Shown: piece after piece, positions 1 to 64,000 of the stretch | Position numbering within the stretch: position 1 is the stretch's first letter | Layout: every line of letters starts with the position of its first letter | From: Chiloscyllium plagiosum | Lineage: Eukaryota | Length of the DNA stretch: 64,000 nt | Direction: 5' to 3' | Assembly (NCBI RefSeq): GCF_004010195.1 | Contig: NC_057718.1 | Location: 93,101,569-93,165,568, forward strand | The notes under the pieces: generated by a model | What the model saw: only the letters and a program-made list of their open reading frames with translations | The model's database searches: none | What the model was told of the DNA's origin: nothing | Translations under genes and position numbers: made by a program

Positions 1-559
1 GGATTTTTGAAAACCTCTGACCATTTTCACAATGAATATAAATGAACATGGATTTCTGAGCAATAATACATTTCCACAGCGCTGTGCATTCACGTATTTT
101 TCCCAATCATGTCATTACTCTTATGAGAGAATAGGTTTTCTCCGAAGTGACACTTATTAAGTTAAAGTGCACTTTAGCTTCAGGAAAGAGTATCAACAGA
201 TCAGTTTTAAATCCCATTTAGGGAACTTGAAGAAGAAGTTTGAATGGTTTTCATCCTAAGATGCTGTCTGGATGAATCTGGTCATACAACTACAACAACA
301 GGTTGCATGCACATAGCACCTTTCCCATAAGGTGCCTCACAAGTGTACCATAACAAAATCTGACACCAAAGCTCACAAGGAGGTACTTGGACAAATGATC
401 AAAAGCTTGGTCAAATAGTTAAAGGGAACAGATAATGCGGAGGACCAGTGCAAAGGCCAAGTTCTGGACCAAACAAGTCAAATAACAATAGGCGTTTGAC
501 ATTTAAACTATGGCTCAGCTCTGGAAATATAACAATGTCATTGCTTGGTCGAATCAAGG

Positions 560-730
560 TGAGCAAATGTAGATTAATTCGGGAAAGATAAAACGGATTT
601 GTTAAGGACAAATTGCCATTTACTAAATTGGTTGAGATTTTTTCATGAAGCAATTAAGCGAGGGTTGATAATGGTAATGCTATTGATGTGGTGTTCATGG
701 GCCTCCAAATGTCATTTAATAAGGTATAAT
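560..730 (+). mobile_element. Old CR1-type LINE RT fragment
   Basis: Degenerate match to the CR1 'GFVK.KSCLTNL.EFF...[15 protein letters not shown]' coding stretch seen in better copies in this window. Confidence 0.55.
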
Positions 731-1164
731 GGTGGTGAATGAGAAAAGAGATGTAAAATGGGTGTATATTATGATGTGAAGGGGAGAGAATGTGTCCTAT
801 TTCAGTTCCAAAGAAGAATCGAAATGCTGGACTCAAAATTTTGAGCTTTTCCTGCACCCTTTGTGTCTGTTTCTGATTTCCATCATCCGAGGTATTTGCT
901 TTTATTGGCAGAATGTGAAAGTTATATAAAGGAAGAAAGCGAGATGGAGAGGGGGAGAGGCATTGCGACGGTACTCCAGAGCTCAGAGCCTATCCAACTG
1001 CAGGCACACTCGTCAATGGTGGTGTGGTTAAAATTGAGAATGCTCACGTGATCTATATCAGTTGAGTGCAGATATCTCAGATGGTTGTTGGGTTGGAGAG
1101 AATTCCAGAGGTGGGGAGGGAATGGATAGATGGGGGATTTGTAAACAAGGAATGAGGATCGTAA

Positions 1165-2457
1165 AAGATGTTGTCTACGTGGACTTTAGCAAAGCCTTTG
1201 ACAAACTTGGTAGACTGGTTACTAAAGTTAGGTCACGTGGGATTCAGGGGGAGCTTGCCAATTGGATTCAAAATATTGGATACACAAGAGGATGGTGGTG
1301 GAGGGTTGTTTTTTGGACTGGAGGCCTATGAGCAGCAGTGTTCCATAGGGATTGGTACTGGGGTTGCTGCTTTTTGCCATATACATAAGGATTTGGATGA
1401 GGATTTAGCAAGGATGGTTAGTAAGTTTGCACATGACATGACATCAAAATTGGTGTCATAGTGGGCAGTGAAGAAGATTATCTAAGGTTACAAAGAGATC
1501 TCGATCAATTGAGCCAATGGGCTGACAAGTAGCAGATGCAGTTTAATTTTGATAAATACGAGGTGTTGCATTTTGGTAAAACAAACAAGGACAGGACTTA
1601 CACAATTCTTCAGAACTATTCTGAGGAATGGTCACTTAACCCAAAATGTTAACTCTGATTTCTCTCCAGAGATGTTGCCAGACCTGCTGCACTTTTCCAG
1701 CAATTTCTGTTTTAGCTTCTGATATACAGCATCCGCAGTGCTTTCAGGTTTTTTTTGTTAATGGTAGGACCCTGGGTACTGTTGTTAACAGAAATCTAGG
1801 GATTCAGGTACATAGTTCTCTGAATGTTGCATCCCAGGTAGCTAGGTCGTTAAGAAAGCTTGCTTCATTACTCAGAGCATTGAGTTTAGGAGTTGGGATG
1901 TCATGTTGTGGTTGTACAAGATGTTGGTGAGGGTCCCTATGGAGTACTGTGTGCAGTTCTGGTTGTCCTGCTATGGAAAGAATTGGAGAGGGTTCAGGAA
2001 AGATTTACAAGGCTGTTGCAGGAACAGGACAGTTTGAGTTATAAGGAGAGATTTGATAGGCTGGGACATTTTTCACTGGAGTGTAGAAGGTTGCAGGGTG
2101 ACCTGTTGAAGTTTATAAAATCATAAGGGATATTGATAACCTGAATAGCAAAGGTCTTTTCCCCAGGATGGGAGAGTTCAAAACTAGTAGGCATGTTTTT
2201 CAGGTAAAAGGAGAAAGATTTAAAAGGGACCTAAGGGGCAACTTTTTCATATAGAGGGTGGGTCATATGTGGAATGAACTTCCAGAGGAAGTGGTGGATG
2301 CACTACAATTAAAAGCCATTTGGACATGTACATGAAGAGGAAAGGTTTAGAAGGATTTGCCAAACACAGGCAAAAGTGGGACTAGTTTAGTTTGGGAAAC
2401 TTGGTCAGCATGGATGAGTTGGACCGAAGAGTCTGTTTCCGTGCTGTATGAGTCTAT
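1165..2457 (+). mobile_element. CR1-type LINE, 5'-truncated, decayed (RT C-terminal half and 3' UTR)
   Basis: [21 protein letters not shown] and LERVQERFTRLL in ORFs 1062/1168/1893; 3' tail 'gtctgtttccgtgctgtatgagtctat'; interrupted at ~1607-1757. Confidence 0.9.
1607..1757 (+). mobile_element. Family C hammerhead-type PLE-derived element (decayed), inserted in CR1
   Basis: ttctgaggaatggtcacttaacccaaaatgttaactctg...gatgttgccagacctgctg matches the copies at 40174 and 54250; the CR1 resumes on both sides. Confidence 0.75.
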
Positions 2458-3228
2458 AGCACATTGCTTGAGTTTTTTTAATGCAGTTTTTTAGGTGTTG
2501 GTTTTTACAGAAACTATCCAGGGTATCATCACAGCCAATTCTCCTGGCTGGTATTAGTTAAGCTACTGGTACTATGTGGAGAAGGATGATCACTGAAATA
2601 ACTCCATAGAGGCCTATATCCTATCACTGAATCACCCTAATTTTACATGTGGGAAGTCCCTGATGTTGTTCTAGTTCCCTCAGAGCCCTCAGTGGGTCTG
2701 AATGCTTGATACACCTGTATTTATATCTCAGTCCGGGCTCCCTGATTGGACCAGATTAACAGCGCCAATCAGGGAACCCATACTCTATGAGGTGCATACG
2801 GTTGACCCTGTTACAGTCACGACATCCCTCCGCCTCTGAGTCTGAGGACCTAGGCCAGTTCATTGTCTGGTAGAGCCTCCTGGGGAGTTTTAGCACCGGG
2901 TCAGGTTCTGCCGAATCAGTATCGATTACAGGCAGCGTGTAAAACCCAGGAGCTCACCACTTACGCCTGAAGCGCCTCGGGAGAAATTCATTCTCTTCTT
3001 CCAGTGGCAAAATCCTCTGCATCCATCTCAGATGCAGAAGGCTCTTCAACACTTGATGGAGAGGGAGAATGCATGGGGTCCAACAAATTTTCTGAATGTT
3101 CTGAGGAGCAGGTTTTGCTCCTGCACTTTTTGCGAGTTTACAGCTTTCATATGGGTCAACGTGCTAATTCAGAACCATCGCTCTGACCTGAGCTTTATAC
3201 ATCACTGATCCTGACCTGAATCGTTACC

Positions 3229-4292
3229 ATTAAATGGTAAAAAGTTGCAGCATGCTGCTTTTCAGAAGGACCTGAGTATCCTTGTGCATGAATCACAGAT
3301 GGTTGATTTGCAGGTACAACAGGTATTTGGAAAGGCCAATGGAATTTTAACGTTCATTGCTAAAGAGATTGAATTTGAAAGCAGGGAGGTTCTGTTGCAG
3401 CTGTACACGGTGCTGGTGAGGCCACACCTGGAGTACTGATTGTGGAAACAGGCCCTTTGGCCCAATCAGTCCACACTGACCCTCCGAAGAGTAACCCACC
3501 CAGACCTATTCCCCTCTGACTAATGCACCTAGCACTATGGGCAATTTAATATGGCCAATTCACCTAACCTGCACATCTTTGGACTGTGGGAGGAAACCGG
3601 AGCACCCTGAGGAAACCCATGCAGACACAGGGAGAATGTGCAAACTCCACACAGACAGTTGCCCGAAGCTGGAATCGAATCTGGGACCCTGGTGCTGTGA
3701 GGCAGCAGTGCTAACCACTGAGCCACCGTGCCGCCCTACTGTGTGTAGTGTTGGTCTCCTTACTTGAGAAAGGATGGATTGGCACTGGAGGGGGTGCAGA
3801 GGAGGTTCACAAGGCTGATTCCAGAGGTGAGGAGATTGGCTTGTGAGGACAGACTGAGTGGACTGGGATTATATTCATTGGAATTCAGAAGAATGAGGGG
3901 GGATCTTATAGAAACATATAAAATTATGAAGGGAATAGATAAGATAGAAGTAGAGCAGATGTTTTCACTGGCAAGTGAAGCTAGGGCATGAGGGCATAGC
4001 CTCAAGATGAGAGGGAACAGATTTAGGACTGAACTAAGAAGAAGCTTCTTCACCCAGAAGGTTGTGAATCTACGGAATTCCCTGCCCAGTGAAGTAGTTG
4101 ACACTACTTAAGTAAATGCTTTTAAAGCTAAGATCAATTTTTGTTTGAACAGTAAAGGAATTAAGGGTTACAGTGAGAGGGTGGGTAAGTGGAGTTGAGG
4201 CCATGAAAAGATCAGCCATTGAATGGTGGAGCAGACTTGAGAGGGCCAGATGGTGTACTCCTGTTCCTAGTTCTTATGTTTCTAATGTTATT
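3229..4292 (+). mobile_element. CR1-type LINE 3' portion nested in the Gypsy element
   Basis: LVRPHLEY (ORF 3245) and LEGVQRRFTRLIP...RMRGDLIETYKI (ORF 3764); tail 'tactcctgttcctagttcttatgtt'. Confidence 0.9.
3438..3736 (-). mobile_element. HE1-type (V-SINE) tRNA-derived SINE, full length, nested in CR1
   Basis: Minus strand reads ggcggcacggtggctcagtggttagcactgctgcctcacag (A-box-like head), V-domain gtggagtttgcacattctcc...ccaaagatgtgcaggttagg, and a CR1-like tail; 'tactg' on both sides. Confidence 0.9.
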
Positions 4293-7200
4293 TATATTCT
4301 TATGGCCTGACGTCCACCGTGTTTCTGACCCGTGGGGCCACTTATGTGGTTTCTAAACCAAACTTTGTTCTGTATTGTAAACTGTCTCTCTCACTTGGTG
4401 GAGTCTGGTGTCTGGCACTGATGTTCCTGATGCCATTTAACCCTCCCCCCCACCGGCTTCAGAGAGATCAGATTTAACCTGTTGCAGAGTCCTCTCTCCA
4501 TTAGCAACTCTGCTGGGGCCATCCCTGTAGTTGCATGAGGGGGTGTCCAGTTTGGCATTGAGTGAAACTGTAGGCTGTGGTTTTAATATTGCCTTCAAAG
4601 ATTGGACTGCCCTTTCTGCCAGAACATTAGATGATGGATGGTATGGGAGCTGCCTTTACATGTTGAGTACCATTCATCTTTAGGAAATACCTTGTAAATT
4701 CCCTGTTGGTAAACGATGGCCCGTTATCTGTGACCAACACTTCCTGGTGCCCGTGTATTGCAAAAGATGCACGCAGTTTTTCTATTGTCGTCATGGTGTT
4801 TGATGAATGAACTCTATGCATGTCCAACCACTTTGACTGGATGCCTACAATGTCTGAGAACATTGAGCCATGAAAGGAACTGAGTGCAACTGAGTCTAGG
4901 CTTTACCTGGCTATTCCCACGAATGTGGGGAAGCTACTGCAGCTAATTTTTGTCTTTGTTGGCACTCTGAGCACTGCCCCACCAATGCAGCTATGTCTGC
5001 ATCCAGTCCTGGTGATCAGACATAACGTCTCGCCAATATCTTCACCTTGAAAACCCCTGGGTGACCCTAGCAGAGTTCAGTCAGTATCTGGTGGCGATCT
5101 TTGCTCGGGACAATCACTCTTGCCCGCCTTAATAATAGGCCAGTCTCTACTGTGATCTGGTCCCTCAGGGCCCAAAGAGGTTTCAGTTCTGTTTGTGATG
5201 GCTCTTTGGTTTCCCCCATTGCCAGCAGCTGTTTTGCCAGGACTGGGTCTTCCTGTTTCCAAAGTCTGATCTTGTCGGCTGCGACTGGAAATATGTCCAG
5301 GAAATTTAAACCTTTATGGACAGTTCCAGTGGACGGCCCATTACTGGTCTATCTGCCAGTGGGAGGCAGCTCAATGCATCTACATTTGCTACTTGGCCTC
5401 CCAGATAGTGTTCCAACTCGTAATAATATGCACTTAGTATTGGAGTCCACCACTGAATTTGGCCTGAAGCTATGGGTGGTATTGCCTTGTCCTCTTTAAG
5501 TTGACCTAGCAGGGGTTTGTGGGACATTATTGTGACAAATCTTTGTCCGTAAAGGTATTGGTGGAACTTGCTGATTCTAAATATGACCGTCAAACCTTCT
5601 TCCTCTATCTGGGTGTATTTTGCATTAGCCAAAGTACCGGATGCAAGTGCTTTTGGGCATTTCTCTTCATTGTCCACCTATGAGCTAGTATTACCCTGAT
5701 GCCATCTGGGGAGGCATTGTATATCAATACCAGATCTCATTTGGGATTGTACTGTGCCAACATCTTAGAGGATGTCAGCTGTTTCTTCACCTCCCTGAAA
5801 GCTGTGGCTTGGCTATGTGACCATTTCCAAGGTTGACCCCTTTGTGAGAGTTGATGCAAGGGCTGCAGGATTGCTGCCAGGTTATGTATGAACATTCTAT
5901 AATAATTCACCAGCTCAAGGAAAGACCTAAGCTCTGGTACAGCCATGGGAGCCAGGGCGCCCATGGTCACCCTCGCAGCTAACAGGTGCAAACCAGTCAT
6001 GTCGACTCTGTAGTGCAAGTAGGTCAGTAGGAGTATCTGGGATGCACCTTTTTCCATTCATAGGTGCATGCCCACCATGGAGAAACGTCTAAGGACGATG
6101 TCAAAGTTCTCTAAGTGCTTCTTTTTGGTTTTACTTGTTATTCGCACATCATATGGATGTGCAATTTACCGTTTGTTTACTGTTTGTTTAAAACCCCCAC
6201 AAAGGTGAACCAACCCAGTGGGCTTCATAATTGGTGTTGCCCATTCCTCAAATTGTACTGGTTTGACAATTCTTTCTCTTTCCAGCCTTCTGTATTCTGC
6301 ATCTACCTTTGCCCACAAGACAAATGGCCCTGGGCACGCCTTGCAGAATCATGGAGTTACTTTCTGGTTCACATACAAAATGATCTTGACTATGTTGATA
6401 GTCCATAGACCTTCCTGGAAGACTTCCAGATATTTAATTCAGGCTTCACTCAGGCAGCCATTTTCTAATCGAAAAATGTTGAGCCGATCAAGGTGAATCT
6501 CTCTCAATCAATTTCACCCAATCAAGGCACAGGCCTTTTACTACAATCAGTGGCAACTGAACCAGTTGCTTCTCAAAAGAGACCAGAACCAAAGTTGTCT
6601 TCTTAATCTGAAAAGGTTCCCCACTATAGGTTCTCAGTCTAGCGGAGGTCTTGCGCTCGCTTAAGGGTTGGAGTCCAGAGGGAATTTTGTTCACAATTGC
6701 TTCTGCAATCATTGAAATGGCCTCATGGGTATCGACCTCCATTAGAAACGGGTGAATATTTATTTTGATTGGTTCTGATTTGGATGATGCTAAGCAATTT
6801 AACTGTTCCAATCAAGATATAGATGGATTTTTCAGGATGTGCACTCTCCTGAACTCTGGCCTTTGAGTTCTCTTTCTCAGTTTAGGTCTAGCAACTACAA
6901 TGGCTTGCCGGCCCAGAGCATGAAGAAAATTTTAACTGTCTGGCTGAGGCTTGTCTTTGTTTTGCGGTTTTGCTGTGGTCTAACTTAGAATCCCTCTGTT
7001 CAGAATGTGTCCTGAGTGAGGCTGTACAATTTTCTTCATTCGTGATGTTCCCCAAGCTCAGTCAGCCTGGCGAGGGTGTCCACTTCCATCATAATACCCT
7101 ATAACTCATCTGTTCCACTTGCCACATTTTCCAATGATAAAGCCAGTTGTGGTGTCTGTTTGAAGTCCATTTATGCTTCGGCCAGTCGATGCTTTTGTAT

Positions 7201-8605
7201 GGTTACATCATTAACCGGTCTCTCAGCATCTCATTAAGGGTTAAACCAAAGTCATATGCCTCTGCCAGTCATCTTAACCTAATCAAAAATCCCAATACGG
7301 ATTCCCCTGGTTCTTGAATTGTCAACTAAAACTGATAGTGTCTCAGAATTGGAGGAGATCTGGGGTCATAGTATTCATTAATTATGCTTGGCAATCCTTG
7401 AAAGAGTTTAGCATCTGGTGCCTCAGGGAAAGTTAGGCTCCTAATAACCAAAAAAGCTGCAGGTCCACAGGTTGTCAGGAGAATTACTCGTTGCTTTTCA
7501 TCTGCCCCAATGCCATTTGCCTGGAAAAAGTAATGCATTCTTTCTGCGTCCTGGGATCAAATAAGTCAAGCTTCCCAAATAACAGCATGAAGTCAGAAAT
7601 GATTACTCCAACTGAAAGATGACTGTTGCAAGCGGGTTTCTTCAGAAACATGCTTTAATCTTATCGCCACTGAAACGACTCCGCAGAGGCTGGTATCTTG
7701 TCATCAAGTCACCCTTTATTTACACATGGAAAGTCCATGTCACTGATCCAGCTCCATATATGTGTCAGCTCTCAGATTGCCATAATATTTGACACTCCTG
7801 TTCTTATCTATCGGCCAGGGCTCCCTGATTGGACACAGATTAACAGCCCTATGATGCCTTGGGCAGGAGATAGGCCGTGGTCTTAGTTAAAGACTAAAGC
7901 CTTATTACATATTATTTAATAGCCAGTTACATTATATCTAATATACACGAATGCCTCACTAGAGACAATCATGCCAAATTTATATGAATATAACAACTGC
8001 TACATGGAGAGTGGCAGAACACAGATGTAACCTGGAGAATTCTCTGCAATTCTCTTCAGCTTCTCTCAAGAAAAGCACTTTATATTTTGATGGACTTCAT
8101 TTCCCTTGTGATGCCAATAATTCTTTCAGATATTGACTGTCTTATGCAATGGGAGCCATTGTAGGAATGTTTGGACTTCCTGATTTAATTAAGCATGGTC
8201 TGGAACTTGCAAGTTTGCTTTATAATGATGGCAAACACTGTTAGCCTCATTGTTATTCTTAATCTGTATTCCAAACCATTAATCTCTTTAAAAATACATG
8301 TCTACTGAGGCCCAGCCTGTATAATATTCTCAAAGCATCTATAAATAAAACTACAGTTTTGGCTCTTATTCACAAAATAATTATGAAGGTATCTTTGAGT
8401 ACAAGTTGAAAGCAAAATTATTCAAATAAACCTGTCCGTGAAATTAAAAAACATATAATTTCTGGATTATATTTCCTGACCAATAGTTTAAATATTCACA
8501 TAGAAGCTCTATCAAATCATGTTGCATTGTGCATTTTTAATGTGGTGTTGATCCCAGGTTAGCACAGAAGTTATTTTCTCTAAGCACAATTGGCCTTCCT
8601 GTTAG

Positions 8606-8765
8606 AATAGAGTCATAGAGTCATAGAGATGTACAGCATGGAAACAGACCCTTCGGTCCAACCTGTCCATGCCGACCAGATGTCTAACCCAATCTAGTCC
8701 CACCTGTCAGCATCCGGCCCATATCCCTCCAAACCCTTTCTATTCATATACCCATCCAAATGCCA
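8606..8765 (-). mobile_element. CR1 3'-end fragment
   Basis: (agagtcat)n tail followed by gtacagcatggaaacagacccttcgg, as at 22124. Confidence 0.85.
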
Positions 8766-9004
8766 TGGTCAAAAATATACTCCACTCTTCTTAGGGCTGG
8801 TGTTGTTTTTAATACCACAACTTTCCAATTAATTGTTTACTCTTTTTCTCTTCCGCTCCTGAGGAACTGACTCATGTCACCCCTAGTCTTGTGCTGTCTA
8901 ACTGATTTAAACAGATCTAGCCGAAACACTAGGGGCAGATTTTCAATCTACTGCCCATGAAGAGATTTTGATGGAATTACAATTGGGATGCATTCTTACA
9001 AAGG

Positions 9005-9442
9005 GTAACATCACCATTGTTCCGGAGGACTATAGAGTTACTCTCTCTCTTTGGAGAGAGAGAGAGATAGAGAGACAACTAGTGGTGAGTTTAACCTGAG
9101 GGTCACCATGCCTCAGGAGAAGGGCAAGGTTAAGAAGGTGGGACCTTCACAGTGCCCAGAACAGGAATTGAACCCATGACATTGGCAGCACAATCCAGCT
9201 GTCCAACTAACTGAGAGAAAGTGAGGACTGCAGATGCTGGAGATCAGAGTCAAGAAGTGTGGTGCTGGAAAAGCACAGCCAGTCAGATAGCATTCGAGAA
9301 GCAGGAAAGGGGACTTTTCAAGCATAATGAAGAGCTTGTGCTGAAAACATTGACTCTCCTGTTCCTTGGATGCTGCCTGACCAGCTGTGCTTTTCCAGCA
9401 CCACACTTTTTCACTCTGTCCAGCTAACTGAGCGAACTAACC
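9005..9442 (-). mobile_element. tRNA-derived SINE (family not assigned), interrupted by a family A element
   Basis: Reverse complement of the SINEs at 18405 and 19038 (gtgaccctcaggttaaac..caccactagttgtctctc). Confidence 0.65.
9216..9415. mobile_element. Family A fold-back PLE-derived element with 17-bp TSD
   Basis: Arms gtgtggtgctggaaaagcacagc and gctgtgcttttccagcaccacac are reverse complements; TSD ctgtccaactaactgag 9199-9215 / ctgtccagctaactgag 9416-9432; hammerhead cores decayed. Confidence 0.85.
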
Positions 9443-10123
9443 TAATTAACAACCGTGATTTGGCGATGCTGGTCTTGGACTGGGGTGTACAAAGTTAAAA
9501 ATCACACAATATCAGGTTATAGTCCAACAAGAAGCATTAGCTTTTGGAGTGCTGTTCCTTCATCAGGTGGTTATGGTTACAGCAAAAGTTTACAGTGTGA
9601 TGTAACTGAAATTATATATTGAAAAAGATAAGGATTGTTTGTTAAATCTCTCATCTTTTACAATGGGCATGTTAGTTTCAGTTCTTTCATATGTAATCAC
9701 AGAACTTTCTTAATGTTACATTCTCAAGGGAACTTTAACAATAGGTGTCATGTTGGCCCAGACAATGCATTGAAGGTGTGAGGTGCCCTGTGTGAGGCTG
9801 TCTGTGCCCCAATGTTCAAACTGATTCTAATCTAAAAAATGGTTTTACAGAATCTTACATAGATTCATGCAGTTTTTCAGCAAAATAAAAATAATTCTGC
9901 AAGTGTAAATTCACCCCACAAATTTATATGTGTGTGTGTGTCCGTGTATATGTGTCCAGGGGCTGGGTATAAGTGTTTGTGAGAGAGTGTGTATGTGTAT
10001 GTGTGTGACTGTGAGTGTAACGGGGTATATGTGTGTGAGAGGGTGCGTGTGGGAGTGTGGGAGTGTGTGAGTGTGTGAGTGTATGCGAGAGAGCTTGTGT
10101 ATGACAGAGAGTCATACACTCCC

Positions 10124-11172
10124 ACACTCATCTTGTACACCTCTATCAAGTCACCCCTAAACCTTCTTTTCTCCAATGAAAACAGCCCCAAGTGCCTCAG
10201 CCTTTCCTCATACGATCTTCCTACCATACCAGACAACATCCTGGTAAACCTCCTCTGCACCCGTTCCAGTGCCTCCACATCCTTCCTAGAGTATGGCGAC
10301 CAAAACTGCACANNNNNNNNNNNNNNNNNNNNNNNNNNNNNNNNNNNNNNNNNNNNNNNNNNNNNNNNNNNNNNNNNNNNNNNNNNNNNNNNNNNNNNNN
10401 NNNNNNNNNNNNNNNNNNNNNNNNNNNNNNNNNNNNNNNNNNNNNNNNNNNNNNNNNNNNNNNNNNNNNNNNNNNNNNNNNNNNNNNNNNNNNNNNNNNN
10501 NNNNNNNNNNNNNNNNNNNNNNNNNNNNNNNNNNNNNNNNNNNNNNNNNNNNNNNNNNNNNNNNNNNNNNNNNNNNNNNNNNNNNNNNNNNNNNNNNNNN
10601 NNNNNNNNNNNNNNNNNNNNNNNNNNNNNNNNNNNNNNNNNNNNNNNNNNNNNNNNNNNNNNNNNNNNNNNNNNNNNNNNNNNNNNNNNNNNNNNNNNNN
10701 NNNNNNNNNNNNNNNNNNNNNNNNNNNNNNNNNNNNNNNNNNNNNNNNNNNNNNNNNNNNNNNNNNNNNNNNNNNNNNNNNNNNNNNNNNNNNNNNNNNN
10801 NNNNNNNNNNNNNNNNNNNNNNNNNNNNNNNNNNNNNNNNNNNNNNNNNNNNNNNNNNNNNCCCCTCCTCCAGGTCATTTATAAAAATGACAAACAGCAA
10901 TGGTCCCAAAACAGATCCTTGCGGAACACCGCTAGTGACAGCATTCCAAGATGAACCTTTGCCATCAACTACTACCCTCTGTCTTCTTCCAGCCAGCCAA
11001 CTCCTAATCCAAACCTCCAACTCACCCTCAATGCCATACCTCCGTATTTTTTGCAGTAGTCTACCATGGGGAACCTTATCAAACGCCTTACTAAAATCCA
11101 TATACACCACATCTACTGCTTTCCCCTCGTCCACCTCCTTAGTCACCTTCTCAAAGAATTCAATAAGGTTTG
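10124..11172 (-). mobile_element. Young CR1-type LINE fragment spanning an assembly gap
   Basis: [17 protein letters not shown] and [20 protein letters not shown]; nearly identical to 14350-15249. Confidence 0.92.
10313..10861. other. Assembly gap (549 N)
   Basis: Run of N. Confidence 1.
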
Positions 11173-11542
11173 TGGGGTGAAGTTGTACTTGCAGAATTAC
11201 ATTTTATTTTGCTCAAAAGCTGCATGAATCCGTGTGAGACTCTGTAAATCCATTTTTTAAATTAGAATCAGTTTGAACATTGTGGCAGAGACAGCCTCAC
11301 ACAGGGCACCTCACACCTTCACTGCATTATCTGGGCCAATATGACACCAATTGTTAAAGTTCACTTGAGAATGTAAAAAAGTTCTGTGATTTACATATGA
11401 AAGAACTGAAACCAACATGTTCATTCGAATAGATGAGAGATTTAACAAACAATCCTTATCTTTTTCAATATATAATTTCAGTTACATCACACTGTAAATT
11501 TTCACTTTAAATTCTGTGTCCTATAATTTTATACTCCACAAC

Positions 11543-11577
11543 CACCTGATGAAGGAACAGCGCTCTGAAAGCTCATA
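11543..11577 (+). ncRNA. Minimal hammerhead motif (family B; core intact, stems imperfect)
   Basis: cac-CUGAUGA-A-GGAA-cagcg-CUCU-GAAA-GC-UC. Confidence 0.55.
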
Positions 11578-11649
11578 CTTCCAAATAAACCTGTTGGACT
11601 ATAACCCGGTGTTGTGTGATTTTTAACTGTATAGGATCATTAAGCTCAA

Positions 11650-12146
11650 GAGGGTTCAGAAGAGATTTAACAGGATTTTGCCAGGATTGGAGGGGTCGGG
11701 GGGTGTTGAGCAATTGAGGGGGGATGGAAGAGGCTGAATAGGCTGGGACATTTTTCACTGGAGCCTAGGAGTTGAAGGATAGAGGTTTATAAAATCATGA
11801 AGGCTATAGAGGTTTATAAAATCATGAGGGGTCTTTTCTCCAGGGTGGGAGATTTTAAGAGAAGGGAGCATATTTTTAAGGTGAGAGGAGAAAGATTAAA
11901 CAAAGATATGAGTGGCAATCTTTTTTACACAGAGTGTGGTTCGTGTGTGGAATGAATTTCTTGAGGAAAGTGGTAGATGTGGGTACAGTAACAATGTTTA
12001 AAAGATATTTAAATAAGTACATGAATAAGAAATGTTTGGAGGGATATGGGCCAAGTACAGGCAGGTGGGACTAGTTTAGTGTGGGTACATGGTCAGCATG
12101 GTCTGGTTGGACTGAAGGGTCTGTTTCTGTGCTGTATAATTCTATA
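11650..12146 (+). mobile_element. CR1 3' fragment
   Basis: agagggttcagaagagatttaacagg...gggtctgtttctgtgctgtataattctat; short internal tandem duplication at ~11779-11828. Confidence 0.85.
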
Positions 12147-14349
12147 ACACCTGTCCATTCCTATGATGAATGAATGATTGATAATTCTGTTGTAATTTAA
12201 AATCTTTACCATTGAATGTTGCTAGGTCATTCAATATTGGTGCAAGCAAAATAAATAAGTAACTGGAAAGAATGAAAACGAGCAAAAGAGTGAAAGGAAG
12301 ATTTTGCATTTAGATAGCATCTTTCATGACTTCAGGGTGTCCTGAAGTGCTTGACAGCTAATTAGTTACGTTTGAAGTGCTGTACTAGATGTAATATAGG
12401 AAAGCCACTGGGTGTTTTCAGGATGCATTCATGCATCTGATCACTGCTTGTTTTCCCCACCTCCTTTCCCAGAGACTGTGGATGCCAATTGCAATATTCA
12501 TTAGACCACATCAGCTGAAAATATTTAATTTTAGCACAGTGGAGGGATTGACATTGGAACGTACTTTATCTGTATGATTCATGCTCAGGAAAAAACTGAA
12601 CAGTGAGTCATATCCTCACTGAGTCAGTGAGGGGGCTTCCTCCTGTGTTTTTTTAGCAAAATATTGTCATTGAAAACTGCTTCGTGTTGAGCGACATTGT
12701 CATAAATTGCCACAAAAAACGTGATTGATTGTGGACATGGATTTGCCTCAGACTAAACTACTTTCTCCAGTGTTGTGTTTGGTTTGAGAAAATGTGAAAT
12801 GTTAGGAGGAATTTTTCACATTCATTGTGCCAACTTCTTCCCCATCGTGTCTTCAGCTCATTTTGCAAACCAAAGACCTAACAGGACTGTTTCATTTTGG
12901 ATCAACACTATAATGTTTTCTGCGACCACCATTTGTGCAGATTTTAAACTATTTTGCAGCAACTGTTTCCTATGCCAAATGATCTTGGTGAGGAATTTGA
13001 GTGGTAGGCTGCAAAATGCCTAATAGCATTCATTCATCCATCCACAGACAGCAATGCTGGAGTAACTTGATATACAACAAATATCGCACTTTGAATGAAT
13101 GCAGTCCATCATTAATGGAGCTTCTCGGCCATTGACAGCAAACTAGCGTTAAAGGATTGCAAAGTAAACACGATGGAAAACATGTAACAGTATAACTAGG
13201 TGTGTCCAGACGTTATGTTTCTCTCTGTGCTCCATCAATGTTTTTCTGTTCCCCTTTCTCCAAAAGAAGGCAAGAGGGAGGAAAGAACTAGGCACAGATA
13301 GAAAATAATAATGGTAAGTCACACTTTCCTCCCTGGTGTTTAATGCTAATCATGTTGTATTCCCTCAAATGAGTGTGTTCAGTTGTACCCTTTCATTCTA
13401 TGCAAAACAGCATGGCATAGAAGATGTAGAACTTAAAAAGTTAAATTAAAACTAAAGTCCCTGATGAGTTCCTTCACTTGATTCTCAAGCCCAAATTGCA
13501 CATTATTAAATCTTTGTAACAGTCATCTCCTTGCACTGCCAAAATTAGAAGGTCGAACTTATCATTGACTTTAAAATCTTGTTCTTGTTTGTATCTCCAG
13601 GTGATTAATGCTGAAACACCTTTGATTAAATATACATGGCTTGCGGTTCCTGTGAAAAAAAGGTCCATTTAATGTTACATAAAACTTCCAAGTGACTGGT
13701 AAAATAACAAGTGCCAATTGAGCTTCAGGGACCAATTCAGTTTTGAAGGAAAATAACTTTGCACAATCTTCAAGCGTTTCTCAAACTTCACGGGTTTTCA
13801 GGTCAAAACTGCAGAGCCAAAGCAAAAAAGGAACAGAAATAAAAGATATTCGGTTAGGAAGGAATTGATTTCGTTTTGACAAACGGCCATTGTGATGAAA
13901 AATTAAGGCCAGTAGGGTAAAATGGTAACTGCATTAACAAGGGCTCAGAGTGACATAGAGTATAAGCACTTAAATAAATGAAACATCAAGCTAAATATTT
14001 CACAATGGAATGATGGCTTAATGAAATTTAAATTGAATTGACCTTTAGCAAAGATGATGTGTAACCATAATCATGGGATGGGCATGGCATAGGGAGAAGG
14101 AGGAAACATTGCTTTTCACTGACCTGTGATAGGGATCAATTGGCACAGTTTGAAAAGCTTAAGACTGTTTAACATTTGAGGTTGTCTAGAGTGCTGGCTC
14201 TGCAATTACTGCATTTTTTCAAGCGGCTTCCTTTTTCACTTTGCTAGCTTCTTAAAATGTGACTTTTCTTTTCAGTTTTCTCTACTTTATTCTTAACTTG
14301 GATTCCAGATATCATTTTCCTTTATCTCCCATGTGCTTGCTGAAGTTCC

Positions 14350-15249
14350 ATAGAACATAGAACATAGAAAAAATACAGCGCAGTACAGGCCCTTTGGCCC
14401 TCGATGTTGCGCCGATCCAAGCCCACCTAACCTACACTAGCCCACTATCCTCCATATGCCTATCTAATGCTCGTTTAAATGTCCATTAAGAGGGAGAGTC
14501 TACCACTGCTACTGGCAGGGCATTCCATGAACTCACGACTCGCTGAGTAAAGAATCTACCCCTAACATCTGTCTTATACCCACCACCCCTTAATTTAAAG
14601 CTATGCCCCCTCGTAATAGCTGACTCCATACGTGGAAAAAGGTTCTCATGGTCAACCCTATCTAAACCCCGAATCATCTTGTACACCTCTATCAAGTCAC
14701 CCCGAAACCTTCTTTTCTCCAATGAAAACAGCCCCAAGTGCCTCAGCCTTTCCTCATACGATCTTCCTACCATACCAGACAACATCCTGGTAAACCTCCT
14801 CTGCACCCATTCCAGTGCCTCCACATCCTACCTATAGTATGGCGACCAAAATTGCACACAATACTCCAGATGCGGCCGCACCAGAATCTTATACAACTGC
14901 AACATGACCTCAGTACTCCAGAACTCAATTCCTCTACCAATAAAAGCCAGTACGCCATATGCCTTCTTCACCGCACTACTTACCTGNNNNNNNNNNNNNN
15001 NNNNNNNNNTTTTGTATCATCCGCAAACTTGCTCACCCAACCTTCTAGCCCCTCCTCCAGGTCATTTATAAAAATGACAAACAGCAATGGTCCCAAAACA
15101 GATCCTTGCGGAACACCACTAGGAACTGCACTCCAAGATGAACCTTTACCATCAACTACTACCCTCTGTCTTCTTCCAGCCAGACAATTCCTAATCCAAA
15201 CCTCCAACTCACCCTCAATGCCATACCTCCGTATTTTTTGCAGTAGCCT
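14350..15249 (-). mobile_element. Young CR1-type LINE 3' portion (23-N gap at 14987-15009)
   Basis: (catagaa)n tail; [13 protein letters not shown] and SKFADDTK (ORF 14980); RFRGDLIEVYKM (ORF 14486). Confidence 0.93.
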
Positions 15250-16461
15250 AAGGCTTGATTGGCTTGATTTCAGTCTGACTTTACTCTTAATTGAAGTGTT
15301 TCTTCACAAAACATTTTTTTCCTTTCTCTGTACCTTCACTTGTTGCATTGTTTCAATGTGGAGCCCAGGTTAGGTCGACTGCCCCTGCCTAATCTTTGAG
15401 ATATTCTGAGTTAAAGCAGTGGAGCAGAATTTTCACCCTCAATTGCAGGTTCTTACTCCCCAACGTTCATAGCATGCAGAAATCTATGGTGTTGAAATGC
15501 AGGATTCTTTTGAAAAACCAATTGACCTTCCAGCTGAGCTGCACAGGAACCTAGATGGAAAGACAATGGATCTGCTGCTTGAAGAATGGCAGTTTTAATG
15601 GCTTCCTGACAGATTTTCAGTAGGTGCCACCTCACTGATATGCTGCACCCTTCAACCCTATGACCATCCCCAACCCCAACTCCAACCTGAAACTTACCCC
15701 TAACCCCTCCTCAGATTTAGGGGTAGAATCTCTATTATATCTGCATGAGTGGAAGAAGGGTCTACTCTACCATTCATTATGCTAGCTGTCTACAGGAACT
15801 GTGTAGTGTGCAAATCAGTTGGTATTTGTTAGAAAAAGCCAGTCACCTTCATTAAAAGGTGTTCGCTGTGACAGCTTTTCATCAAATATTTACTCCATCT
15901 GCTTTCTCTGTCGCCCTGTCAAACTCAACACCAGCCAATCGTGGAATTCATCGAGAGTATCAGGGAGACTTAACAATATTTCCACCACTTTCAGTTTGTT
16001 TGTCTTTCAAGCAGCAGCACTATTGAAGCACTTTATTTTTTGGCGTGGAGTCAACCCTCGGTCTAATTTTGCCCCAGTGTGCAAAGATTTGTCACACACT
16101 GTTGGAGTTGTAAAGAGCACTTTGTGAGGTGGCATTGTTCTTGGCGTAAGGGCACAGTGCTTTACCTGAGAGGTCACTTTTCTATCTTTTGCAAGGAGGC
16201 GGGAAATCACAGGTTTATCTGGCATGCTTATTGAAAACTCCTAAAACATGTGTACAACTGCGTGCCTAATCTGAGACGTCCTGTGAGGATCTTGTTTAAT
16301 ATCCTAAACAGTCACCTAACTCCTATAGAAGGTACATAGTGAATCAAATCTGCACATTATTCTATTGGACTGGATAGGTTTTCCAATAGTTGTTACTCTA
16401 AATTCTGTTTCTTTGGTTCATGTTTCAACTGTAATGTTTAAATAAATTGTGTTTTGCTTAA

Positions 16462-16982
16462 AGCCAAGTGGTCGCAGGTAGATAGGATAGTGAAGAAGGC
16501 GTTTGGTATGCTTTCCTTTATTGGTCAGAGTATTGAGTACAGGAGTTGGGACATCATGTTGCAGCTGTACAGGTCATTGGTTAGGCCACTGTTGGAATAT
16601 TGTGTGCAATTCTGGTCTTCTTCCTATGTGAAACTTGAAAGGGTTCAGAAAAGATTTACAAGGATGTTGCCAGGGTTGGAGGATTTGAGCTACAGGGAGA
16701 GGCTGAACAGGCTGGGGCCGTTTTCCCTGGAGCATCAGAGGCTGAGGGGTAACCTTATAGAGGTATACAAAATTATGAGGGGCATGGATAGGATAAATAG
16801 GCAAAGTCTTTTTCCTGAGGTCGGGGAGTCCAGAACTAGAGGGCATAGGTTTAGGGTGAGAGGGGAAAGATATAAAAGAGACCTAAGGGGCAACTTTTTC
16901 ACACAGGGGGTGGTATGTGTATGGAATGAGCTGCCAGAGGATGTGGTGGAGGCTGGTACAATTGCAACATTTAAGAGGCATT
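16462..16982 (+). mobile_element. CR1 fragment lacking its 3' tail
   Basis: ORF 16454-17008 LVRPLLEYCVQFWS...ATFKRH stops abruptly at the duplicated segment. Confidence 0.9.
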
Positions 16983-17753
16983 CCTCACTTTCTCCGTTTC
17001 AAACATAAGCCCTTCATCAGGAACATTCTTTGACTCTGCCTCAAATATCAGTATATTGTTCCTTAAATAATGGGCCCCAAACTGTTCACAGTATTCCAGC
17101 TGTGATCTAAGTAATGCATTGCACTGTTTTAGTTAGACCTCCCTATTTCTTTAATCCATTCACCTTTGAAATAAAATGTAACATTCCATTTGCCTTCCCT
17201 TTTACTTGCTGAGCTTGTACACTAGTTGTTTTTTTCTGATTTATGCACTAGCACTCCAGTTTCACTGAGGGTCAACATCCTCAATAAGATACACTTGGGA
17301 CACATAGGAATCAATAAGTGCGGAGCCAGGGCTCTACCATCAGTGTGGTGGGGCTGGGATCTCCAAGAAGATTGAAGACATCATAGTGGTTGCACTATTC
17401 ACAGGCCTGAACAAGCAGAGCCACTGATCCCTAATATCTTCCCCATCAGACCAGGGGAACGTGAGAGAACTGACCTTTTTATGTTTGTCAGGTATTCTTA
17501 CCGTATTATAAAACTAAGGATTGAGGATGCTGGAAATCTGAAACAAATAAAGTTTCTGTAGACATGCAGCAGGTCTGACAGCATGTGCGTATAGAATACA
17601 AACTAAATGTTTCTTGTCTGTGACCCTTCCTCAGAACTAGAACCAGCTGGGAAAAAGCAGTACTGAAGCTGATGTCGGGGGTGGGGAATTGGGGGAGCCA
17701 TGTGAGCAATAGGTGGAGAGAGTCCTGTCACGAAATTGGTTGCTTTCAGTATA
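16982..17753 (+). repeat. 772-bp inverted duplication, copy 1 (partner 34978-35749)
   Basis: Base-by-base reverse complement of 34978-35749, about 6 substitutions and no indels by manual comparison. Confidence 0.95.
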
Positions 17754-17848
17754 TAGGAGAAAGTGAGGACTGCAGATGCTGGAGATCAGAGCTGAAAATG
17801 TGTTGCTGGAAAAGCGCAGCAGGTCAGGCAGCATCCAAGGAGCAGGAG

Positions 17849-17884
17849 AATCAACGTTTCGGGCACAAGCCCTTCTTCAGGCTT
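17849..17884 (-). ncRNA. Minimal hammerhead ribozyme motif (family A)
   Basis: CUGAAGA-A-GGGC-UUGU-GCCC-GAAA-CG-UU on the minus strand. Confidence 0.7.
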
Positions 17885-17982
17885 CTGATCTGCAGTCCTC
17901 ACTTTCTCCTCGAAGATTTTAACCTACTGCGAATCCTCTTGCAAGGATGCCTTCCTTGAAGAAGCTCTCTTCCTCCCTCTAC

Positions 17983-18018
17983 ATTCCTGAAGAAGGGCTT
18001 GTGCCCGAAACGTCGATT
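17983..18018 (+). ncRNA. Minimal hammerhead ribozyme motif (family A)
   Basis: AUUC-CUGAAGA-A-GGGC-UUGU-GCCC-GAAA-CG-UC-GAUU; complete core, predicted cleavage after 18014. Confidence 0.75.
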
Positions 18019-18404
18019 CTCCTGCTCCTTGGATGCTGCCTGACCTGCTGCACTTTCACAGCAAGAAAAGGTTAGGGTCTAAGCTACCTTCTCAAAATAT
18101 TTTGAAGTGGGGTCTGGCCTGGTTCATGATGCTTGTCTGCTTATTCTGCTGTTGAAACAATGGCAAAGTTCATAGATTCGTGAGGACTGATGTATTTTGG
18201 CTGATCGTTGAACCAAAGCTAAATGCATCACAACTCACTGGATGGGAATTCTATTGGACATTAAAACTCAGCTGGGCATGAAATTAACATTGAACCCAAA
18301 CTCAGTAGTTTCTTGAAAGGCTGGGATAAGTTAAAATTTGCCCCACTCTTTCCACTTGCATTATCCACGAAGCTGCTTAGCTTTGTGACATCAATTGAAA
18401 TGAG

Positions 18405-18590
18405 GGTCGGTTAGTTCAGTTGCCAACAGTGACGGTTTAATTCTTGCACTGGCTGAGGTTACAGTGTAGGTCACACCTTTCAACCTCCCCTGAGATGTAG
18501 TGACTCTCAGGTTAAACTGCCACCACTCGTCTCTCTCCATGAAGGAGTGACCCTATAATGCTTTGGAGGCTACGATGACTTTAGACTTAA
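18405..18590 (+). mobile_element. tRNA-derived SINE (family not assigned)
   Basis: ggtcggttagttcagttg head and gtgactctcaggttaaac body, shared with 19038 and 9005. Confidence 0.6.
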
Positions 18591-19037
18591 AACATACGCC
18601 ATATGGTAGTCGGAATAAATGAGGAAAAAACTCGTGAAAGTCCGGTGACAATGAATTGACAACCCATTTGACTGTAACTTCCAGGGACTGGAGGAGAGGG
18701 AGAAATCCATCACATGCATTTTACCGAAAATCAATTTCAACCCTGTCACTTATTTCTTCCCCATGCTACTCCTTCAAGCTGATAATGTATGAGTTTTGTT
18801 CTATACTGAAAAAAAAACATTCATTCAGATTTGGTAAGTTAAGGGGAATTGCATTTTGCAACATACAAGTGTGCAACAATTTCATAAATACATTTATTTT
18901 AAATACTTGTTTCTAATTATGCCTATGTTATGAATTGTGGTTACTTGTTTAATTTGTATCACCAACTCAAGTCTGCACCTACTGCCATAATAAGTTTTCA
19001 GTAGCTTGTCATCTACCGACCTGGGACTTGTTTAGGC

Positions 19038-19240
19038 ATTGGTTAGTTCAGTTAACTGGGTAGCTGGTTTACAATGCAGAGTAGTGCCAGCAGTGCAGGT
19101 TCAATTCCCACACTGACTAAGCTTACAATGCCTTCTTAATCTAACCCCTCACTTGAGGTGTGATGACCCTCTGGTTAAATGCACCACCAGTTGTCTCTAC
19201 TAAGAAAGCAGTCAACTGCGACTATGATGACGTTACCTTA
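19038..19240 (+). mobile_element. tRNA-derived SINE (same family)
   Basis: A-box-like ggttagttcagttaactgg and B-box-like ggttcaattcc, plus the shared body. Confidence 0.65.
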
Positions 19241-21202
19241 ATGCAAGCATATTTCTTTGCAATCTGCAACAGCCTGTCAGGGAACAAGATCACTGGAAAT
19301 GTGTACGAACCAGTTGACTAATAGCTTGTAGAGGGAAGTGTTGCCAAGCTGATGGAGATTGTAGGTTAAATTTTATCTTTAGTTGAAAATAAGTATATTC
19401 TGTGTTTCCTTTTATGTGAGGGTAACATCTCAAGTTGTTTCAAATAAAGAAGACAAGATGGCAGCAATGTTAGGAGAATGAAAATGAGAAACCATGTGCA
19501 GATTTGGCAGAATAAGCAGGACAATGTTATTTCTTAAAATCCATTTCCCCCAACAATGTTAGTGAGTGGATAAGTGCCCTGAATTGGAAAGCCGTGCTGT
19601 ACTTATGTCAATCATAAAAGTAGAAGAGAAGGCAATAAATGTTGCAAAATTTGCCTTAGCTTGCACAATATTACCACTAAACTGACTTGCACAGATAACC
19701 TGACCCTCACCTGTATAACGATGGGCCAAAGGTCAGCATCTTAGCATAAATAGAACACGCTAAGCTTCTGGGTCTATCTACAATGTAACGTGTTCTTAAT
19801 CAGGAAACGTGTGAATCTATCCAATACTGACTGGGACATTCAATTAAAATTAAGCCATTTCTACAGAGTGCATCAATCAGTGGAAGGTGAACTAAGCTCT
19901 TACTGTCTTGGGAACTTTGGAAGATGGAATGCTTGATTAGTGAGGGGTGTGTGCATGACAAATGGATCCTGACAAATTGTCTGACTTCCGGAAGAAGCTC
20001 TCTATTCTGAGTTTCCTCACAGGAAATGGGTTACCATGAGGGCAGAGGGAAAGCTTCAAGCATGTCCTCAAAGCCTCCACGGTTCATGGGAACTTCTTGC
20101 CCAAAGCCACCCAAACCAGAGAAGAAACATCTGCGATGGTGCTAACTATTTCAAGCTCCTCATACAGGCCACAGCAGAAGCCAAGCACAAACTACGGAAA
20201 GAACACGCAAAAACCTGAACATCCCACCCACCTGCCCTGGCAGACATGACCTGCCTCACCCATGGCAGGAGGTTAGGGATCCAGCCTTAGACTGCTTAGT
20301 CAACTCACTACCCATAGTCCCAAGAGGAAATAAAGTCATCCTTAATCCTGAGGGACCAGCTCCAGAAGAAACACAAATGGATCGATCTTGTTGAACTGTT
20401 GACATTGTCTAGTGAGTGGCTGTAAGGTAAAAATCACTGCTATTTTGAAACTAAAACTACAAAGGCGAATTTTCTCGTGAGGTTCTCCTGCTAACATTTT
20501 GTAGCTTCAGTAGCAACATCATCCATTCATGAAAACAGAGCTTCCGTCAGGTTTCCGTTGAGGTTACAGCAGCACAGTCCAAGAAGCCTTAAGGAAGATT
20601 ATTTCGCACCACATGAAAAGTTCTCCTTCACCATTATCATCAATGCAACATGTGGGTAACTGGAAATCTGATGGTAGAGTGGAACAAGGACATCTGCTAT
20701 TACTTGGTAGAGTAGGATAATTAATCTCAGATCACTCTTGGAACTGAACTCTTTGCAAACCTTCTTTCCTACCATCTTATAACTGTACTGCATGAGTCAC
20801 AAAACCGTTTGGAAGAGAGGTTGGGTTCACAGTATGGTATTAGTTAGCTGATCTCAACTTGCCAATGATTTTGGTGATGCAATTGGCATCCACACTTTTT
20901 GGGCGGGTTAGGGGGAAAAAAATCAGCTGGAGTTCCATAATTGGACTACAATGGAAGTCTGAAGTTGAATGTGAGTATTTGTGGTCACTGAAATGAAGCT
21001 GAGGACAGGCTTAACTATAATGTTGCATGCTACAAAAATTGCTTTCATTCAAAAGTACATAATTGGCTGTAACACAGCCAATGAAAAGTGCTACATGAAT
21101 TCTAGTCTTTCTTTTCAATGTCAGCTAGCTAGTCACAAGTATCCAAACTCTCAGAAACAGGTCAGTTGAAGTGTTAGAGGGATGTAGGTACCTGCAGGTA
21201 AG

Positions 21203-21540
21203 ACGATAAGACCATAAGATATCGGAGCAGAAATTAGGCCATTCAGCCCATTGAGTTTCCTCCATCATTCAATCATGGCTGATAAGTTTCTCAACCCCAT
21301 TCTCCTGCTTTCTTCCCATAACCCTTGGTCCCTTTGATACTCAAGAACCTAGCTATCACCGTCTTAAATATCCTCAATGACCTGCCCTTACAGCCTTCTG
21401 TGGTAATGAATTCCATAGATTCACCACTCTCTGGCTGAAGACATTTCTCCTTACCTCCGTTCTAAACAGTCTTCCCTTTACTCTGAGACGATGCCCTTGG
21501 GTCCTAGTCTCTCCTACCAATGGAAACATCTTCCCAAGAC
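21203..21540 (-). mobile_element. CR1 3'-end fragment
   Basis: (gaccataa)n tail and ggagcagaaattaggccattcagccc. Confidence 0.8.
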
Positions 21541-21595
21541 TTGACACCTTCAGAGGGTGAGGAGGTGAAGGAGGGATGGGGAGGTACTCCTGCTA

Positions 21596-22045
21596 CAGTC
21601 ATAGTCATAGAGTTATGCAGCACGGTTAACAGACCCTTCGGACCAAATTGTCCATGCCAGTCAGATACCTAAACTAATGTAGTCCCATTTTCCGGCATTA
21701 GGCCCATATCCCTTTAAACCCTTCCTGTTCATATATCCATCCAGGTGCCTTTTGAATGTTGTAGTTGTACCAGCCCTCCACTACTTCCTCTGGCAGCCTC
21801 TTCCATACACGCACGAAAAGGTTGCCCATTAGGTCCCTTTTTTCACCTTTCCCCTCTTGTCTTAAACCTATACCCTCTTGTCTTAAACCTATACCCTCTA
21901 GTTTTGGACTCCCCTACCCTGAGGAAAAGACCTTGCCCGATTCACCCTCTCCATCTCCCTCGTGATTTTATCAACCTCTATATGGTCACGCCTCAGCTTC
22001 CAATGCTCCAGGGAACATTAGGCCTGAACCTATTCAGCCTCTATG
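21596..22045 (-). mobile_element. CR1 3'-end fragment with 21-bp tandem duplication
   Basis: CR1 tail; ccctcttgtcttaaacctata occurs twice at ~21852-21893. Confidence 0.85.
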
Positions 22046-22123
22046 TCATGTTAACCCAACAGGGGCCATCGTAGCTGTGGGCTTCAGGAATCTGTTCAGT
22101 CACTGGTTGTTGCAATATTGACA

Positions 22124-22460
22124 TATAGAGTCATAGAGATGTACAGCATGGAAACAGGCCCTTCGGTCCAACCCGTCCATGCCGACCAGATATCCCAACC
22201 CAATCTAGTCCCACCTGCCAGCACCCGGCCCATATCCCTCCAAACCCTTCTTATTCATATACCCATCCAAATGCCTCTTAAATGCTACAATTGTACCAAC
22301 CTCACCACATCCTCTGGCAGCTCATTCCATACATGTACCACCCTCTGCGTGAAAAAGGTGTCCCTTAGGTCTCTTTTATATCTTTCCCCTCTCACCCTAA
22401 ACCTATGCCCTCTAGTTCTGGACTCCCCGACCCCAGGGAAAAGACTTTGTCTATTTATGC
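22124..22460 (-). mobile_element. CR1 3'-end fragment
   Basis: agagtcatagagatgtacagcatggaaacaggcccttcgg. Confidence 0.9.
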
Positions 22461-22587
22461 TACTTCTTTGAGATACTTTGCTGGATTGAGGAATAAATTA
22501 TAAAGTCAGATTTTTTTAAAATTTGGAATTTTGATTCCTTACCTGCTGTGAATGGGATATGTATTAAAGCATGAGGTGTGTTGGGGA

Positions 22588-24675
22588 AATGCACCAAAAT
22601 GCAGCTCCTCACATTTATCTGAATTAAACTCCATCTGCCACTTCTTAGCCCATTGGCCCATCTGGTCAAGATCCTGTTGTAATCTGAGGTAACCCTCTTC
22701 GCTGTCCACTACACCTCCAATTTTGGTGTAATCTGCAAACTTACTAACTTTACCTCTTATGCTCGCATCCAAATCATTTATGTAAATGACAAAAAGTAGA
22801 GGGCCCAGCATCGATCCTTGTGGCACTCCACTGGTCACAGGCCTCCAGTCTGAAAAACAACCCTCCACCACCACTCCCTGTCTTCTACCTTTGAGCCAGT
22901 TCTGCATCCAAATGGCTAGTTCTCCCTGTATTCCATGAGGTCCAACCTTGCTAAACAGCCTCCCATGGGGAACCTTGTCAAACGCCTTACTGAAGTCCAT
23001 GTAGATCACATGTATTGCTCTGCCCTCATCAATCTTCTTTGTTACTTCTTCAAAAAACTCAATCAAGTTTGTGAGACATGATTTCCCATGCACAAAGCCA
23101 TGTTGGCTATCCTGAATCAGTCCTTGCCTTTCCAAATACATGTACATCCTGTCCCTTAGGATTCCCTCCAACAACTTGCCCACCACCGACACCAGGCTCA
23201 CTGGTCTATAGTTCCCTGGCTTGTCTTTACCGCCCTTCTTAAACAATGGCACCACGTTTGCCAACCTCCAGTCTTCCGGCACTTCACCTGTGACTATCGA
23301 TGATACAAAGATCTCAGCGAGAGGCCCAGCAATCACTTCTCTAGCTTCCCACAGAGTTCTCAGGTCAGGTCCTGGGGATTTATCCACCTTTACCCATTTC
23401 AAGACATCCAGCACTTCCTCCTCTGTAATTGGACATTTTGCAAGATGTCACCATCTATTTCCCTCCAGTCTATGTCTTCCATATCCTTTTCCATAGTAAA
23501 TACTGATTCAAAATATTCATTTAGTATCTTCCCCATTTTCTGTGGCTCCACACAAAGGTCGCCTTGCTGATCTTTGAGGGGCCCTATTCTCTCCCTAGTT
23601 ACCTTTTTGTCCGTAATATATTTGTAAAAACCCTTTGGATTCTACTTAATTATATTTGTCAAAGCTATCTCATGTCCCCATTTTGCCCTCCTGATTTCAC
23701 TCTTTAGTATACTCCTACTTTCTTTATATAATCTTCTCAGGATTCACTTGATCTATCCTGTCTAAACCTGACATATCTTCCTTCTTTTTCTTAACCAAAC
23801 CCTCAATTTCTTTAGTCTTCCAGCATTCCCTATACCTACCAGCCTTCCCTTTCACCCTGACAGGAATGTACTTTCTCTGGATTCTTGTTATTTCATTTCT
23901 GAAGGCCTCCCATTTTCCAGCCGTCCCTTTACCTGCGAATATCTGCCTCCAATCAGCTTTCAAAAGTTCTTGCCTAATAACGTCAAAATTAGCCTTTTTC
24001 CAAGTTAGAACTTCAACTTTTAGATCTGGTCTATCCTTTTCCATCACTATTTTAACACGAATAGAATTATGGTCGCTGGCCCCAAAGTGCTCCCCCACTG
24101 ACACCTCAGTCACCTACTCTGCCTTATTTCCCAAGTGTAGGTCAAGTTTTGCACCTTCTCTAGTAGGTATATCCACATACTGAATCAGAAAATTGTCTTG
24201 TACACACTTAAGGAATACCTCTCCATCTAAACCTTTAACACTATGGCAGTCCCACTCGATGTTTGGAAAGTTAAAATCCCCTACCATAACTACCCTATTA
24301 TTCTTACAGATAGCTGAGGTCTCCTTACAAGTTTGTTTCTCAATTTCCCTCTGACTATTTGGGGGGGGTCTATAATACAATCGCAATAAGGTGATCATCC
24401 CTTTCTTATTTCTCAGTTCCACCCAAATAACTTCCCTGGATGTATTTCCAGGAATATCCTCCCTCAGCACAGCTGTAATGCTACTCCCCCTCCTCTCTTG
24501 CCTCCCTTTCTATCCTTTCTGTAGCATTTGTATCCTGGAACATTAAGCTGCCAGTCCTGCCCATCCCTGAGCCATGTTTCTGTAATTGCTATGATCCTAA
24601 CCATGCCCTGAGTTCATCTGCCTTCCCTGTTAGGCCCCTTGCATTGAAATAAATGCAGTTTAATTTATTAGTCCT
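22588..24675 (-). mobile_element. Long CR1 ORF2 remnant (APE endonuclease and RT)
   Basis: VVMVGDFNFPNIEW (ORF 24114), SDHNSI (ORF 23724); 291-aa ORF 22539-23414 with [28 protein letters not shown] and FADYTK. Confidence 0.95.
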
Positions 24676-26896
24676 ATATATACTGTTTCAGCTTCTTGTT
24701 GTACAGTGTGTGTGAACCTTGGACCTGTGCACCATCCCTGAAAATGGCAGAATGAAGGAGACTGCCTTGGTAGATTTGAAAGAATGGATGCTCAATGTTT
24801 GAGAAATTGCCCTAACTGTTGTCATCCAAGGGAATCCTGGGGAGGATACTGAGCTGGATGGTCAACCATGATCATATTAGATGGTGAAGCAAACTGGAAG
24901 GGGCAAAAGACCTACTCCTGCTCCTATTTTCTATCTCTGCTAAAAGTGATTTTAGTCAAAAATAATAGTGTCCTGATAAGAGGACAAATACAAACTTTGC
25001 AATGGCATAGAATGAGACTATGTTCAGTCACTTAAAAGGAAAACTCAGGCAACTAAAGTTGAGAGAGAGATTGAGAAAATATTGCAGACTAAAAAATGTA
25101 ATGGGTCAATGTCTTGGGATACTGGATAAAATATGACTCTGCATGTCTCTGAAATAATCTAATGATGTAAACTCAATGTAGCAGCAAGGTCATAATCAAC
25201 CAACAAAAAAAAGTTAACTTGGGCATAAGCTCTAAATATTTGACAAGAACATGGGAGTCATGAGCAGAAATTGACTTTATCACCAATAGAATACTGGCCC
25301 CTGGAGTAATAAATCTAATGTTCTGGAACATATTGGTTCAGCAGATGGTTCTCTGGCGGGAGAACACTAACTCAATGTTTGCAACAGATGTCAATACGTC
25401 TTCACATGATTTCAAGTTCAATCACGCAAAAGTGATAAAAATATCCCTTTAATCAAAATAATCTGAAAGAAAGTCAGCATCTGATTTCACTTGGTTCAAA
25501 CAGCTGAGATGTGAAGAGCAGGGCACCTGAATTGGTCACACCTCAGCTTAAACGTGTTAGTAGTTTGAGCCCTGATTCGTGCAAGGGAGGTGACTCTCGA
25601 TGTGTTTGAGAGAACTTCTATTTACTTAGCACTATTCATTTTTTGGAACGATGAATCTCTGGTGCAGCAGGGTAATATTTGTGTACAGTAAAATCTCACA
25701 ACAAGCAATGAGTTTCATGACAAGCCAATCAGTTTGTTGGTGGCTTGCTTCATTAATAAATGCTCACCGGAACACCAATTTTTGCTCTTAGTTAAATGGC
25801 TTACACCTCACCATTTATGTAGTAATTGCATAAGGCTACCATACATAAGGTGCTCAGAGCCATCAATCATGCATGTTTTACAGAGGCAAAATTCCTGAAC
25901 CACAACCGACCCATTGTTTCAAATCAGGCATTACTGTTAATGCTGATACATAAGTTACATTGTAATAATCAGATACTGTTTTATTATCTCTTTGGTGTAT
26001 AGTCCTTTAGATGTGGTATTACAATCCACCCTCCCTGCTACCTCATTTGATGTAAATGACCATTGATTTGGAAGCAGCACAATAAAGAAAATCTGTAATT
26101 TCTTTAAAAAGCTGCATGGAATCTTTTTTTTCTGGAAGTACAATTGAGAAGGGAAATTACTTCAATTTTAAATGGCTAAATGTAGTTTTATTGGATAAGA
26201 AAAGCTCATCCATTTGACCTGACAATCCTTGACCTGGAAGCAGTACCAACAGACAGGAAGTTCCGAAAGAAGCCAGATAGCTGGCAGGTTAAGGGTGAGC
26301 TAAAAGCAGAAGAGCTGGTGTGTGAAGGCTCAGTTGCAGGCACAAATAGAAAGCAGACAGAAAGCAAAATAGGAGCACAGAGATTTCTTGTGAGGGGAAA
26401 AGCGAATTGATTTCAAGAAGACGTCAGTTTTCCTATCTTGGTCAGAGTATGCATCTTGTGGGCCAGATTAAGGATGGGCTGTGAGGTTGTATATGGTGCC
26501 ACGTTTGTGTGGGAGTAATTTAGATGCTTAATACTGCACCTTTGTTATATCAATTACTGAAAGTGAAATTTATCTTTCTATTTAATGTATCATTTTAGCA
26601 TTAATACATAGTTAATTTGTGTTGGCTCCGATTTTTGCTAAAATTACAAGAAGTAAAAATCCTGTTGGTAATTTCTTCACGTGGGAAATTGGGATTAGCT
26701 ATTTTGATTTCGAAGTCCTGGTGGGATCCTAACAAAGACAATTGTCAAAACACTGCATTTGGAATATTGCCTTTTTAAATTTTGTGACATTACACAGAAG
26801 TTTAAGTCTGCCACTTGGCTCAAGGACAGGTGAAGAAAGCAAAGATTTTCACATTTCCCCTTCTCCCTGTTTTCCATTAAAATAATCATAATTATT

Positions 26897-27058
26897 AAAT
26901 TAGATTTCCTACAGTGTGGAAACAGGCCCTTCAGCCCAACCAGTCCACACCGACCCTGCGAAGAGTAACCCACCCAGAGCCATTTCCCTCTGACTAATGC
27001 ACCTAATACTATGGGCAATTTAGCATGGCCAATTCACCTAACCTACACATCTTTGGAC
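26897..27058 (-). mobile_element. HE1-type SINE 3' part
   Basis: Matches 3440-3585. Confidence 0.85.
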
Positions 27059-27403
27059 AATTAATAGATCGTGCCTGAAAGCAGACATAACCACACGTAC
27101 CTGTAATTTAATAAGTCATTCCTTGGTAAAGTACTTTAATATTTTTAAACTGGAAGTTGCCAAAAAAAAGTATATACATTATTTAAAAGTATGAGCATGT
27201 GAACGTCATGCACTTAACTCTTCTCAATACCTTAATCCTATTCAGAGAATTACATTTTTAAGCTGCAGGTGACTATTGAACTAAAACATTAAGCCACACA
27301 CAACATTCAGATAGGGGTAACAGTGACACTGATCCTATTGAAGGTGATTTTAAAAATATAATTGATTGGACGAGGGTGTCCCTGGCTAGGGTATTCATCC
27401 CTA

Positions 27404-27672
27404 GTTAAAATCCCTACAGTGGCCCATCAAGTCCATACAGACCGAAGAGCAGCCCAACCAGACCGGGAACCCTGCATTTCCCATGGCTAATCCATCTAGC
27501 TTACACATCCCTGTGCACTATGGGCAATTTAGCGTGGCCAATCCACCTAACCTGCACATCTTAGGACTGTGGACTAGGAGAACACACAAACTCCACATTG
27601 ACCGTCAGCGGATAGGTGGAATCGAACCCAGGCCCCTAACGCTGTGAGGCAGTGGAGCTAACCATGGTGTCA
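27404..27672 (-). mobile_element. HE1-type SINE (diverged)
   Basis: ctatgggcaatttagcgtggccaatccacctaacctgcacatc...gctgtgaggcag. Confidence 0.8.
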
Positions 27673-27674
27673 CC

Positions 27675-28410
27675 TTTGAGAAGATGGTTGGGAGTAGCCT
27701 TCTTGACCCTTGTTGTCCATTTGTTACAGGTAAACCCACTATACCATTAACGAGGGAATTCCAGGATTTTGGCACAGCAACACAGAAATTATAGTGGTAT
27801 GTTTCACAGTCAGGACGGTGAGTGGCTTGGACGGGGTCTCACAGGGATGATGTTCCTATGTCTGGGCAGAAATGACCATGCCTTTGAAAGGTGCTGTCTA
27901 AGGAGGCTTTGTGAATTCCTGTAGTGTATCTTGTACACACCGCTGCTAATAAGAGGCAATGGTGGAGGGAATGGAAGTTTGTGCTTGTGCTGCCGGTCAA
28001 GAAGGCTGTTTTGTTCTGGATGATATCAAACTTCTGAAGTGTTGTTGGAGCTGCACTCATCCAGGCAATCACACTCCCGACTTATGCCTTGTGGTGGTAG
28101 GTAGCCTTTGGGGAGTCAGGAGCTGCAAGCCTATGACCTGCTGTTGTAATCAGAGTATGTACATGGTTAATCCAGTTCAGTTTTGGTCAATGGTAACTCT
28201 CAGGTTATTGATAATGGAGATTTCAGTGATGGTAATGTCATTGAATGTCAAGGAGCCAGGTTAGATTCTCTCTTGGTGAAGATGGTCACTGCCTAGCACT
28301 TGTATGGCTGAATGGTACTCTCCTGGAATGTGTCCAGGTCTTCCTGCATTATTGGAATGAGTTGCTTCAGTATCTGAGGAGTTGCAAATGGTACTGAACA
28401 TTGTTCAACT
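27675..28410 (-). mobile_element. Old non-LTR retroelement 3' portion (CR1/L2-like)
   Basis: ORF 27839-28072 AWMSAAPTTLQKFDIIQNKTAFL...HSLHH resembles a LINE ORF2 C-terminus. Confidence 0.65.
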
Positions 28411-28659
28411 TGTTCTGTGCAATCTTTCAACAAAGTTCAAGAACATGTTTGAGATGTTGAACTCTACCACTGCGACTGGGGAAGCACTGAGCCAATGCAA
28501 AGCATTCATAATTCCGGAGCCAGTCTCTCAAAAAGATGGACTGAACAGTTAGAAAAATGATGGAGAACGCAGCTTTCAGACTACATAGCAGCAATAGCTG
28601 CACCAAGATAGTGACAGTGAATCAGATTAATCTGCAATAGCTCTTTTTAATGTTTAACC

Positions 28660-28845
28660 ATGTTGTGGAGGAGCTGGTGTTGGCCTCGGGTGGGCAAAGT
28701 TAAAAATCACACAACACCAAGTTATCGTCCAACATGTTAATTTGAAAGCACTAGCTTTCGAAGCACTGCTCCTTCATCAGGTGGTTGGCTAGTGCATCCA
28801 AATAAACCTGTTGGACTATAACCAGGCATTGTGTGATTTTTAATT
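28660..28845. mobile_element. Family B short fold-back element
   Basis: ttaaaaatcacacaacaccaagttatcgtccaaca ... tgttggactataaccaggcattgtgtgatttttaa inverted ends. Confidence 0.85.
28749..28783 (-). ncRNA. Minimal hammerhead ribozyme motif (family B, best copy)
   Basis: CAC-CUGAUGA-A-GGAG-cagug-CUUC-GAAA-GC-UA-GUG: stem I CAC/GUG, paired stem II, palindromic AGCU. Confidence 0.75.
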
Positions 28846-29829
28846 TTAATGTCGAAGCAATTGTTAAGCCACTCCATCAGTGGAAATTTTGAAATGCTTA
28901 ACAATCCAATGGGAAATATATATTTATGGAAAGAGTGGCCCTGAATTTCAACTGAGTAAATATCACTATATTAATGTGATCCATGTAAATGCTGCAAACC
29001 CAGCAGTGGACCTGTAGATGAACTCCCTTTTCCCAAGAGTAAAGGGATAAATAAATCATTGACACAGTTGTACAGATAGGATTAGCTTCATCGACACCTC
29101 TCAAGTCCTGACAAGTGGTCGAGAAAACTGTATGCGGCTCAAACTGACCTTGGGTACAGCCAGCTTGTTGTCTTTCATGGTTTGGCAGTGGATTCTTCAG
29201 ATCTTGAGGGGGAGCACTCCCTGAACAGACAAATTGCCACGTACGCAACAACCTAAACTCTGCAGCCTTGCCTTTCTCTCTCTCCAAGTGCTGTAGTAGC
29301 GGTAGATGATGCTGTACATCCAAGCACAAACTTCCTGGGCTGATTGCTCTGATTATAAAATATCATTAGACCAGAATTTATATTGCTTCATATATAAACT
29401 GACTTAGCCAGGAAACTCCCAGCAACTCCCTCTGCTGGTGAATGGTGTGACTTCCGAGCAGAACAATTGGCTTTGAGGAAACTTGAGGCCTACTTCTTTG
29501 TGTAGTGCTATTTATTTGCGTCACTGTCAAATAGTCTATTTTCTCACAGACCACGGCCTTAGACACCCGTTTTACATCAGAATGCTGAAAGCGTGTTTGT
29601 TTATATATATTTGGGCCACACACTTTTTGCATTGTCAGCGATTCCACAGCTTTGGCAGGAGTGTGAGTAATAATATCCCTTGCAGCCTCTCAGATATGCT
29701 ACGCCACTCATCAGTATCATGGTTGATCTGCACATTAATTCCATTTTCTTGCCTCTACTCTTTGATATCCTTGTCTAACAAAAAAAAAACTATCTTCCTT
29801 GGTCTTAAAAGCTCAACTTGTTCCAGAAG

Positions 29830-30390
29830 CTATCCTAAATTAATCTCATCCCATTGGCCAGCATTTGCCCCACATCCCTTCCTATTCATATTCCCATCCA
29901 GATACATTTTAAGTGTTGTAATTGTACCAGCATCTACCACTTCCTCTGGCAGTTCATTCCATATACACATCACTCTCTGCAGGAAAAAGTTGCCCTTTAG
30001 GTCCCTTTTAAATCTTGCCCCTCTCACCTTAAGGCTATTCCCTCTAGTTCTGGACTCCCCTATCCTGGAGAAAAGACCTTGATTATTTACCCATCCATGC
30101 CCCTCATGATTTTATAAACCTCTATAAGGTCACCCCTCAGCCTCTGACATCCAGGGAAAACAGCTCAGCCTATTCAGCCTCTCCCTGTATCTCAAACCCT
30201 CAACCCTGGCTAAAAGTCGCGCAACACCAGGTTATAGTCCAAAAGGTTTAACTGGAAGCATTAGCTTTCAGAGCGCTGCTCCTTCATCAGGATGTGTGAT
30301 TTTTAACTTTGTACACCCCAGTCCAACACTGGCATCTCCAAATCCAACCCTGGCAACATCCTTGCAAATCTTTTCTGAACCCTGTCAAGT
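29830..30390 (-). mobile_element. CR1 3' fragment interrupted by a family B element
   Basis: ORF 29830 FKRDLKGNFFLQRVMCIWNELPEE. Confidence 0.88.
30211..30344. mobile_element. Family B element with 10-bp TSD, nested in CR1
   Basis: TSD caaccctggc 30201-30210 / 30345-30354; minus-strand CUGAUGA-A-GGAG-cagcg-CUCU-GAAA-GC-UA at ~30262-30290. Confidence 0.88.
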
Positions 30391-31265
30391 GTTGAGTTGT
30401 AGCGAAGGTCCAGTTTCTGTGCTGTACACCACTCTGATTCTATAATCCACACAGACGTTTTGGGAAAGAATTCTAAAGCTTGACTATCTTACATGTGAGA
30501 AAGTGCTGCCTGATTTCACTTCAGGATGGGTTGCTAGTAACTTTTAGCTGATGTTCTCTTTTCATTTCCAAGGAAAATATGTTTTCTTCCTGTGTCGACC
30601 TTACAACATCTCTTCTGATATTTTGTTTGTCTCAATCAAGTCATCCTTCAATCAGCTATACTCAAGTGAATTAAAACCAAATTTATGTTACCTCTTAGGA
30701 AAATTTGATCCTCTAAGCTGTTGAAGTGCTTTAGTAAATCTACAAGAAAGTCAATATATTTGGGGCAATGTTCAAAAGTGAACAGAAATTTCGAGATAGG
30801 GTTTGACAGAGGCTCCATATAACTGAGAAAGGAATGGTGTGGATTGTTACAATGTAAAGACTGATTTGCAACCACTTGTTCAATCGTACAAACATCCCTA
30901 AACTGTGAACACTGTTGTACTTGCTACCGTTAATGTAAATTTTTTGCAATAGTCACAACAAATCAAAGAAAGGCAAGAAAGTTGTTGAAAATCAAAACAA
31001 GACAGTACTCTTGGCTTTGAGATGACACATTGGCTTTCCAATGTAAAAAACCTTTGTTACAATATTGTTTTCCAAATTTTTCCAATGCACAAGCATTATT
31101 TCTTATATAAGTGATAAAGTATGTCTTCCTGCATTCGTTAAACCTACTCAGGTTGTTACTGAATGCTGTTTTGGCAAATTAGCATTGTGTTGATAATGTT
31201 TTAAGCAACTGTGGTAATTAAAGCAATCAGATGCACCTAAATATATTTTCACAATTATCCTACTT

Positions 31266-31608
31266 CATAGAATCATAGAATCCCTACAGAATGGAAGCAG
31301 GCAATTTGGCCCATCAAGTCCACACCGATCCTTTGAGGAGCATCCCACCTAGACCCACCCCACTACCTGATCCCTGTACCACTTTATTCCCCATGGCTAA
31401 TCAACCTAACCTACACATTCCTGGACAATATGAGCAATTTAGCATTGCCCATCCATCTAACCTGCACATCTTTGGACCTGTGGGAGGAAACCAGAACACC
31501 AAAGAAACCCATGCAGACACTGAGAGAAGCTGCAAACTCCAGAGTGACTTAAGTGTGGGGTCCCTGGTGCAGGGAGGCAGCAGTGTTACCCACTGAAACA
31601 CTGTACCA
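31266..31608 (-). mobile_element. HE1-type SINE
   Basis: (catagaat)n tail, V-domain and tRNA-like head. Confidence 0.85.
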
Positions 31609-32008
31609 TCCAATATTTGTTCATATAATTTGTCTGTACAATGCTTACAATAACAATAGACATAATCATTTCATACCTTTCTATCAGTTCTGCAGCAGCT
31701 GAGATGTAGAACTAGAATGCTTATTGAAGGTGGAGACTATTCAGCCCATTGACCCATACAAACTCTCTGTAAAGCAATGTAGTTGGTCCCAATATGATAC
31801 CCTTCTTTTGTGGCTCTGTAAATCTGTATTCCCTTCCAATTGCTCACCCAATTCCCCTTTGAAAGCCAAACTTGATTCTGCTTCCACCAATCTCTCAGAT
31901 AGTGCACTCCAGATTGTTGTACAGAGTAGGTTTATCCTTCCATTGCCTTTGATCTGTGGCTCAACACTTTAAACCTATGTCCTTTGGATCTTGACCCTAT
32001 AATACTGA

Positions 32009-32112
32009 AGAAGGGCTTCCTGAAGAAGGGCTTATGCCCGAAACGTTGATTCTCCTGCTCCAGCACCACATTTTTCAACTCTGGTCTCCAGCATCTGCAG
32101 TCCTCACTTTCT
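32009..32112 (+). mobile_element. Family A element with 13-bp TSD
   Basis: TSD cctataatactga 31996-32008 / 32113-32125; ends gcatctgcagtcctcactttct(cc). Confidence 0.88.
32017..32050 (+). ncRNA. Minimal hammerhead ribozyme motif (family A)
   Basis: UUC-CUGAAGA-A-GGGC-UUAU-GCCC-GAAA-CG-UU-GAU. Confidence 0.7.
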
Positions 32113-33194
32113 CCTATAATACTGATGGAAACTGTCTGCCTCTGTTATCATTGGTGCATTTTTACAATAGAAGGCTTCTTCTTTCAGTTTACCATTCTGT
32201 TTCCACTTTTTCCATTTAATCTCCCTTTCCTTCTTATCAGGCTACCACATAGTCAAACAATAGCTCAATCTGCTTCAGTAAACATTTACTAAAATCACTT
32301 AAATACATCCCTGCTCCAGAGGTGGTTAATAAAATCACTTAAAGAGCACAGTCACGTGAGTAATTCATTTTTATTGATACAGATGGTAGTCAGTTTGATC
32401 GATTGAATGTTACATGTAGAGAATTGGATGGTTACAGTGTTTGAAATCTAAAAGACTTGATTTTGCTTCCAACCCTGTCAACAGCTCTTCTACTCAAAAA
32501 TTGCTCAATATTTCTCTGTTTAATGGGAGCAGGTGTCCAAGTTGTCTTTCCTGGACTGTCAATTCAATAAACTCAGTAGCTGAGGACTTACTGTTGTCCT
32601 TGGTATTTCATTATCTCTAACCACATTTATTATACTAAATCTAATTTTTTGAATAGAAGTTGTTAATTGACCCAAAGCTAGTTGCTCTATTAAGTTATCA
32701 ATTTCACTCATCAATAACACTATTTATCTCCAGTTTGGCTTCAGGTTTATTTGTATTAAATTTATGCTTTGACATTCCAGGTAATTCTATTTCTTAAAAA
32801 AAAAGGTTACTTGCTGTGTCAATTACCGTTCTCAGGTTTTTAAAAGACCTGAATGTCTCCATCTCGATCTTCTTGGGTGCTGCTGGCAAGGGAGCCTGCT
32901 TGAAATGGTTAGCTTCAAACTGGGCGCTAACTCTGGACACCTGATTGGCACTGCCAGCTATTAAGTAAGTTACGGGACTCGAGTAGGGTCAGCCATGGAA
33001 CTGTGATTCCATGCTGCAGACTGCCCCTCTTATTTCCATCATCTTTCACAGGGAAGGAAATTTTGATGTGGGATAGAGTAGGCAATTGCAGAAGACCAAT
33101 GTCAGCTCATTTTATGAGCTGTTTGTGTTTTAAAGAGATAGCACCATTATGCAGAAGGTGTGTTGTGTTTGAGGATGGGAGAATCCAAGTATTC

Positions 33195-33520
33195 TTAGAA
33201 TCATAGAATCCTTACAGTGTGGAAGCAGGCCATTTGGTCCATCAAATCCACGCTGACCCTCCAACGTGCATCGCACTCAGATCCACACCCCCAACCCTAT
33301 CCCTGTAACCCTGCATTTCCCATAGCCAATCCACCTAGCCTGCATATATCTGGAGACTATGGGCTATTTAACGTGGCAATCCACATAACCTGCATATCTT
33401 TGGAATTTAGGAGGAAACTGGATCACCTGGAAGAAACCCACGCAGATATGGGGAGAATGTACAAACCCTATACAGACAGTCGCCCAAGGGGAGAACCCGG
33501 ATTCCTACCACTGTGCTGTA
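33195..33520 (-). mobile_element. HE1-type SINE (diverged)
   Basis: tagaatcatagaatccttacagtgtggaagcaggcc...gaagaaacccacgcagatatggggagaatgtacaaac. Confidence 0.8.
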
Positions 33521-34977
33521 TTCTTGGTGCCAAGACTTTAAACAATTCTGAGTTTTACTCTGTGCCAGGGAGAGGCCCAGAATCCAAAGAACATCCATAA
33601 GGGTGTATGGTTTTAAATGGAAGCTGTTCAAATGGAATCTCTGTTGGCAACATGTGCTTGACATTTAGGTTATAATAAGTAGCAGAAACACATATGTTAC
33701 AAAATATATTTAATTCACTATTATAATTACTGCATGACATTTCAAATCTGGTCTGCACTATGCATTATTACAGATAATTCATCTGTTACATTGTTAACCC
33801 CTGACAACTAGTTTACAATTTCAACTTTTGTTCTAGTTTTCAATTTAGAAAGTGGTTGAGTGTTGTTATCAGGTATTGTGTACTAGCCACTGAATCATTG
33901 AGATAAGTTGCTGCTACCAATTCTTTACTCTAGATATTTTTTGATAACTCTATGCACATCTCTGGAGCAGGTAAAGCTTGAATCCGGGTCCCCTTCATAA
34001 AGGGGCACAGGCTTGGTCAACTGAGCATTCAGTCTCTGCTTTTGAGATTTTGTTTTCCAACAAGCCTGTTCAGAGATGTTATGACACACTGCTGGGGCAG
34101 GTGGGACTTGAATCCAGGCCTTCAGGCTCAGTGGGAGGGACACTATCATTGCATCAAAGAGGTCCCAATCCTTCTATCTATATTAATCGTACGGGCGTCT
34201 CTATTTACCCGATGGTAGAGGGTAAATCATGAGAGAGTCTTAACAAAAGGAGACATTTGTCTTGTATAACAAGGTATAATCTATTGCATGAAAGCAGGTA
34301 AGATTAATATCTATTAGTTAAGCTTAATAATGTCTGGCTCCAATCAGACTTCATGCTCGACTGTTTCTGCACTAAAAGACTGTAATACATCATTAGTTTG
34401 GGTGAAGCCAGTGCAACTTCAGCAACAACTCTTTGAAAACCATTACCTTATACAACATCTCCCCCGCAAGCATTTCTCCCATGTTTAACATTAATATATT
34501 CATGTATGTAACAAGATTCACATTTACCTTGACTCCATCACTTCTGAAATTGCAGAATTCACACATTTGGATGGTCTGAAGGTTTAGCAATTCTTCCAGA
34601 GGACATTCCCTTTACACTTGGAAACTTGAGGATGATTGACCTCGACTCTGACCCTTTACTAGAAATGATCTGTGAGTCATTACCATCATGATAGTTTCAG
34701 TTAGATTCATTCCAACCAAACATTAGTGGGCGGTTGTTCTGTAATGTGACAAGGTTTGTTTCCTCTGTGCTACCCCTTCATCTATTGTTCTGTTGACTCA
34801 TTGTCATGACATTTCTCTGGACCTCCCTTATCCATGTCCTCTCCCTGGACCCAATTATGGCCATTGTGCACACATGCAGAGAAAACAGTGTAGCTGTATG
34901 GAGGGATTGTTGTTGGTAGACCAGGGAAGAAGTGAAATGTCTTCTTGGAGACTGCAAGCTGTTGAAACTGGGTTGGC

Positions 34978-35749
34978 TATACTGAAAGCAACCCATTTCA
35001 TGACAGGACTCTCTCCACCTATTGCTCACATGGCTCCCCCAATTCCCCACCCCCGACATCAGCTTCAGTACTGCTTTTTCCCAGCTGGTTCTAGTTCTGA
35101 GGAAGGGTCACAGACAAGAAACACTTAGTTTGTATTCTATACGCACATGCTGTCAGACCTGCTGCATATCTACAGAAACTTTATTTGTTTCAGATTTCCA
35201 GCATTCTCAATCCTTAGTTTTATAATACGGTAAGAATACCTGACAAACATAAAAAGGTCAGTTCTCTCACGTTCCCCTGGTCTGATGGGGAAGATATTAG
35301 GGATCAGTGGCTCTGCTTGTTCAGGCCTGTGAATAGTGCAACCACTATGATGTCTTCAATCTTCTTGGAGATCCCAGCCCCACCACACTGATGGTAGAGC
35401 CCTGGCTCCGCACTTATTGATTCCTACGTGTCCCAAGTGTATCTTATTGAGGATGTTGACCCTCAGTGAAACTGGAGTGCTAGTGCATAAATCAGAAAAA
35501 AACAACTAGTGTACAAGCTCAGCAAGTAAAAGGGAAGGCAAATGGAATGTTACATTTTATTTCAAAGGTGAATGGATTAAAGAAATAGGGAGGTCTAACT
35601 AAAACAGTGCAATGCATTACTTAGATCACAGCTGGAATACTGTGAACAGTTTGGGGCCCATTATTTAAGGAACAATATACTGATATTTGAGGCAGAGTCA
35701 AAGAATGTTCCTGATGAAGGGCTTATGTTTGAAACGGAGAAAGTGAGGA
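34978..35749 (-). repeat. 772-bp inverted duplication, copy 2 (probable donor)
   Basis: Reverse complement of 16982-17753; here the family A elements at its right edge continue intact with their TSD. Confidence 0.95.
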
Positions 35750-35978
35750 CTGCAGATGCTGGAGATCAGAGCCCGAAGAAGGGCTCATGCCCGAAATGTC
35801 GATTCTCCTGCTCCTTGGATGCTACCTGACCTGCTGCGCTTTTCCAGCAACACATTTTCAGCTCTTATGTTTGAAACGTCAACTCTCCTGCTCCTCGGAT
35901 ACTGCCTGACTGGCTGTGCTTTTCCAGCACCACACTTCTTGACTCTGACTCTCCAGTATCTGCAGTCCTCACTTTCTT
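35707..35978 (+). mobile_element. Older family A element containing a younger family A insertion (35737-35863)
   Basis: 15-bp TSD cttatgtttgaaacg 35722-35736 / 35864-35878 lies inside the older copy's hammerhead motif. Confidence 0.88.
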
Positions 35979-36271
35979 CTAATATTTACTCACATGGACA
36001 GAAGGATTTTTCTTTGAGGAGAGATTGAGTAGGTTGCATCTGTATTAGTACTATTATTGATGTTGGATGGAAGTGAATCTTTATAAAGTATTCCGTGACA
36101 TTTTAATGGTCAATTATATCTTTAATTAGTGTGTAGTATAATATAAACAAAAGATTATTGTTTAAATAACTCTAGGGTGTTGGTTTCTGGTGATTAATGT
36201 CTAAATATGATGTTATGGTGTACTAAAACCAGCAGAAATTCCCAAACTCAGTTTATAGATGTAGGATGCAG

Positions 36272-36920
36272 TAGTCAGTGTGGTGAAGAAGGTATTTGGT
36301 CCACTTGTCTTTATTGGTTAGCACATTGCATATAGGAGTTGAGAGGTCATGGTGCAGCTGTCCACGATATTGGTTAGACCACTTTTGGAATACTGCATTC
36401 AATTATGATCTACCTGGTATTAATAAAAAGATGTTGTTAAACTTGAAAAGGTTCAGAAAAGATTAACGAGGATGTTGCCAAGGTTGGACGGTTTCAGCAA
36501 TAGGGAGAGGCTGAATATGCCGGGGCTATTTTTTCCACAGCATTGGAGATTGAGGGATGACCTTCTAGATCATGAAGGGCATGGATAGGGTGAATAGTCA
36601 AGGTCTTTTCCCCAGGGTAGGGGAGTCTAAAACTTGAGGGCATTGATTTAAGGTGAGAGAGAAAAGATTTTTAAAAGGGACCTAAGCAGCAACCTTTTCA
36701 CATAGAGTGGAATGTGTATGGAATGAGCTGCCAGAGGAAGTGGAGGCGGGTACAATTACAGCATTTAAAAGGCATCTGGATAGGTATACGAATAGGAAAT
36801 GTTTAGAGGGATATGAGCCAAATGCTGGCAAATGGGACCAGATTTATTTAGGATATCGGGTCTGCATGGATGAGTTGGACTGAGGGGTCTGTTTCTGTGC
36901 TATACAATTCTCTGACTCTT
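36272..36920 (+). mobile_element. CR1 3' fragment
   Basis: ttggttagaccacttttggaatactg...gggtctgtttctgtgctatacaattctctgactct. Confidence 0.88.
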
Positions 36921-38144
36921 CCTCAAAGAAGGTTTGACCATCAAGCTTTTGTTCACAGTAATTTATTTGATAAATTGAACCAGTTGTGACTTGCAGAATT
37001 TATTTTTTCATGTTTGCTCTCTATTTTCCTTAGTATTTCCCGTTGTACATTTTTAAAACATAGCTTGCTTTTCTAAATAAAGTCTCCATAACTGTTTTAA
37101 ATTGAACTTGATTCAAGAGACACCTTATAGCACTGCCATATATTTGATAAACACCGTTTTAACACCATAGATGTTCAATGCACTTGCTGAGGTTCTGGTC
37201 AGAGAAATACATTTGGTCATGGGTCTGACCAAGACTGACAGAACTTTTTATAGAAGCTATTGTAAATAACGGACTCAGCAGCAAATTCAGCAATGTGAGA
37301 CTAGTATAAAGGCTGGAATGAAGATAGAAATCGGTACTGGCACGCATGTGAAGGATAAAGTATAAGTTAAGAATTCGACCATGGCGAGGAGAGATAAAGA
37401 ACTGATGGTGTGAGGGCTGTGGAAATGTGAAGAGATAGAAGTTGATTTCTGACAGGCAAAGGAATGAATGATTGGTTTTATCTGGTCTAAGCTTCTTGTT
37501 GTCTCTTGTACAATTCCATCAACCAATAACATAGCCACTGCTGAAATGCTTTTCTCTATCGTGATATGAAATCAGAATAGTAAACAAATATTTTCTCATT
37601 CACTTGCAGGATGTGGGCATCGCTGGCAAGGCCTATTGCTAATTATCACTTTGGAAGGTGGCAATGCTTTGACACTTTGAATAATTGGTAGCAAATTTTG
37701 AACCAACTGAGTGACTTCTTTGGCCATTCTAGGTGGTAGGGAAAAGTGAACCACTTTTCTGTTAATTGATATAGATCAAATTATATTTATATGCTTACAC
37801 AAGGATGGCAGATTTCTTTCCCTCAAAATATCTGTGGATGAGTCAACATCACAGTAATTCTTAGATAAATGATGTTCGATTACTTTAAGAGAATATGCAA
37901 ATGCTGTACACAAGTCATTGAGAAATGAGGATGTAAATCAGCAAGCGGTCAAGCAGCCAATTAGAATGCAATTAATTCTGTTTTCTGAACAATGGCTGGT
38001 AAATCCCATGCATATGTGCAATTATTGAGCTATCCTTGAAAATGTTTATTGATATACTGTATGTATCTTTGTGTGAGGCTCCACATACATCAAAACCAGT
38101 TAGAGTTTATTGGTGAGTTTGTTAAAATACTATGTTGGCAATAA

Positions 38145-39904
38145 GCAGCATGGGTCTGTGTGGGGAAGTCATGTCTCACAAAGTTAATTGAGGTTCTTGA
38201 GGAAGTGACAAAGATAATTGATGAGGGTGGTAGGTGTTGTCTATATAGACTTCACAAGGCCTTTAGAAAGGTTGCCCCATGACAGGCTGATATGAAAGGT
38301 GAAGTCACATGGAATCTGTGGTGAGCTGGTAAGATGGATACAGAACTGGCTTAGTTATAGATGACAGAGAATAACAGTAGAAAGGTGTTTTCTGACTGGA
38401 GATCTGTGATCAGTGGTATTCACAGGGATCAATGTTGGGACCTCTCTTCTTTGTAATATATGTACATGATTCAGAGGAGTATGTTGGTGGCCTGATTAGT
38501 AGGTTTGCAGATTACACAAAGATTGGAAATCTACAGATAATAAGGAAGATTGCCAGAGGATACAGCAGGATAGAGACAGAGTCATTGAGATTTATAGCAT
38601 GGATACAAACCCTTTAGTCCAACTCGTCCATGCTGACCAGATATCCTAGACTAATCTAGTTCCATTTGCTATCATTTGGCCCATATCCCTCGAAACCCTC
38701 TGATTTACATACCCATCCAGATGCCTTTTAAATGTTGTATTTATACCATCCTCCATCACTTCCTCTGGTAGCTCATTCCATACAGACATCACCCTCTGCG
38801 TGAAAATGTTGCACTTTAGGTCCCTTCTAAATCTTTCCCCTCTCACCCTAAACCTATGCTCTCTAGTTCCGGATTCCCCTACTCCTGGGAAAAGACCTTG
38901 TGTATATACTCCATTCATGCCCCTCATGAATTTATAAACGTCTATAACATTGCCCTTCAGCCTCCGATGCTCCAGGGAAAATAGCCCCAGACTATTCAGC
39001 CTTTCCTTATAGCTCAAACCCACCAACTCTGGCAACATCCTTGTAAATCTTTTCTGAACCCTTTCAAGTTTCACAACATCCTTCCTATAGGAGGGAGATT
39101 ACAATTGCGCACAATATTCCAAAAATAGACTAACCAATGTCCGTACAGCCACAATATGACCTCCCAACTATTGTACTGAATGCTTTGTCCAATAAAGGAA
39201 AACATACCAAATACCTTCTTCATTAGGAGACCAATATGCTGGAGACTTGGGTGGAGAAATGGCAGATTGATTTTCTTCCAGATAATTGTGAGGTGAGGCA
39301 CCTTGGAAGATCTAATGCAAAAGAGAAGTATACAGTGAATGGCAGAACCCTTAGTAGCATCAACATACAGAGGGATCTAGGCATATCGGTTCACAGTTTC
39401 CTGAACATAGCAAAACAAGGAGGTACATGGCATGCTTACTTTCATTGGTCATATAAAAATTGCAAGTCATGTTACAACTATATAGAACTTTTTAGTTGGG
39501 TCATATTTGGAATATTGTGTTCAGTTCTGGTCACCACACTACCATGCAGAAGCTTTGGAGAGAGTTGAGAAATGATTTACCAGGATGTTGCCTGGTTTAG
39601 AAGGTTGGAGGGGATTAGCTATGAGGAGAGATTGGACAAACTTGGTTTGTTTTCACTTCAACATTGAAGGTTGAGGGAAATACCTGACAGAAGTTTACAA
39701 AATTATGAGACGCATGGAGACAATGGATAGTCGGAGTCTTTTTTCCCAGGGTAGAGATGTCAATCACGTGGGGACTTATGTAAAAGGGGTAAAGTTTAAA
39801 AGGATAACTGAGAGGCATGGTTTTTACACATAGGGTGGTAAGTACCCAGAATGCCCTGGCACAGGAGATGGTGCAGGCAGATGACAATGTTTAAGCAATA
39901 TCTT

Positions 39905-39939
<35 letters not shown>

Positions 39940-40060
39940 GCAGGGAATAGAGAGATACAGACTGTGTAGATGCAAAAGGTTTATAGTTTAGAAAGGCTTC
40001 ATGTGTTGGCACAGTCTTGGTGGGCCGAAGGATCTGTTCCCTGTGCTGTTCTTTGTTCTT
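38145..40060 (+). mobile_element. CR1 RT and 3' portion, split by an antisense CR1; (TA)n at 39907-39937
   Basis: MLGPLFFVIYVHD...ISRFADYTK (ORF 38432) continues as WVEKWQIDFLPDNCEV (ORF 39236). Confidence 0.88.
38578..39224 (-). mobile_element. CR1 3' fragment nested antisense in CR1
   Basis: ORF 38646-39074 KLERVQKRFTRMLP; 'gagac' on both sides. Confidence 0.9.
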
Positions 40061-40173
40061 TGGGCCCAGAGGTTGATACTTTTTTTAAAACAACTTCGAT
40101 TCATTGCGGTTATTGAATTTAAATTGCCCAGTTGCCAAAGCGGAGGGTGAAATCAGGTCTCCACATGATGAGG

Positions 40174-40377
40174 TAAAAACAGAAAGATCTGCGGATGCTG
40201 TAAATCAGAAACAAAAACAGAAGTTGCCAGGAAGCTCAGCAGGTCTGGCAGCATCCGTGAGGAGAAATCAGAAGAACCCTTTTGAGGAAGGGTCACCTGA
40301 CCCGAAACGTTAACTCGGATCTCTCTTCACAGATGCTGCCAGGCCTGCTGAGCTTATCCAGCAACTTCTGTTTTTGC
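40174..40377. mobile_element. Family C fold-back PLE-derived element
   Basis: Arms caaaaacagaagttgccaggaagctcagcagg / cctgctgagcttatccagcaacttctgtttttg; motif UUGAGGA-A-GGGUCA-cc-UGACCC-GAAA-CG-UU at 40282-40311 (C3>U). Confidence 0.85.
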
Positions 40378-41100
40378 TCCACGTAATATGTCCAGGCCTT
40401 TTGATTACTAGTCCAGTCACTTCCATGTTTTGATAGTCTTCTGTTTATTATAAGCAAAGTAAGTTCATAGTTTATAATCACCACAGATCTGTACCAGACA
40501 ATCTGTACTAGATCTGTATCTGATGATCTGTACTGTTTCCAGTTATTCATATCAGACATTGTCTCAATTTCTATCAGTAGCTATGATGCTATGAGCAGAA
40601 GTGAGAGAGATACCTACCACAATCAGAATCCAGTTGAAAGTCATTGGCACCATTTACGTTATACCCTGAAGCATTCATTTATAGTTAATTGTCTTCCCCA
40701 ACTTCATAATAAAAATTGCACAACTGCCTTGAGTTTGAGATTGACTGTGTCTGTAGGAGGAAGTCAACCAGGCATAATTTAAACAGCTTTACTTTTGATA
40801 CAGGAAATAAAACACTGTCAGTTTGATGGTTATTGTAAAAGTCATACCAATTTGTACCAACAAGTTGAGGAAAGTTATTCACCGAATTTGTGGTTAATTT
40901 TGTGCTGATAAACTGAGATGCTATAATGCTAACAGTAAGAAGTCATATATACAACAGTTTGGAACACTTTAACCCAATATTGTTGTATAAGACAATTAGT
41001 ACCTGAAAGAATGACCTGATATCATGAGTTTTGTTCCATTTATCATGGTTTAATCGATTGTTACTGTGTGGCGATAAAGAATCTTAAATGTGTCTGTATT

Positions 41101-41404
41101 GGGCAGCACAGTGGCTCAGTAGTTAGCACTGCTGCCTTACTGTGTTCAGGATCTGGGTTCAATTCCACCTATAGGTAACTGCCTGTATAGAGTTTGCACA
41201 TTCTCCCTATGTCTGCATGGGTTTCCTCTGGGTATTTGATTTTCTTCAATAGTCCAAAGATATGCAGGTTAGATAGATTGGCCATGGGGAATATAGGGTT
41301 ACGGGGATGGGGTAAGGAGTGAGTCTGGGTGGGATGCTCTTCGGAGGGATTCCGTGCGAACTTGATGGGCCAAATAGCCTGCTTCCACAGGGTATGGATT
41401 TTAT
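41101..41404 (+). mobile_element. HE1-type SINE
   Basis: gggcagcacagtggctcagtagttagcactgctgcc...gggttcaattcc...ccaaagatatgcaggttag. Confidence 0.88.
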
Positions 41405-41559
41405 GGGGGGTTGGAGCTTCTGTCTAGGTCATTCTTGCACTGCAAAGTTACTGAGACCAATTAAATGTGTGCCTATTCTGAAGTTTGAGCCTATTACAAA
41501 GGATGAACATGAATCTCAGATATCTCAGATGTAATATAGCTGTTAAGTACAATGTGATA

Positions 41560-42470
41560 AACCTATGTAGTGTTCATGAAGATTGAACTTTTCTTCTGTG
41601 GAAGACTTTGTGTCGACATTTTTCCCTGGTTGGCATCAATAGCTGAGATTTTTTGCAGATCTCCCACTCACCACGGTTGCAGTCATATTACCATGGAGCA
41701 GTTTCAGGATTGGGATGAAGTTTTGTGATGATACAAATCTTTAGAGAGCAATTCACAGAGCCTTGCTGTTCATCAATTCTGATTGCTTTGGCCAGGTTAG
41801 CAAATGCAATGAAGAGTTCCTCATAGCGTTCCAAACATTTTCCAAGGACTTGCTTGACAAGAAAGACCATGTCAGAGGTTGCTCTGGAAACCACACTGAA
41901 AGGATTTCATGAGCAGAGGAAGCAGTCAATCAGAAGAATGTGTACCTGGATTTTCTCTACCATGGACAACATGGGATAGTTTAATTGTCATAATATTATC
42001 TCCCTTCACAAAAATAAGTGTGGATGTTGTATTTTGCAAATCTGGGGTTGGGCAAAGGCAAGGTGGCATGTTATTTTCTCAAATCTACAGGATCCGTTTA
42101 TTAAATCGTGATGTGAGCAGAAGCCCATCAGATTTAACGGCCTTTTTGCTTTTAATACCATCAGAGCCGTAGAAGTTGTTGCTTTTCATTTGTTTGAGTG
42201 CTTGATGCAGGTTTGTCGACATTGGTCTCCCCATTGATTCTCGCATGAGGTACTGCAGGGAAAGCCTGGAGAGTATCAGCTGCCATTGTGAATGAGGAGC
42301 TGTTGAAAATGTTCATTCCAGTGTTGACGGTTGGTATAAGGGAGAGAAGACAACAACCTGCAAGTAAAAGGGATTTTGACAATTTGACGTTGGTCTTTAG
42401 ATGGCCTTGAGGGCCACAAATAGCTTTGCATTTCAAGGCAGTCAGCATAGCGTTGGATTTAACTGAGCTT
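41560..42470 (-). mobile_element. Ancient RTE-clade LINE RT remnant
   Basis: ORF 41688-41894 RATSDMVFLVKQVLGKCLERYEELFIAFANLAKA fits the RTE pattern RST.DMIF..RQLQEKC.EQ...LY.AF.DL.KAFD. Confidence 0.7.
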
Positions 42471-43254
42471 GTTGGATGCAGTTGTGCCTGCGAGAAGCTA
42501 CATGTACAGGTCGTTCTGGTATAGCGTGCATTTTGTCAACCCGAATTGGCTGTAATGTAATTGATGAATTGTGGACGTTGTTTGGATAATGCAAACTTTC
42601 AACTGAATGGTATAGCGATGTTCTATTAGCAATTTTGTACAGTACAATTTTCTATCACCATTCTCCACGGTGAAATTTTCTATAGCACAGGGTTGCAGAG
42701 AATGCAATCGTTGCATTTTAGCAGAACAACCTGTTTTAACACCCAGGACTCTTTTGTGCAGGCACAACACATTCAGACATACCTTGCACCTTTTACATGG
42801 GAATCAACAAAGGTCTTACGGAGACAGCCAAAGTCTGTGCATTGTGATAGCAGCACCCTGGCCAAGCAGTGTCTCCCCACCTGGTTTGAACACGAAGATT
42901 GATAGTTAACTGTTCTTGCTGCATCTCCATTCCAACAGCAACACTCTTCCTGTGCTGTCCTTTCTTCAAAATCTGTTTCTCGTCTCCTAACCCTGATGAG
43001 CACAAGACAAAAAGCTTTAAATTCTTGTCTGTTTTTTGGCAATGTTGTGTTAGATTTCTCCAGTTTTATCTCTCCACCACTCATTTATTTATGTTCTGGA
43101 TTTATCTTCCAGGACCAGTCTTGAAGGATTGGGAGGGTTCTTTCTTGTGATATTGGGTTGCTTTGCCAGACAATGAAGACTTCTGTTTTTGACCCAGGAG
43201 CTCACATATTTCTGGATCTTTTTGTGTTGAGTCGATCGTTGTGACGACTCTGCT

Positions 43255-43470
43255 TGGATCCAATTGTTTGGATATCGGTAAACCCACCTGGTTTGCTGAT
43301 ATCCTTCAGGGAACGAAACTGCCATCCTTACCTGGTCTGGCCTACATGTGACTCAAAAGCCATAGCAATGTGGTTGGCTCTTAACTGCCCTCTGGACCAT
43401 TAGGGATGGGTAATAGCTGCTGGCTGAGCCAGCAATGTCCTCATCCTGTGAATGAATAAATAAAAAAAAG
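43255..43470 (+). mobile_element. Deu-domain SINE (SacSINE1-like) 3' part
   Basis: ctgccatccttacctggtctggcctacatgtgactc...aatgtggttggctcttaactgccctctg; A-rich tail. Confidence 0.75.
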
Positions 43471-43740
43471 GTCTCTAGTATAGCTGACACTGTTTGGTTC
43501 CATCGTTCTGAAGTTGAGTTGGGTGTGTGAAAATTTTCTAGTTTGGTCATGAGATGCTGTTGTAATTTCTCTCTTCAATCAGACTGTTTAGGACTCAGAA
43601 ATTGAACTTATTCTTGGAGTTTTGGCTCTTGCAATGTCTTTATGCTAGCTGGATGTTCATTACTGATCGAACGATCTGCCCAGCAGGCAATAAGCCCTAC
43701 TAGTTAACGCAAGCATCACTTAGATCTTTGATTTGAACAA

Positions 43741-44200
43741 TGACCATAAGAAATGTGTACAGGGGTAGGCTGTTCAACCTCTCGAGCCTGCTCAGCCATT
43801 CAATAGGATCACAGCTGAACTGACATTCCTCACATTCACTCTCCTGTCCTTTACCCACAATCCTCGGCTCCCCTAATGATCAAGAATCTATCTATCACAA
43901 CCTTAAATATACACAAGGAGTCTACTTTCACCATTCTCTGTGGCGAGGAATTCCAAACGCCCTCAATCCTCTTGAGAGAAGAAATTCCTCTTGGTCTTAG
44001 TCCTAATTTGGCAACCCATTAATTCCAACTTTGTGTCCCTTGGTCCTAGACTCTCTCAGCGTTCATCCAAAATGTTTCGGTGAGATCACCTCTCGTTCTT
44101 CTGGATTCCAGGGAGTAGAGTCCCAAACTGTTTAACCTTTGCTCTCAAGATAATCCCTTCATACCAGTGATCATCCTAGTGAGCATTCTGTTAACTGCCA
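43741..44200 (-). mobile_element. Old CR1 3' fragment
   Basis: gaccataagaaat...cctcttgagagaagaaattcctc...gagatcacctctcgttcttc. Confidence 0.75.
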
Positions 44201-44537
44201 GGAGTTGCCAGTGCTTTGAGCTAGGGCATCTCAATATGATTTTGTATTTGTCCTTGTTTGTTTTAATGAAGTCATGCTGAGAATAGCTTGTCAACGGGAG
44301 GACACCACTTGCATTGTGGTTTTTCCGTCTCGCTGTTCTGCGTGAGCCCTGTCCAGATTTTGGAGTCACGGCTAATTCCTGCATCAAAATCTCCAAATGG
44401 ATGGTCTTTTCTTCTTTTAGAATGGCCATAAGGAGCTACATCAAGATCAGAACAGGGCTTTTCTTGAACACCTCCCTGGGATCACAGAGTCAATGTGTGA
44501 GCAAACTGATTACTGCTGAGCTGGAGGTGCACAATCA

Positions 44538-44790
44538 TGAAACAAAAATGGAAAGTGCTGAAGAAATTCAGCAGGTGGGACTGATAGGTAGAAAAACAGA
44601 GTTAACTTTTAAAATCCGGTGGGCCTTAATATGCCTGACGCTATTTGTTCAGCTTCACTGTTCTGTTTAGGGTAACTAGACTTGAAATGTTAACTCTGTT
44701 CTCTCCACAGAAGTTGCTAGACCTGTTACGTTTCTCCAGCACTTTCTCTTTTTGTTTCAAATTTTTGACATCCACTGTTCTTTGTTTTAT
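44538..44790. mobile_element. Family C-like fold-back element (decayed)
   Basis: gaaacaaaaatggaaagtgctgaagaaa...acagagttaac / gttaactctgt...ctccagcactttctctttttgtttc. Confidence 0.65.
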
Positions 44791-45265
44791 CATACAGGGG
44801 TCCCCAACTTACCAATACTCGTGCTCACAAAGGAGATCCAGTAGCACTATTAATTTTAAGGATCTGACGTACGAACATTCACTCGTACTTCCAAAAGGAT
44901 ATTTTATTTTGTTCAGCATTGTGTTGTGACAAATGTACTCAGAAGTAGAATCGGTTTGTAACCTGAGTTCAGCCAGGAGTGAAATATCATGAGCCCTTGG
45001 CTTATACAAATGGGAACGTCTAACAGTACAACCAAGATCCTATTCCAACTGGTCAAACCAACTCTGAGGGTATAATCACACAAAAGATATGAGGATTGAT
45101 ATCTTCCCACAAAAGCAGGGCCTCACTGAGAGCAGGGAGTCAATTTGGAGTCAGGGTAACTCAGGTGATATGATTGCTGTTCTTCTGTCTGGAAGACAAC
45201 TCTTGAGATTACCCACGAGCATCCTAACATTCCAAGTTGGAAAATTTAGAGTTTGATTTCTTTGA

Positions 45266-47804
45266 CCAATAGTCAGAGGGAAATTGAGAAACAAATTTGT
45301 AACGAGATCTCAGTTATCTGCAAGAATAATAGGGTGGTTGTGGTAGGGAATTTAATTTTTCTGAACATAGACTGGGACTGCCATAGTGTTAAGGGCTTTA
45401 ATGGAGAGGAATTTGTTAAGTGTGTACAAGAAACCTTTCTGATTCAGTATGTGGATGTACCTACTAGAAAAGGTGCAAAATGTGATCTACTCTTGGGAAA
45501 TAAGGCAGGGCAGGTGACTGAGGAGTCAGTGAGGGAGCACTTTGAGGCCAGCGACCATAATTCCATTAGTTTTAAAATAGTGATGGAAAAGGATAGACCA
45601 AATCTAAAAGTTGAAGTTCTAAATTGGAGGAAAGCTAATTTTGAAGGTATTAGGCAAGAACTTTCAAAAGCTGATTGGGGGCAGATGTTTACAGGTAAAG
45701 GGACGGCTGGAAAATGGGAAGCCTTCAGAAATGAGATAACGAGAGCCCAGAGACAATATATTCCTGTCAGGGTGAAAGGAAAGGCTGGTAGGTATAGGAA
45801 ATGCTGGATGACTAAAGAAATTGAGGTTTTAGTTAACAAAAAGGAAGGAAGCATATGTCAGATACAGACAGGAGAGATCAAGAGAATCATTAGAAGATTA
45901 TAAAGGCAATAGGAGTATACTAAAGAGGGAAATCAGGAGGGCACAAAAGGGACGTCAGATACCTTTGGCAAATAGGGTTAAGGAGAATCCAAAGAGTATT
46001 TACAAATACATTAAGGACAAAAGGGTAACTAGGGAGAGAATAGGGCCTCTCAAAGATCAGACAGGCAGCCTATGTATCAAGCCACTGGAGATGGGGGACA
46101 TACTAAACAAGTATTTTACATCAGTGTTTTCTGTAGAGAAGGACATGGAAGAAATAGAATGTGGGGGAATAGATGGTGACGTCTTGAAAAATGTCCATAT
46201 TACAGAGGAGGAAGTGCTGGATGTCTTGAACTGCACAAAAGTAGATAACTCCCCAGGACGTGATCAGATATACCCTAGAACTCTGTTGGAAGCTGGGGAA
46301 GTGATTGCTGGGCCCCTTGCTGAGATACTTGTGCCATCGATAGTCACAGTTGAGGTGCTAGAAGACTGGAGGTTGGCTAATGTGATGCCACTATTTAAGA
46401 AAGGTGTTAAGGAAAAGCCAGGGAACTATAGACTGGTGAGCCTGATGTCGGTAGTGGGCAAGCTGTTGGAAGGAATCCTGAGGGACAGAATTTACATGTA
46501 ATTGGAAAGGCAAGGACTGATTAGGGATAGTTAGCATGGCTTTGTGCATGGGAAATCATGTCTCATGAACTTGATAGTCTTTTGAAGAAGTAAGAAAGAG
46601 GATTGACGAGGGAAGAGCATGAGACATGATCTATATGGACTTCAGTAAGGTGTTCAACAAGGTTCCCCATAGGAGATTGATTAGCAAGGCTAGAAATCAT
46701 GGAATACAGGGAGAGCTAGCCATTTGGATACAGAACTGGCTTGAAGGTAGAAGACAGAGGGTGATGGTGATGGAGGGATGTTTTTCAGACTGGAGGCCTG
46801 TGACCAGTGATGGTCAATGATTGGTGCTGGGTCCACTACTTTTCATTATTTATATAAATGATTTGAATGTGAACATAGGAGGTATTGTTAGTAAGTTTGC
46901 AGTTCACACCAAAATTGGAGATGTAGTGAACAGCAAAGAAGATTACCTCAGATTACAATGGGATCTTGATCAGATGGGACAATGGACTGAGAAGTGGCAG
47001 GTGGAGTTTAATTTAGATAAATGCAAGGTGCTGCATTTTGGAAAAGCAAATCAGAGCAGGACTTATACACTTAATGGTAAGGTCCTGGGGAGTGTTGCTG
47101 AACAAAGAGACCTTGGAGTGCAGGTTCATAGATACTTGAAAGTAGAGTCACTGGTAGATAGGATAGTGAAGAAGGTGTTTGCTATGCTTTCCTTTGTTGG
47201 TCAGAGTATTGAGTATCGGAGTTGCAACTGTACAGGAGATTGGTTAGGCTACTGTTGGAATATTGCATGCAGTTCTGGTCTTCTTCCTGTTGGAAGGATA
47301 TTGTGAAACTTGAAAGGGTTCAGAAAAGATTTACAAGGATGTTGCCGGGTTGGAGGATTTGAGCTACAGGGAGAGACTGAATAGGCTGGGGCTGTTTTCT
47401 CTGGAGCATCGAAGGCTGAGGGGTGACCTTATAGAGGTTTATAAAATCATGAGGAGCATGGATAGGATAAATAGACAAAGTCTTTTCCATGGGTTGGGGG
47501 GGGGTCCAGAACTAGAGGGCATAGGTTTAGAGTGATATGGGAAAGAAATAAAAGGGACCTAAGGGGCAACTTTTTCACGCTGAGAGTAATGCATGTATGG
47601 AATGAGCTGCCAGAGGAAGTGGTGGATGTTGGTATAATTGCAGTACTTAAAAGACATCTGGATGGACATATGAATAGGAAGGGTTTAGAGGGATATGGGC
47701 CAAGTGCTGGCAAATGGGACTAGATTGGGTTGGGATATCTGGTCGGCTTGGACAAGTTGGACTGAAGGGTCTATTTCCATGCTGTACACCTCTATGACTC
47801 TATG
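45266..47804 (+). mobile_element. Long CR1-type LINE (EN, RT and 3' UTR), pseudogenised
   Basis: ORFs 45253, 45965, 46626, 46821 and 47350 give successive ORF2 pieces (SDHNSI, NYRLVSL, DFSKVFNKVPH, VLGPLLF); (tctatgac)n tail; 'tgacca' at both ends; same subfamily as 22588-24675, opposite orientation. Confidence 0.95.
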
Positions 47805-48464
47805 ACCAGGAAGGTGGTGATCCCATAGGATGTAGCCCGGAGAAAGTAGGTCATCTAATTACCGGACACCTTTTCTAACCCTGTTTGCAGTTGGACTGAG
47901 AAGAGGGTATACTGAAGTGGACTGGTCAGTTAAAGATACTACTGCTCCCCAAACCACTATTGTCTCCCATAGGTGTCCAACAACCTTTATGCATCTGTTA
48001 CCTGCATGTGGACTCTTGGCTAGAGGCTGTAAGGTTCAGAACCCTTCACCATTGCTACAGGAATTGTCAAATAGACCCAGGTTGAGCTTGTGACTTGTTT
48101 TAAGGTCGGGATTTTGTGGGTGCAATCATTGTCCATGCAATCTTGATGGATTGGTGGCCAGATTATGGTGATGTGTTGGACAATGACCATCAGGGCCCCC
48201 TTGCTACTGCAACCTTCCTCTGGCTTTGCAGCCAGTGAGAGACACAGTCCTCCTTTGCATGTCCTGTCAATGAGGAGATTTTGGACACAACTTTGTCTGA
48301 CAGCTCTCCGCTGAATGTACTGTCATCGTTGGCCCTATCAGGAGCCACCATGTCAAGGTGGCAATCCCTGGGAGAATTTCACCATTTCGATATTAAATGG
48401 AGAAATCAGTAGTTTAAAATTAAGTGTATGTTAAGTAATATACAATGGGATGGTCAGTATAGCA

Positions 48465-49810
48465 AGACCATAAAGACCATAATATGAAGGAACAAAGGTC
48501 GACCATTTGGCCCACTGAGTTTGCTCCACAATGCAATGACATCATAGTTGATCTGATCATCCCCAAATCCACTTTCCTGCCTCATTCCCTTACCCCTCAA
48601 TTCCCGTACTGATTAGAAGCAGTTGTAAATCGGCCTCTAATGAACTTAATGAACCCAGCCTCAACAGCTATCTGTGGTCAAAATATCCACAGAATGACTA
48701 ACCTCTGAAAAAGAGGAATGGGCACTCCTTACTCTGAGGTTATACCCTGTGGTCCTAGACTTCTCCATACGGGGAATCAGTCTCTTAGCATCTTCCTTGT
48801 TAAGTCCCCGAAGAGTGTAGTATGTTTCATAAATGTCTTCTGGCCGTCCAGATGATACAAATACAAGCCCATACTCAATACTCAGAATTAATCTTGTGAA
48901 CCTCTTAGCATGGCCTCCTATGCCACTATATTATTCCTTAGATAAATGGACCAAAACTGTTAACTTTATTCTAGCTGTAGTCTTATCAGTACCTTACCAG
49001 CTTTTAGCAAGCCCGCCCTTTGTAATTTAATGCTGTCATCTACGTTATCTATGATGCTGCCTAACGTTGTGTAATTTTCAAATCTCGATTTGACTTTCCA
49101 TGTCATTAGGAGAAAATGAGGACAGGTAGGGTTTATGCTCGAAACGTCGACTCTCCTGCTCCTCGGATGCTACCTGACCGGCTGTGCTTTTCCAGCACCA
49201 CACTCTTCCTTTCTCTGCCATTATCCTAGTATTCATAAATAATGTGAATGACTGAGGGCCTAGCACAGATCCTGGTGGGACACCCATTGGTCATAGCCTG
49301 CCAATTTCAATACCGAGCCATTATCCCTATTTTCTGTCACCTGCCACTCAACTAATTGCTCAGTCCTGTCAGCAATTCCATTGGCTCCTATTTTAGTTAA
49401 CAGTTTCTTATATGGGACTTCACTAAATGCCTTCTGGAAATCCAGATAAACCACATCCATAGACATTCCCCGGTCCACTACCTTTGTTACTTCCTCAATA
49501 ACTGAATGAGGTTTGTCATGCATGCGCTATCTGTTATGAATCCACACTGACTCTCCCTGATAAACTGAAAAGGTTTGAGATGTTCACTTACCCCATCCTT
49601 GATTATAGACTCTAATGATTTCCCCACCACACATATTAGGCAAACTGCTTCCACTTTATCTGTTCTGCTTGTTATCTCCTGCAAGAACTCTAAGAAAGTT
49701 ATGAGGCATAATTCCATCTTCATGAAGCCATACAGTCTCTGCTTGGCCATATAATGTATTTCTAAAGGCTCTATTATTATGTCCTTTATACTTGACTCTA
49801 ATATTAGTTA
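48465..49810 (-). mobile_element. Old CR1 remnant(s)
   Basis: MDVVYLDFQKAFSEVPYKKL (ORF 49260) and GVPPGSVLGP (ORF 49078); tail (gaccata)n. Confidence 0.8.
49109..49208. mobile_element. Family A element fragment with degenerate 15-bp TSD
   Basis: ggagaaaatgaggac + gggtttatgctcgaaacgtcgactctcctg...; TSD ctttccatgtcatta 49094-49108 / ctttctctgccatta 49209-49223 (12/15). Confidence 0.8.
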
Positions 49811-51361
49811 GTGAGACATTTTGACGAACTAATGATGGTTTCTATTCAACCCATTTACCTTTTTATCTCCTTCTTTGAATACAATTCAAAAGTGCTTCAT
49901 TCACTGTAAAATGTTTTGCCAAATAGATGTGCGGTTTGTGTTTTAAGGTTTTTTTTTCAGATGCTGTCTGACCTCCTGTGCATTTACCATCTTCTCTCTG
50001 CTGCTTACATTGTTTAGTGAGAGGGTGACGTGCACTTCTCCCTACGTAATGAAAATACATCTGAGATAAGTGAACATTTTGCGTGTCTGTTTTTTGTAAG
50101 TGACTTATTATAATTGAACTGCTGAAATCGTGACAGAAAGCAAAAAGGAAAGCAATGGTAAGTCTTGAAATTGGAAGCTGAATGCCTTACTTTCAGATCA
50201 TACCAGTCATCAGAAAACATTCCTTAGATAGTACTGGGGAGGCCACGACAGATTTTGGCAAGATAATTGTATGAAACTAAACACAGTCCATTCCAGAAGA
50301 TAGCAAAGGCAGGAGTGCTAGAAGAGGCGTAGGCCAGCTGTCAATATTGGCCAGACCAGAGCAAGTTCAACAGGTTAATAATTCCCTATAATGGGGTGTA
50401 CCTAGCCACAATTAATGGAGTATCCTTGGGCATTAACACTGCAACAATCCTTCGTCACAAAGCTTCAGATTGCAGTAATGAAAAGACTCGCTAAATGCTG
50501 GCATGATCTCGAGAATTCTATGTTTCAGTATAGTCTTCTAACAACATCTAATTGGACTCAGGCAGGGCATATGTTTTTGTTAAATTTTCAACTGTGTCCC
50601 CTCTCTTTGGCTTTCAAATCTTCTGTCTCTCCATGAGCCTAGAGCAACTTCAGTAATTCGATTTTGGCTTCATTTTAAATGAAAGGAGAACTTTTAAAAG
50701 AGTGAGCGTGAAACAGAAGAACAAATGGCCATCTATGCTCACCAAAGCGCAATGTTCTATCAAATAATAGGCGATAACTGCTTTTAAAAAGACAATTTGT
50801 TGATACGAGTGATAAAGGTAAATTCACAGCCATCAGTCTACTGCGCTATTTTTTCCATTGTATATATTTTTCTTACTGTATATGTAATGCATAACATGTA
50901 TAAATGAGTCAATATACTTTGAGCATTCTGTTGGCTGGTTACTGGGCTGTTACAATTCTGCCTGTTAGCTGGGAGATATAAATATGGCAGAAATTAAATG
51001 AAGATGTATTCAAATAAGCGGAATAGTGGCTGAAAGGCACACAAGAGTCTCGGAATATGATATACACTCACAATAGTTGGAGAAAGCAATGGTTTTAGTG
51101 CAGCAAGCCTTCAGTAAGATGACCAGCAGAAAGAAAGCTCATTTTAATATAATGAAAATAAAATAAATGACATTTCGTTAAGGTCTTCCAGAGCATTTAC
51201 AGCGAATAAAACACTTTTGAAGTGTGGTCACTGTTGTAATGCAGTAAAATATGGTAAAATGCATTTTGCGCATTGTAAGGTATCAAAAACAAAAGAAATG
51301 CGTGAACTGATAATCTATTTTGTTTTGGTTATATTGATCAAAAGATGCCAAGGGAGCATAG

Positions 51362-51730
51362 GAAATTGAGAGGTGACCTTGTAGAAGTTTATAAAATAAT
51401 GAGGGGTACAGATAGAGTTAATGGTTGTTACCTTTTACCTGAAGTGCGGGATTTCAACACTGGGGGCACATTTTTTTAAGTGAGAGGAGAGAGATTTAAA
51501 AAAGACATGAGGTGTAAATTCTTTACACAGAGGGTACTTTGCGTGTGGAATGAATGTCCTGAGGAAGTGGTGGATGTGGGTAAAATTACAATATTTAAAT
51601 GATGTTTGGATAAGTACATGAATGGGAAAGGTTATGGGCCAGGAATGGACTAGTTTAGCTTGGGATTATGTTTGGCATAGACTGACTGGACCAAAGGGTC
51701 TGTTTCCATGCTGTATGACACTGACTCTAC
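51362..51730 (+). mobile_element. CR1 3' fragment
   Basis: gagaggtgaccttgtagaagtttataaaataatg...gggtctgtttccatgctgtatgac. Confidence 0.85.
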
Positions 51731-52635
51731 CTCAGCTTCTCTGATCTTCAGGTTTCATTGTCCGCGATACTCAAAATATTGAAATAATATTTAGCTCCAC
51801 TGAGTAAAATCAAAATTATATCCTACAACACATTATCCTGCTTCGATGCATTCTCAACAATGAATGCATGGGAGGATCAAATATCGGAGTGTAGTGTGAT
51901 CCAATGCAAAAGGACAACTTCCAGGAGTGACAGTGCAGCGACACTGACTCCCGAACAAATGATGTCTTGATTTTAAAATTCTCATCCTCTTTTTCAAATC
52001 CTTCCATGATTTTGCCCTTTGCTATCTTTGTAATTACATCCAGCCCCACTATCCTCCAAGACAGCAGTGCTCACTTAATTTGAGTCTCTTGTGCACTCCT
52101 AAATTTAATCACTTCACACAGGCAACTGCAGGGTCAAATGGTTCGGAAACTCCTCTCTGTAAGTCTCCTCCCCTCTTCCTCTCATTCCTCCTTTATGTGA
52201 TGCTTCTTAACTCTCCTGATAGAGGTTAGAGGTTTATGGTTATTTTAATAAAATTCTATTATGGGATGTTGGTATCTTTAGCAAGACCAACGTTTCTTGT
52301 CCATCCCTAATTCCTTTATATCATAACTGTAGCATACTGTCTCTGTATCCTTTCATTTGGATCAAAGCTTTGGTTTATAACACACCTGTAAAGTGTCTTC
52401 AGATGTTTTATTCAAATGTTTTATTTACTAAAATGACTCTTCAAATTGTTGTTGAAATACAAGACTTGTGAAGGCTGGTAAAAAGACACATAGCAGTACA
52501 ATGGTATTCATGAATATTACACATTATCTATAGTGTACACCCATAGTTTCCTTTTCTTAATTATGCCTCTATGAAGTGCCTTGGGACTTGTTTTGCACTT
52601 AAGATACTATATAAAGGCAAATTGTTGTTATTCTA

Positions 52636-52873
52636 TGAAAAAAACTCTGCAGAGGCTGGTTTCCCATCACAAAAGTCACCCATTATTTACCTATGGAGAG
52701 TCGTTGACACTGATCCAGCTCCCTCAGATCCAGCTCTCAGAGTGAACAGGATGTCTGACATTCCTGTTCTTAACTGTCAGCCGGGGCTCCCTGACTGGAC
52801 CAGATTAATAGCCCCAAACAAGAAGCCCGTATTCTATGAGGTCCACCTGGCTGAACTTGTTATAATCACTAGA
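52636..52873 (-). mobile_element. Solo LTR of the Gypsy family at 2594-7850
   Basis: Shares gcagaggctggt..., gggctccctga.tggaccagattaa and ctatgaggt with both LTRs; 5-bp TSD ttcta/ttctt. Confidence 0.85.
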
Positions 52874-53640
52874 TTCTTCTTGTTGTTATTAACAAGTTGT
52901 GTATGTACTCAGTGCATTTGCCAGTTTAATGACAGTAAAGAGTGATTATGAGTGAATCATTCCAAGACACCAATTAATATGAACTCTTGGTTGTCATTGG
53001 AATGTTAACTGGACCCTATCAATCCCAGATCATTGATGAACAGAGCCTTTAATGCTCAGAACAGGAAAGCAGTTTTACAAATCTGATCCTTGGTGCCCTC
53101 ATGACAAAATCTACATTAATGCAAACGAAACACAAATATGGCAGCTTATTTCAAACATCTGTTTTACACCATTACTCATTCACAGTAGAAAAACAGGTTC
53201 TAATTCTAATTCTCTTCAGCTCTAACCTCATAACTTTCCATTACAAGATTCTTGTGTGCACAATTTGTACTGATCATGCAAAATGGGCAGTCCATTCATT
53301 TATACCTACCTCTTGCCCCTCCTGACAACCAAAAAAACTAACAGCATCATTGTCTTTTATTGAAAATCAAATTTGTGATTACAATAACATGCCTTCATTT
53401 GGTACTGGTATCAATAGCAGTCGGTGCAATTCAAAATAGTAGAAACACAAGAGGAGGAGTCAGCAATTGAGTCCATTGAGTCTGGTCCATGTTTTGAATG
53501 ACTCAAGGCTGATTTGCAGCTCACTAAGTTGCCTTGGCTCCATATCATTTAATAACCTTACCTGATAAAATTCTGTTATGAAAACTTCAATTGTGATACA
53601 AACTATTCAAGGTTTACAGGCTGTATGATTTGAATATATT

Positions 53641-54608
53641 TGTGACATTTATTTTAGAGTCTGGATTTTGAACAAATGGCGCGAGGGTCTTGGCTTTGTG
53701 TAAGAAGCGATTTAATTATTAAACTTATTAGTCTTTCTGGAACGATGATCTTTGAACTAGTTTGTGGCAGAGAGCAAGTGACCGGGCCCTTAAAGTCATT
53801 AGCTCACTTTTGGTTTAGGAGAAGAAAGAATTGATTTTTTTATGCTCAGGGCAAAACTAATGGATTTGAAAGCTTTTGATTTCAGTTCAGAGAAGACCTG
53901 GTGGGGGTCAGATGTAAGAACAATTTTTTTCCTGTGGAAGGAATCAGTTCAGAAAAGTTAGAAATTAAGTTAACTCCAAAGTAAAGCTTTGAGTTTGAAA
54001 ATTCCAGACCTGAAGTGTTTGGGTAGGACCCTGAAAAAGTTATTTGAAGCTAAGAATATTTCAGGCCATTTGTCTGAATAATCAAGGACGAGGCTGTGAA
54101 GTTCTCAAGACTGCGAATTGAAAGAAATAGTTAGATGTTAAAGGGAAGAGAATTCTCTCTGGTATTTGAGTATGATAAAGCTTTGATGTTGGGATAGATG
54201 AAGTTTTATTCTGCCTTACGCTTTGAAATCTTTCAACTCCTGTCCAAAGTAAATAAAAACTGAAAGAACTGTACATGCTGGAAATCAGAAACAAAAACAG
54301 AAATTCACGAAAAGGCTCAGCATGTCTGACATTATCTGTAGAGAGAAATCGCAGTTAACATTTCGGGTCCAGTGCCCTTTCCTCAGAACTCAGTAAGTAA
54401 CTTGGTTGGTTTTATTTTATATTCCCATTTCTCTGAAGAATGAACTTCTCTCTTTTTGTTAAAACCAATTCTACAGCTTTGCGTGTATATATTTTAATGA
54501 ATGACCAGCCGAATGAATTACAAAACAAACCTAAAAACTGATCAATGAAGTCAGATTTCAATCAGGGATCTGACATGTCTAGTGACAACACCAGTTGAGA
54601 TCAGAACA
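53641..54608 (+). mobile_element. Possible solo LTR (second family)
   Basis: Starts TGTGAC, ends GAACA; flanks tatt/catt; no second copy in the window to confirm it. Confidence 0.4.
54250..54390 (-). mobile_element. Family C element
   Basis: Minus strand AGUU-CUGAGGA-A-agggcacuggaccc-GAAA-UG-UU-AACU (54353-54390) with 4-bp stem I; possible TSD agtaa(a/g)taa. Confidence 0.8.
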
Positions 54609-55564
54609 CATTAACACAACATCCCCAGGCTTTTGATGGAGAGAATTAGTAGTTAGTGAAGATCAGGAATGTGCATGGTGTTTCCTGGTTTTTACGCCAA
54701 ATAGCAAGCTGTAAGTTTAAGACAGTGCCTTCATTTTTGACAATTAGCACACCAGAGGTAATTGCTTCTCCCTACCTATCATATATCATTGTATACATCT
54801 CGGTCAGATCAACTCTTAATCTTTAAAACTCAAAGGAATGTCAACCAATTTAAACAACCTGGGCTATAACATAATTCAAGTCCTTTATGATGCTGTTCCG
54901 CGCATGCTGCCTGACTTTCTAGGCTTTTCCAGCAACACATGTCTTGACCCATCAATGAACAGGACAGTATCGGCATGCCAGTACTTGACCGGCATTTTAA
55001 AGTGGGCACGTCAGCACAATTCTAATGAGGAACAAGTTTGTCCAGAAATGACACAATGATAAAATGAAACTAGAATTGATCGAGAGGGCACCATAGAGAT
55101 GGCGTTGATCATTAATTAATCTAGTTTTGTAAGATCTGGCAAGAAAACTTGCCAGGCCTCACAGAGTGAAAACATCAATGAAACTCAACAAAACTGACAA
55201 TTAACGGTAAAAAACAGTTAGATTCAGTTCTTCAGTTTACTCTCCCTGTGATAAATACCACCACTCTCGCTAGGCACACCAGTCTGTAGTTCCCTGGCTT
55301 TTCCTTGCATCTTTCCTTAAATAATGGTACAATATGCCAGAGAGGAATTGACAACAAATTTCTTTCGATTTCAATATGGTCATCTCCTTCTGTACATGCC
55401 TCCAGTCTCACCTCCCCGATGTGGGGCAAACAGTGGAACATTGAAAATATAATCTCTTTCAATGTTGAAGGATCTTCTGGGGGAGATATTGAGGAAAAAG
55501 GTTATTTTCATTGCCTCTATCAATGCCCCCCCTTATCCTGCTGGATGCCTACAATTGGAATGAA

Positions 55565-56132
55565 AGCTGTGACTCTGGTGAGTCTTGGCCAGCTCAGGAA
55601 CTGCCCCTGGCTGAGGCGAAGGTAGAAGAGATGTTGCCTGGTAACATGTAGTGAGACCTTTCCTCATCCTCCATTTGTGCAAAGGAACATAGGAACAGGA
55701 GTAGGCCATTTGGCCCCTCAAACTTATTCTGTCATTCCCTGAGATCATGACTGATTTGTGGCCTAATTCCATATACCTGCCTTTGGCCTTTAGCCCTTAA
55801 TACCTTTGTGAAACAAAAGAAAAATCTATCTCAGCTTTAAAATTAGCACTGTGTTAGCATCCATGGTCATTTGTAGAAGAGAGTTACAAATGTCTCCTGC
55901 TCCTTGGCTGCTGTCTGACCAGCTGTGCTTTTCCAGTGCCACACTTTTCGACCCATCAATGAGCAGGAGAGCGTCGGAAGGCCAGTACAGGACTACTCCT
56001 GTTCCTATGTTTCTTTGCACAAATGGAGGATGAGGAAAGGTCCCGCCACACGTTACCAAGCAACAACTCTTCTACCTTCTCCTCAGCCAGGGGCATCTCC
56101 TGATCTGGCCAAGACTCACCAGTGCCACAGCT
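55565..56132. repeat. 140-bp inverted repeat (55565-55704 / 55993-56132)
   Basis: Ungapped reverse complement with about 13 mismatches by manual count. Confidence 0.9.
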
Positions 56133-56770
56133 GTTTTATGTAGAGTGCTTCCTAACATCTCTCCTGTACAGCCTGGCCCTGATTGTTAGACCGTATTTGC
56201 TAGTTCTAGAATTCTCCAACAATTAGAAACAGCTTATTTTTACGTCCCCTCTCTTTTCCTGTTAATATGTTGAAGAGTTCGATCAGCTCATCTCATCAAT
56301 TTCAAAATCCTAGAAAAAAAGGTTTAAATTTTACAAGCTCTCCTCCCAACATCTCAAGAAGAGGTATCTGTCTTGTCGACCGATGTTGCGCTCCTTCCAA
56401 AGCCACTATGTCCTTATGATGTGGTGACGCGATCGGCTCAGCGCACTGTGAGTGTAACCAGGGTTTTGTACAACTGCAGCATAACTTCCACCTCCTTATA
56501 CACTGGCCTCCAGCCACAACGGCCACCATTTCATTAGCTTTCTTGATGATTTTCCTGACCTGTTTGTTGCATTTTAAAGATCTATGCACCTGAACCTGCA
56601 GGTCTATTTGGATTGCTACTGTATTCCACTTCATACCATCTAGAAAGAACCCTCATCTATCCTTTCTCAATCTAACATGAATACCTTCACACTTGCTTCC
56701 ATTGAACACCATCTGCCACAGTTTTACCCATTCTTCAACATCCCTTTGTAATTTTATGCTTGACTATTTT
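55685..56770 (-). mobile_element. Old CR1 3' portion interrupted at 55893-56133
   Basis: Tail gaacataggaacaggagtaggccatt; ORF 56302 DLQVQVHRSLK...KDIVALEGAQHRSTR. Confidence 0.75.
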
Positions 56771-57227
56771 ATCCTGTTTTAAGTTTCCTCTCTTTTCTGC
56801 CTCTGATCCAAGTCATACAGCACTCCAAGAGGGAAAACAAGGAACAACCCCAGTGACTCCACTCCTGACAGGTGTTCCAACTTTTTCAACTGCACTTCTT
56901 TGTCAATCCAAAAATGTTTTCCAAACTCTGCTAACAACTCTCAATGGTATTACCTCCATTTGCTCTGGAATAATATGACAAAATCAAAGGCATTTCCTAA
57001 TAGTTCCTTGATGATCTTTTTCTGATGTTAATGTTGGGAGCAGTGCCCCATACAGCTGAACGCTGGCTGGAATGATGAAGGAATGATGTTTGTACAGGGC
57101 TCCTGTGGTGTAATAGTGATATTCCTACCTCTGAGTCAGGAGCACTGGGCTCAAGTACCACCTACTCCTTAGGTGCATCATAATATCTCTGAACATGTTA
57201 ATGAAATATAGCTGATGGAAAGACATT

Positions 57228-57590
57228 AGGGAAGCCAACGGCTAGTGGCATTATCATTGGACTGTTAATGCAGAGACCCAGGTAACATTTTGGGGCCTTT
57301 GGTTTGAACATCCCTGCGGTAGATGATGGTATTTGAATTCAATTTTAAAAAATCTGGAATTAAGAGTCTAATGATAACCATGAAGCTATTGTCAATTGTC
57401 CAAAAAACCCATGTGTTTCACTAATGTTCTTTAGGGAAGGAAAATGCTATCCTTACCTGGTCTGGCTTACATATAACTCCAGACCCAGAAAAATGTGGTT
57501 GACTCTTAACTAACCTTTGGGCAATTAGGGATGGGCAATAAATGCTGGCCTAACCACCAATGCCCTCATCCCATAAATGAATAAAAAATA
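57228..57590 (+). mobile_element. Deu-domain SINE (SacSINE1-like), near full length
   Basis: tRNA-like head, core cactaatgttctttagggaaggaaaatgctatccttacctggtctgg, tail ttagggatgggcaataaatgctggcc...aaaaaa. Confidence 0.8.
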
Positions 57591-57684
57591 GCAATAGGAC
57601 TTCAGATGTTCAAAGTGGTGTGATGGATGTCAAATTAGTGTTTGAACATTCTTGATGTCTCATCGTGTTTGTGGCCTTTTAAGG

Positions 57685-57930
57685 ATTTTATTCTTTCATG
57701 GGACACGCATATCATTTGTAAAGCCTACATATGTTTCCCATTCCAAAATACCCTTAAACTTGTCAGGCCATTTCAGAGGTCAGTTAACACTCAACCACAT
57801 TGCTGTGTGTCTGGAATCAAATGTTGGCTAGAATAGGTAAGGAGACAGATTTCCTTCTTTATAAGAAATGAGTGAGACAGATAGGTTTCTATGATAATTG
57901 TCATGGTTCCTGAGGCCAGCTTTAATTCAT
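57685..57930 (-). mobile_element. Deu-domain SINE (diverged, antisense)
   Basis: tcaaccacattgctgtgtgtctggaatca...aggtaaggagacagatttccttc is the reverse complement of the core. Confidence 0.65.
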
Positions 57931-57941
57931 GTGTGATTAAT

Positions 57942-58562
57942 TAGAGCCTTAGAGTCATACAGCACAGAAACAGACCCTTTGGTCCAACCAGTCCATGCCA
58001 ACCACAATCCCAAACTAAACTAGTCCCACCTTCCTGCTCCTGGCCCATATCCCTCCAAACCTTTCTAATTCATGTATCCATCCAAATGTCTTTTAAGTGT
58101 TGTAATTGTACCTGCTTCCATCATTTCCTCAGAATGTTCATTCCAACTGCGAACCACCTTCTATGTAAAACATTTGCCTCTTATGTCTATTTTCAATCTC
58201 TCTCCTCTCACCTTAAAAGTGTGCCCCTAGTCTCGACATTCCCCATTTTAGGGAAAAGACAACTACCATCAACTCCAACTATACCTCTATTATTTTATAA
58301 ACTTCTATCAGGTGAACCTCTCAACCTCCTACGCTCCAGTGAAAAAAGCCCCAGCCTTTCTTTATACCTCAAAGCTTCCATACCTGGCAAATCTCTACTG
58401 AACCCTCTCTAGCTTGATAATATCCTTTGTATAACTGGGTGACCAGAACAGGACATTTATTCAGAAGAACCCTCAACATTGTCTTGTACAAACTCAACAT
58501 AACATCCCAACTCCTATACTCAAAGGAATGAGCAATGAAGGCAAGTGTGCTAAATGCCTTTT
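57942..58562 (-). mobile_element. CR1 3' fragment
   Basis: agagtcatacagcacagaaacagaccc; ORF 58369 KKAFSTLAFIAHSFEYRSWDVMLSLYKT. Confidence 0.88.
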
Positions 58563-61539
58563 TTTCCCCACCATCTGCCATGGGATTTGAACCCATGTCC
58601 TCAGAAATTTAGTCTGGATCACTGCACTAGTAACCCAATGACACTGCTGTGACACTACCATGGCTCTATGTTTGTGGCTGCACGAACTTAGCATGCCTGG
58701 CCAAGGTGATCCGGCCAACATAGTTGAATTTCTTAGATTATCTTTGGCAAAGGCTAACTTGGTGGCAGCAGGATTATTTTGCTAATAGCTTCTCTTAAAA
58801 AACAGGGGGGTGACAGCTGCTGACAGTACAGCAAAGAAACACCAAAAGCTAACAGGCACATAGTGTTGTGGTCCTTCAGAAACAGGGAGAGCAGTAAAAT
58901 GTTAAACTTGGTTAAACAGCCAAGCATTGAGGTTCACCACTTAAATACCACATTCGGACCTGATGGGAGAAGTTGGCAAAGGGATATGGAATACTTAGCC
59001 TATGACCATAAGAGATAACACACACACAAGAAGCTGCACTATTTTGTGTTGCAGGTGAACAAAGTAGTTTTAGTGAATATATCTTTGTGTCCCCCAAGAA
59101 AATATTGAGTTTAAAATCCTGGTAGGCATGGCAACCAATGACACTATCGATGCAAACATATTCCAGTTGGTTGGCATGGTTGAGTCCGCAAGTACCACAA
59201 GAAGGTCTAGCAGCCAAGTCGGAGAGGTAGCTTTTCAAGAGAAAATATCTTTAAGCCACTAGATGCCACCTGAGCAAAATGAAAATAGCAGGTGTGCTAA
59301 CAGCCATGCAGATTATGAACCACAGGGCTGGATTTAGAATGTACTTCATGCTTAGATCACCAAAGCACTGCCAGCTGTGCAGCTTAGACGCCAGATCCAA
59401 GCTCAAAACCACAAACCTGAACTGTGGTGGCGAAAATGCTGCTGTATTCCCTGCCAAGGTCACAGTCTGTCCAGGTTGTTGGAAAGTCAAGTATTTTGCA
59501 GAGTTTCATGAATCCAGAAGCATTCAACTGAAGAAAGTTGAAAGATCCTAAACAATGTACAGCACCGCAACACGGTTCTTTTAGATGAGACAGATATTGA
59601 GAGCTATTTGACTGTGTCCGAAAGTGAGTTTGAGTACTGCTCGAGATATGTTTCCTTAGCTCTAATTTGACTCAGTTATGACAAGTAATTACTGCATGTG
59701 GGTTTCAATCCCCACTCTCAACTCTGCTGAGCTATAAATTATACTCAGGCTTCTTCTGAGGCCCCATAGCTTAGAGGGTTTTCACTGAGCCCCAGTGCAA
59801 ATACCAGCTGCCCACTGACTCCTAGAACTTCCTCCTGAGTTCTGACTCAAAGGGGCATTGACCTTCTCAGCAGCATGGCTCAACAGGTCTTTTCCAAATG
59901 AAGCCTTCTTCTGTTTCCTTCTATCAACTGTGAGTTGGGAAGTGTCTTTCAGTGAACACTGAACTACCTTTAATGACAAATTGAAAATGTTGCAAAAACC
60001 CAATCCCTATTACTAGGCAGATTCATACATGGCAACCAGCAATAGAACTCAAAAGGACCCCCTTTGAACTGTCTGATCCCTGAATGTTACAATGTTCAGT
60101 CAGTGCTGGCTCCCACAGCATGAAATAGGCACAAGAAACGGAATTTATTACAACTTCCTTGAGACATTTGAGAAGGCTCCACGTAATAGACTATTATCCA
60201 AGGTGCAAGCACATGAGATTAGAGGTAAGTGTGTGATATGAGTTGGTAATTACATTAGAAGTTAGAGACAGCAGACAGGGATAAGCAGAGAGTCTTCTCA
60301 TTAATGGGATATGACGTGATATTCTTCACAGTTCAAAACCATGGTGTTAGCTTTTGAGAACATATAATTATTGACTTGGATGAAAGAATATTTCGATGTG
60401 TGGTTGGTACTAAGTTAGGATGTACAATATGTTGTGTAGATGAAAGCAAAGCGTTATAAAGCTACATTGATAGTTTGAGACAGTGAACAAAATTGTGATG
60501 ATTGGGCCTGGATTTCACCAAGATGGTCAACTTCCCTGTTGTGATAGATGGGCCTGGAAATTGCAAGCCCAAAAGTAAGTATGAGAATAGGGCCTAGTCA
60601 GGATGTGTGCACATTCAGAGAAAGTTTTAACAATCGGCTGCCTCTACTTTCGTCTGAAGTAGCCCATGATTGTGAAAGTCAATGGGAGCAAAGTAGACTT
60701 AGTAAGGGCAAGTCTGGAATTGGTGTACTTTTTGGATAACCAGGTTATTGCTTTGATATATTCCTTTGAATATGGTTCCAAGACTCCTATGGGAGGTGAG
60801 GTACCCTTTGGAATGCCTAAAAGCAGGCATGACTGCATTGGCATTGCATAAAACTTATTAAACTCTTCAGACCTGTCAAATAAATTGTCAAAAATAATCG
60901 TCAAAAAAGCCCTGTTACGAACACGTGTAAAAGGGAGCTCTTGAGCCATCAGGGCATTTAAAAATCATGCCCTCTAAATCTTTGACAATAATGACTTCAG
61001 TATCAAAAATCATTATGTACTATTGCAACCTGTTTGTTGACACTAGTCAGAAAGTTTCCAACACACAATTTCTGCTGCATTACTGATTACATAACAGCCA
61101 TTATTGGGGTAAGGTCTAATATTTTACAGTTTGATTGACAGCTCTAAGTGACAATAAGTTCACTGAATTCCAATGCTTGTTACTTAAAATAAAATATTTG
61201 CACTTCTGAGGTTCTAAGTCATTGAAGAAGCAGAAATGTACTAAATTTTCTTTTAAACAGTGTTTTGTTTCCAATTTGATGAAGTCTACAGACATTTGAG
61301 CTTTAATTCAAATAACTTTATTTTATCTTATCTCTACATGTCTAATGATGTCTGCCCCATGTTGGACAGTAGGTGAATTGGCATGTTAAGTTTAAGAATA
61401 CTGGAGAGATGGTTTGGGTTGGTTTAACATTATGCTCACACTAGGTTGGCATAGGGGCTGTAAAGGTTCATGGTGTACATATGGGACATATTGCTTCAGT
61501 AATATCAACCAAATGGGATGCTGGGAAATCAGAATTTTT

Positions 61540-61840
61540 TTTCCAGAGTTGAAAACTATGGGACATGCATTGAAGGTGAGAGGTGGAAAGTTCAAAGGAG
61601 AAGTGAGGGGCAAGTGTTTTATACAGAGAGTGGTAGGAGTCTGGAACAAGAGGTGGTGGTGGTGGAGACAGATACGATCAGGATGTTTAAGGGACTTTTA
61701 GATAAGCGATTGAATATGTAAGGAATGGAGGGATATGGACCAAGGACAGGCAGAGGGGATTAATTTAATTTGGCATCTTCTTTGGTGCAACATCATGGTC
61801 TGAAAACCCATTCTTGTGCTGTATGGTTCTATGTTTATGT
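61540..61840 (+). mobile_element. CR1 3' fragment
   Basis: GHALKVRGGKFKGEVRGKCFIQRVVGVWN. Confidence 0.8.
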
Positions 61841-62503
61841 TCGAGTAACTCAATGAGCCTGACAGCATCTGTGGAGAGGAAACAGAGTTAAAGTTTCAAG
61901 TTACTCAAAATGTTAACTCTGTTTTCACTCGACATATTACCTCAATGTTTAAGAGTAATATTGTGAAGAATGACAAATGTCATTGCGATAAGGTTAGGAT
62001 TAGGGTCTTATCCATGCACTGAGCATTGAAGCACATTCATTATTTACCAAGTTGCCTGTAAGAAATGGGATTATCAGCCCCCTGTGAAGTTGCAAGATTT
62101 TATTTGCAATCAGGGTCTTGATAATCAGCCACTTCCTCCCTGTGTTATCCTCTGACAGCCTCCATGAAGGAACAAAATTCTTGAGAACCCTCATCAGCAA
62201 AGAGGAAGAATGGAAGATTACAGAGAAAGGGATGCCTGTGATCTCAAGGTCAAGGACCAATCCCACCTCCTGGAAACACCTACCAAACGTGCGATTGGAG
62301 ATGTGGTTCTCAGATTGAGTTCATCAGCCACACAAATACCCACAGAACCCATAACCAGTGATGTGGGATTTCCTCATGGACAATCATTTTAGCGATGTTT
62401 GCCGATGATGAATGTCACACTAAACTTGTATGTTGTCCACAGAAATGGTAGGCAACAGGTTAATCATGAGGGAGCTATTTATGAACTGTATCTGTGGCAT
62501 GAA

Positions 62504-62836
62504 TGGGAAGCATGGTGGCTCAGTGGTTAGCACTGCTGCCTCACAGTGCCAGAGACCTGCGTTCAATTCCACCCTTGGGTGACTATCTGTGTGGAGTTTA
62601 CACATTGTCTGTGTGGGTTTCCTCCACGTACTCTAGTTTCCTCTCACAGTCCAAAGATGTACAGAGTAGTTGGATTGGCCCTGCTAAATTGCCCATAGTG
62701 TCATGGGGTGTGCAGGCTAGGTGGATTAGCCATGGGAAATGCAGGGGTTACAGGGATAGGGTAGGGGAATGGGTTTGATTGTGATTCTCTTTGGAGGGGT
62801 GGTGTGGATTTGATGGGCTGAATGATCTGCTTCCAC
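62504..62836 (+). mobile_element. HE1-type SINE
   Basis: catggtggctcagtggttagcactgctgcctcacag...ccaaagatgtac...ttctatga. Confidence 0.88.
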
Positions 62837-63102
62837 ACTATAGGAATTCTATGAATGAGTTTTGAGGTGCTGTGGTAGTGTCCATAGCCTCTGAGCCAAA
62901 AGATTTGGATTCAAGTCCTCATGTGTCATAACATGTCTGAACAGAGAAATTAAAATAACAAAAGAAAATGTATAGTGTGCTAAACTAAATTTAATTATAC
63001 TTGAAGTAACAATTAAAATGGCTTAATACACAAAATAAATCAAAAGTCAAAATATGATAATAAGTGCCAAAGGACCTTTAAAAAAAATCATTCATGGGAT
63101 GT

Positions 63103-63205
63103 AGAACATAGAACATTACAGAGCATGACAGGCCCTTCGGCCCATGATGTTGCGCCAAACTGTGAAACCAATCTGAAGCCCATCTAACCTACACTATTCC
63201 ATTTT
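63103..63205 (-). mobile_element. CR1 3'-end fragment
   Basis: (agaacat)n tail and caggcccttcggcccatgatgttgcgcc, as at 14350. Confidence 0.75.
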
Positions 63206-63272
63206 TGTCCTGTCTTAAGTCGAAGAAAAATAACTTTGCCTCCTCCAGGATCTAGAAACCCATTCCAAGGAA

Positions 63273-63861
63273 GTTAAAAATCACGTAACACTGGGTTATA
63301 GTCCAACAGGTTTAATTGGAAGCACTAGCTTTCAGAGCGCTGCTCCTTCATCAGCTGGTTGTGGAGTACACAATTGTAAGACACAGAATTTATAGCAAGT
63401 TACATTGTACTTTGTTCAAAAACTGCATGAATCCTTGTAAGACTCAACTCATTTTTTAGATTAGAATCAGTCTAAACATTGTAGCACAGACAGCAGCACA
63501 CAGGGGGCTAACACCTTCAACACATTATCTGGGCTTACACCAATTGTTAAAGTTCACCTGAGAATGTAACTTTTTAAAAAAGGTTTTGTGATTTACATAT
63601 GAAACAAGTGAAACTAACATGGTCATTCTAACAGATGAGAGACTTAACAATCAAGGTGTTTTTCAATGTATAATTTCATTTCCATCACACTGTAAACTTT
63701 TGCTATAAATTCTGTGTCTTACAATTGTGTCCTCCACAATCACCTGATGAAGGAGTGGCGCTCCAAAAGCTAGTGCTTCCAATTAAACCTGTTGGACTAT
63801 AACCTGGTGTTGTGTGATTTTTAATTTTGTACACCGCATTCCAACACCAACATCTCCAAAT
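63273..63861. mobile_element. Family B fold-back element with 12-bp TSD
   Basis: TSD cattccaaggaa 63261-63272 / 63862-63873; ~125-bp inverted arms; hammerhead motifs at 63323-63357 (-, core intact) and 63741-63775 (+, G12>A). Confidence 0.9.
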
Positions 63862-63894
63862 CATTCCAAGGAAAACAGGGGTCCTGAACTACAA

Positions 63895-64000
63895 TCCCAT
63901 TACAGTGGGTCTGGAGTCAATGTAGGCCTGACCATGTAAGGACAACAGTTTCCTTCCCTAAAGGACATTATTGAACAAGATTGTTCATTTCTTGACAATC
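63895..64000 (-). mobile_element. Deu-domain SINE fragment (runs off the window)
   Basis: gtgggtctggagtca...gtaaggacaacagtttccttccctaaaggacatta. Confidence 0.7.

What the first reader, a model, noticed from the sequence alone, without database searches (positions are those of the whole stretch)
9216..63861. Three families of short mobile elements share a structurally conserved minimal hammerhead ribozyme
Seen: more than ten motifs CUGANGA-A-[stem II]-GAAA-NN-UH in three repeat families with otherwise different sequence. The core is constant while the stems change but still pair. Family A: stem II GGGC/GCCC, stem I (AU)UC/GA(UU) (17983+, 17849-, 32017+). Family B: GGAG/CUCC and CAC/GUG (28749-, 30262-, 63323-, 11543+). 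Family C: GGGUC/GACCC and AGUU/AACU (40282+, 54353-). Stem III is reduced to a palindrome (ACGU or AGCU), and all three have one extra A between A9 and stem II. Established: minimal type-I hammerheads with a palindromic stem III occur in the terminal repeats of Penelope-like retroelements and are thought to cleave as dimers; an extra core nucleotide at this position is known from a viroid hammerhead. Inference: these are abundant non-autonomous PLE derivatives spreading ribozyme motifs through this genome. I cannot tell whether these shark families are already annotated as ribozyme carriers.
Basis: partly seen in the sequence, partly recalled or inferred. Interest (0 to 1): 0.75.

Follow-up and report, generated by a model that had tools for sequence, protein, structure and literature searches.

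The report
Shark Penelope ends carrying minimal hammerheads
The three repeat families are end-pieces of three protein-coding Penelope-type jumping genes, each with a tiny hammerhead ribozyme motif of an already described kind; most are likely dead run-off copies of the first 90-130 letters of the element's uncut RNA, which would give a testable clue to how these elements copy themselves.

Summary
The motifs are real. A descriptor finds 63 hits in 864 kb against 0-3 in shuffles. Exact patterns give 93,870 (A), 18,482 (B) and 374 (C) genome-wide, with reversed controls at 0. Most window copies are decayed: 6 of 17 keep core, stem II and palindrome, and 1 of those keeps a 3-bp stem I. They are not separate non-autonomous families. 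Each motif sits in the terminal repeat (pLTR) behind a Penelope-like RT/GIY-YIG gene: A 24 of 30, B 26 of 30, C 24 of 30 loci. A and C are homologous. Minimal hammerheads in vertebrate pLTRs, including the extra nucleotide, are published (PMC4209133). Added here: copy 5' ends pile up at the ribozyme's 5' edge behind TATA/Inr-like motifs, not at the cleavage site. 3' ends fall at about +60 and +95. Family B RNA is polyadenylated at +29 to +32, before both. This suggests strong-stop-like copies of capped, uncut RNA (inferred). Cleavage is untested. The scan noted the same families and reading before on other DNA of this and other genomes.

The parts
17983..18064 (+). Family A pLTR piece starting at the first base of stem I; core 17987-18014, predicted cut after 18014; partial tail
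17754..17880 (-). Family A copy starting at C3 (stem I 5' strand lost); core to 17853; full tail to about +97
17884..17982 (+). Family A tail end plus about 75 nt of element sequence beyond the tail; 99-100% identical at 40 other scored places
32005..32117 (+). Family A copy (core 32020-32047) with a 15-bp duplicated start and an internal tail deletion; flanked by a short direct repeat
35737..35867 (+). Young family A insertion (short inverted tail plus C3-damaged core at 35773) with a 15-bp target duplication, nested in an older A copy (35707-35981)
9215..9424 (.). Head-to-head fold-back of two decayed family A ends with a 9-bp or longer target duplication (the Rfam MIR844 hit)
28656..28847 (-). 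Family B insertion: best-preserved motif (core 28780-28752, stem I 3 bp, stem II 5 bp), full tail, short inverted arm, 9-bp target duplication
30211..30344 (-). Family B copy (core 30290-30262, stem I lost) with inverted arm and 10-bp target duplication
63271..63863 (.). Family B inverted pair: short minus copy (core 63354-63326) and long plus pLTR (core 63744-63772, G12A) ending at the ORF start; 12-bp target duplication
11169..11628 (+). Family B long pLTR piece, decayed motif at 11546-11574
9451..9922 (-). Family B long pLTR piece, decayed motif at 9566-9538
40174..40378 (.). Family C fold-back; plus arm core 40282-40311 (C3U)
54251..54390 (-). Family C copy, core 54386-54357, stem I intact, stem II and palindrome decayed
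1617..1756 (+). Family C copy, decayed core 1621-1650
35093..35210 (+). Old family C copy (core 35097), duplicated at 17634 (-)
44685..44758 (+). Family C piece lacking the 5' core
49128..49208 (+). Family A piece with partial core; further A tail pieces at 54893-54948 and 55893-55952
16978..17753 (-). 776-bp, 99% identical inverted copy of 34978-35753, bounded by family A ends

Best explanation
These repeats are the terminal-repeat (pLTR) ends of three Penelope-like retrotransposon families with RT and GIY-YIG genes, each carrying a minimal hammerhead motif, and most short copies are likely dead run-off products of reverse transcription on the element's likely capped, uncut RNA. Shown: linkage to ORFs, conserved core with compensated stems, 5'-end pile-up at the ribozyme's 5' edge, two 3' ends (about +60 and +95 from the predicted cut), target duplications, and poly(A) at +29 to +32 in family B RNA. 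Inferred: a TATA/Inr promoter starts the RNA at or just before stem I. RT would start inside the RNA at the tail, as shown for the Anolis element. On the 5' pLTR it would run 90-130 nt to the cap and insert a strong-stop-like stub. Long ORF-bearing copies would need read-through RNA, an RNA circle or a jump to the 3' repeat. The ribozyme would pair through its 4-nt palindrome as a dimer and likely cuts weakly or only with protein help.
For: Linkage: family B motifs flank an RT ORF as direct repeats in L026. A motif follows the ORF in 24 of 30 A loci and 26 of 30 B loci (with a stricter pattern) and follows a GIY-YIG remnant in 24 of 30 C loci (fuzzy pattern). Single RT+GIY-YIG frames of 649-893 aa end about 160-180 nt before the A motif; A and B proteins are 32% identical, both with a CX4CXXC linker. 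Constraint: stem I.1-I.3 pairs are CG/TA/TT (A), CG/AT/CG (B), TA/TA/GC (C); II.3 GC/AT/GC; II.4 CG/GC/TA; palindrome CG/GC/CG. Within the core boxes, common variants occur only at N7, N17 and CpG sites; loop II varies. Ends: in 1.03 Mb unbiased DNA (164 A, 51 B, 91 C copies) the 5'-end rate per nt at -40..-25 is 0.036/0.017/0.041, against 0.004/0.006/0.013 across the cut site and 0.003/0.005/0.012 further upstream. Genome-wide, 13,027 A copies have an untemplated purine just before stem I vs 1,715 two bases further up. Extra G: 24 G to 11 A in non-inverted rows (hand tally of 100 listed; p=0.0009 vs base composition). TATA-like motifs lie 33-40 nt before C3. RNA run X19: 499+407 reads with untemplated poly(A) at +29/+32 of family B and flat depth over the cut site; all 26 ORF-linked B copies end beyond it.
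Against: No cleavage, cap or start site was measured. The extra-G excess is not significant against the control position alone (24:11 vs 23:25, Fisher p=0.075; p=0.03 pooled with 7:1), and part of family C's G is templated (10 of 100 rows). Alignment breaks from subfamily divergence can inflate the pile-up, above all in C. X19 is a fragmented poly(A) single-cell library of 'organism C'; its reads may come from host transcripts ending in solo copies, and a 30-nt cleaved fragment would be missed. No start or end pile-up was listed in RNA, and no poly(A) site was listed for A (413 loose ends not shown). The hammerhead dimer fold is at least 5 kcal/mol less stable than the cofold minimum in 15 of 15 cases. 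No complete pLTR-ORF-pLTR unit was found for A or C. Rfam gave no hammerhead hit.
Confidence: 0.62

Rival explanations
1. Circle route (Cervera and De la Pena): both hammerheads cut, the unit RNA is ligated to a circle, and RT starting in the tail copies through the junction. This would make the long copies, with short ones as aborted products.
For: All 26 ORF-linked B copies end beyond the poly(A) site, which a simple polyadenylated mRNA cannot template. The core is conserved across families whose proteins are 32% identical, so catalysis is likely under selection.
Against: It does not explain 5' ends piling at stem I with an extra G, since a circle has no end there. There is no pile-up at +1. 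In the Anolis element, uncut RNA was the dominant substrate in vitro (PMC11167929). It can coexist with the best explanation for long copies.
Confidence: 0.17
2. The pile-up reflects RT stalling, protein bound on the folded ribozyme, or microhomology at fold-back junctions, not a capped RNA start.
For: 74 of 204 A cores have an inverted arm upstream. 5' ends spread over about -38..-25 rather than one base. The extra-G test against the control is marginal.
Against: A structural stall would be expected at the 3' edge of the fold, not after it has been copied (inference). TATA-like and Inr-like motifs sit at promoter spacing in all three families. The pile-up holds in non-inverted copies.
Confidence: 0.13
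3. One reading: independent non-autonomous, retrozyme- or SINE-like families derived from pLTRs that propagate as such.
For: Most copies lack ORF sequence: an endonuclease hit within 1 kb upstream in 9 of 76 A, 5 of 24 B and 1 of 22 C cores. There is a 177-bp tandem C dimer in L027, tail-to-head joints in three contigs, and a C subfamily with its own leader (10 of 100 rows).
Against: The main A loop variants each end ORF-bearing copies. Short copies show no internal sequence of their own and have ragged 5' junctions. The window holds no tandem array of motif units.
Confidence: 0.07
4. DNA-transposon MITEs whose inverted ends mimic a hammerhead by chance.
For: Fold-back shapes at 9215-9424 and 40174-40378.
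Against: The arms are unequal head-to-head pLTR pieces, a known PLE layout (PMC8557442, PMC3846280). They link to RT/GIY-YIG ORFs, and target duplications are 9-15 bp and variable (5 of 11 tested).
Confidence: 0.01

Closest known systems
Minimal hammerheads (min-HHR) in pLTRs of metazoan Penelope-like elements (Cervera and De la Pena 2014, PMC4209133; parts 1-2 of 4 read, one of two supplements searched)
   Same: Type-I layout, no real helix III, palindromic 15.2-16.2, extra nucleotide between 9 and 10.1, G10.1-C11.1 pair, several families per genome, mostly solo truncated copies; reported in fish Xena, Poseidon and Neptune elements, coelacanth and Xenopus.
   Different: No shark in the parts and supplement searched. 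Copy number here (112,726 exact-pattern matches; about 300 copies per Mb by homology) is far above the 4,000-9,000 reported there. Stem I (2-4 bp) and stem II (4-5 bp) are short. The position of copy ends relative to the ribozyme is not analysed there.
Neptune-type EN+ Penelope-like elements (Craig et al. 2021, PMC8557442, passages; Arkhipova et al. 2013, PMC3846280, passages)
   Same: Single RT plus C-terminal GIY-YIG ORF, DKG motif, CX2-5CxxC linker, pLTRs, inverted 5'-truncated copies, 30-40 bp optional tail, TATA and Inr in the pLTR, pLTR-framed host duplications.
   Different: The clade is assigned by motif only (Nematis has a similar linker); no tree against reference elements was built.
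Poseidon element of Anolis carolinensis, PAc (Frangieh et al. 2024, PMC11167929; parts 1-2 of 4 read)
   Same: Two internal RT start sites explain the tail; the hammerhead lies near the ORF start; uncut RNA is the main substrate; no RNA-seq ends at the cut site.
   Different: A different clade. There the ORF starts inside the ribozyme; in family B it starts about 95 nt after the cut site. Copy 5' ends, cap and poly(A) site are not treated in the parts read.
Non-LTR retrozymes (bioRxiv 10.64898/2026.07.22.740005; parts 1-2 of 5 and passages)
   Same: Type-I hammerhead repeats derived from PLE pLTRs, present in one chondrichthyan; 1 of 9 tested dimers cleaved.
   Different: Defined there as tandem repeats with a motif in each unit. 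The window copies are solo or head-to-head and match coding elements.

Membership tests
Minimal type-I hammerhead (min-HHR) | Core boxes CUGANGA, GAAA, UH in type-I order | tested here: met
   intact in 8 of 17 window cores
Minimal type-I hammerhead (min-HHR) | Stems I and II pair, with compensation between families | tested here: met
   stem II pairs 77-100% paired; I.1 and I.2 85-97%; pair types differ among A, B and C. In A, I.3 is mostly U-U.
Minimal type-I hammerhead (min-HHR) | Extra nucleotide between 9 and 10.1; palindromic 15.2/16.2 | tested here: met
   extra A in 144 of 147, 87 of 89, 26 of 26; palindrome in 120 of 147, 84 of 89, 11 of 26 (CpG decay)
Minimal type-I hammerhead (min-HHR) | Site-specific self-cleavage as a dimer | not testable with these tools
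   Dimer fold is not the energy minimum; no read-end pile-up in RNA
Rfam hammerhead families | Covariance-model hit | tested here: not met
   no hammerhead among 11 hits at E<=10
EN+ Penelope-like element | Single ORF with RT and C-terminal GIY-YIG | tested here: met
   A: (RVT_1 35.4 bits; GIY-YIG 21.5-22.9 bits around the 22.6 cut-off). B. C: GIY-YIG remnant only.
EN+ Penelope-like element | pLTR direct repeats flanking the ORF | tested here: inconclusive
   Met for B (L026); no complete unit found for A or C
EN+ Penelope-like element | Optional 30-40 bp tail, inverted 5'-truncated copies, target duplications | tested here: met
   (A 12 ends at +61-68 and 12 at +90-99; B 13 at +52-69 and 13 at +92-99); target duplications in 5 of 11
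Neptune clade | CX2-5CxxC linker between RT and EN | tested here: met
Neptune clade | RT phylogeny with reference Neptune elements | not tested
   No named reference elements were available (searches gave unnamed homologs)
Non-LTR retrozyme | Tandem units each with a complete hammerhead, independent of a coding element | tested here: not met
   None in the window; one C dimer elsewhere (L027)
MITE | Equal terminal inverted repeats, fixed short target duplication, link to a transposase | tested here: not met

The most novel reading that the evidence does not exclude
The pLTR works like a retroviral U3-R-U5 with a ribozyme as R. Transcription starts at stem I and polyadenylation ends about 30 nt after the cut site, so both RNA ends carry the whole hammerhead, while RT starts in the tail near the 5' end. 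The roughly million stubs are integrated strong-stop cDNAs. The palindrome-paired hammerhead dimer clamps the two RNA ends together for strand transfer, or cuts and circularises them, to give long copies.
Probability: 0.3. Interest if true: 0.7.

Novelty: new member of a known kind. Interest (0 to 1): 0.38.

Why it matters
The kind is known, so the motifs alone are ordinary, though the load is large (over 110,000 exact cores; about a million pieces if the 1 Mb sample is representative). The value lies in the copy ends. How Penelope-like elements replicate, and what their hammerheads do, is open. The sharp ends predict an RNA start at stem I, mostly uncut templates, and a poly(A) site before the RT start, each testable by CAGE, RACE or an in vitro assay with young family A. 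Family B stubs also carry a working poly(A) signal (hexamer in 25 of 32 sampled copies) that could end host transcripts.

Tried and rejected
Rfam scan: no hammerhead hit. Pfam GIY-YIG search of the genome was too insensitive: 1 match among 150 scored of 14,403 candidates. Pfam found nothing in 5 of 7 ORF pieces. Paired motifs 2-4 kb apart were mostly unrelated neighbours; only L026 was a full unit. Searches for a complete family A unit failed: 5' truncation or N-runs in the 50 loci, and L306 holds unrelated DNA between two pLTRs. The MAFFT alignment put family B one column out of register, so pairs were counted by structure-anchored indexing. double-counted A copies and was replaced. Sequencing-run search: no RNA holder listed. 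Run X20 laid no reads and X12 only two contigs. No pile-up of read ends at the cut site, but these libraries cannot show one. Lunse et al. (PMC5785218) is not held; I saw only its title and a summary in PMC6765202. Paper searches for hammerhead+Penelope+shark, Penelope+shark genome, transcription start and pLTR+polyadenylation+strand transfer found no description of these families or of the end pattern. The library is incomplete, Dfam and Repbase could not be searched, one Cervera supplement was unreadable, and the bioRxiv supplements naming the chondrichthyan families were not seen.
Full report
Observation. I used a descriptor that fixes the core boxes and a 4-bp stem II but leaves the spacer and stem III free. 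It gave 63 hits in 864 kb (the window plus 80 stretches chosen without regard to the motif) against 0-3 in ten dinucleotide shuffles. An extra A (59 of 63) and a 2-nt palindromic insert (48 of 63) emerged unasked. Exact family patterns match 93,870 (A), 18,482 (B) and 374 (C) places in G000, and the reversed patterns match none. Rfam lists no hammerhead at E<=10. In the window most copies are damaged: of 17 cores, 8 keep both boxes, 6 also keep stem II and the palindrome, and of those only 28780- keeps three contiguous stem I pairs. Families A and C are homologous downstream.

Is it a hammerhead motif? Among 147 A, 89 B and 26 C copies with exact core boxes, the stems pair with different letters in each family: I.1 C-G, C-G, U-A; I.2 U-A, A-U, U-A; I.3 mostly U-U, C-G, G-C; II.3 G-C, A-U, G-C; II.4 C-G, G-C, U-A; palindrome CG, GC, CG. 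In copies anchored on the tail alone, the core boxes vary commonly only at N7 (40% minor allele in A, 43% in C), N17 and CpG sites, while loop II is free. That is the pattern expected of selection on a hammerhead in the source elements, followed by neutral decay. For intact A1 and C motifs, stem I plus stem II is the minimum-energy monomer fold. The double-hammerhead fold is at least 5 kcal/mol above the cofold minimum in 15 of 15 cases, so spontaneous cleavage should be weak. Cervera and De la Pena (PMC4209133) describe this minimal form, with the extra nucleotide and palindrome, in pLTRs of fish, coelacanth and frog elements, with low in vitro activity.

What carries it. In L026 two family B motifs 2.5 kb apart flank, as direct repeats, a frameshifted Penelope-type RT ORF (DKG, GTAMG, YVDD) whose ATG lies about 95 nt after the upstream cut site. 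Its closest named homologs are shark proteins (65-73%). Family A motifs follow single open frames of 649-893 aa with RT and GIY-YIG; the closest named homologs are carpet-shark proteins (83% Chiloscyllium punctatum, 70% Rhincodon typus). A same-strand motif follows the coding match in 24 of 30 A loci and 26 of 30 B loci, and follows a GIY-YIG remnant, mostly by about 200 nt, in 24 of 30 C loci. The main A loop variants each end a copy with RT sequence upstream (the middles read N). A and B proteins are 32% identical and share a CX4CXXC linker, which Craig et al. (PMC8557442, passages) give for Neptune and Nematis; Neptune is my assignment by motif and host. In unbiased DNA only 9 of 76 A, 5 of 24 B and 1 of 22 C cores have endonuclease sequence within 1 kb upstream, so most copies are stubs. 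Five of 11 window insertions tested have 9-15 bp target duplications. Fold-backs are head-to-head pLTR pieces, a known layout (PMC3846280, passages).

Copy ends. In 1.03 Mb there are 164 A, 51 B and 91 C copies, about 300 per Mb. 3' ends fall in two groups, about +60 and +95 from the predicted cut, in short and ORF-linked copies alike. This is the PLE tail, which Frangieh et al. (PMC11167929) traced to two internal RT start sites. 5' ends pile up at -40..-25, the 5' edge of the ribozyme: 0.036, 0.017 and 0.041 ends per nt per copy at risk, against 0.004, 0.006 and 0.013 across the cut site and 0.003, 0.005 and 0.012 at -100..-41. Genome-wide, 13,027 A copies carry an untemplated purine directly before stem I, against 1,715 two bases further up. 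ORF-linked copies have TATA-like motifs 33-40 nt before C3 (8 of 12 shown). In A and C, stem I begins at the A of a TCA-T/G-T motif that fits the initiator consensus (recalled). By hand tally of the first 100 listed rows, the purine before stem I is G in 66 vs 34 at the control position; dropping inverted, duplicated and ambiguous rows gives 24:11 vs 23:25 (p=0.0009 against composition, Fisher p=0.075 against control). An extra G is the known trace of a reverse-transcribed cap (recalled from LINE-1). I rate it suggestive.

RNA. In raw run X19 (poly(A) single-cell, 'organism C'), 2,144 reads lie on the A end and 3,336 on the B pLTR. On B, 499 and 407 reads carry untemplated poly(A) at +32 and +29, after an A(A/T)TAAA at +10/+12 found in 25 of 32 sampled copies; depth is flat across the cut site. 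All 26 ORF-linked B copies end beyond that point. The reads may come from host transcripts, and short cleaved pieces would be lost, so this shows a working poly(A) site and the presence of uncut RNA, not the absence of cleavage.

Mechanism. Shown: identity, linkage, ends and the B poly(A) site. Inferred: the RNA starts at stem I; RT starts in the tail; on the 5' pLTR it runs off the cap, giving strong-stop-like stubs, often as inverted pairs. Long copies need read-through, a circle or an end-to-end jump, which the palindrome-paired hammerheads at both RNA ends could assist. I put the PLE/min-HHR identity at about 0.95 and the whole account at about 0.6. D. virilis Penelope starts further upstream, with an intron 46 nt after the start that ends at helix I (PMC2377424 passages; PMC4209133), so a splice-related boundary is conceivable. 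It would, however, join a constant exon to stem I, and the junctions here are heterogeneous.

Novelty. These are new members of a known kind. Searches found no paper on these families or on the end pattern, but the library is partial, Dfam and Repbase were out of reach, and unseen supplements (one Cervera file; the bioRxiv retrozyme tables) may name shark families. Earlier unchecked notes of this scan reach the same reading on other DNA. I had formed mine before each look-up, and they are not independent support.

Noticed in passing
window 16978-17753 and 34978-35753: A 776-bp segment is duplicated in inverted orientation 18 kb away at 99% identity. The copy is bounded by family A ends and its breakpoint includes the start of the young insertion at 35737. 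It resembles pLTR-framed host duplications in Adineta (PMC3846280); no target duplication was found.
   Followed up: partly
L026:5431-5434 (family B pLTR); window copies such as 63782-63805: Family B ends carry a poly(A) signal that is used in RNA run X19; stubs in sense orientation could end host transcripts.
   Followed up: partly
family A and C tails, e.g. window 18015-18064, 40312-40378: Both tails open a short frame with a similar start about 19 nt after the cut site. In C and old A this ATG follows a pyrimidine run and AG, like a splice acceptor; young A subfamilies lost the AG.
   Followed up: no
L027:3860-4070: A tandem family C dimer with a 177-bp unit and two intact motifs; a retrozyme-like candidate and a natural substrate for a dimer cleavage test.
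   Followed up: no
G000, 10 of 100 rows: A family C subfamily shares a distinct 9-nt leader before stem I, on chromosomes C1 and C2; possibly a separate source element.
   Followed up: no
window 22539-24509, 45250-47306 and many shorter pieces: CR1/L2-type LINE ORF2 fragments make up much of the window; a tRNA-like SINE family (name recalled: HE1) lies near 3441-3736, 26901-27061, 31264-31596.
   Followed up: no
window 5306-5677 (-): An ORF fragment resembling the RNase H region of an LTR retrotransposon (recalled likeness); observed only.
   Followed up: no
L025:6410-6530: Sequence after a truncated C copy looks like the GIY-YIG end of another, possibly Poseidon-type, Penelope family (recalled likeness).
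   Followed up: no

Follow-up and report, generated by a model that had tools for sequence, protein, structure and literature searches.

The window, the whole 64,000-nucleotide stretch of DNA analysed here, contains an inverted duplication bordered by short repeats that we call family A. The features at its two sites are as follows.

16471–16981, plus strand: decayed CR1 LINE fragment lacking its last ~145 bases, left breakpoint of the recipient site (BLAST 75–93% to other CR1 copies)
16982–17753, minus strand: copy 1, the inserted inverted copy of 34978–35749 (772 bp, 6 substitutions, ungapped)
16982–16995, plus strand: outer 14 bases of the donor family A end inside copy 1, element sense on the plus strand (self-BLAST)
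17754–17755, plus strand: TA between copy 1 and the resident element, either non-templated or slipped bases, a remnant of an old TSD or a variable element end (family-wide contig starts)
17756–17881, minus strand: left arm of the resident family A element, a whole 126-base monomer with a minimal-hammerhead-like core at 17880 (sequence pattern)
17882–17983, plus strand: filler between the resident arms, comprising the monomer's 3′ part, which has a short deletion, and then ~74 bases of multicopy element sequence (contig depth, fold)
17984–18064, plus strand: right arm of the resident element, monomer 1–79, 75/79 identical to the left arm; its flank junction is also present in organism B
34978–35749, plus strand: copy 2, the donor, which combines unique DNA and fragments of old repeats with half of a TSD and 14 bases from the nested family A element (self-BLAST, public contigs)
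35710–35979, plus strand: older family A copy hosting the donor element (RNA fold z = −4.5)
35736–35865, no strand assigned: donor family A element with arms 35736–35772 (antisense) and 35772–35865 (sense) and a 15-bp TSD (35722–35736 / 35864–35878)

Self-BLAST of the window aligned 16982–17753 with the reverse complement of 34978–35749 over 772 of 772 ungapped columns, with six substitutions (at 17304, 17526, 17563, 17607, 17731 and 17737). The pair is the longest inverted repeat in the window and the only one above 94% identity among the 25 listed. The arms are separated by 17,224 bases (~17 kb), and the two N gaps of the window (10313–10861 and 14987–15009) overlap neither of them. The core of the segment (17242–17509) is found at single-copy depth in public contigs, which rules out a dispersed repeat family. 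Copy 1 begins with 14 bases that match the outer end of the family A element at 35736–35749 and continues with 758 bases of that element's downstream flank, in element sense; two bases (TA) beyond its other end, a second family A terminus starts at 17756. The first-pass annotation had described the arrangement correctly: an ungapped 772-bp inverted copy with about six substitutions, not a dispersed family, opening with 14 nt of the terminus from 35736 and followed 2 nt later by a terminus at 17756. Its picture of a cargo between two inward-facing termini needs amending, as both terminus sequences are there but stem from two separate insertions, the left one being 14 copied donor bases. We regard the inserted copy as a non-coding, neutral scar with no evident function.

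Judged by sequence, family A resembles the end module (pLTR) of a Penelope-like element. It is very abundant in public contigs, and its insertions in the window show inverted or tandem arms with a TSD of variable length (9215–9424, 17 bp; 35736–35865, 15 bp; 32009–32114, 13 bp), an antisense arm plus a sense arm being the ordinary form of a single insertion. A putative minimal hammerhead core (CTGA-N-GA, 4-bp stem II, GAAAC), recognised with a pattern of our own, lies at 17880 (minus strand), 17987 (plus strand) and near 32020; an Rfam scan returned no hammerhead or other family at gathering level and two chance-level matches. Within the window, family A has no PLE RT or GIY-YIG endonuclease frame, and its end gave 0 matches to metagenome contigs. 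A Pfam search for host exons, covering 299 of 331 unmasked frames of at least 45 aa and the CR1 frame, returned retroelement domains and two sub-threshold matches, with no convincing host-gene domain.

Both the resident and the donor element are strong fold-backs. In the resident, 17888–17910 pairs with 17755–17777 in a perfect 23-bp stem, and the DNA fold of 17730–18090 has a z of −14.9. At the donor, the end of the host copy (35941–35977) pairs with 35738–35773 in a stem of ~36 bp, which the duplicated segment enters by 12 bases. Only two of the five terminus-bearing insertions in the window have an end that pairs with a second end; the chance that the two elements hit would be exactly those is 1 in 10, a post hoc figure.

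The two resident arms differ at 4 of 79 sites, compared with 6 of 772 for the duplication. These arms bear on a reading in which the left arm (17756–17881) is new: a single insertion would have delivered it together with the cargo, the template changing several times (from the CR1 end to donor DNA and on to element RNA), and would have linked it to an older right-hand piece. The left arm is indeed a complete monomer, identical to the donor element's end at 37 of 37 positions, and CAGTATA, at the end of the cargo, is similar to the AT-rich target end of the 32114 insertion. However, a GTG variant occurs in both resident arms but in neither the 32019 nor the 35772 copy, which is what a single event should leave, and the antisense-plus-sense arrangement of the arms is that of an ordinary single insertion. 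As more template switches would also be required, we consider this reading unlikely. Twin priming from one donor RNA was rejected on the similarity between the resident right arm and the donor element, which is only ~90%.

At the recipient site, the CR1 fragment ends abruptly at 16981, while two other CR1 copies in the window continue 145–146 bases past the equivalent position. Judging from these paralogs, at least 145 bases of CR1 tail and the TSD of the resident element were probably lost, which bears out the earlier claim of a CR1 truncated at 16982 and supports that of a target-site deletion. No TSD longer than 6 bases was found for 16982–18064, 17756–18064, 16982–17753 or 16471–18064 (11 intervals were tried), and the best match around the unit was 6 bases including a mismatch; the composite does lack a TSD, as previously stated. 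By contrast, three other family A insertions in the window have TSDs of 13–17 bp. The cargo end has no poly(A) tract and no AATAAA within 200 bases (the nearest is at 17546), by a rule for LINEs that may not apply to Penelope. The left junction, in CR1, shows microhomology of 1 base (exact) or 4/5 bases (imperfect), and the right junction has two extra bases. This TA may belong to the variable end of the element, because many public contigs match family A from 17754, 17755 or 17756. A paralog of the flanks (16340–16475 and 18060–18140) that could size the deletion was sought in the window, with no convincing result (best candidate 56316–56385, E = 0.12). Joint insertion of CR1 and cargo through one template switch is unlikely, as this CR1 is decayed, with a private 12-base deletion near 16627 and 7% divergence from its nearest paralog in the window.

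Direction and age were assessed on contigs from two related species (organisms B and C) and from two runs (X1 and X17) of the window's own species (species A). Contigs of organisms B and C extend 888 and 834 letters beyond 17753, and the depth of the segment relative to its flanks is 1.10 and 1.18, respectively, versus 1.35 in X1 and 1.4–2.2 in X17, where depth is uneven and one flank contig stands at 43. Neither species A run reads through 17753; X1 ends at 17730, one base before a site that distinguishes the copies. Because the segment appears single-copy and extends beyond 17753 in organisms B and C, while in species A it stops short and is deeper, we take 34978–35749 to be the donor, in agreement with the direction proposed earlier; the contigs also suggest that the copy was made after the split from these relatives. 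The copies have diverged by 0.8% (0.3–1.7), species A and B by 3.4% (2.8–4.2), suggesting a recent origin. The resident element at 17756–18064 seems to predate the copy. An organism B contig holds 18042–19500, with 23 bases of the resident right arm joined to the same flank, although these 23 letters are fewer than our 31-letter rule for a bridge and are silent on the age of the left arm.

None of the contigs listed spans either new junction, and only the assembly phases the two. An assembly artefact, with a second allele of a single-copy segment placed into a gap between two repeats, would fit the N gaps of the scaffold and the difficulty that tandem and inverted Penelope structures pose for short-read assemblies (PMC8557442). 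The 0.8% divergence is also near the differences between individuals within the segment (5/628 and 5/642). Both window copies have T17590 and T17592, where all four runs read G and C, and 17607 divides copies and runs in the opposite way, a pattern that needs gene conversion or a mosaic assembly consensus. Even so, we find an artefact improbable: with 1–4 shared bases, the junctions offer too little overlap for an assembler to join on, contigs of organisms B and C do not break at 34978, and depth is raised in species A only, whose contigs fail to pass 17753.

The reading that we favour, and to which we give an even chance, is that DNA-templated copying produced a loss together with an inverted duplication close by, and that fold-back Penelope remnants marked both its start and its end. 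The lineage of the window's species would have undergone one copy-and-paste repair in the germ line, set off when the left end of the already resident remnant at 17756–18064 broke or a fork stalled there. The break may have been caused by the family's endonuclease nicking its own end, or by a hairpin with its base at 17755. The free 3′ end would have copied nearby DNA from 34978 to 35749, halting 12 bases into the long stem of the nested donor elements. Rejoining inside CR1 at the 1-base exact, 4/5 imperfect match would have removed the CR1 tail, the old TSD and a spacer. Of these steps, the DNA template, what caused the break and which jump came first are inferred; the cargo has no intron by which to judge the template, and a donor 17 kb away would be explained solely by a template in cis.

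Two of the four breakpoints lie within 15 bases of a family A terminus, for which the chance is ~7e-5, estimated post hoc for one event from 7 termini in 63.4 kb. An ordinary repair insertion that broke near family A ends by coincidence is very unlikely: this is a single event, chosen by eye among many windows, and the family is very abundant, but the estimate stays small after a few hundred windows. The link between the duplication and family A ends is thus hard to put down to chance. The CR1 tail does not lie to the left of 34978, where organisms B and C appear continuous; on these grounds, which concern that point and not the 17-kb middle between the copies, a simple inversion with staggered breaks (duplicated ends around an inverted 17-kb stretch) was rejected. 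Recombination between the two family A ends would, in their direct orientation, yield a direct copy or a deletion, and was rejected as well.

An RNA route fits the geometry equally, with the primer at the element end and a cargo that consists of the element 3′ end and then its downstream flank. A Penelope protein would nick the resident end, prime on a putative nascent transcript of the minus strand that left the donor element and continued into the flank, stall in the donor stem and join CR1 with a target-site deletion, as an orphan-like 3′ transduction in cis. The order of sequences in copy 1 argues for this route, as do the expected cDNA start, which abuts the terminus at the AT-rich TATA, and the coincidence of breakpoints and termini (~7e-5). 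Penelope elements have moved host DNA in Adineta (PMC3846280), and some L1 insertions are known to combine a deletion at the target with templated pieces of genomic DNA (PMC11702581). Yet initiation in vitro uses a fixed stem-loop of the element RNA and requires the first 172 nt of the ORF, whereas the start in this case would lie in host sequence, 758 bases away, and the donor has only monomer pieces. There is also no new element arm and no TSD, the 299 of 331 frames searched gave no convincing host-gene domain to point to a transcript, and the sequencing runs listed by a search for DNA included none of RNA. Most templated pieces found with L1 measure <250 bp and lie no more than 15 bp from the site. 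We therefore regard the RNA route as possible but somewhat doubtful.

The first-pass annotation had proposed PLE-driven capture of neighbouring DNA during insertion. Its direction, target-site deletion, missing TSD and connection with family A stand; capture during the insertion of 17756–18064 is not supported as the leading interpretation, because organism B has the right-arm junction while the 772-bp segment is single copy there, and because the arms differ at 4/79 sites versus 6/772 for the duplication. The RNA route described above is that proposal in its narrowest form. Of the marks of retrotransposon 3′ transduction, cargo from the downstream flank in element sense is present, and TSD and poly(A) are absent. 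Ordinary 3′ transduction, in which the RNA diffuses, gives no account of why the copy landed 17 kb away from its donor when the genome is of multi-gigabase size. More speculatively, Penelope proteins might revisit their own old ends, nick them and copy neighbouring host sequence in cis, from nascent RNA or DNA, over tens of kilobases with no new element copy, making the very many dead ends in this genome standing hot spots of local duplication with deletion. If this tentative idea were true, the present case would be a clean fossil, with one break 0–2 bases from one end and the other 14 bases inside a second, a stagger of TSD length.

The event looks like a known kind of DNA-repair scar, and what sets it apart is that two of its four breakpoints are at the ends of Penelope-like remnants. 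Its value is that of a dated example whose donor is known; it bears on how insertion by Penelope-like elements is completed and on whether their old copies give rise to structural change (PMC8557442, PMC11167929). If young local duplications turned out to break preferentially at family A ends, structural variation in genomes of this kind would owe a good deal to either the endonuclease or the fold-back shape.

Several known systems share parts of this arrangement, as far as the accessible portions of the sources describe them. As in Poseidon of Anolis carolinensis, PAc (Frangieh et al., 2024; PMC11167929), stem II of a hammerhead-like core in family A contains the start-codon position, and the family A end lies 111 bases from that position, compared with PAc reverse-transcription starts at 111–118. 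Unlike PAc, family A has no RT or GIY-YIG frame in the window, and the available text on PAc does not describe 3′ transduction of flanks. In Adineta vaga (Arkhipova et al., 2013; PMC3846280), host sequence likewise adjoins pLTR-like ends, and insertions with microhomology and no TSD also occur; the cargo there sits between whole pLTRs in a unit with a TSD, whereas here a 14-base remnant and an apparently older element enclose it, with no TSD. L1 templated insertions with target-site deletion (PMC11702581; 10.1101/2024.08.27.596794) similarly join retrotransposon-made ends with deletions and copies of nearby DNA, but their templates are mostly <250 bp, lie within 15 bp of the site and accompany a new L1 copy. 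Class 2 templated sequence insertions (Onozawa and Aplan, 2016; PMC5110952) also lack a TSD and poly(A), show a deletion, microhomology and extra bases, and leave the donor intact. In humans they are argued to come from RNA, and their donors are in distant regions, with experimental inserts of 73–414 bp; here the donor is 17 kb away, with 17,224 bases between the arms. The local 2-jump class, a loss plus a nearby duplication with two inverted junctions (472 instances; Li et al., 2020; PMC7025897), differs from our case, which is germ-line, sub-kilobase and in a shark-like genome, with breakpoints at Penelope-like ends, a topic that the accessible part of that study does not address. In both there is one deletion (here deduced from the CR1 paralogs), a nearby inverted extra copy, an intact donor and a pair of inverted junctions, placed on one chromosome in our case by the assembly.

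As the first-pass annotation had proposed, the 772 bases at 16982–17753 are the reverse complement of 34978–35749, with no gaps and six substitutions. The inverted arms lie 17,224 bases apart and, among the 25 longest inverted pairs of the window, are the only pair above 94% identity. The features concerned are as follows (forward-strand coordinates).

16471–16981: CR1 fragment left of copy 1
16982–17753: copy 1, the cargo
17756–18064: resident element of family A, a Penelope-like end module
34978–35749: copy 2, the donor segment
35710–35979: older family A copy
35736–35865: donor element of family A, nested in the older copy

The junctions described in that annotation were recovered in detail. 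The first 14 bases of copy 1 come from the outer edge of the family A element at 35736, and its other end reads CAGTATA, followed by TA and then the family A end at 17756. On the left, the CR1 fragment ends early (two other copies extend 145 and 146 bases further); the T at 16982 continues the CR1 family and is also supplied by the donor; across the join, four of the five bases agree. A search around the insertion again found no TSD, and the cargo ends without poly(A), the nearest AATAAA lying 207 bases upstream. Two N gaps (10313–10861 and 14987–15009) interrupt young CR1 pieces at 10128–11063 and 14674–15250, respectively, which are 95–97% identical; this assembly weak spot is at least 1.7 kb from copy 1. 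Decayed LTR-retrotransposon pol remnants occupy 4630–6811 on the minus strand (Pfam protease-like, RNase H and integrase matches, only one above the cut-off).

Public contigs from 4 of 22 listed runs were aligned to 15500–19500: X1 and X17 from the window's species (organism A), X5 from the related organism B and X13 from organism C. A contig of B (1456 bases) spans 17183–17753 and continues for 888 non-window letters, and one of C (1072 bases) spans 17520–17753 and continues for about 836; we infer that these letters are the flank left of 34978. B also has a contig covering 16978–17107 that then departs from the window, as expected of the donor junction. None of the contigs listed for organism A reads through 17753, X1 ending at 17730, one base short of a site that distinguishes the window's two copies, and none listed from the four runs spans a new junction. 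Contig depth, a rough measure of copy number, gave segment-to-flank ratios of 1.10 in B, 1.18 in C, 1.35 in X1 and 1.4 in X17 (2.2 when one outlier contig is excluded). Divergence is 0.8% between the copies (95% interval 0.3–1.7), 3.4% between A and B (99/2888) and 4.2% between A and C (110/2646), with 7/3799 differences between individuals of organism A in the flanks. The single-copy-like depth and contig run-on in B and C, together with these divergences, identify 34978–35749 as the donor, in support of the proposed direction of copying. The donor's nested element predates the A–B split, and the copy is younger than that split, at roughly a quarter of its age.

Several sites complicate this history. 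At 17590 and 17592 both window copies carry T and the segment contigs of all four runs carry G and C. Position 17607 splits the copies, copy 1 matching B and C and copy 2 matching X1 and X17. On copy 2 the same mismatch sites fall at 35124–35141. This pattern fits no single tree and calls for either a mosaic consensus or a short tract of gene conversion between the copies; the date drawn from the six differences is soft. Copy 1 differs from X1 at 5/628 positions and from X17 at 5/642, near the 6/772 between copies, which keeps an artefact of two alleles alive; mis-assembly is nonetheless unlikely in our judgement. Contigs of B and C both depart from the window at 16356–16357 (B for 963 letters), and both A runs read through. 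This marks a second change at the recipient site, with sequence deleted or replaced in the A lineage at 16357/16358, 625 bases left of copy 1 and possibly as part of the same event. The block flanks at 16358–16470 and 18065–18130 are both multicopy in the public contigs and have no paralog within the window. They look like consecutive pieces of a single LTR-type repeat, in which case the lost spacer would be short.

On the simplest path, a single excursion, a 3′ end at the left end of the resident element would begin copying the donor at 34978, proceed to 35749, stall in the donor stem and rejoin inside the CR1. The product itself is compatible with either a DNA or an RNA template. Given contig totals of 2.7–3.7 billion letters per run, the chance that a copy landing at random would fall within 20 kb of its donor is by our estimate near 1e-5, too small even given the window's local-only view. 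A diffusing RNA is therefore disfavoured, leaving template switching on DNA, which we hold with even confidence, or a tethered nascent transcript copied by reverse transcription, to which we give a distinctly smaller chance. In favour of the tethered-transcript route, the orientation of the cargo fits 3′ transduction, and Poseidon is described as cleaving AT-rich DNA within its own pLTR and as initiating without homology. Against it, initiation in vitro takes place at a fixed element stem-loop, a new arm and a TSD are both absent, and no transcript of the region is known. The earlier proposal that a Penelope-like element captured neighbouring DNA during insertion is not supported as the main reading, the resident element being read as older.

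Two of the four breakpoints lie within 15 bases of a family A terminus (chance about 7e-5, given the 7 termini present in 63.4 kb and a uniform null, chosen post hoc), and plain coincidence with family A ends appears very improbable. Both breaks also lie at stems, so that terminus and hairpin effects are confounded. The recipient break is at the base of a perfect 23-bp stem (17755–17777/17888–17910; fold z of the whole resident element = −14.9), and the donor break is 12 bases into another stem, of about 36 bp (35738–35773/35941–35977). Only these two of the five terminus-bearing insertions in the window have an end that pairs with another end. A separate inverted pair (55565–55707/55990–56132; 143 bp, 90% complementary, spacing 282 bases) encloses a family A fragment at 55893–55950.

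The cargo had also been described as sitting between two inward-facing termini. A contig of B covering 18042–19500 joins 23 bases of the right arm, below the 31-letter threshold for a bridge, to the same flank, with the cargo single copy in B. The resident element's two arms share a GTG variant and are identical at all but 4 of 79 sites, and in contigs from other family A copies an antisense arm is often joined directly to a sense one beginning at 17982–17984. We read 17756–18064 as one older, ordinary two-armed insertion, its left TSD lost on arrival of the cargo, so the two termini beside the cargo belong to different elements and do not bracket it as a cassette. That a new left arm came together with the cargo seems doubtful; like mis-assembly and coincidence, it is less likely than DNA template switching or the tethered-transcript route.

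The family A unit is a 126-base monomer in which a custom pattern search found CTGA-N-GA, a 4-bp stem and GAAAC, the layout of minimal hammerheads of Penelope-like elements (PMC4209133); an Rfam search did not detect this core. From the family A end to the start-codon position in stem II is a distance of 111 bases; in Anolis Poseidon, reverse transcription begins 111–118 bases into the ORF (PMC11167929). TSDs of 17, 15 and 13 bp flank three further family A insertions of the window, and two of these insertions have both an antisense and a sense arm. Since the family could not be linked to any RT frame, 'Penelope-like end module' denotes a strong resemblance rather than demonstrated membership; a preprint (10.64898/2026.07.22.740005) regards units of this kind as Penelope derivatives that are non-autonomous. 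At 35710–35979 a family A element has inserted into its own kind, within the hammerhead core of the older copy, with 15 bases of it duplicated. The multicopy sequence at 17910–17983 continues the family A end. An ATG within it opens MPSLKKLSSSLY, which may be where the element's ORF starts, and in one contig of X17 the sequence leads on to the next monomer, a hint of tandem repetition with a unit of about 200 bases. A CTGATGA-stem-GAAAG hammerhead-like core also marks a second repeat family, at 28780, 30290 and 63354 (minus strand), and an inverted 128-bp pair occupies 63271–63398 and 63700–63827.

A search of open-access literature, at the level of listings and the beginnings of abstracts, yielded no report of an excess of Penelope ends where local duplications have their breakpoints, and the tie seen here, a single case, is suggestive. 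In Adineta, host DNA lies between Penelope pLTRs (PMC3846280), but those cases have whole pLTRs and a TSD, and 16982–17753 has neither. L1 insertions with templated neighbouring DNA are also known, the templated pieces being for the most part shorter than 250 bp and no more than 15 bp from the site. The segment at 16982–17753 is, as a real or very probably real event, a young duplication of repair type in non-coding DNA, and its class is a known one.
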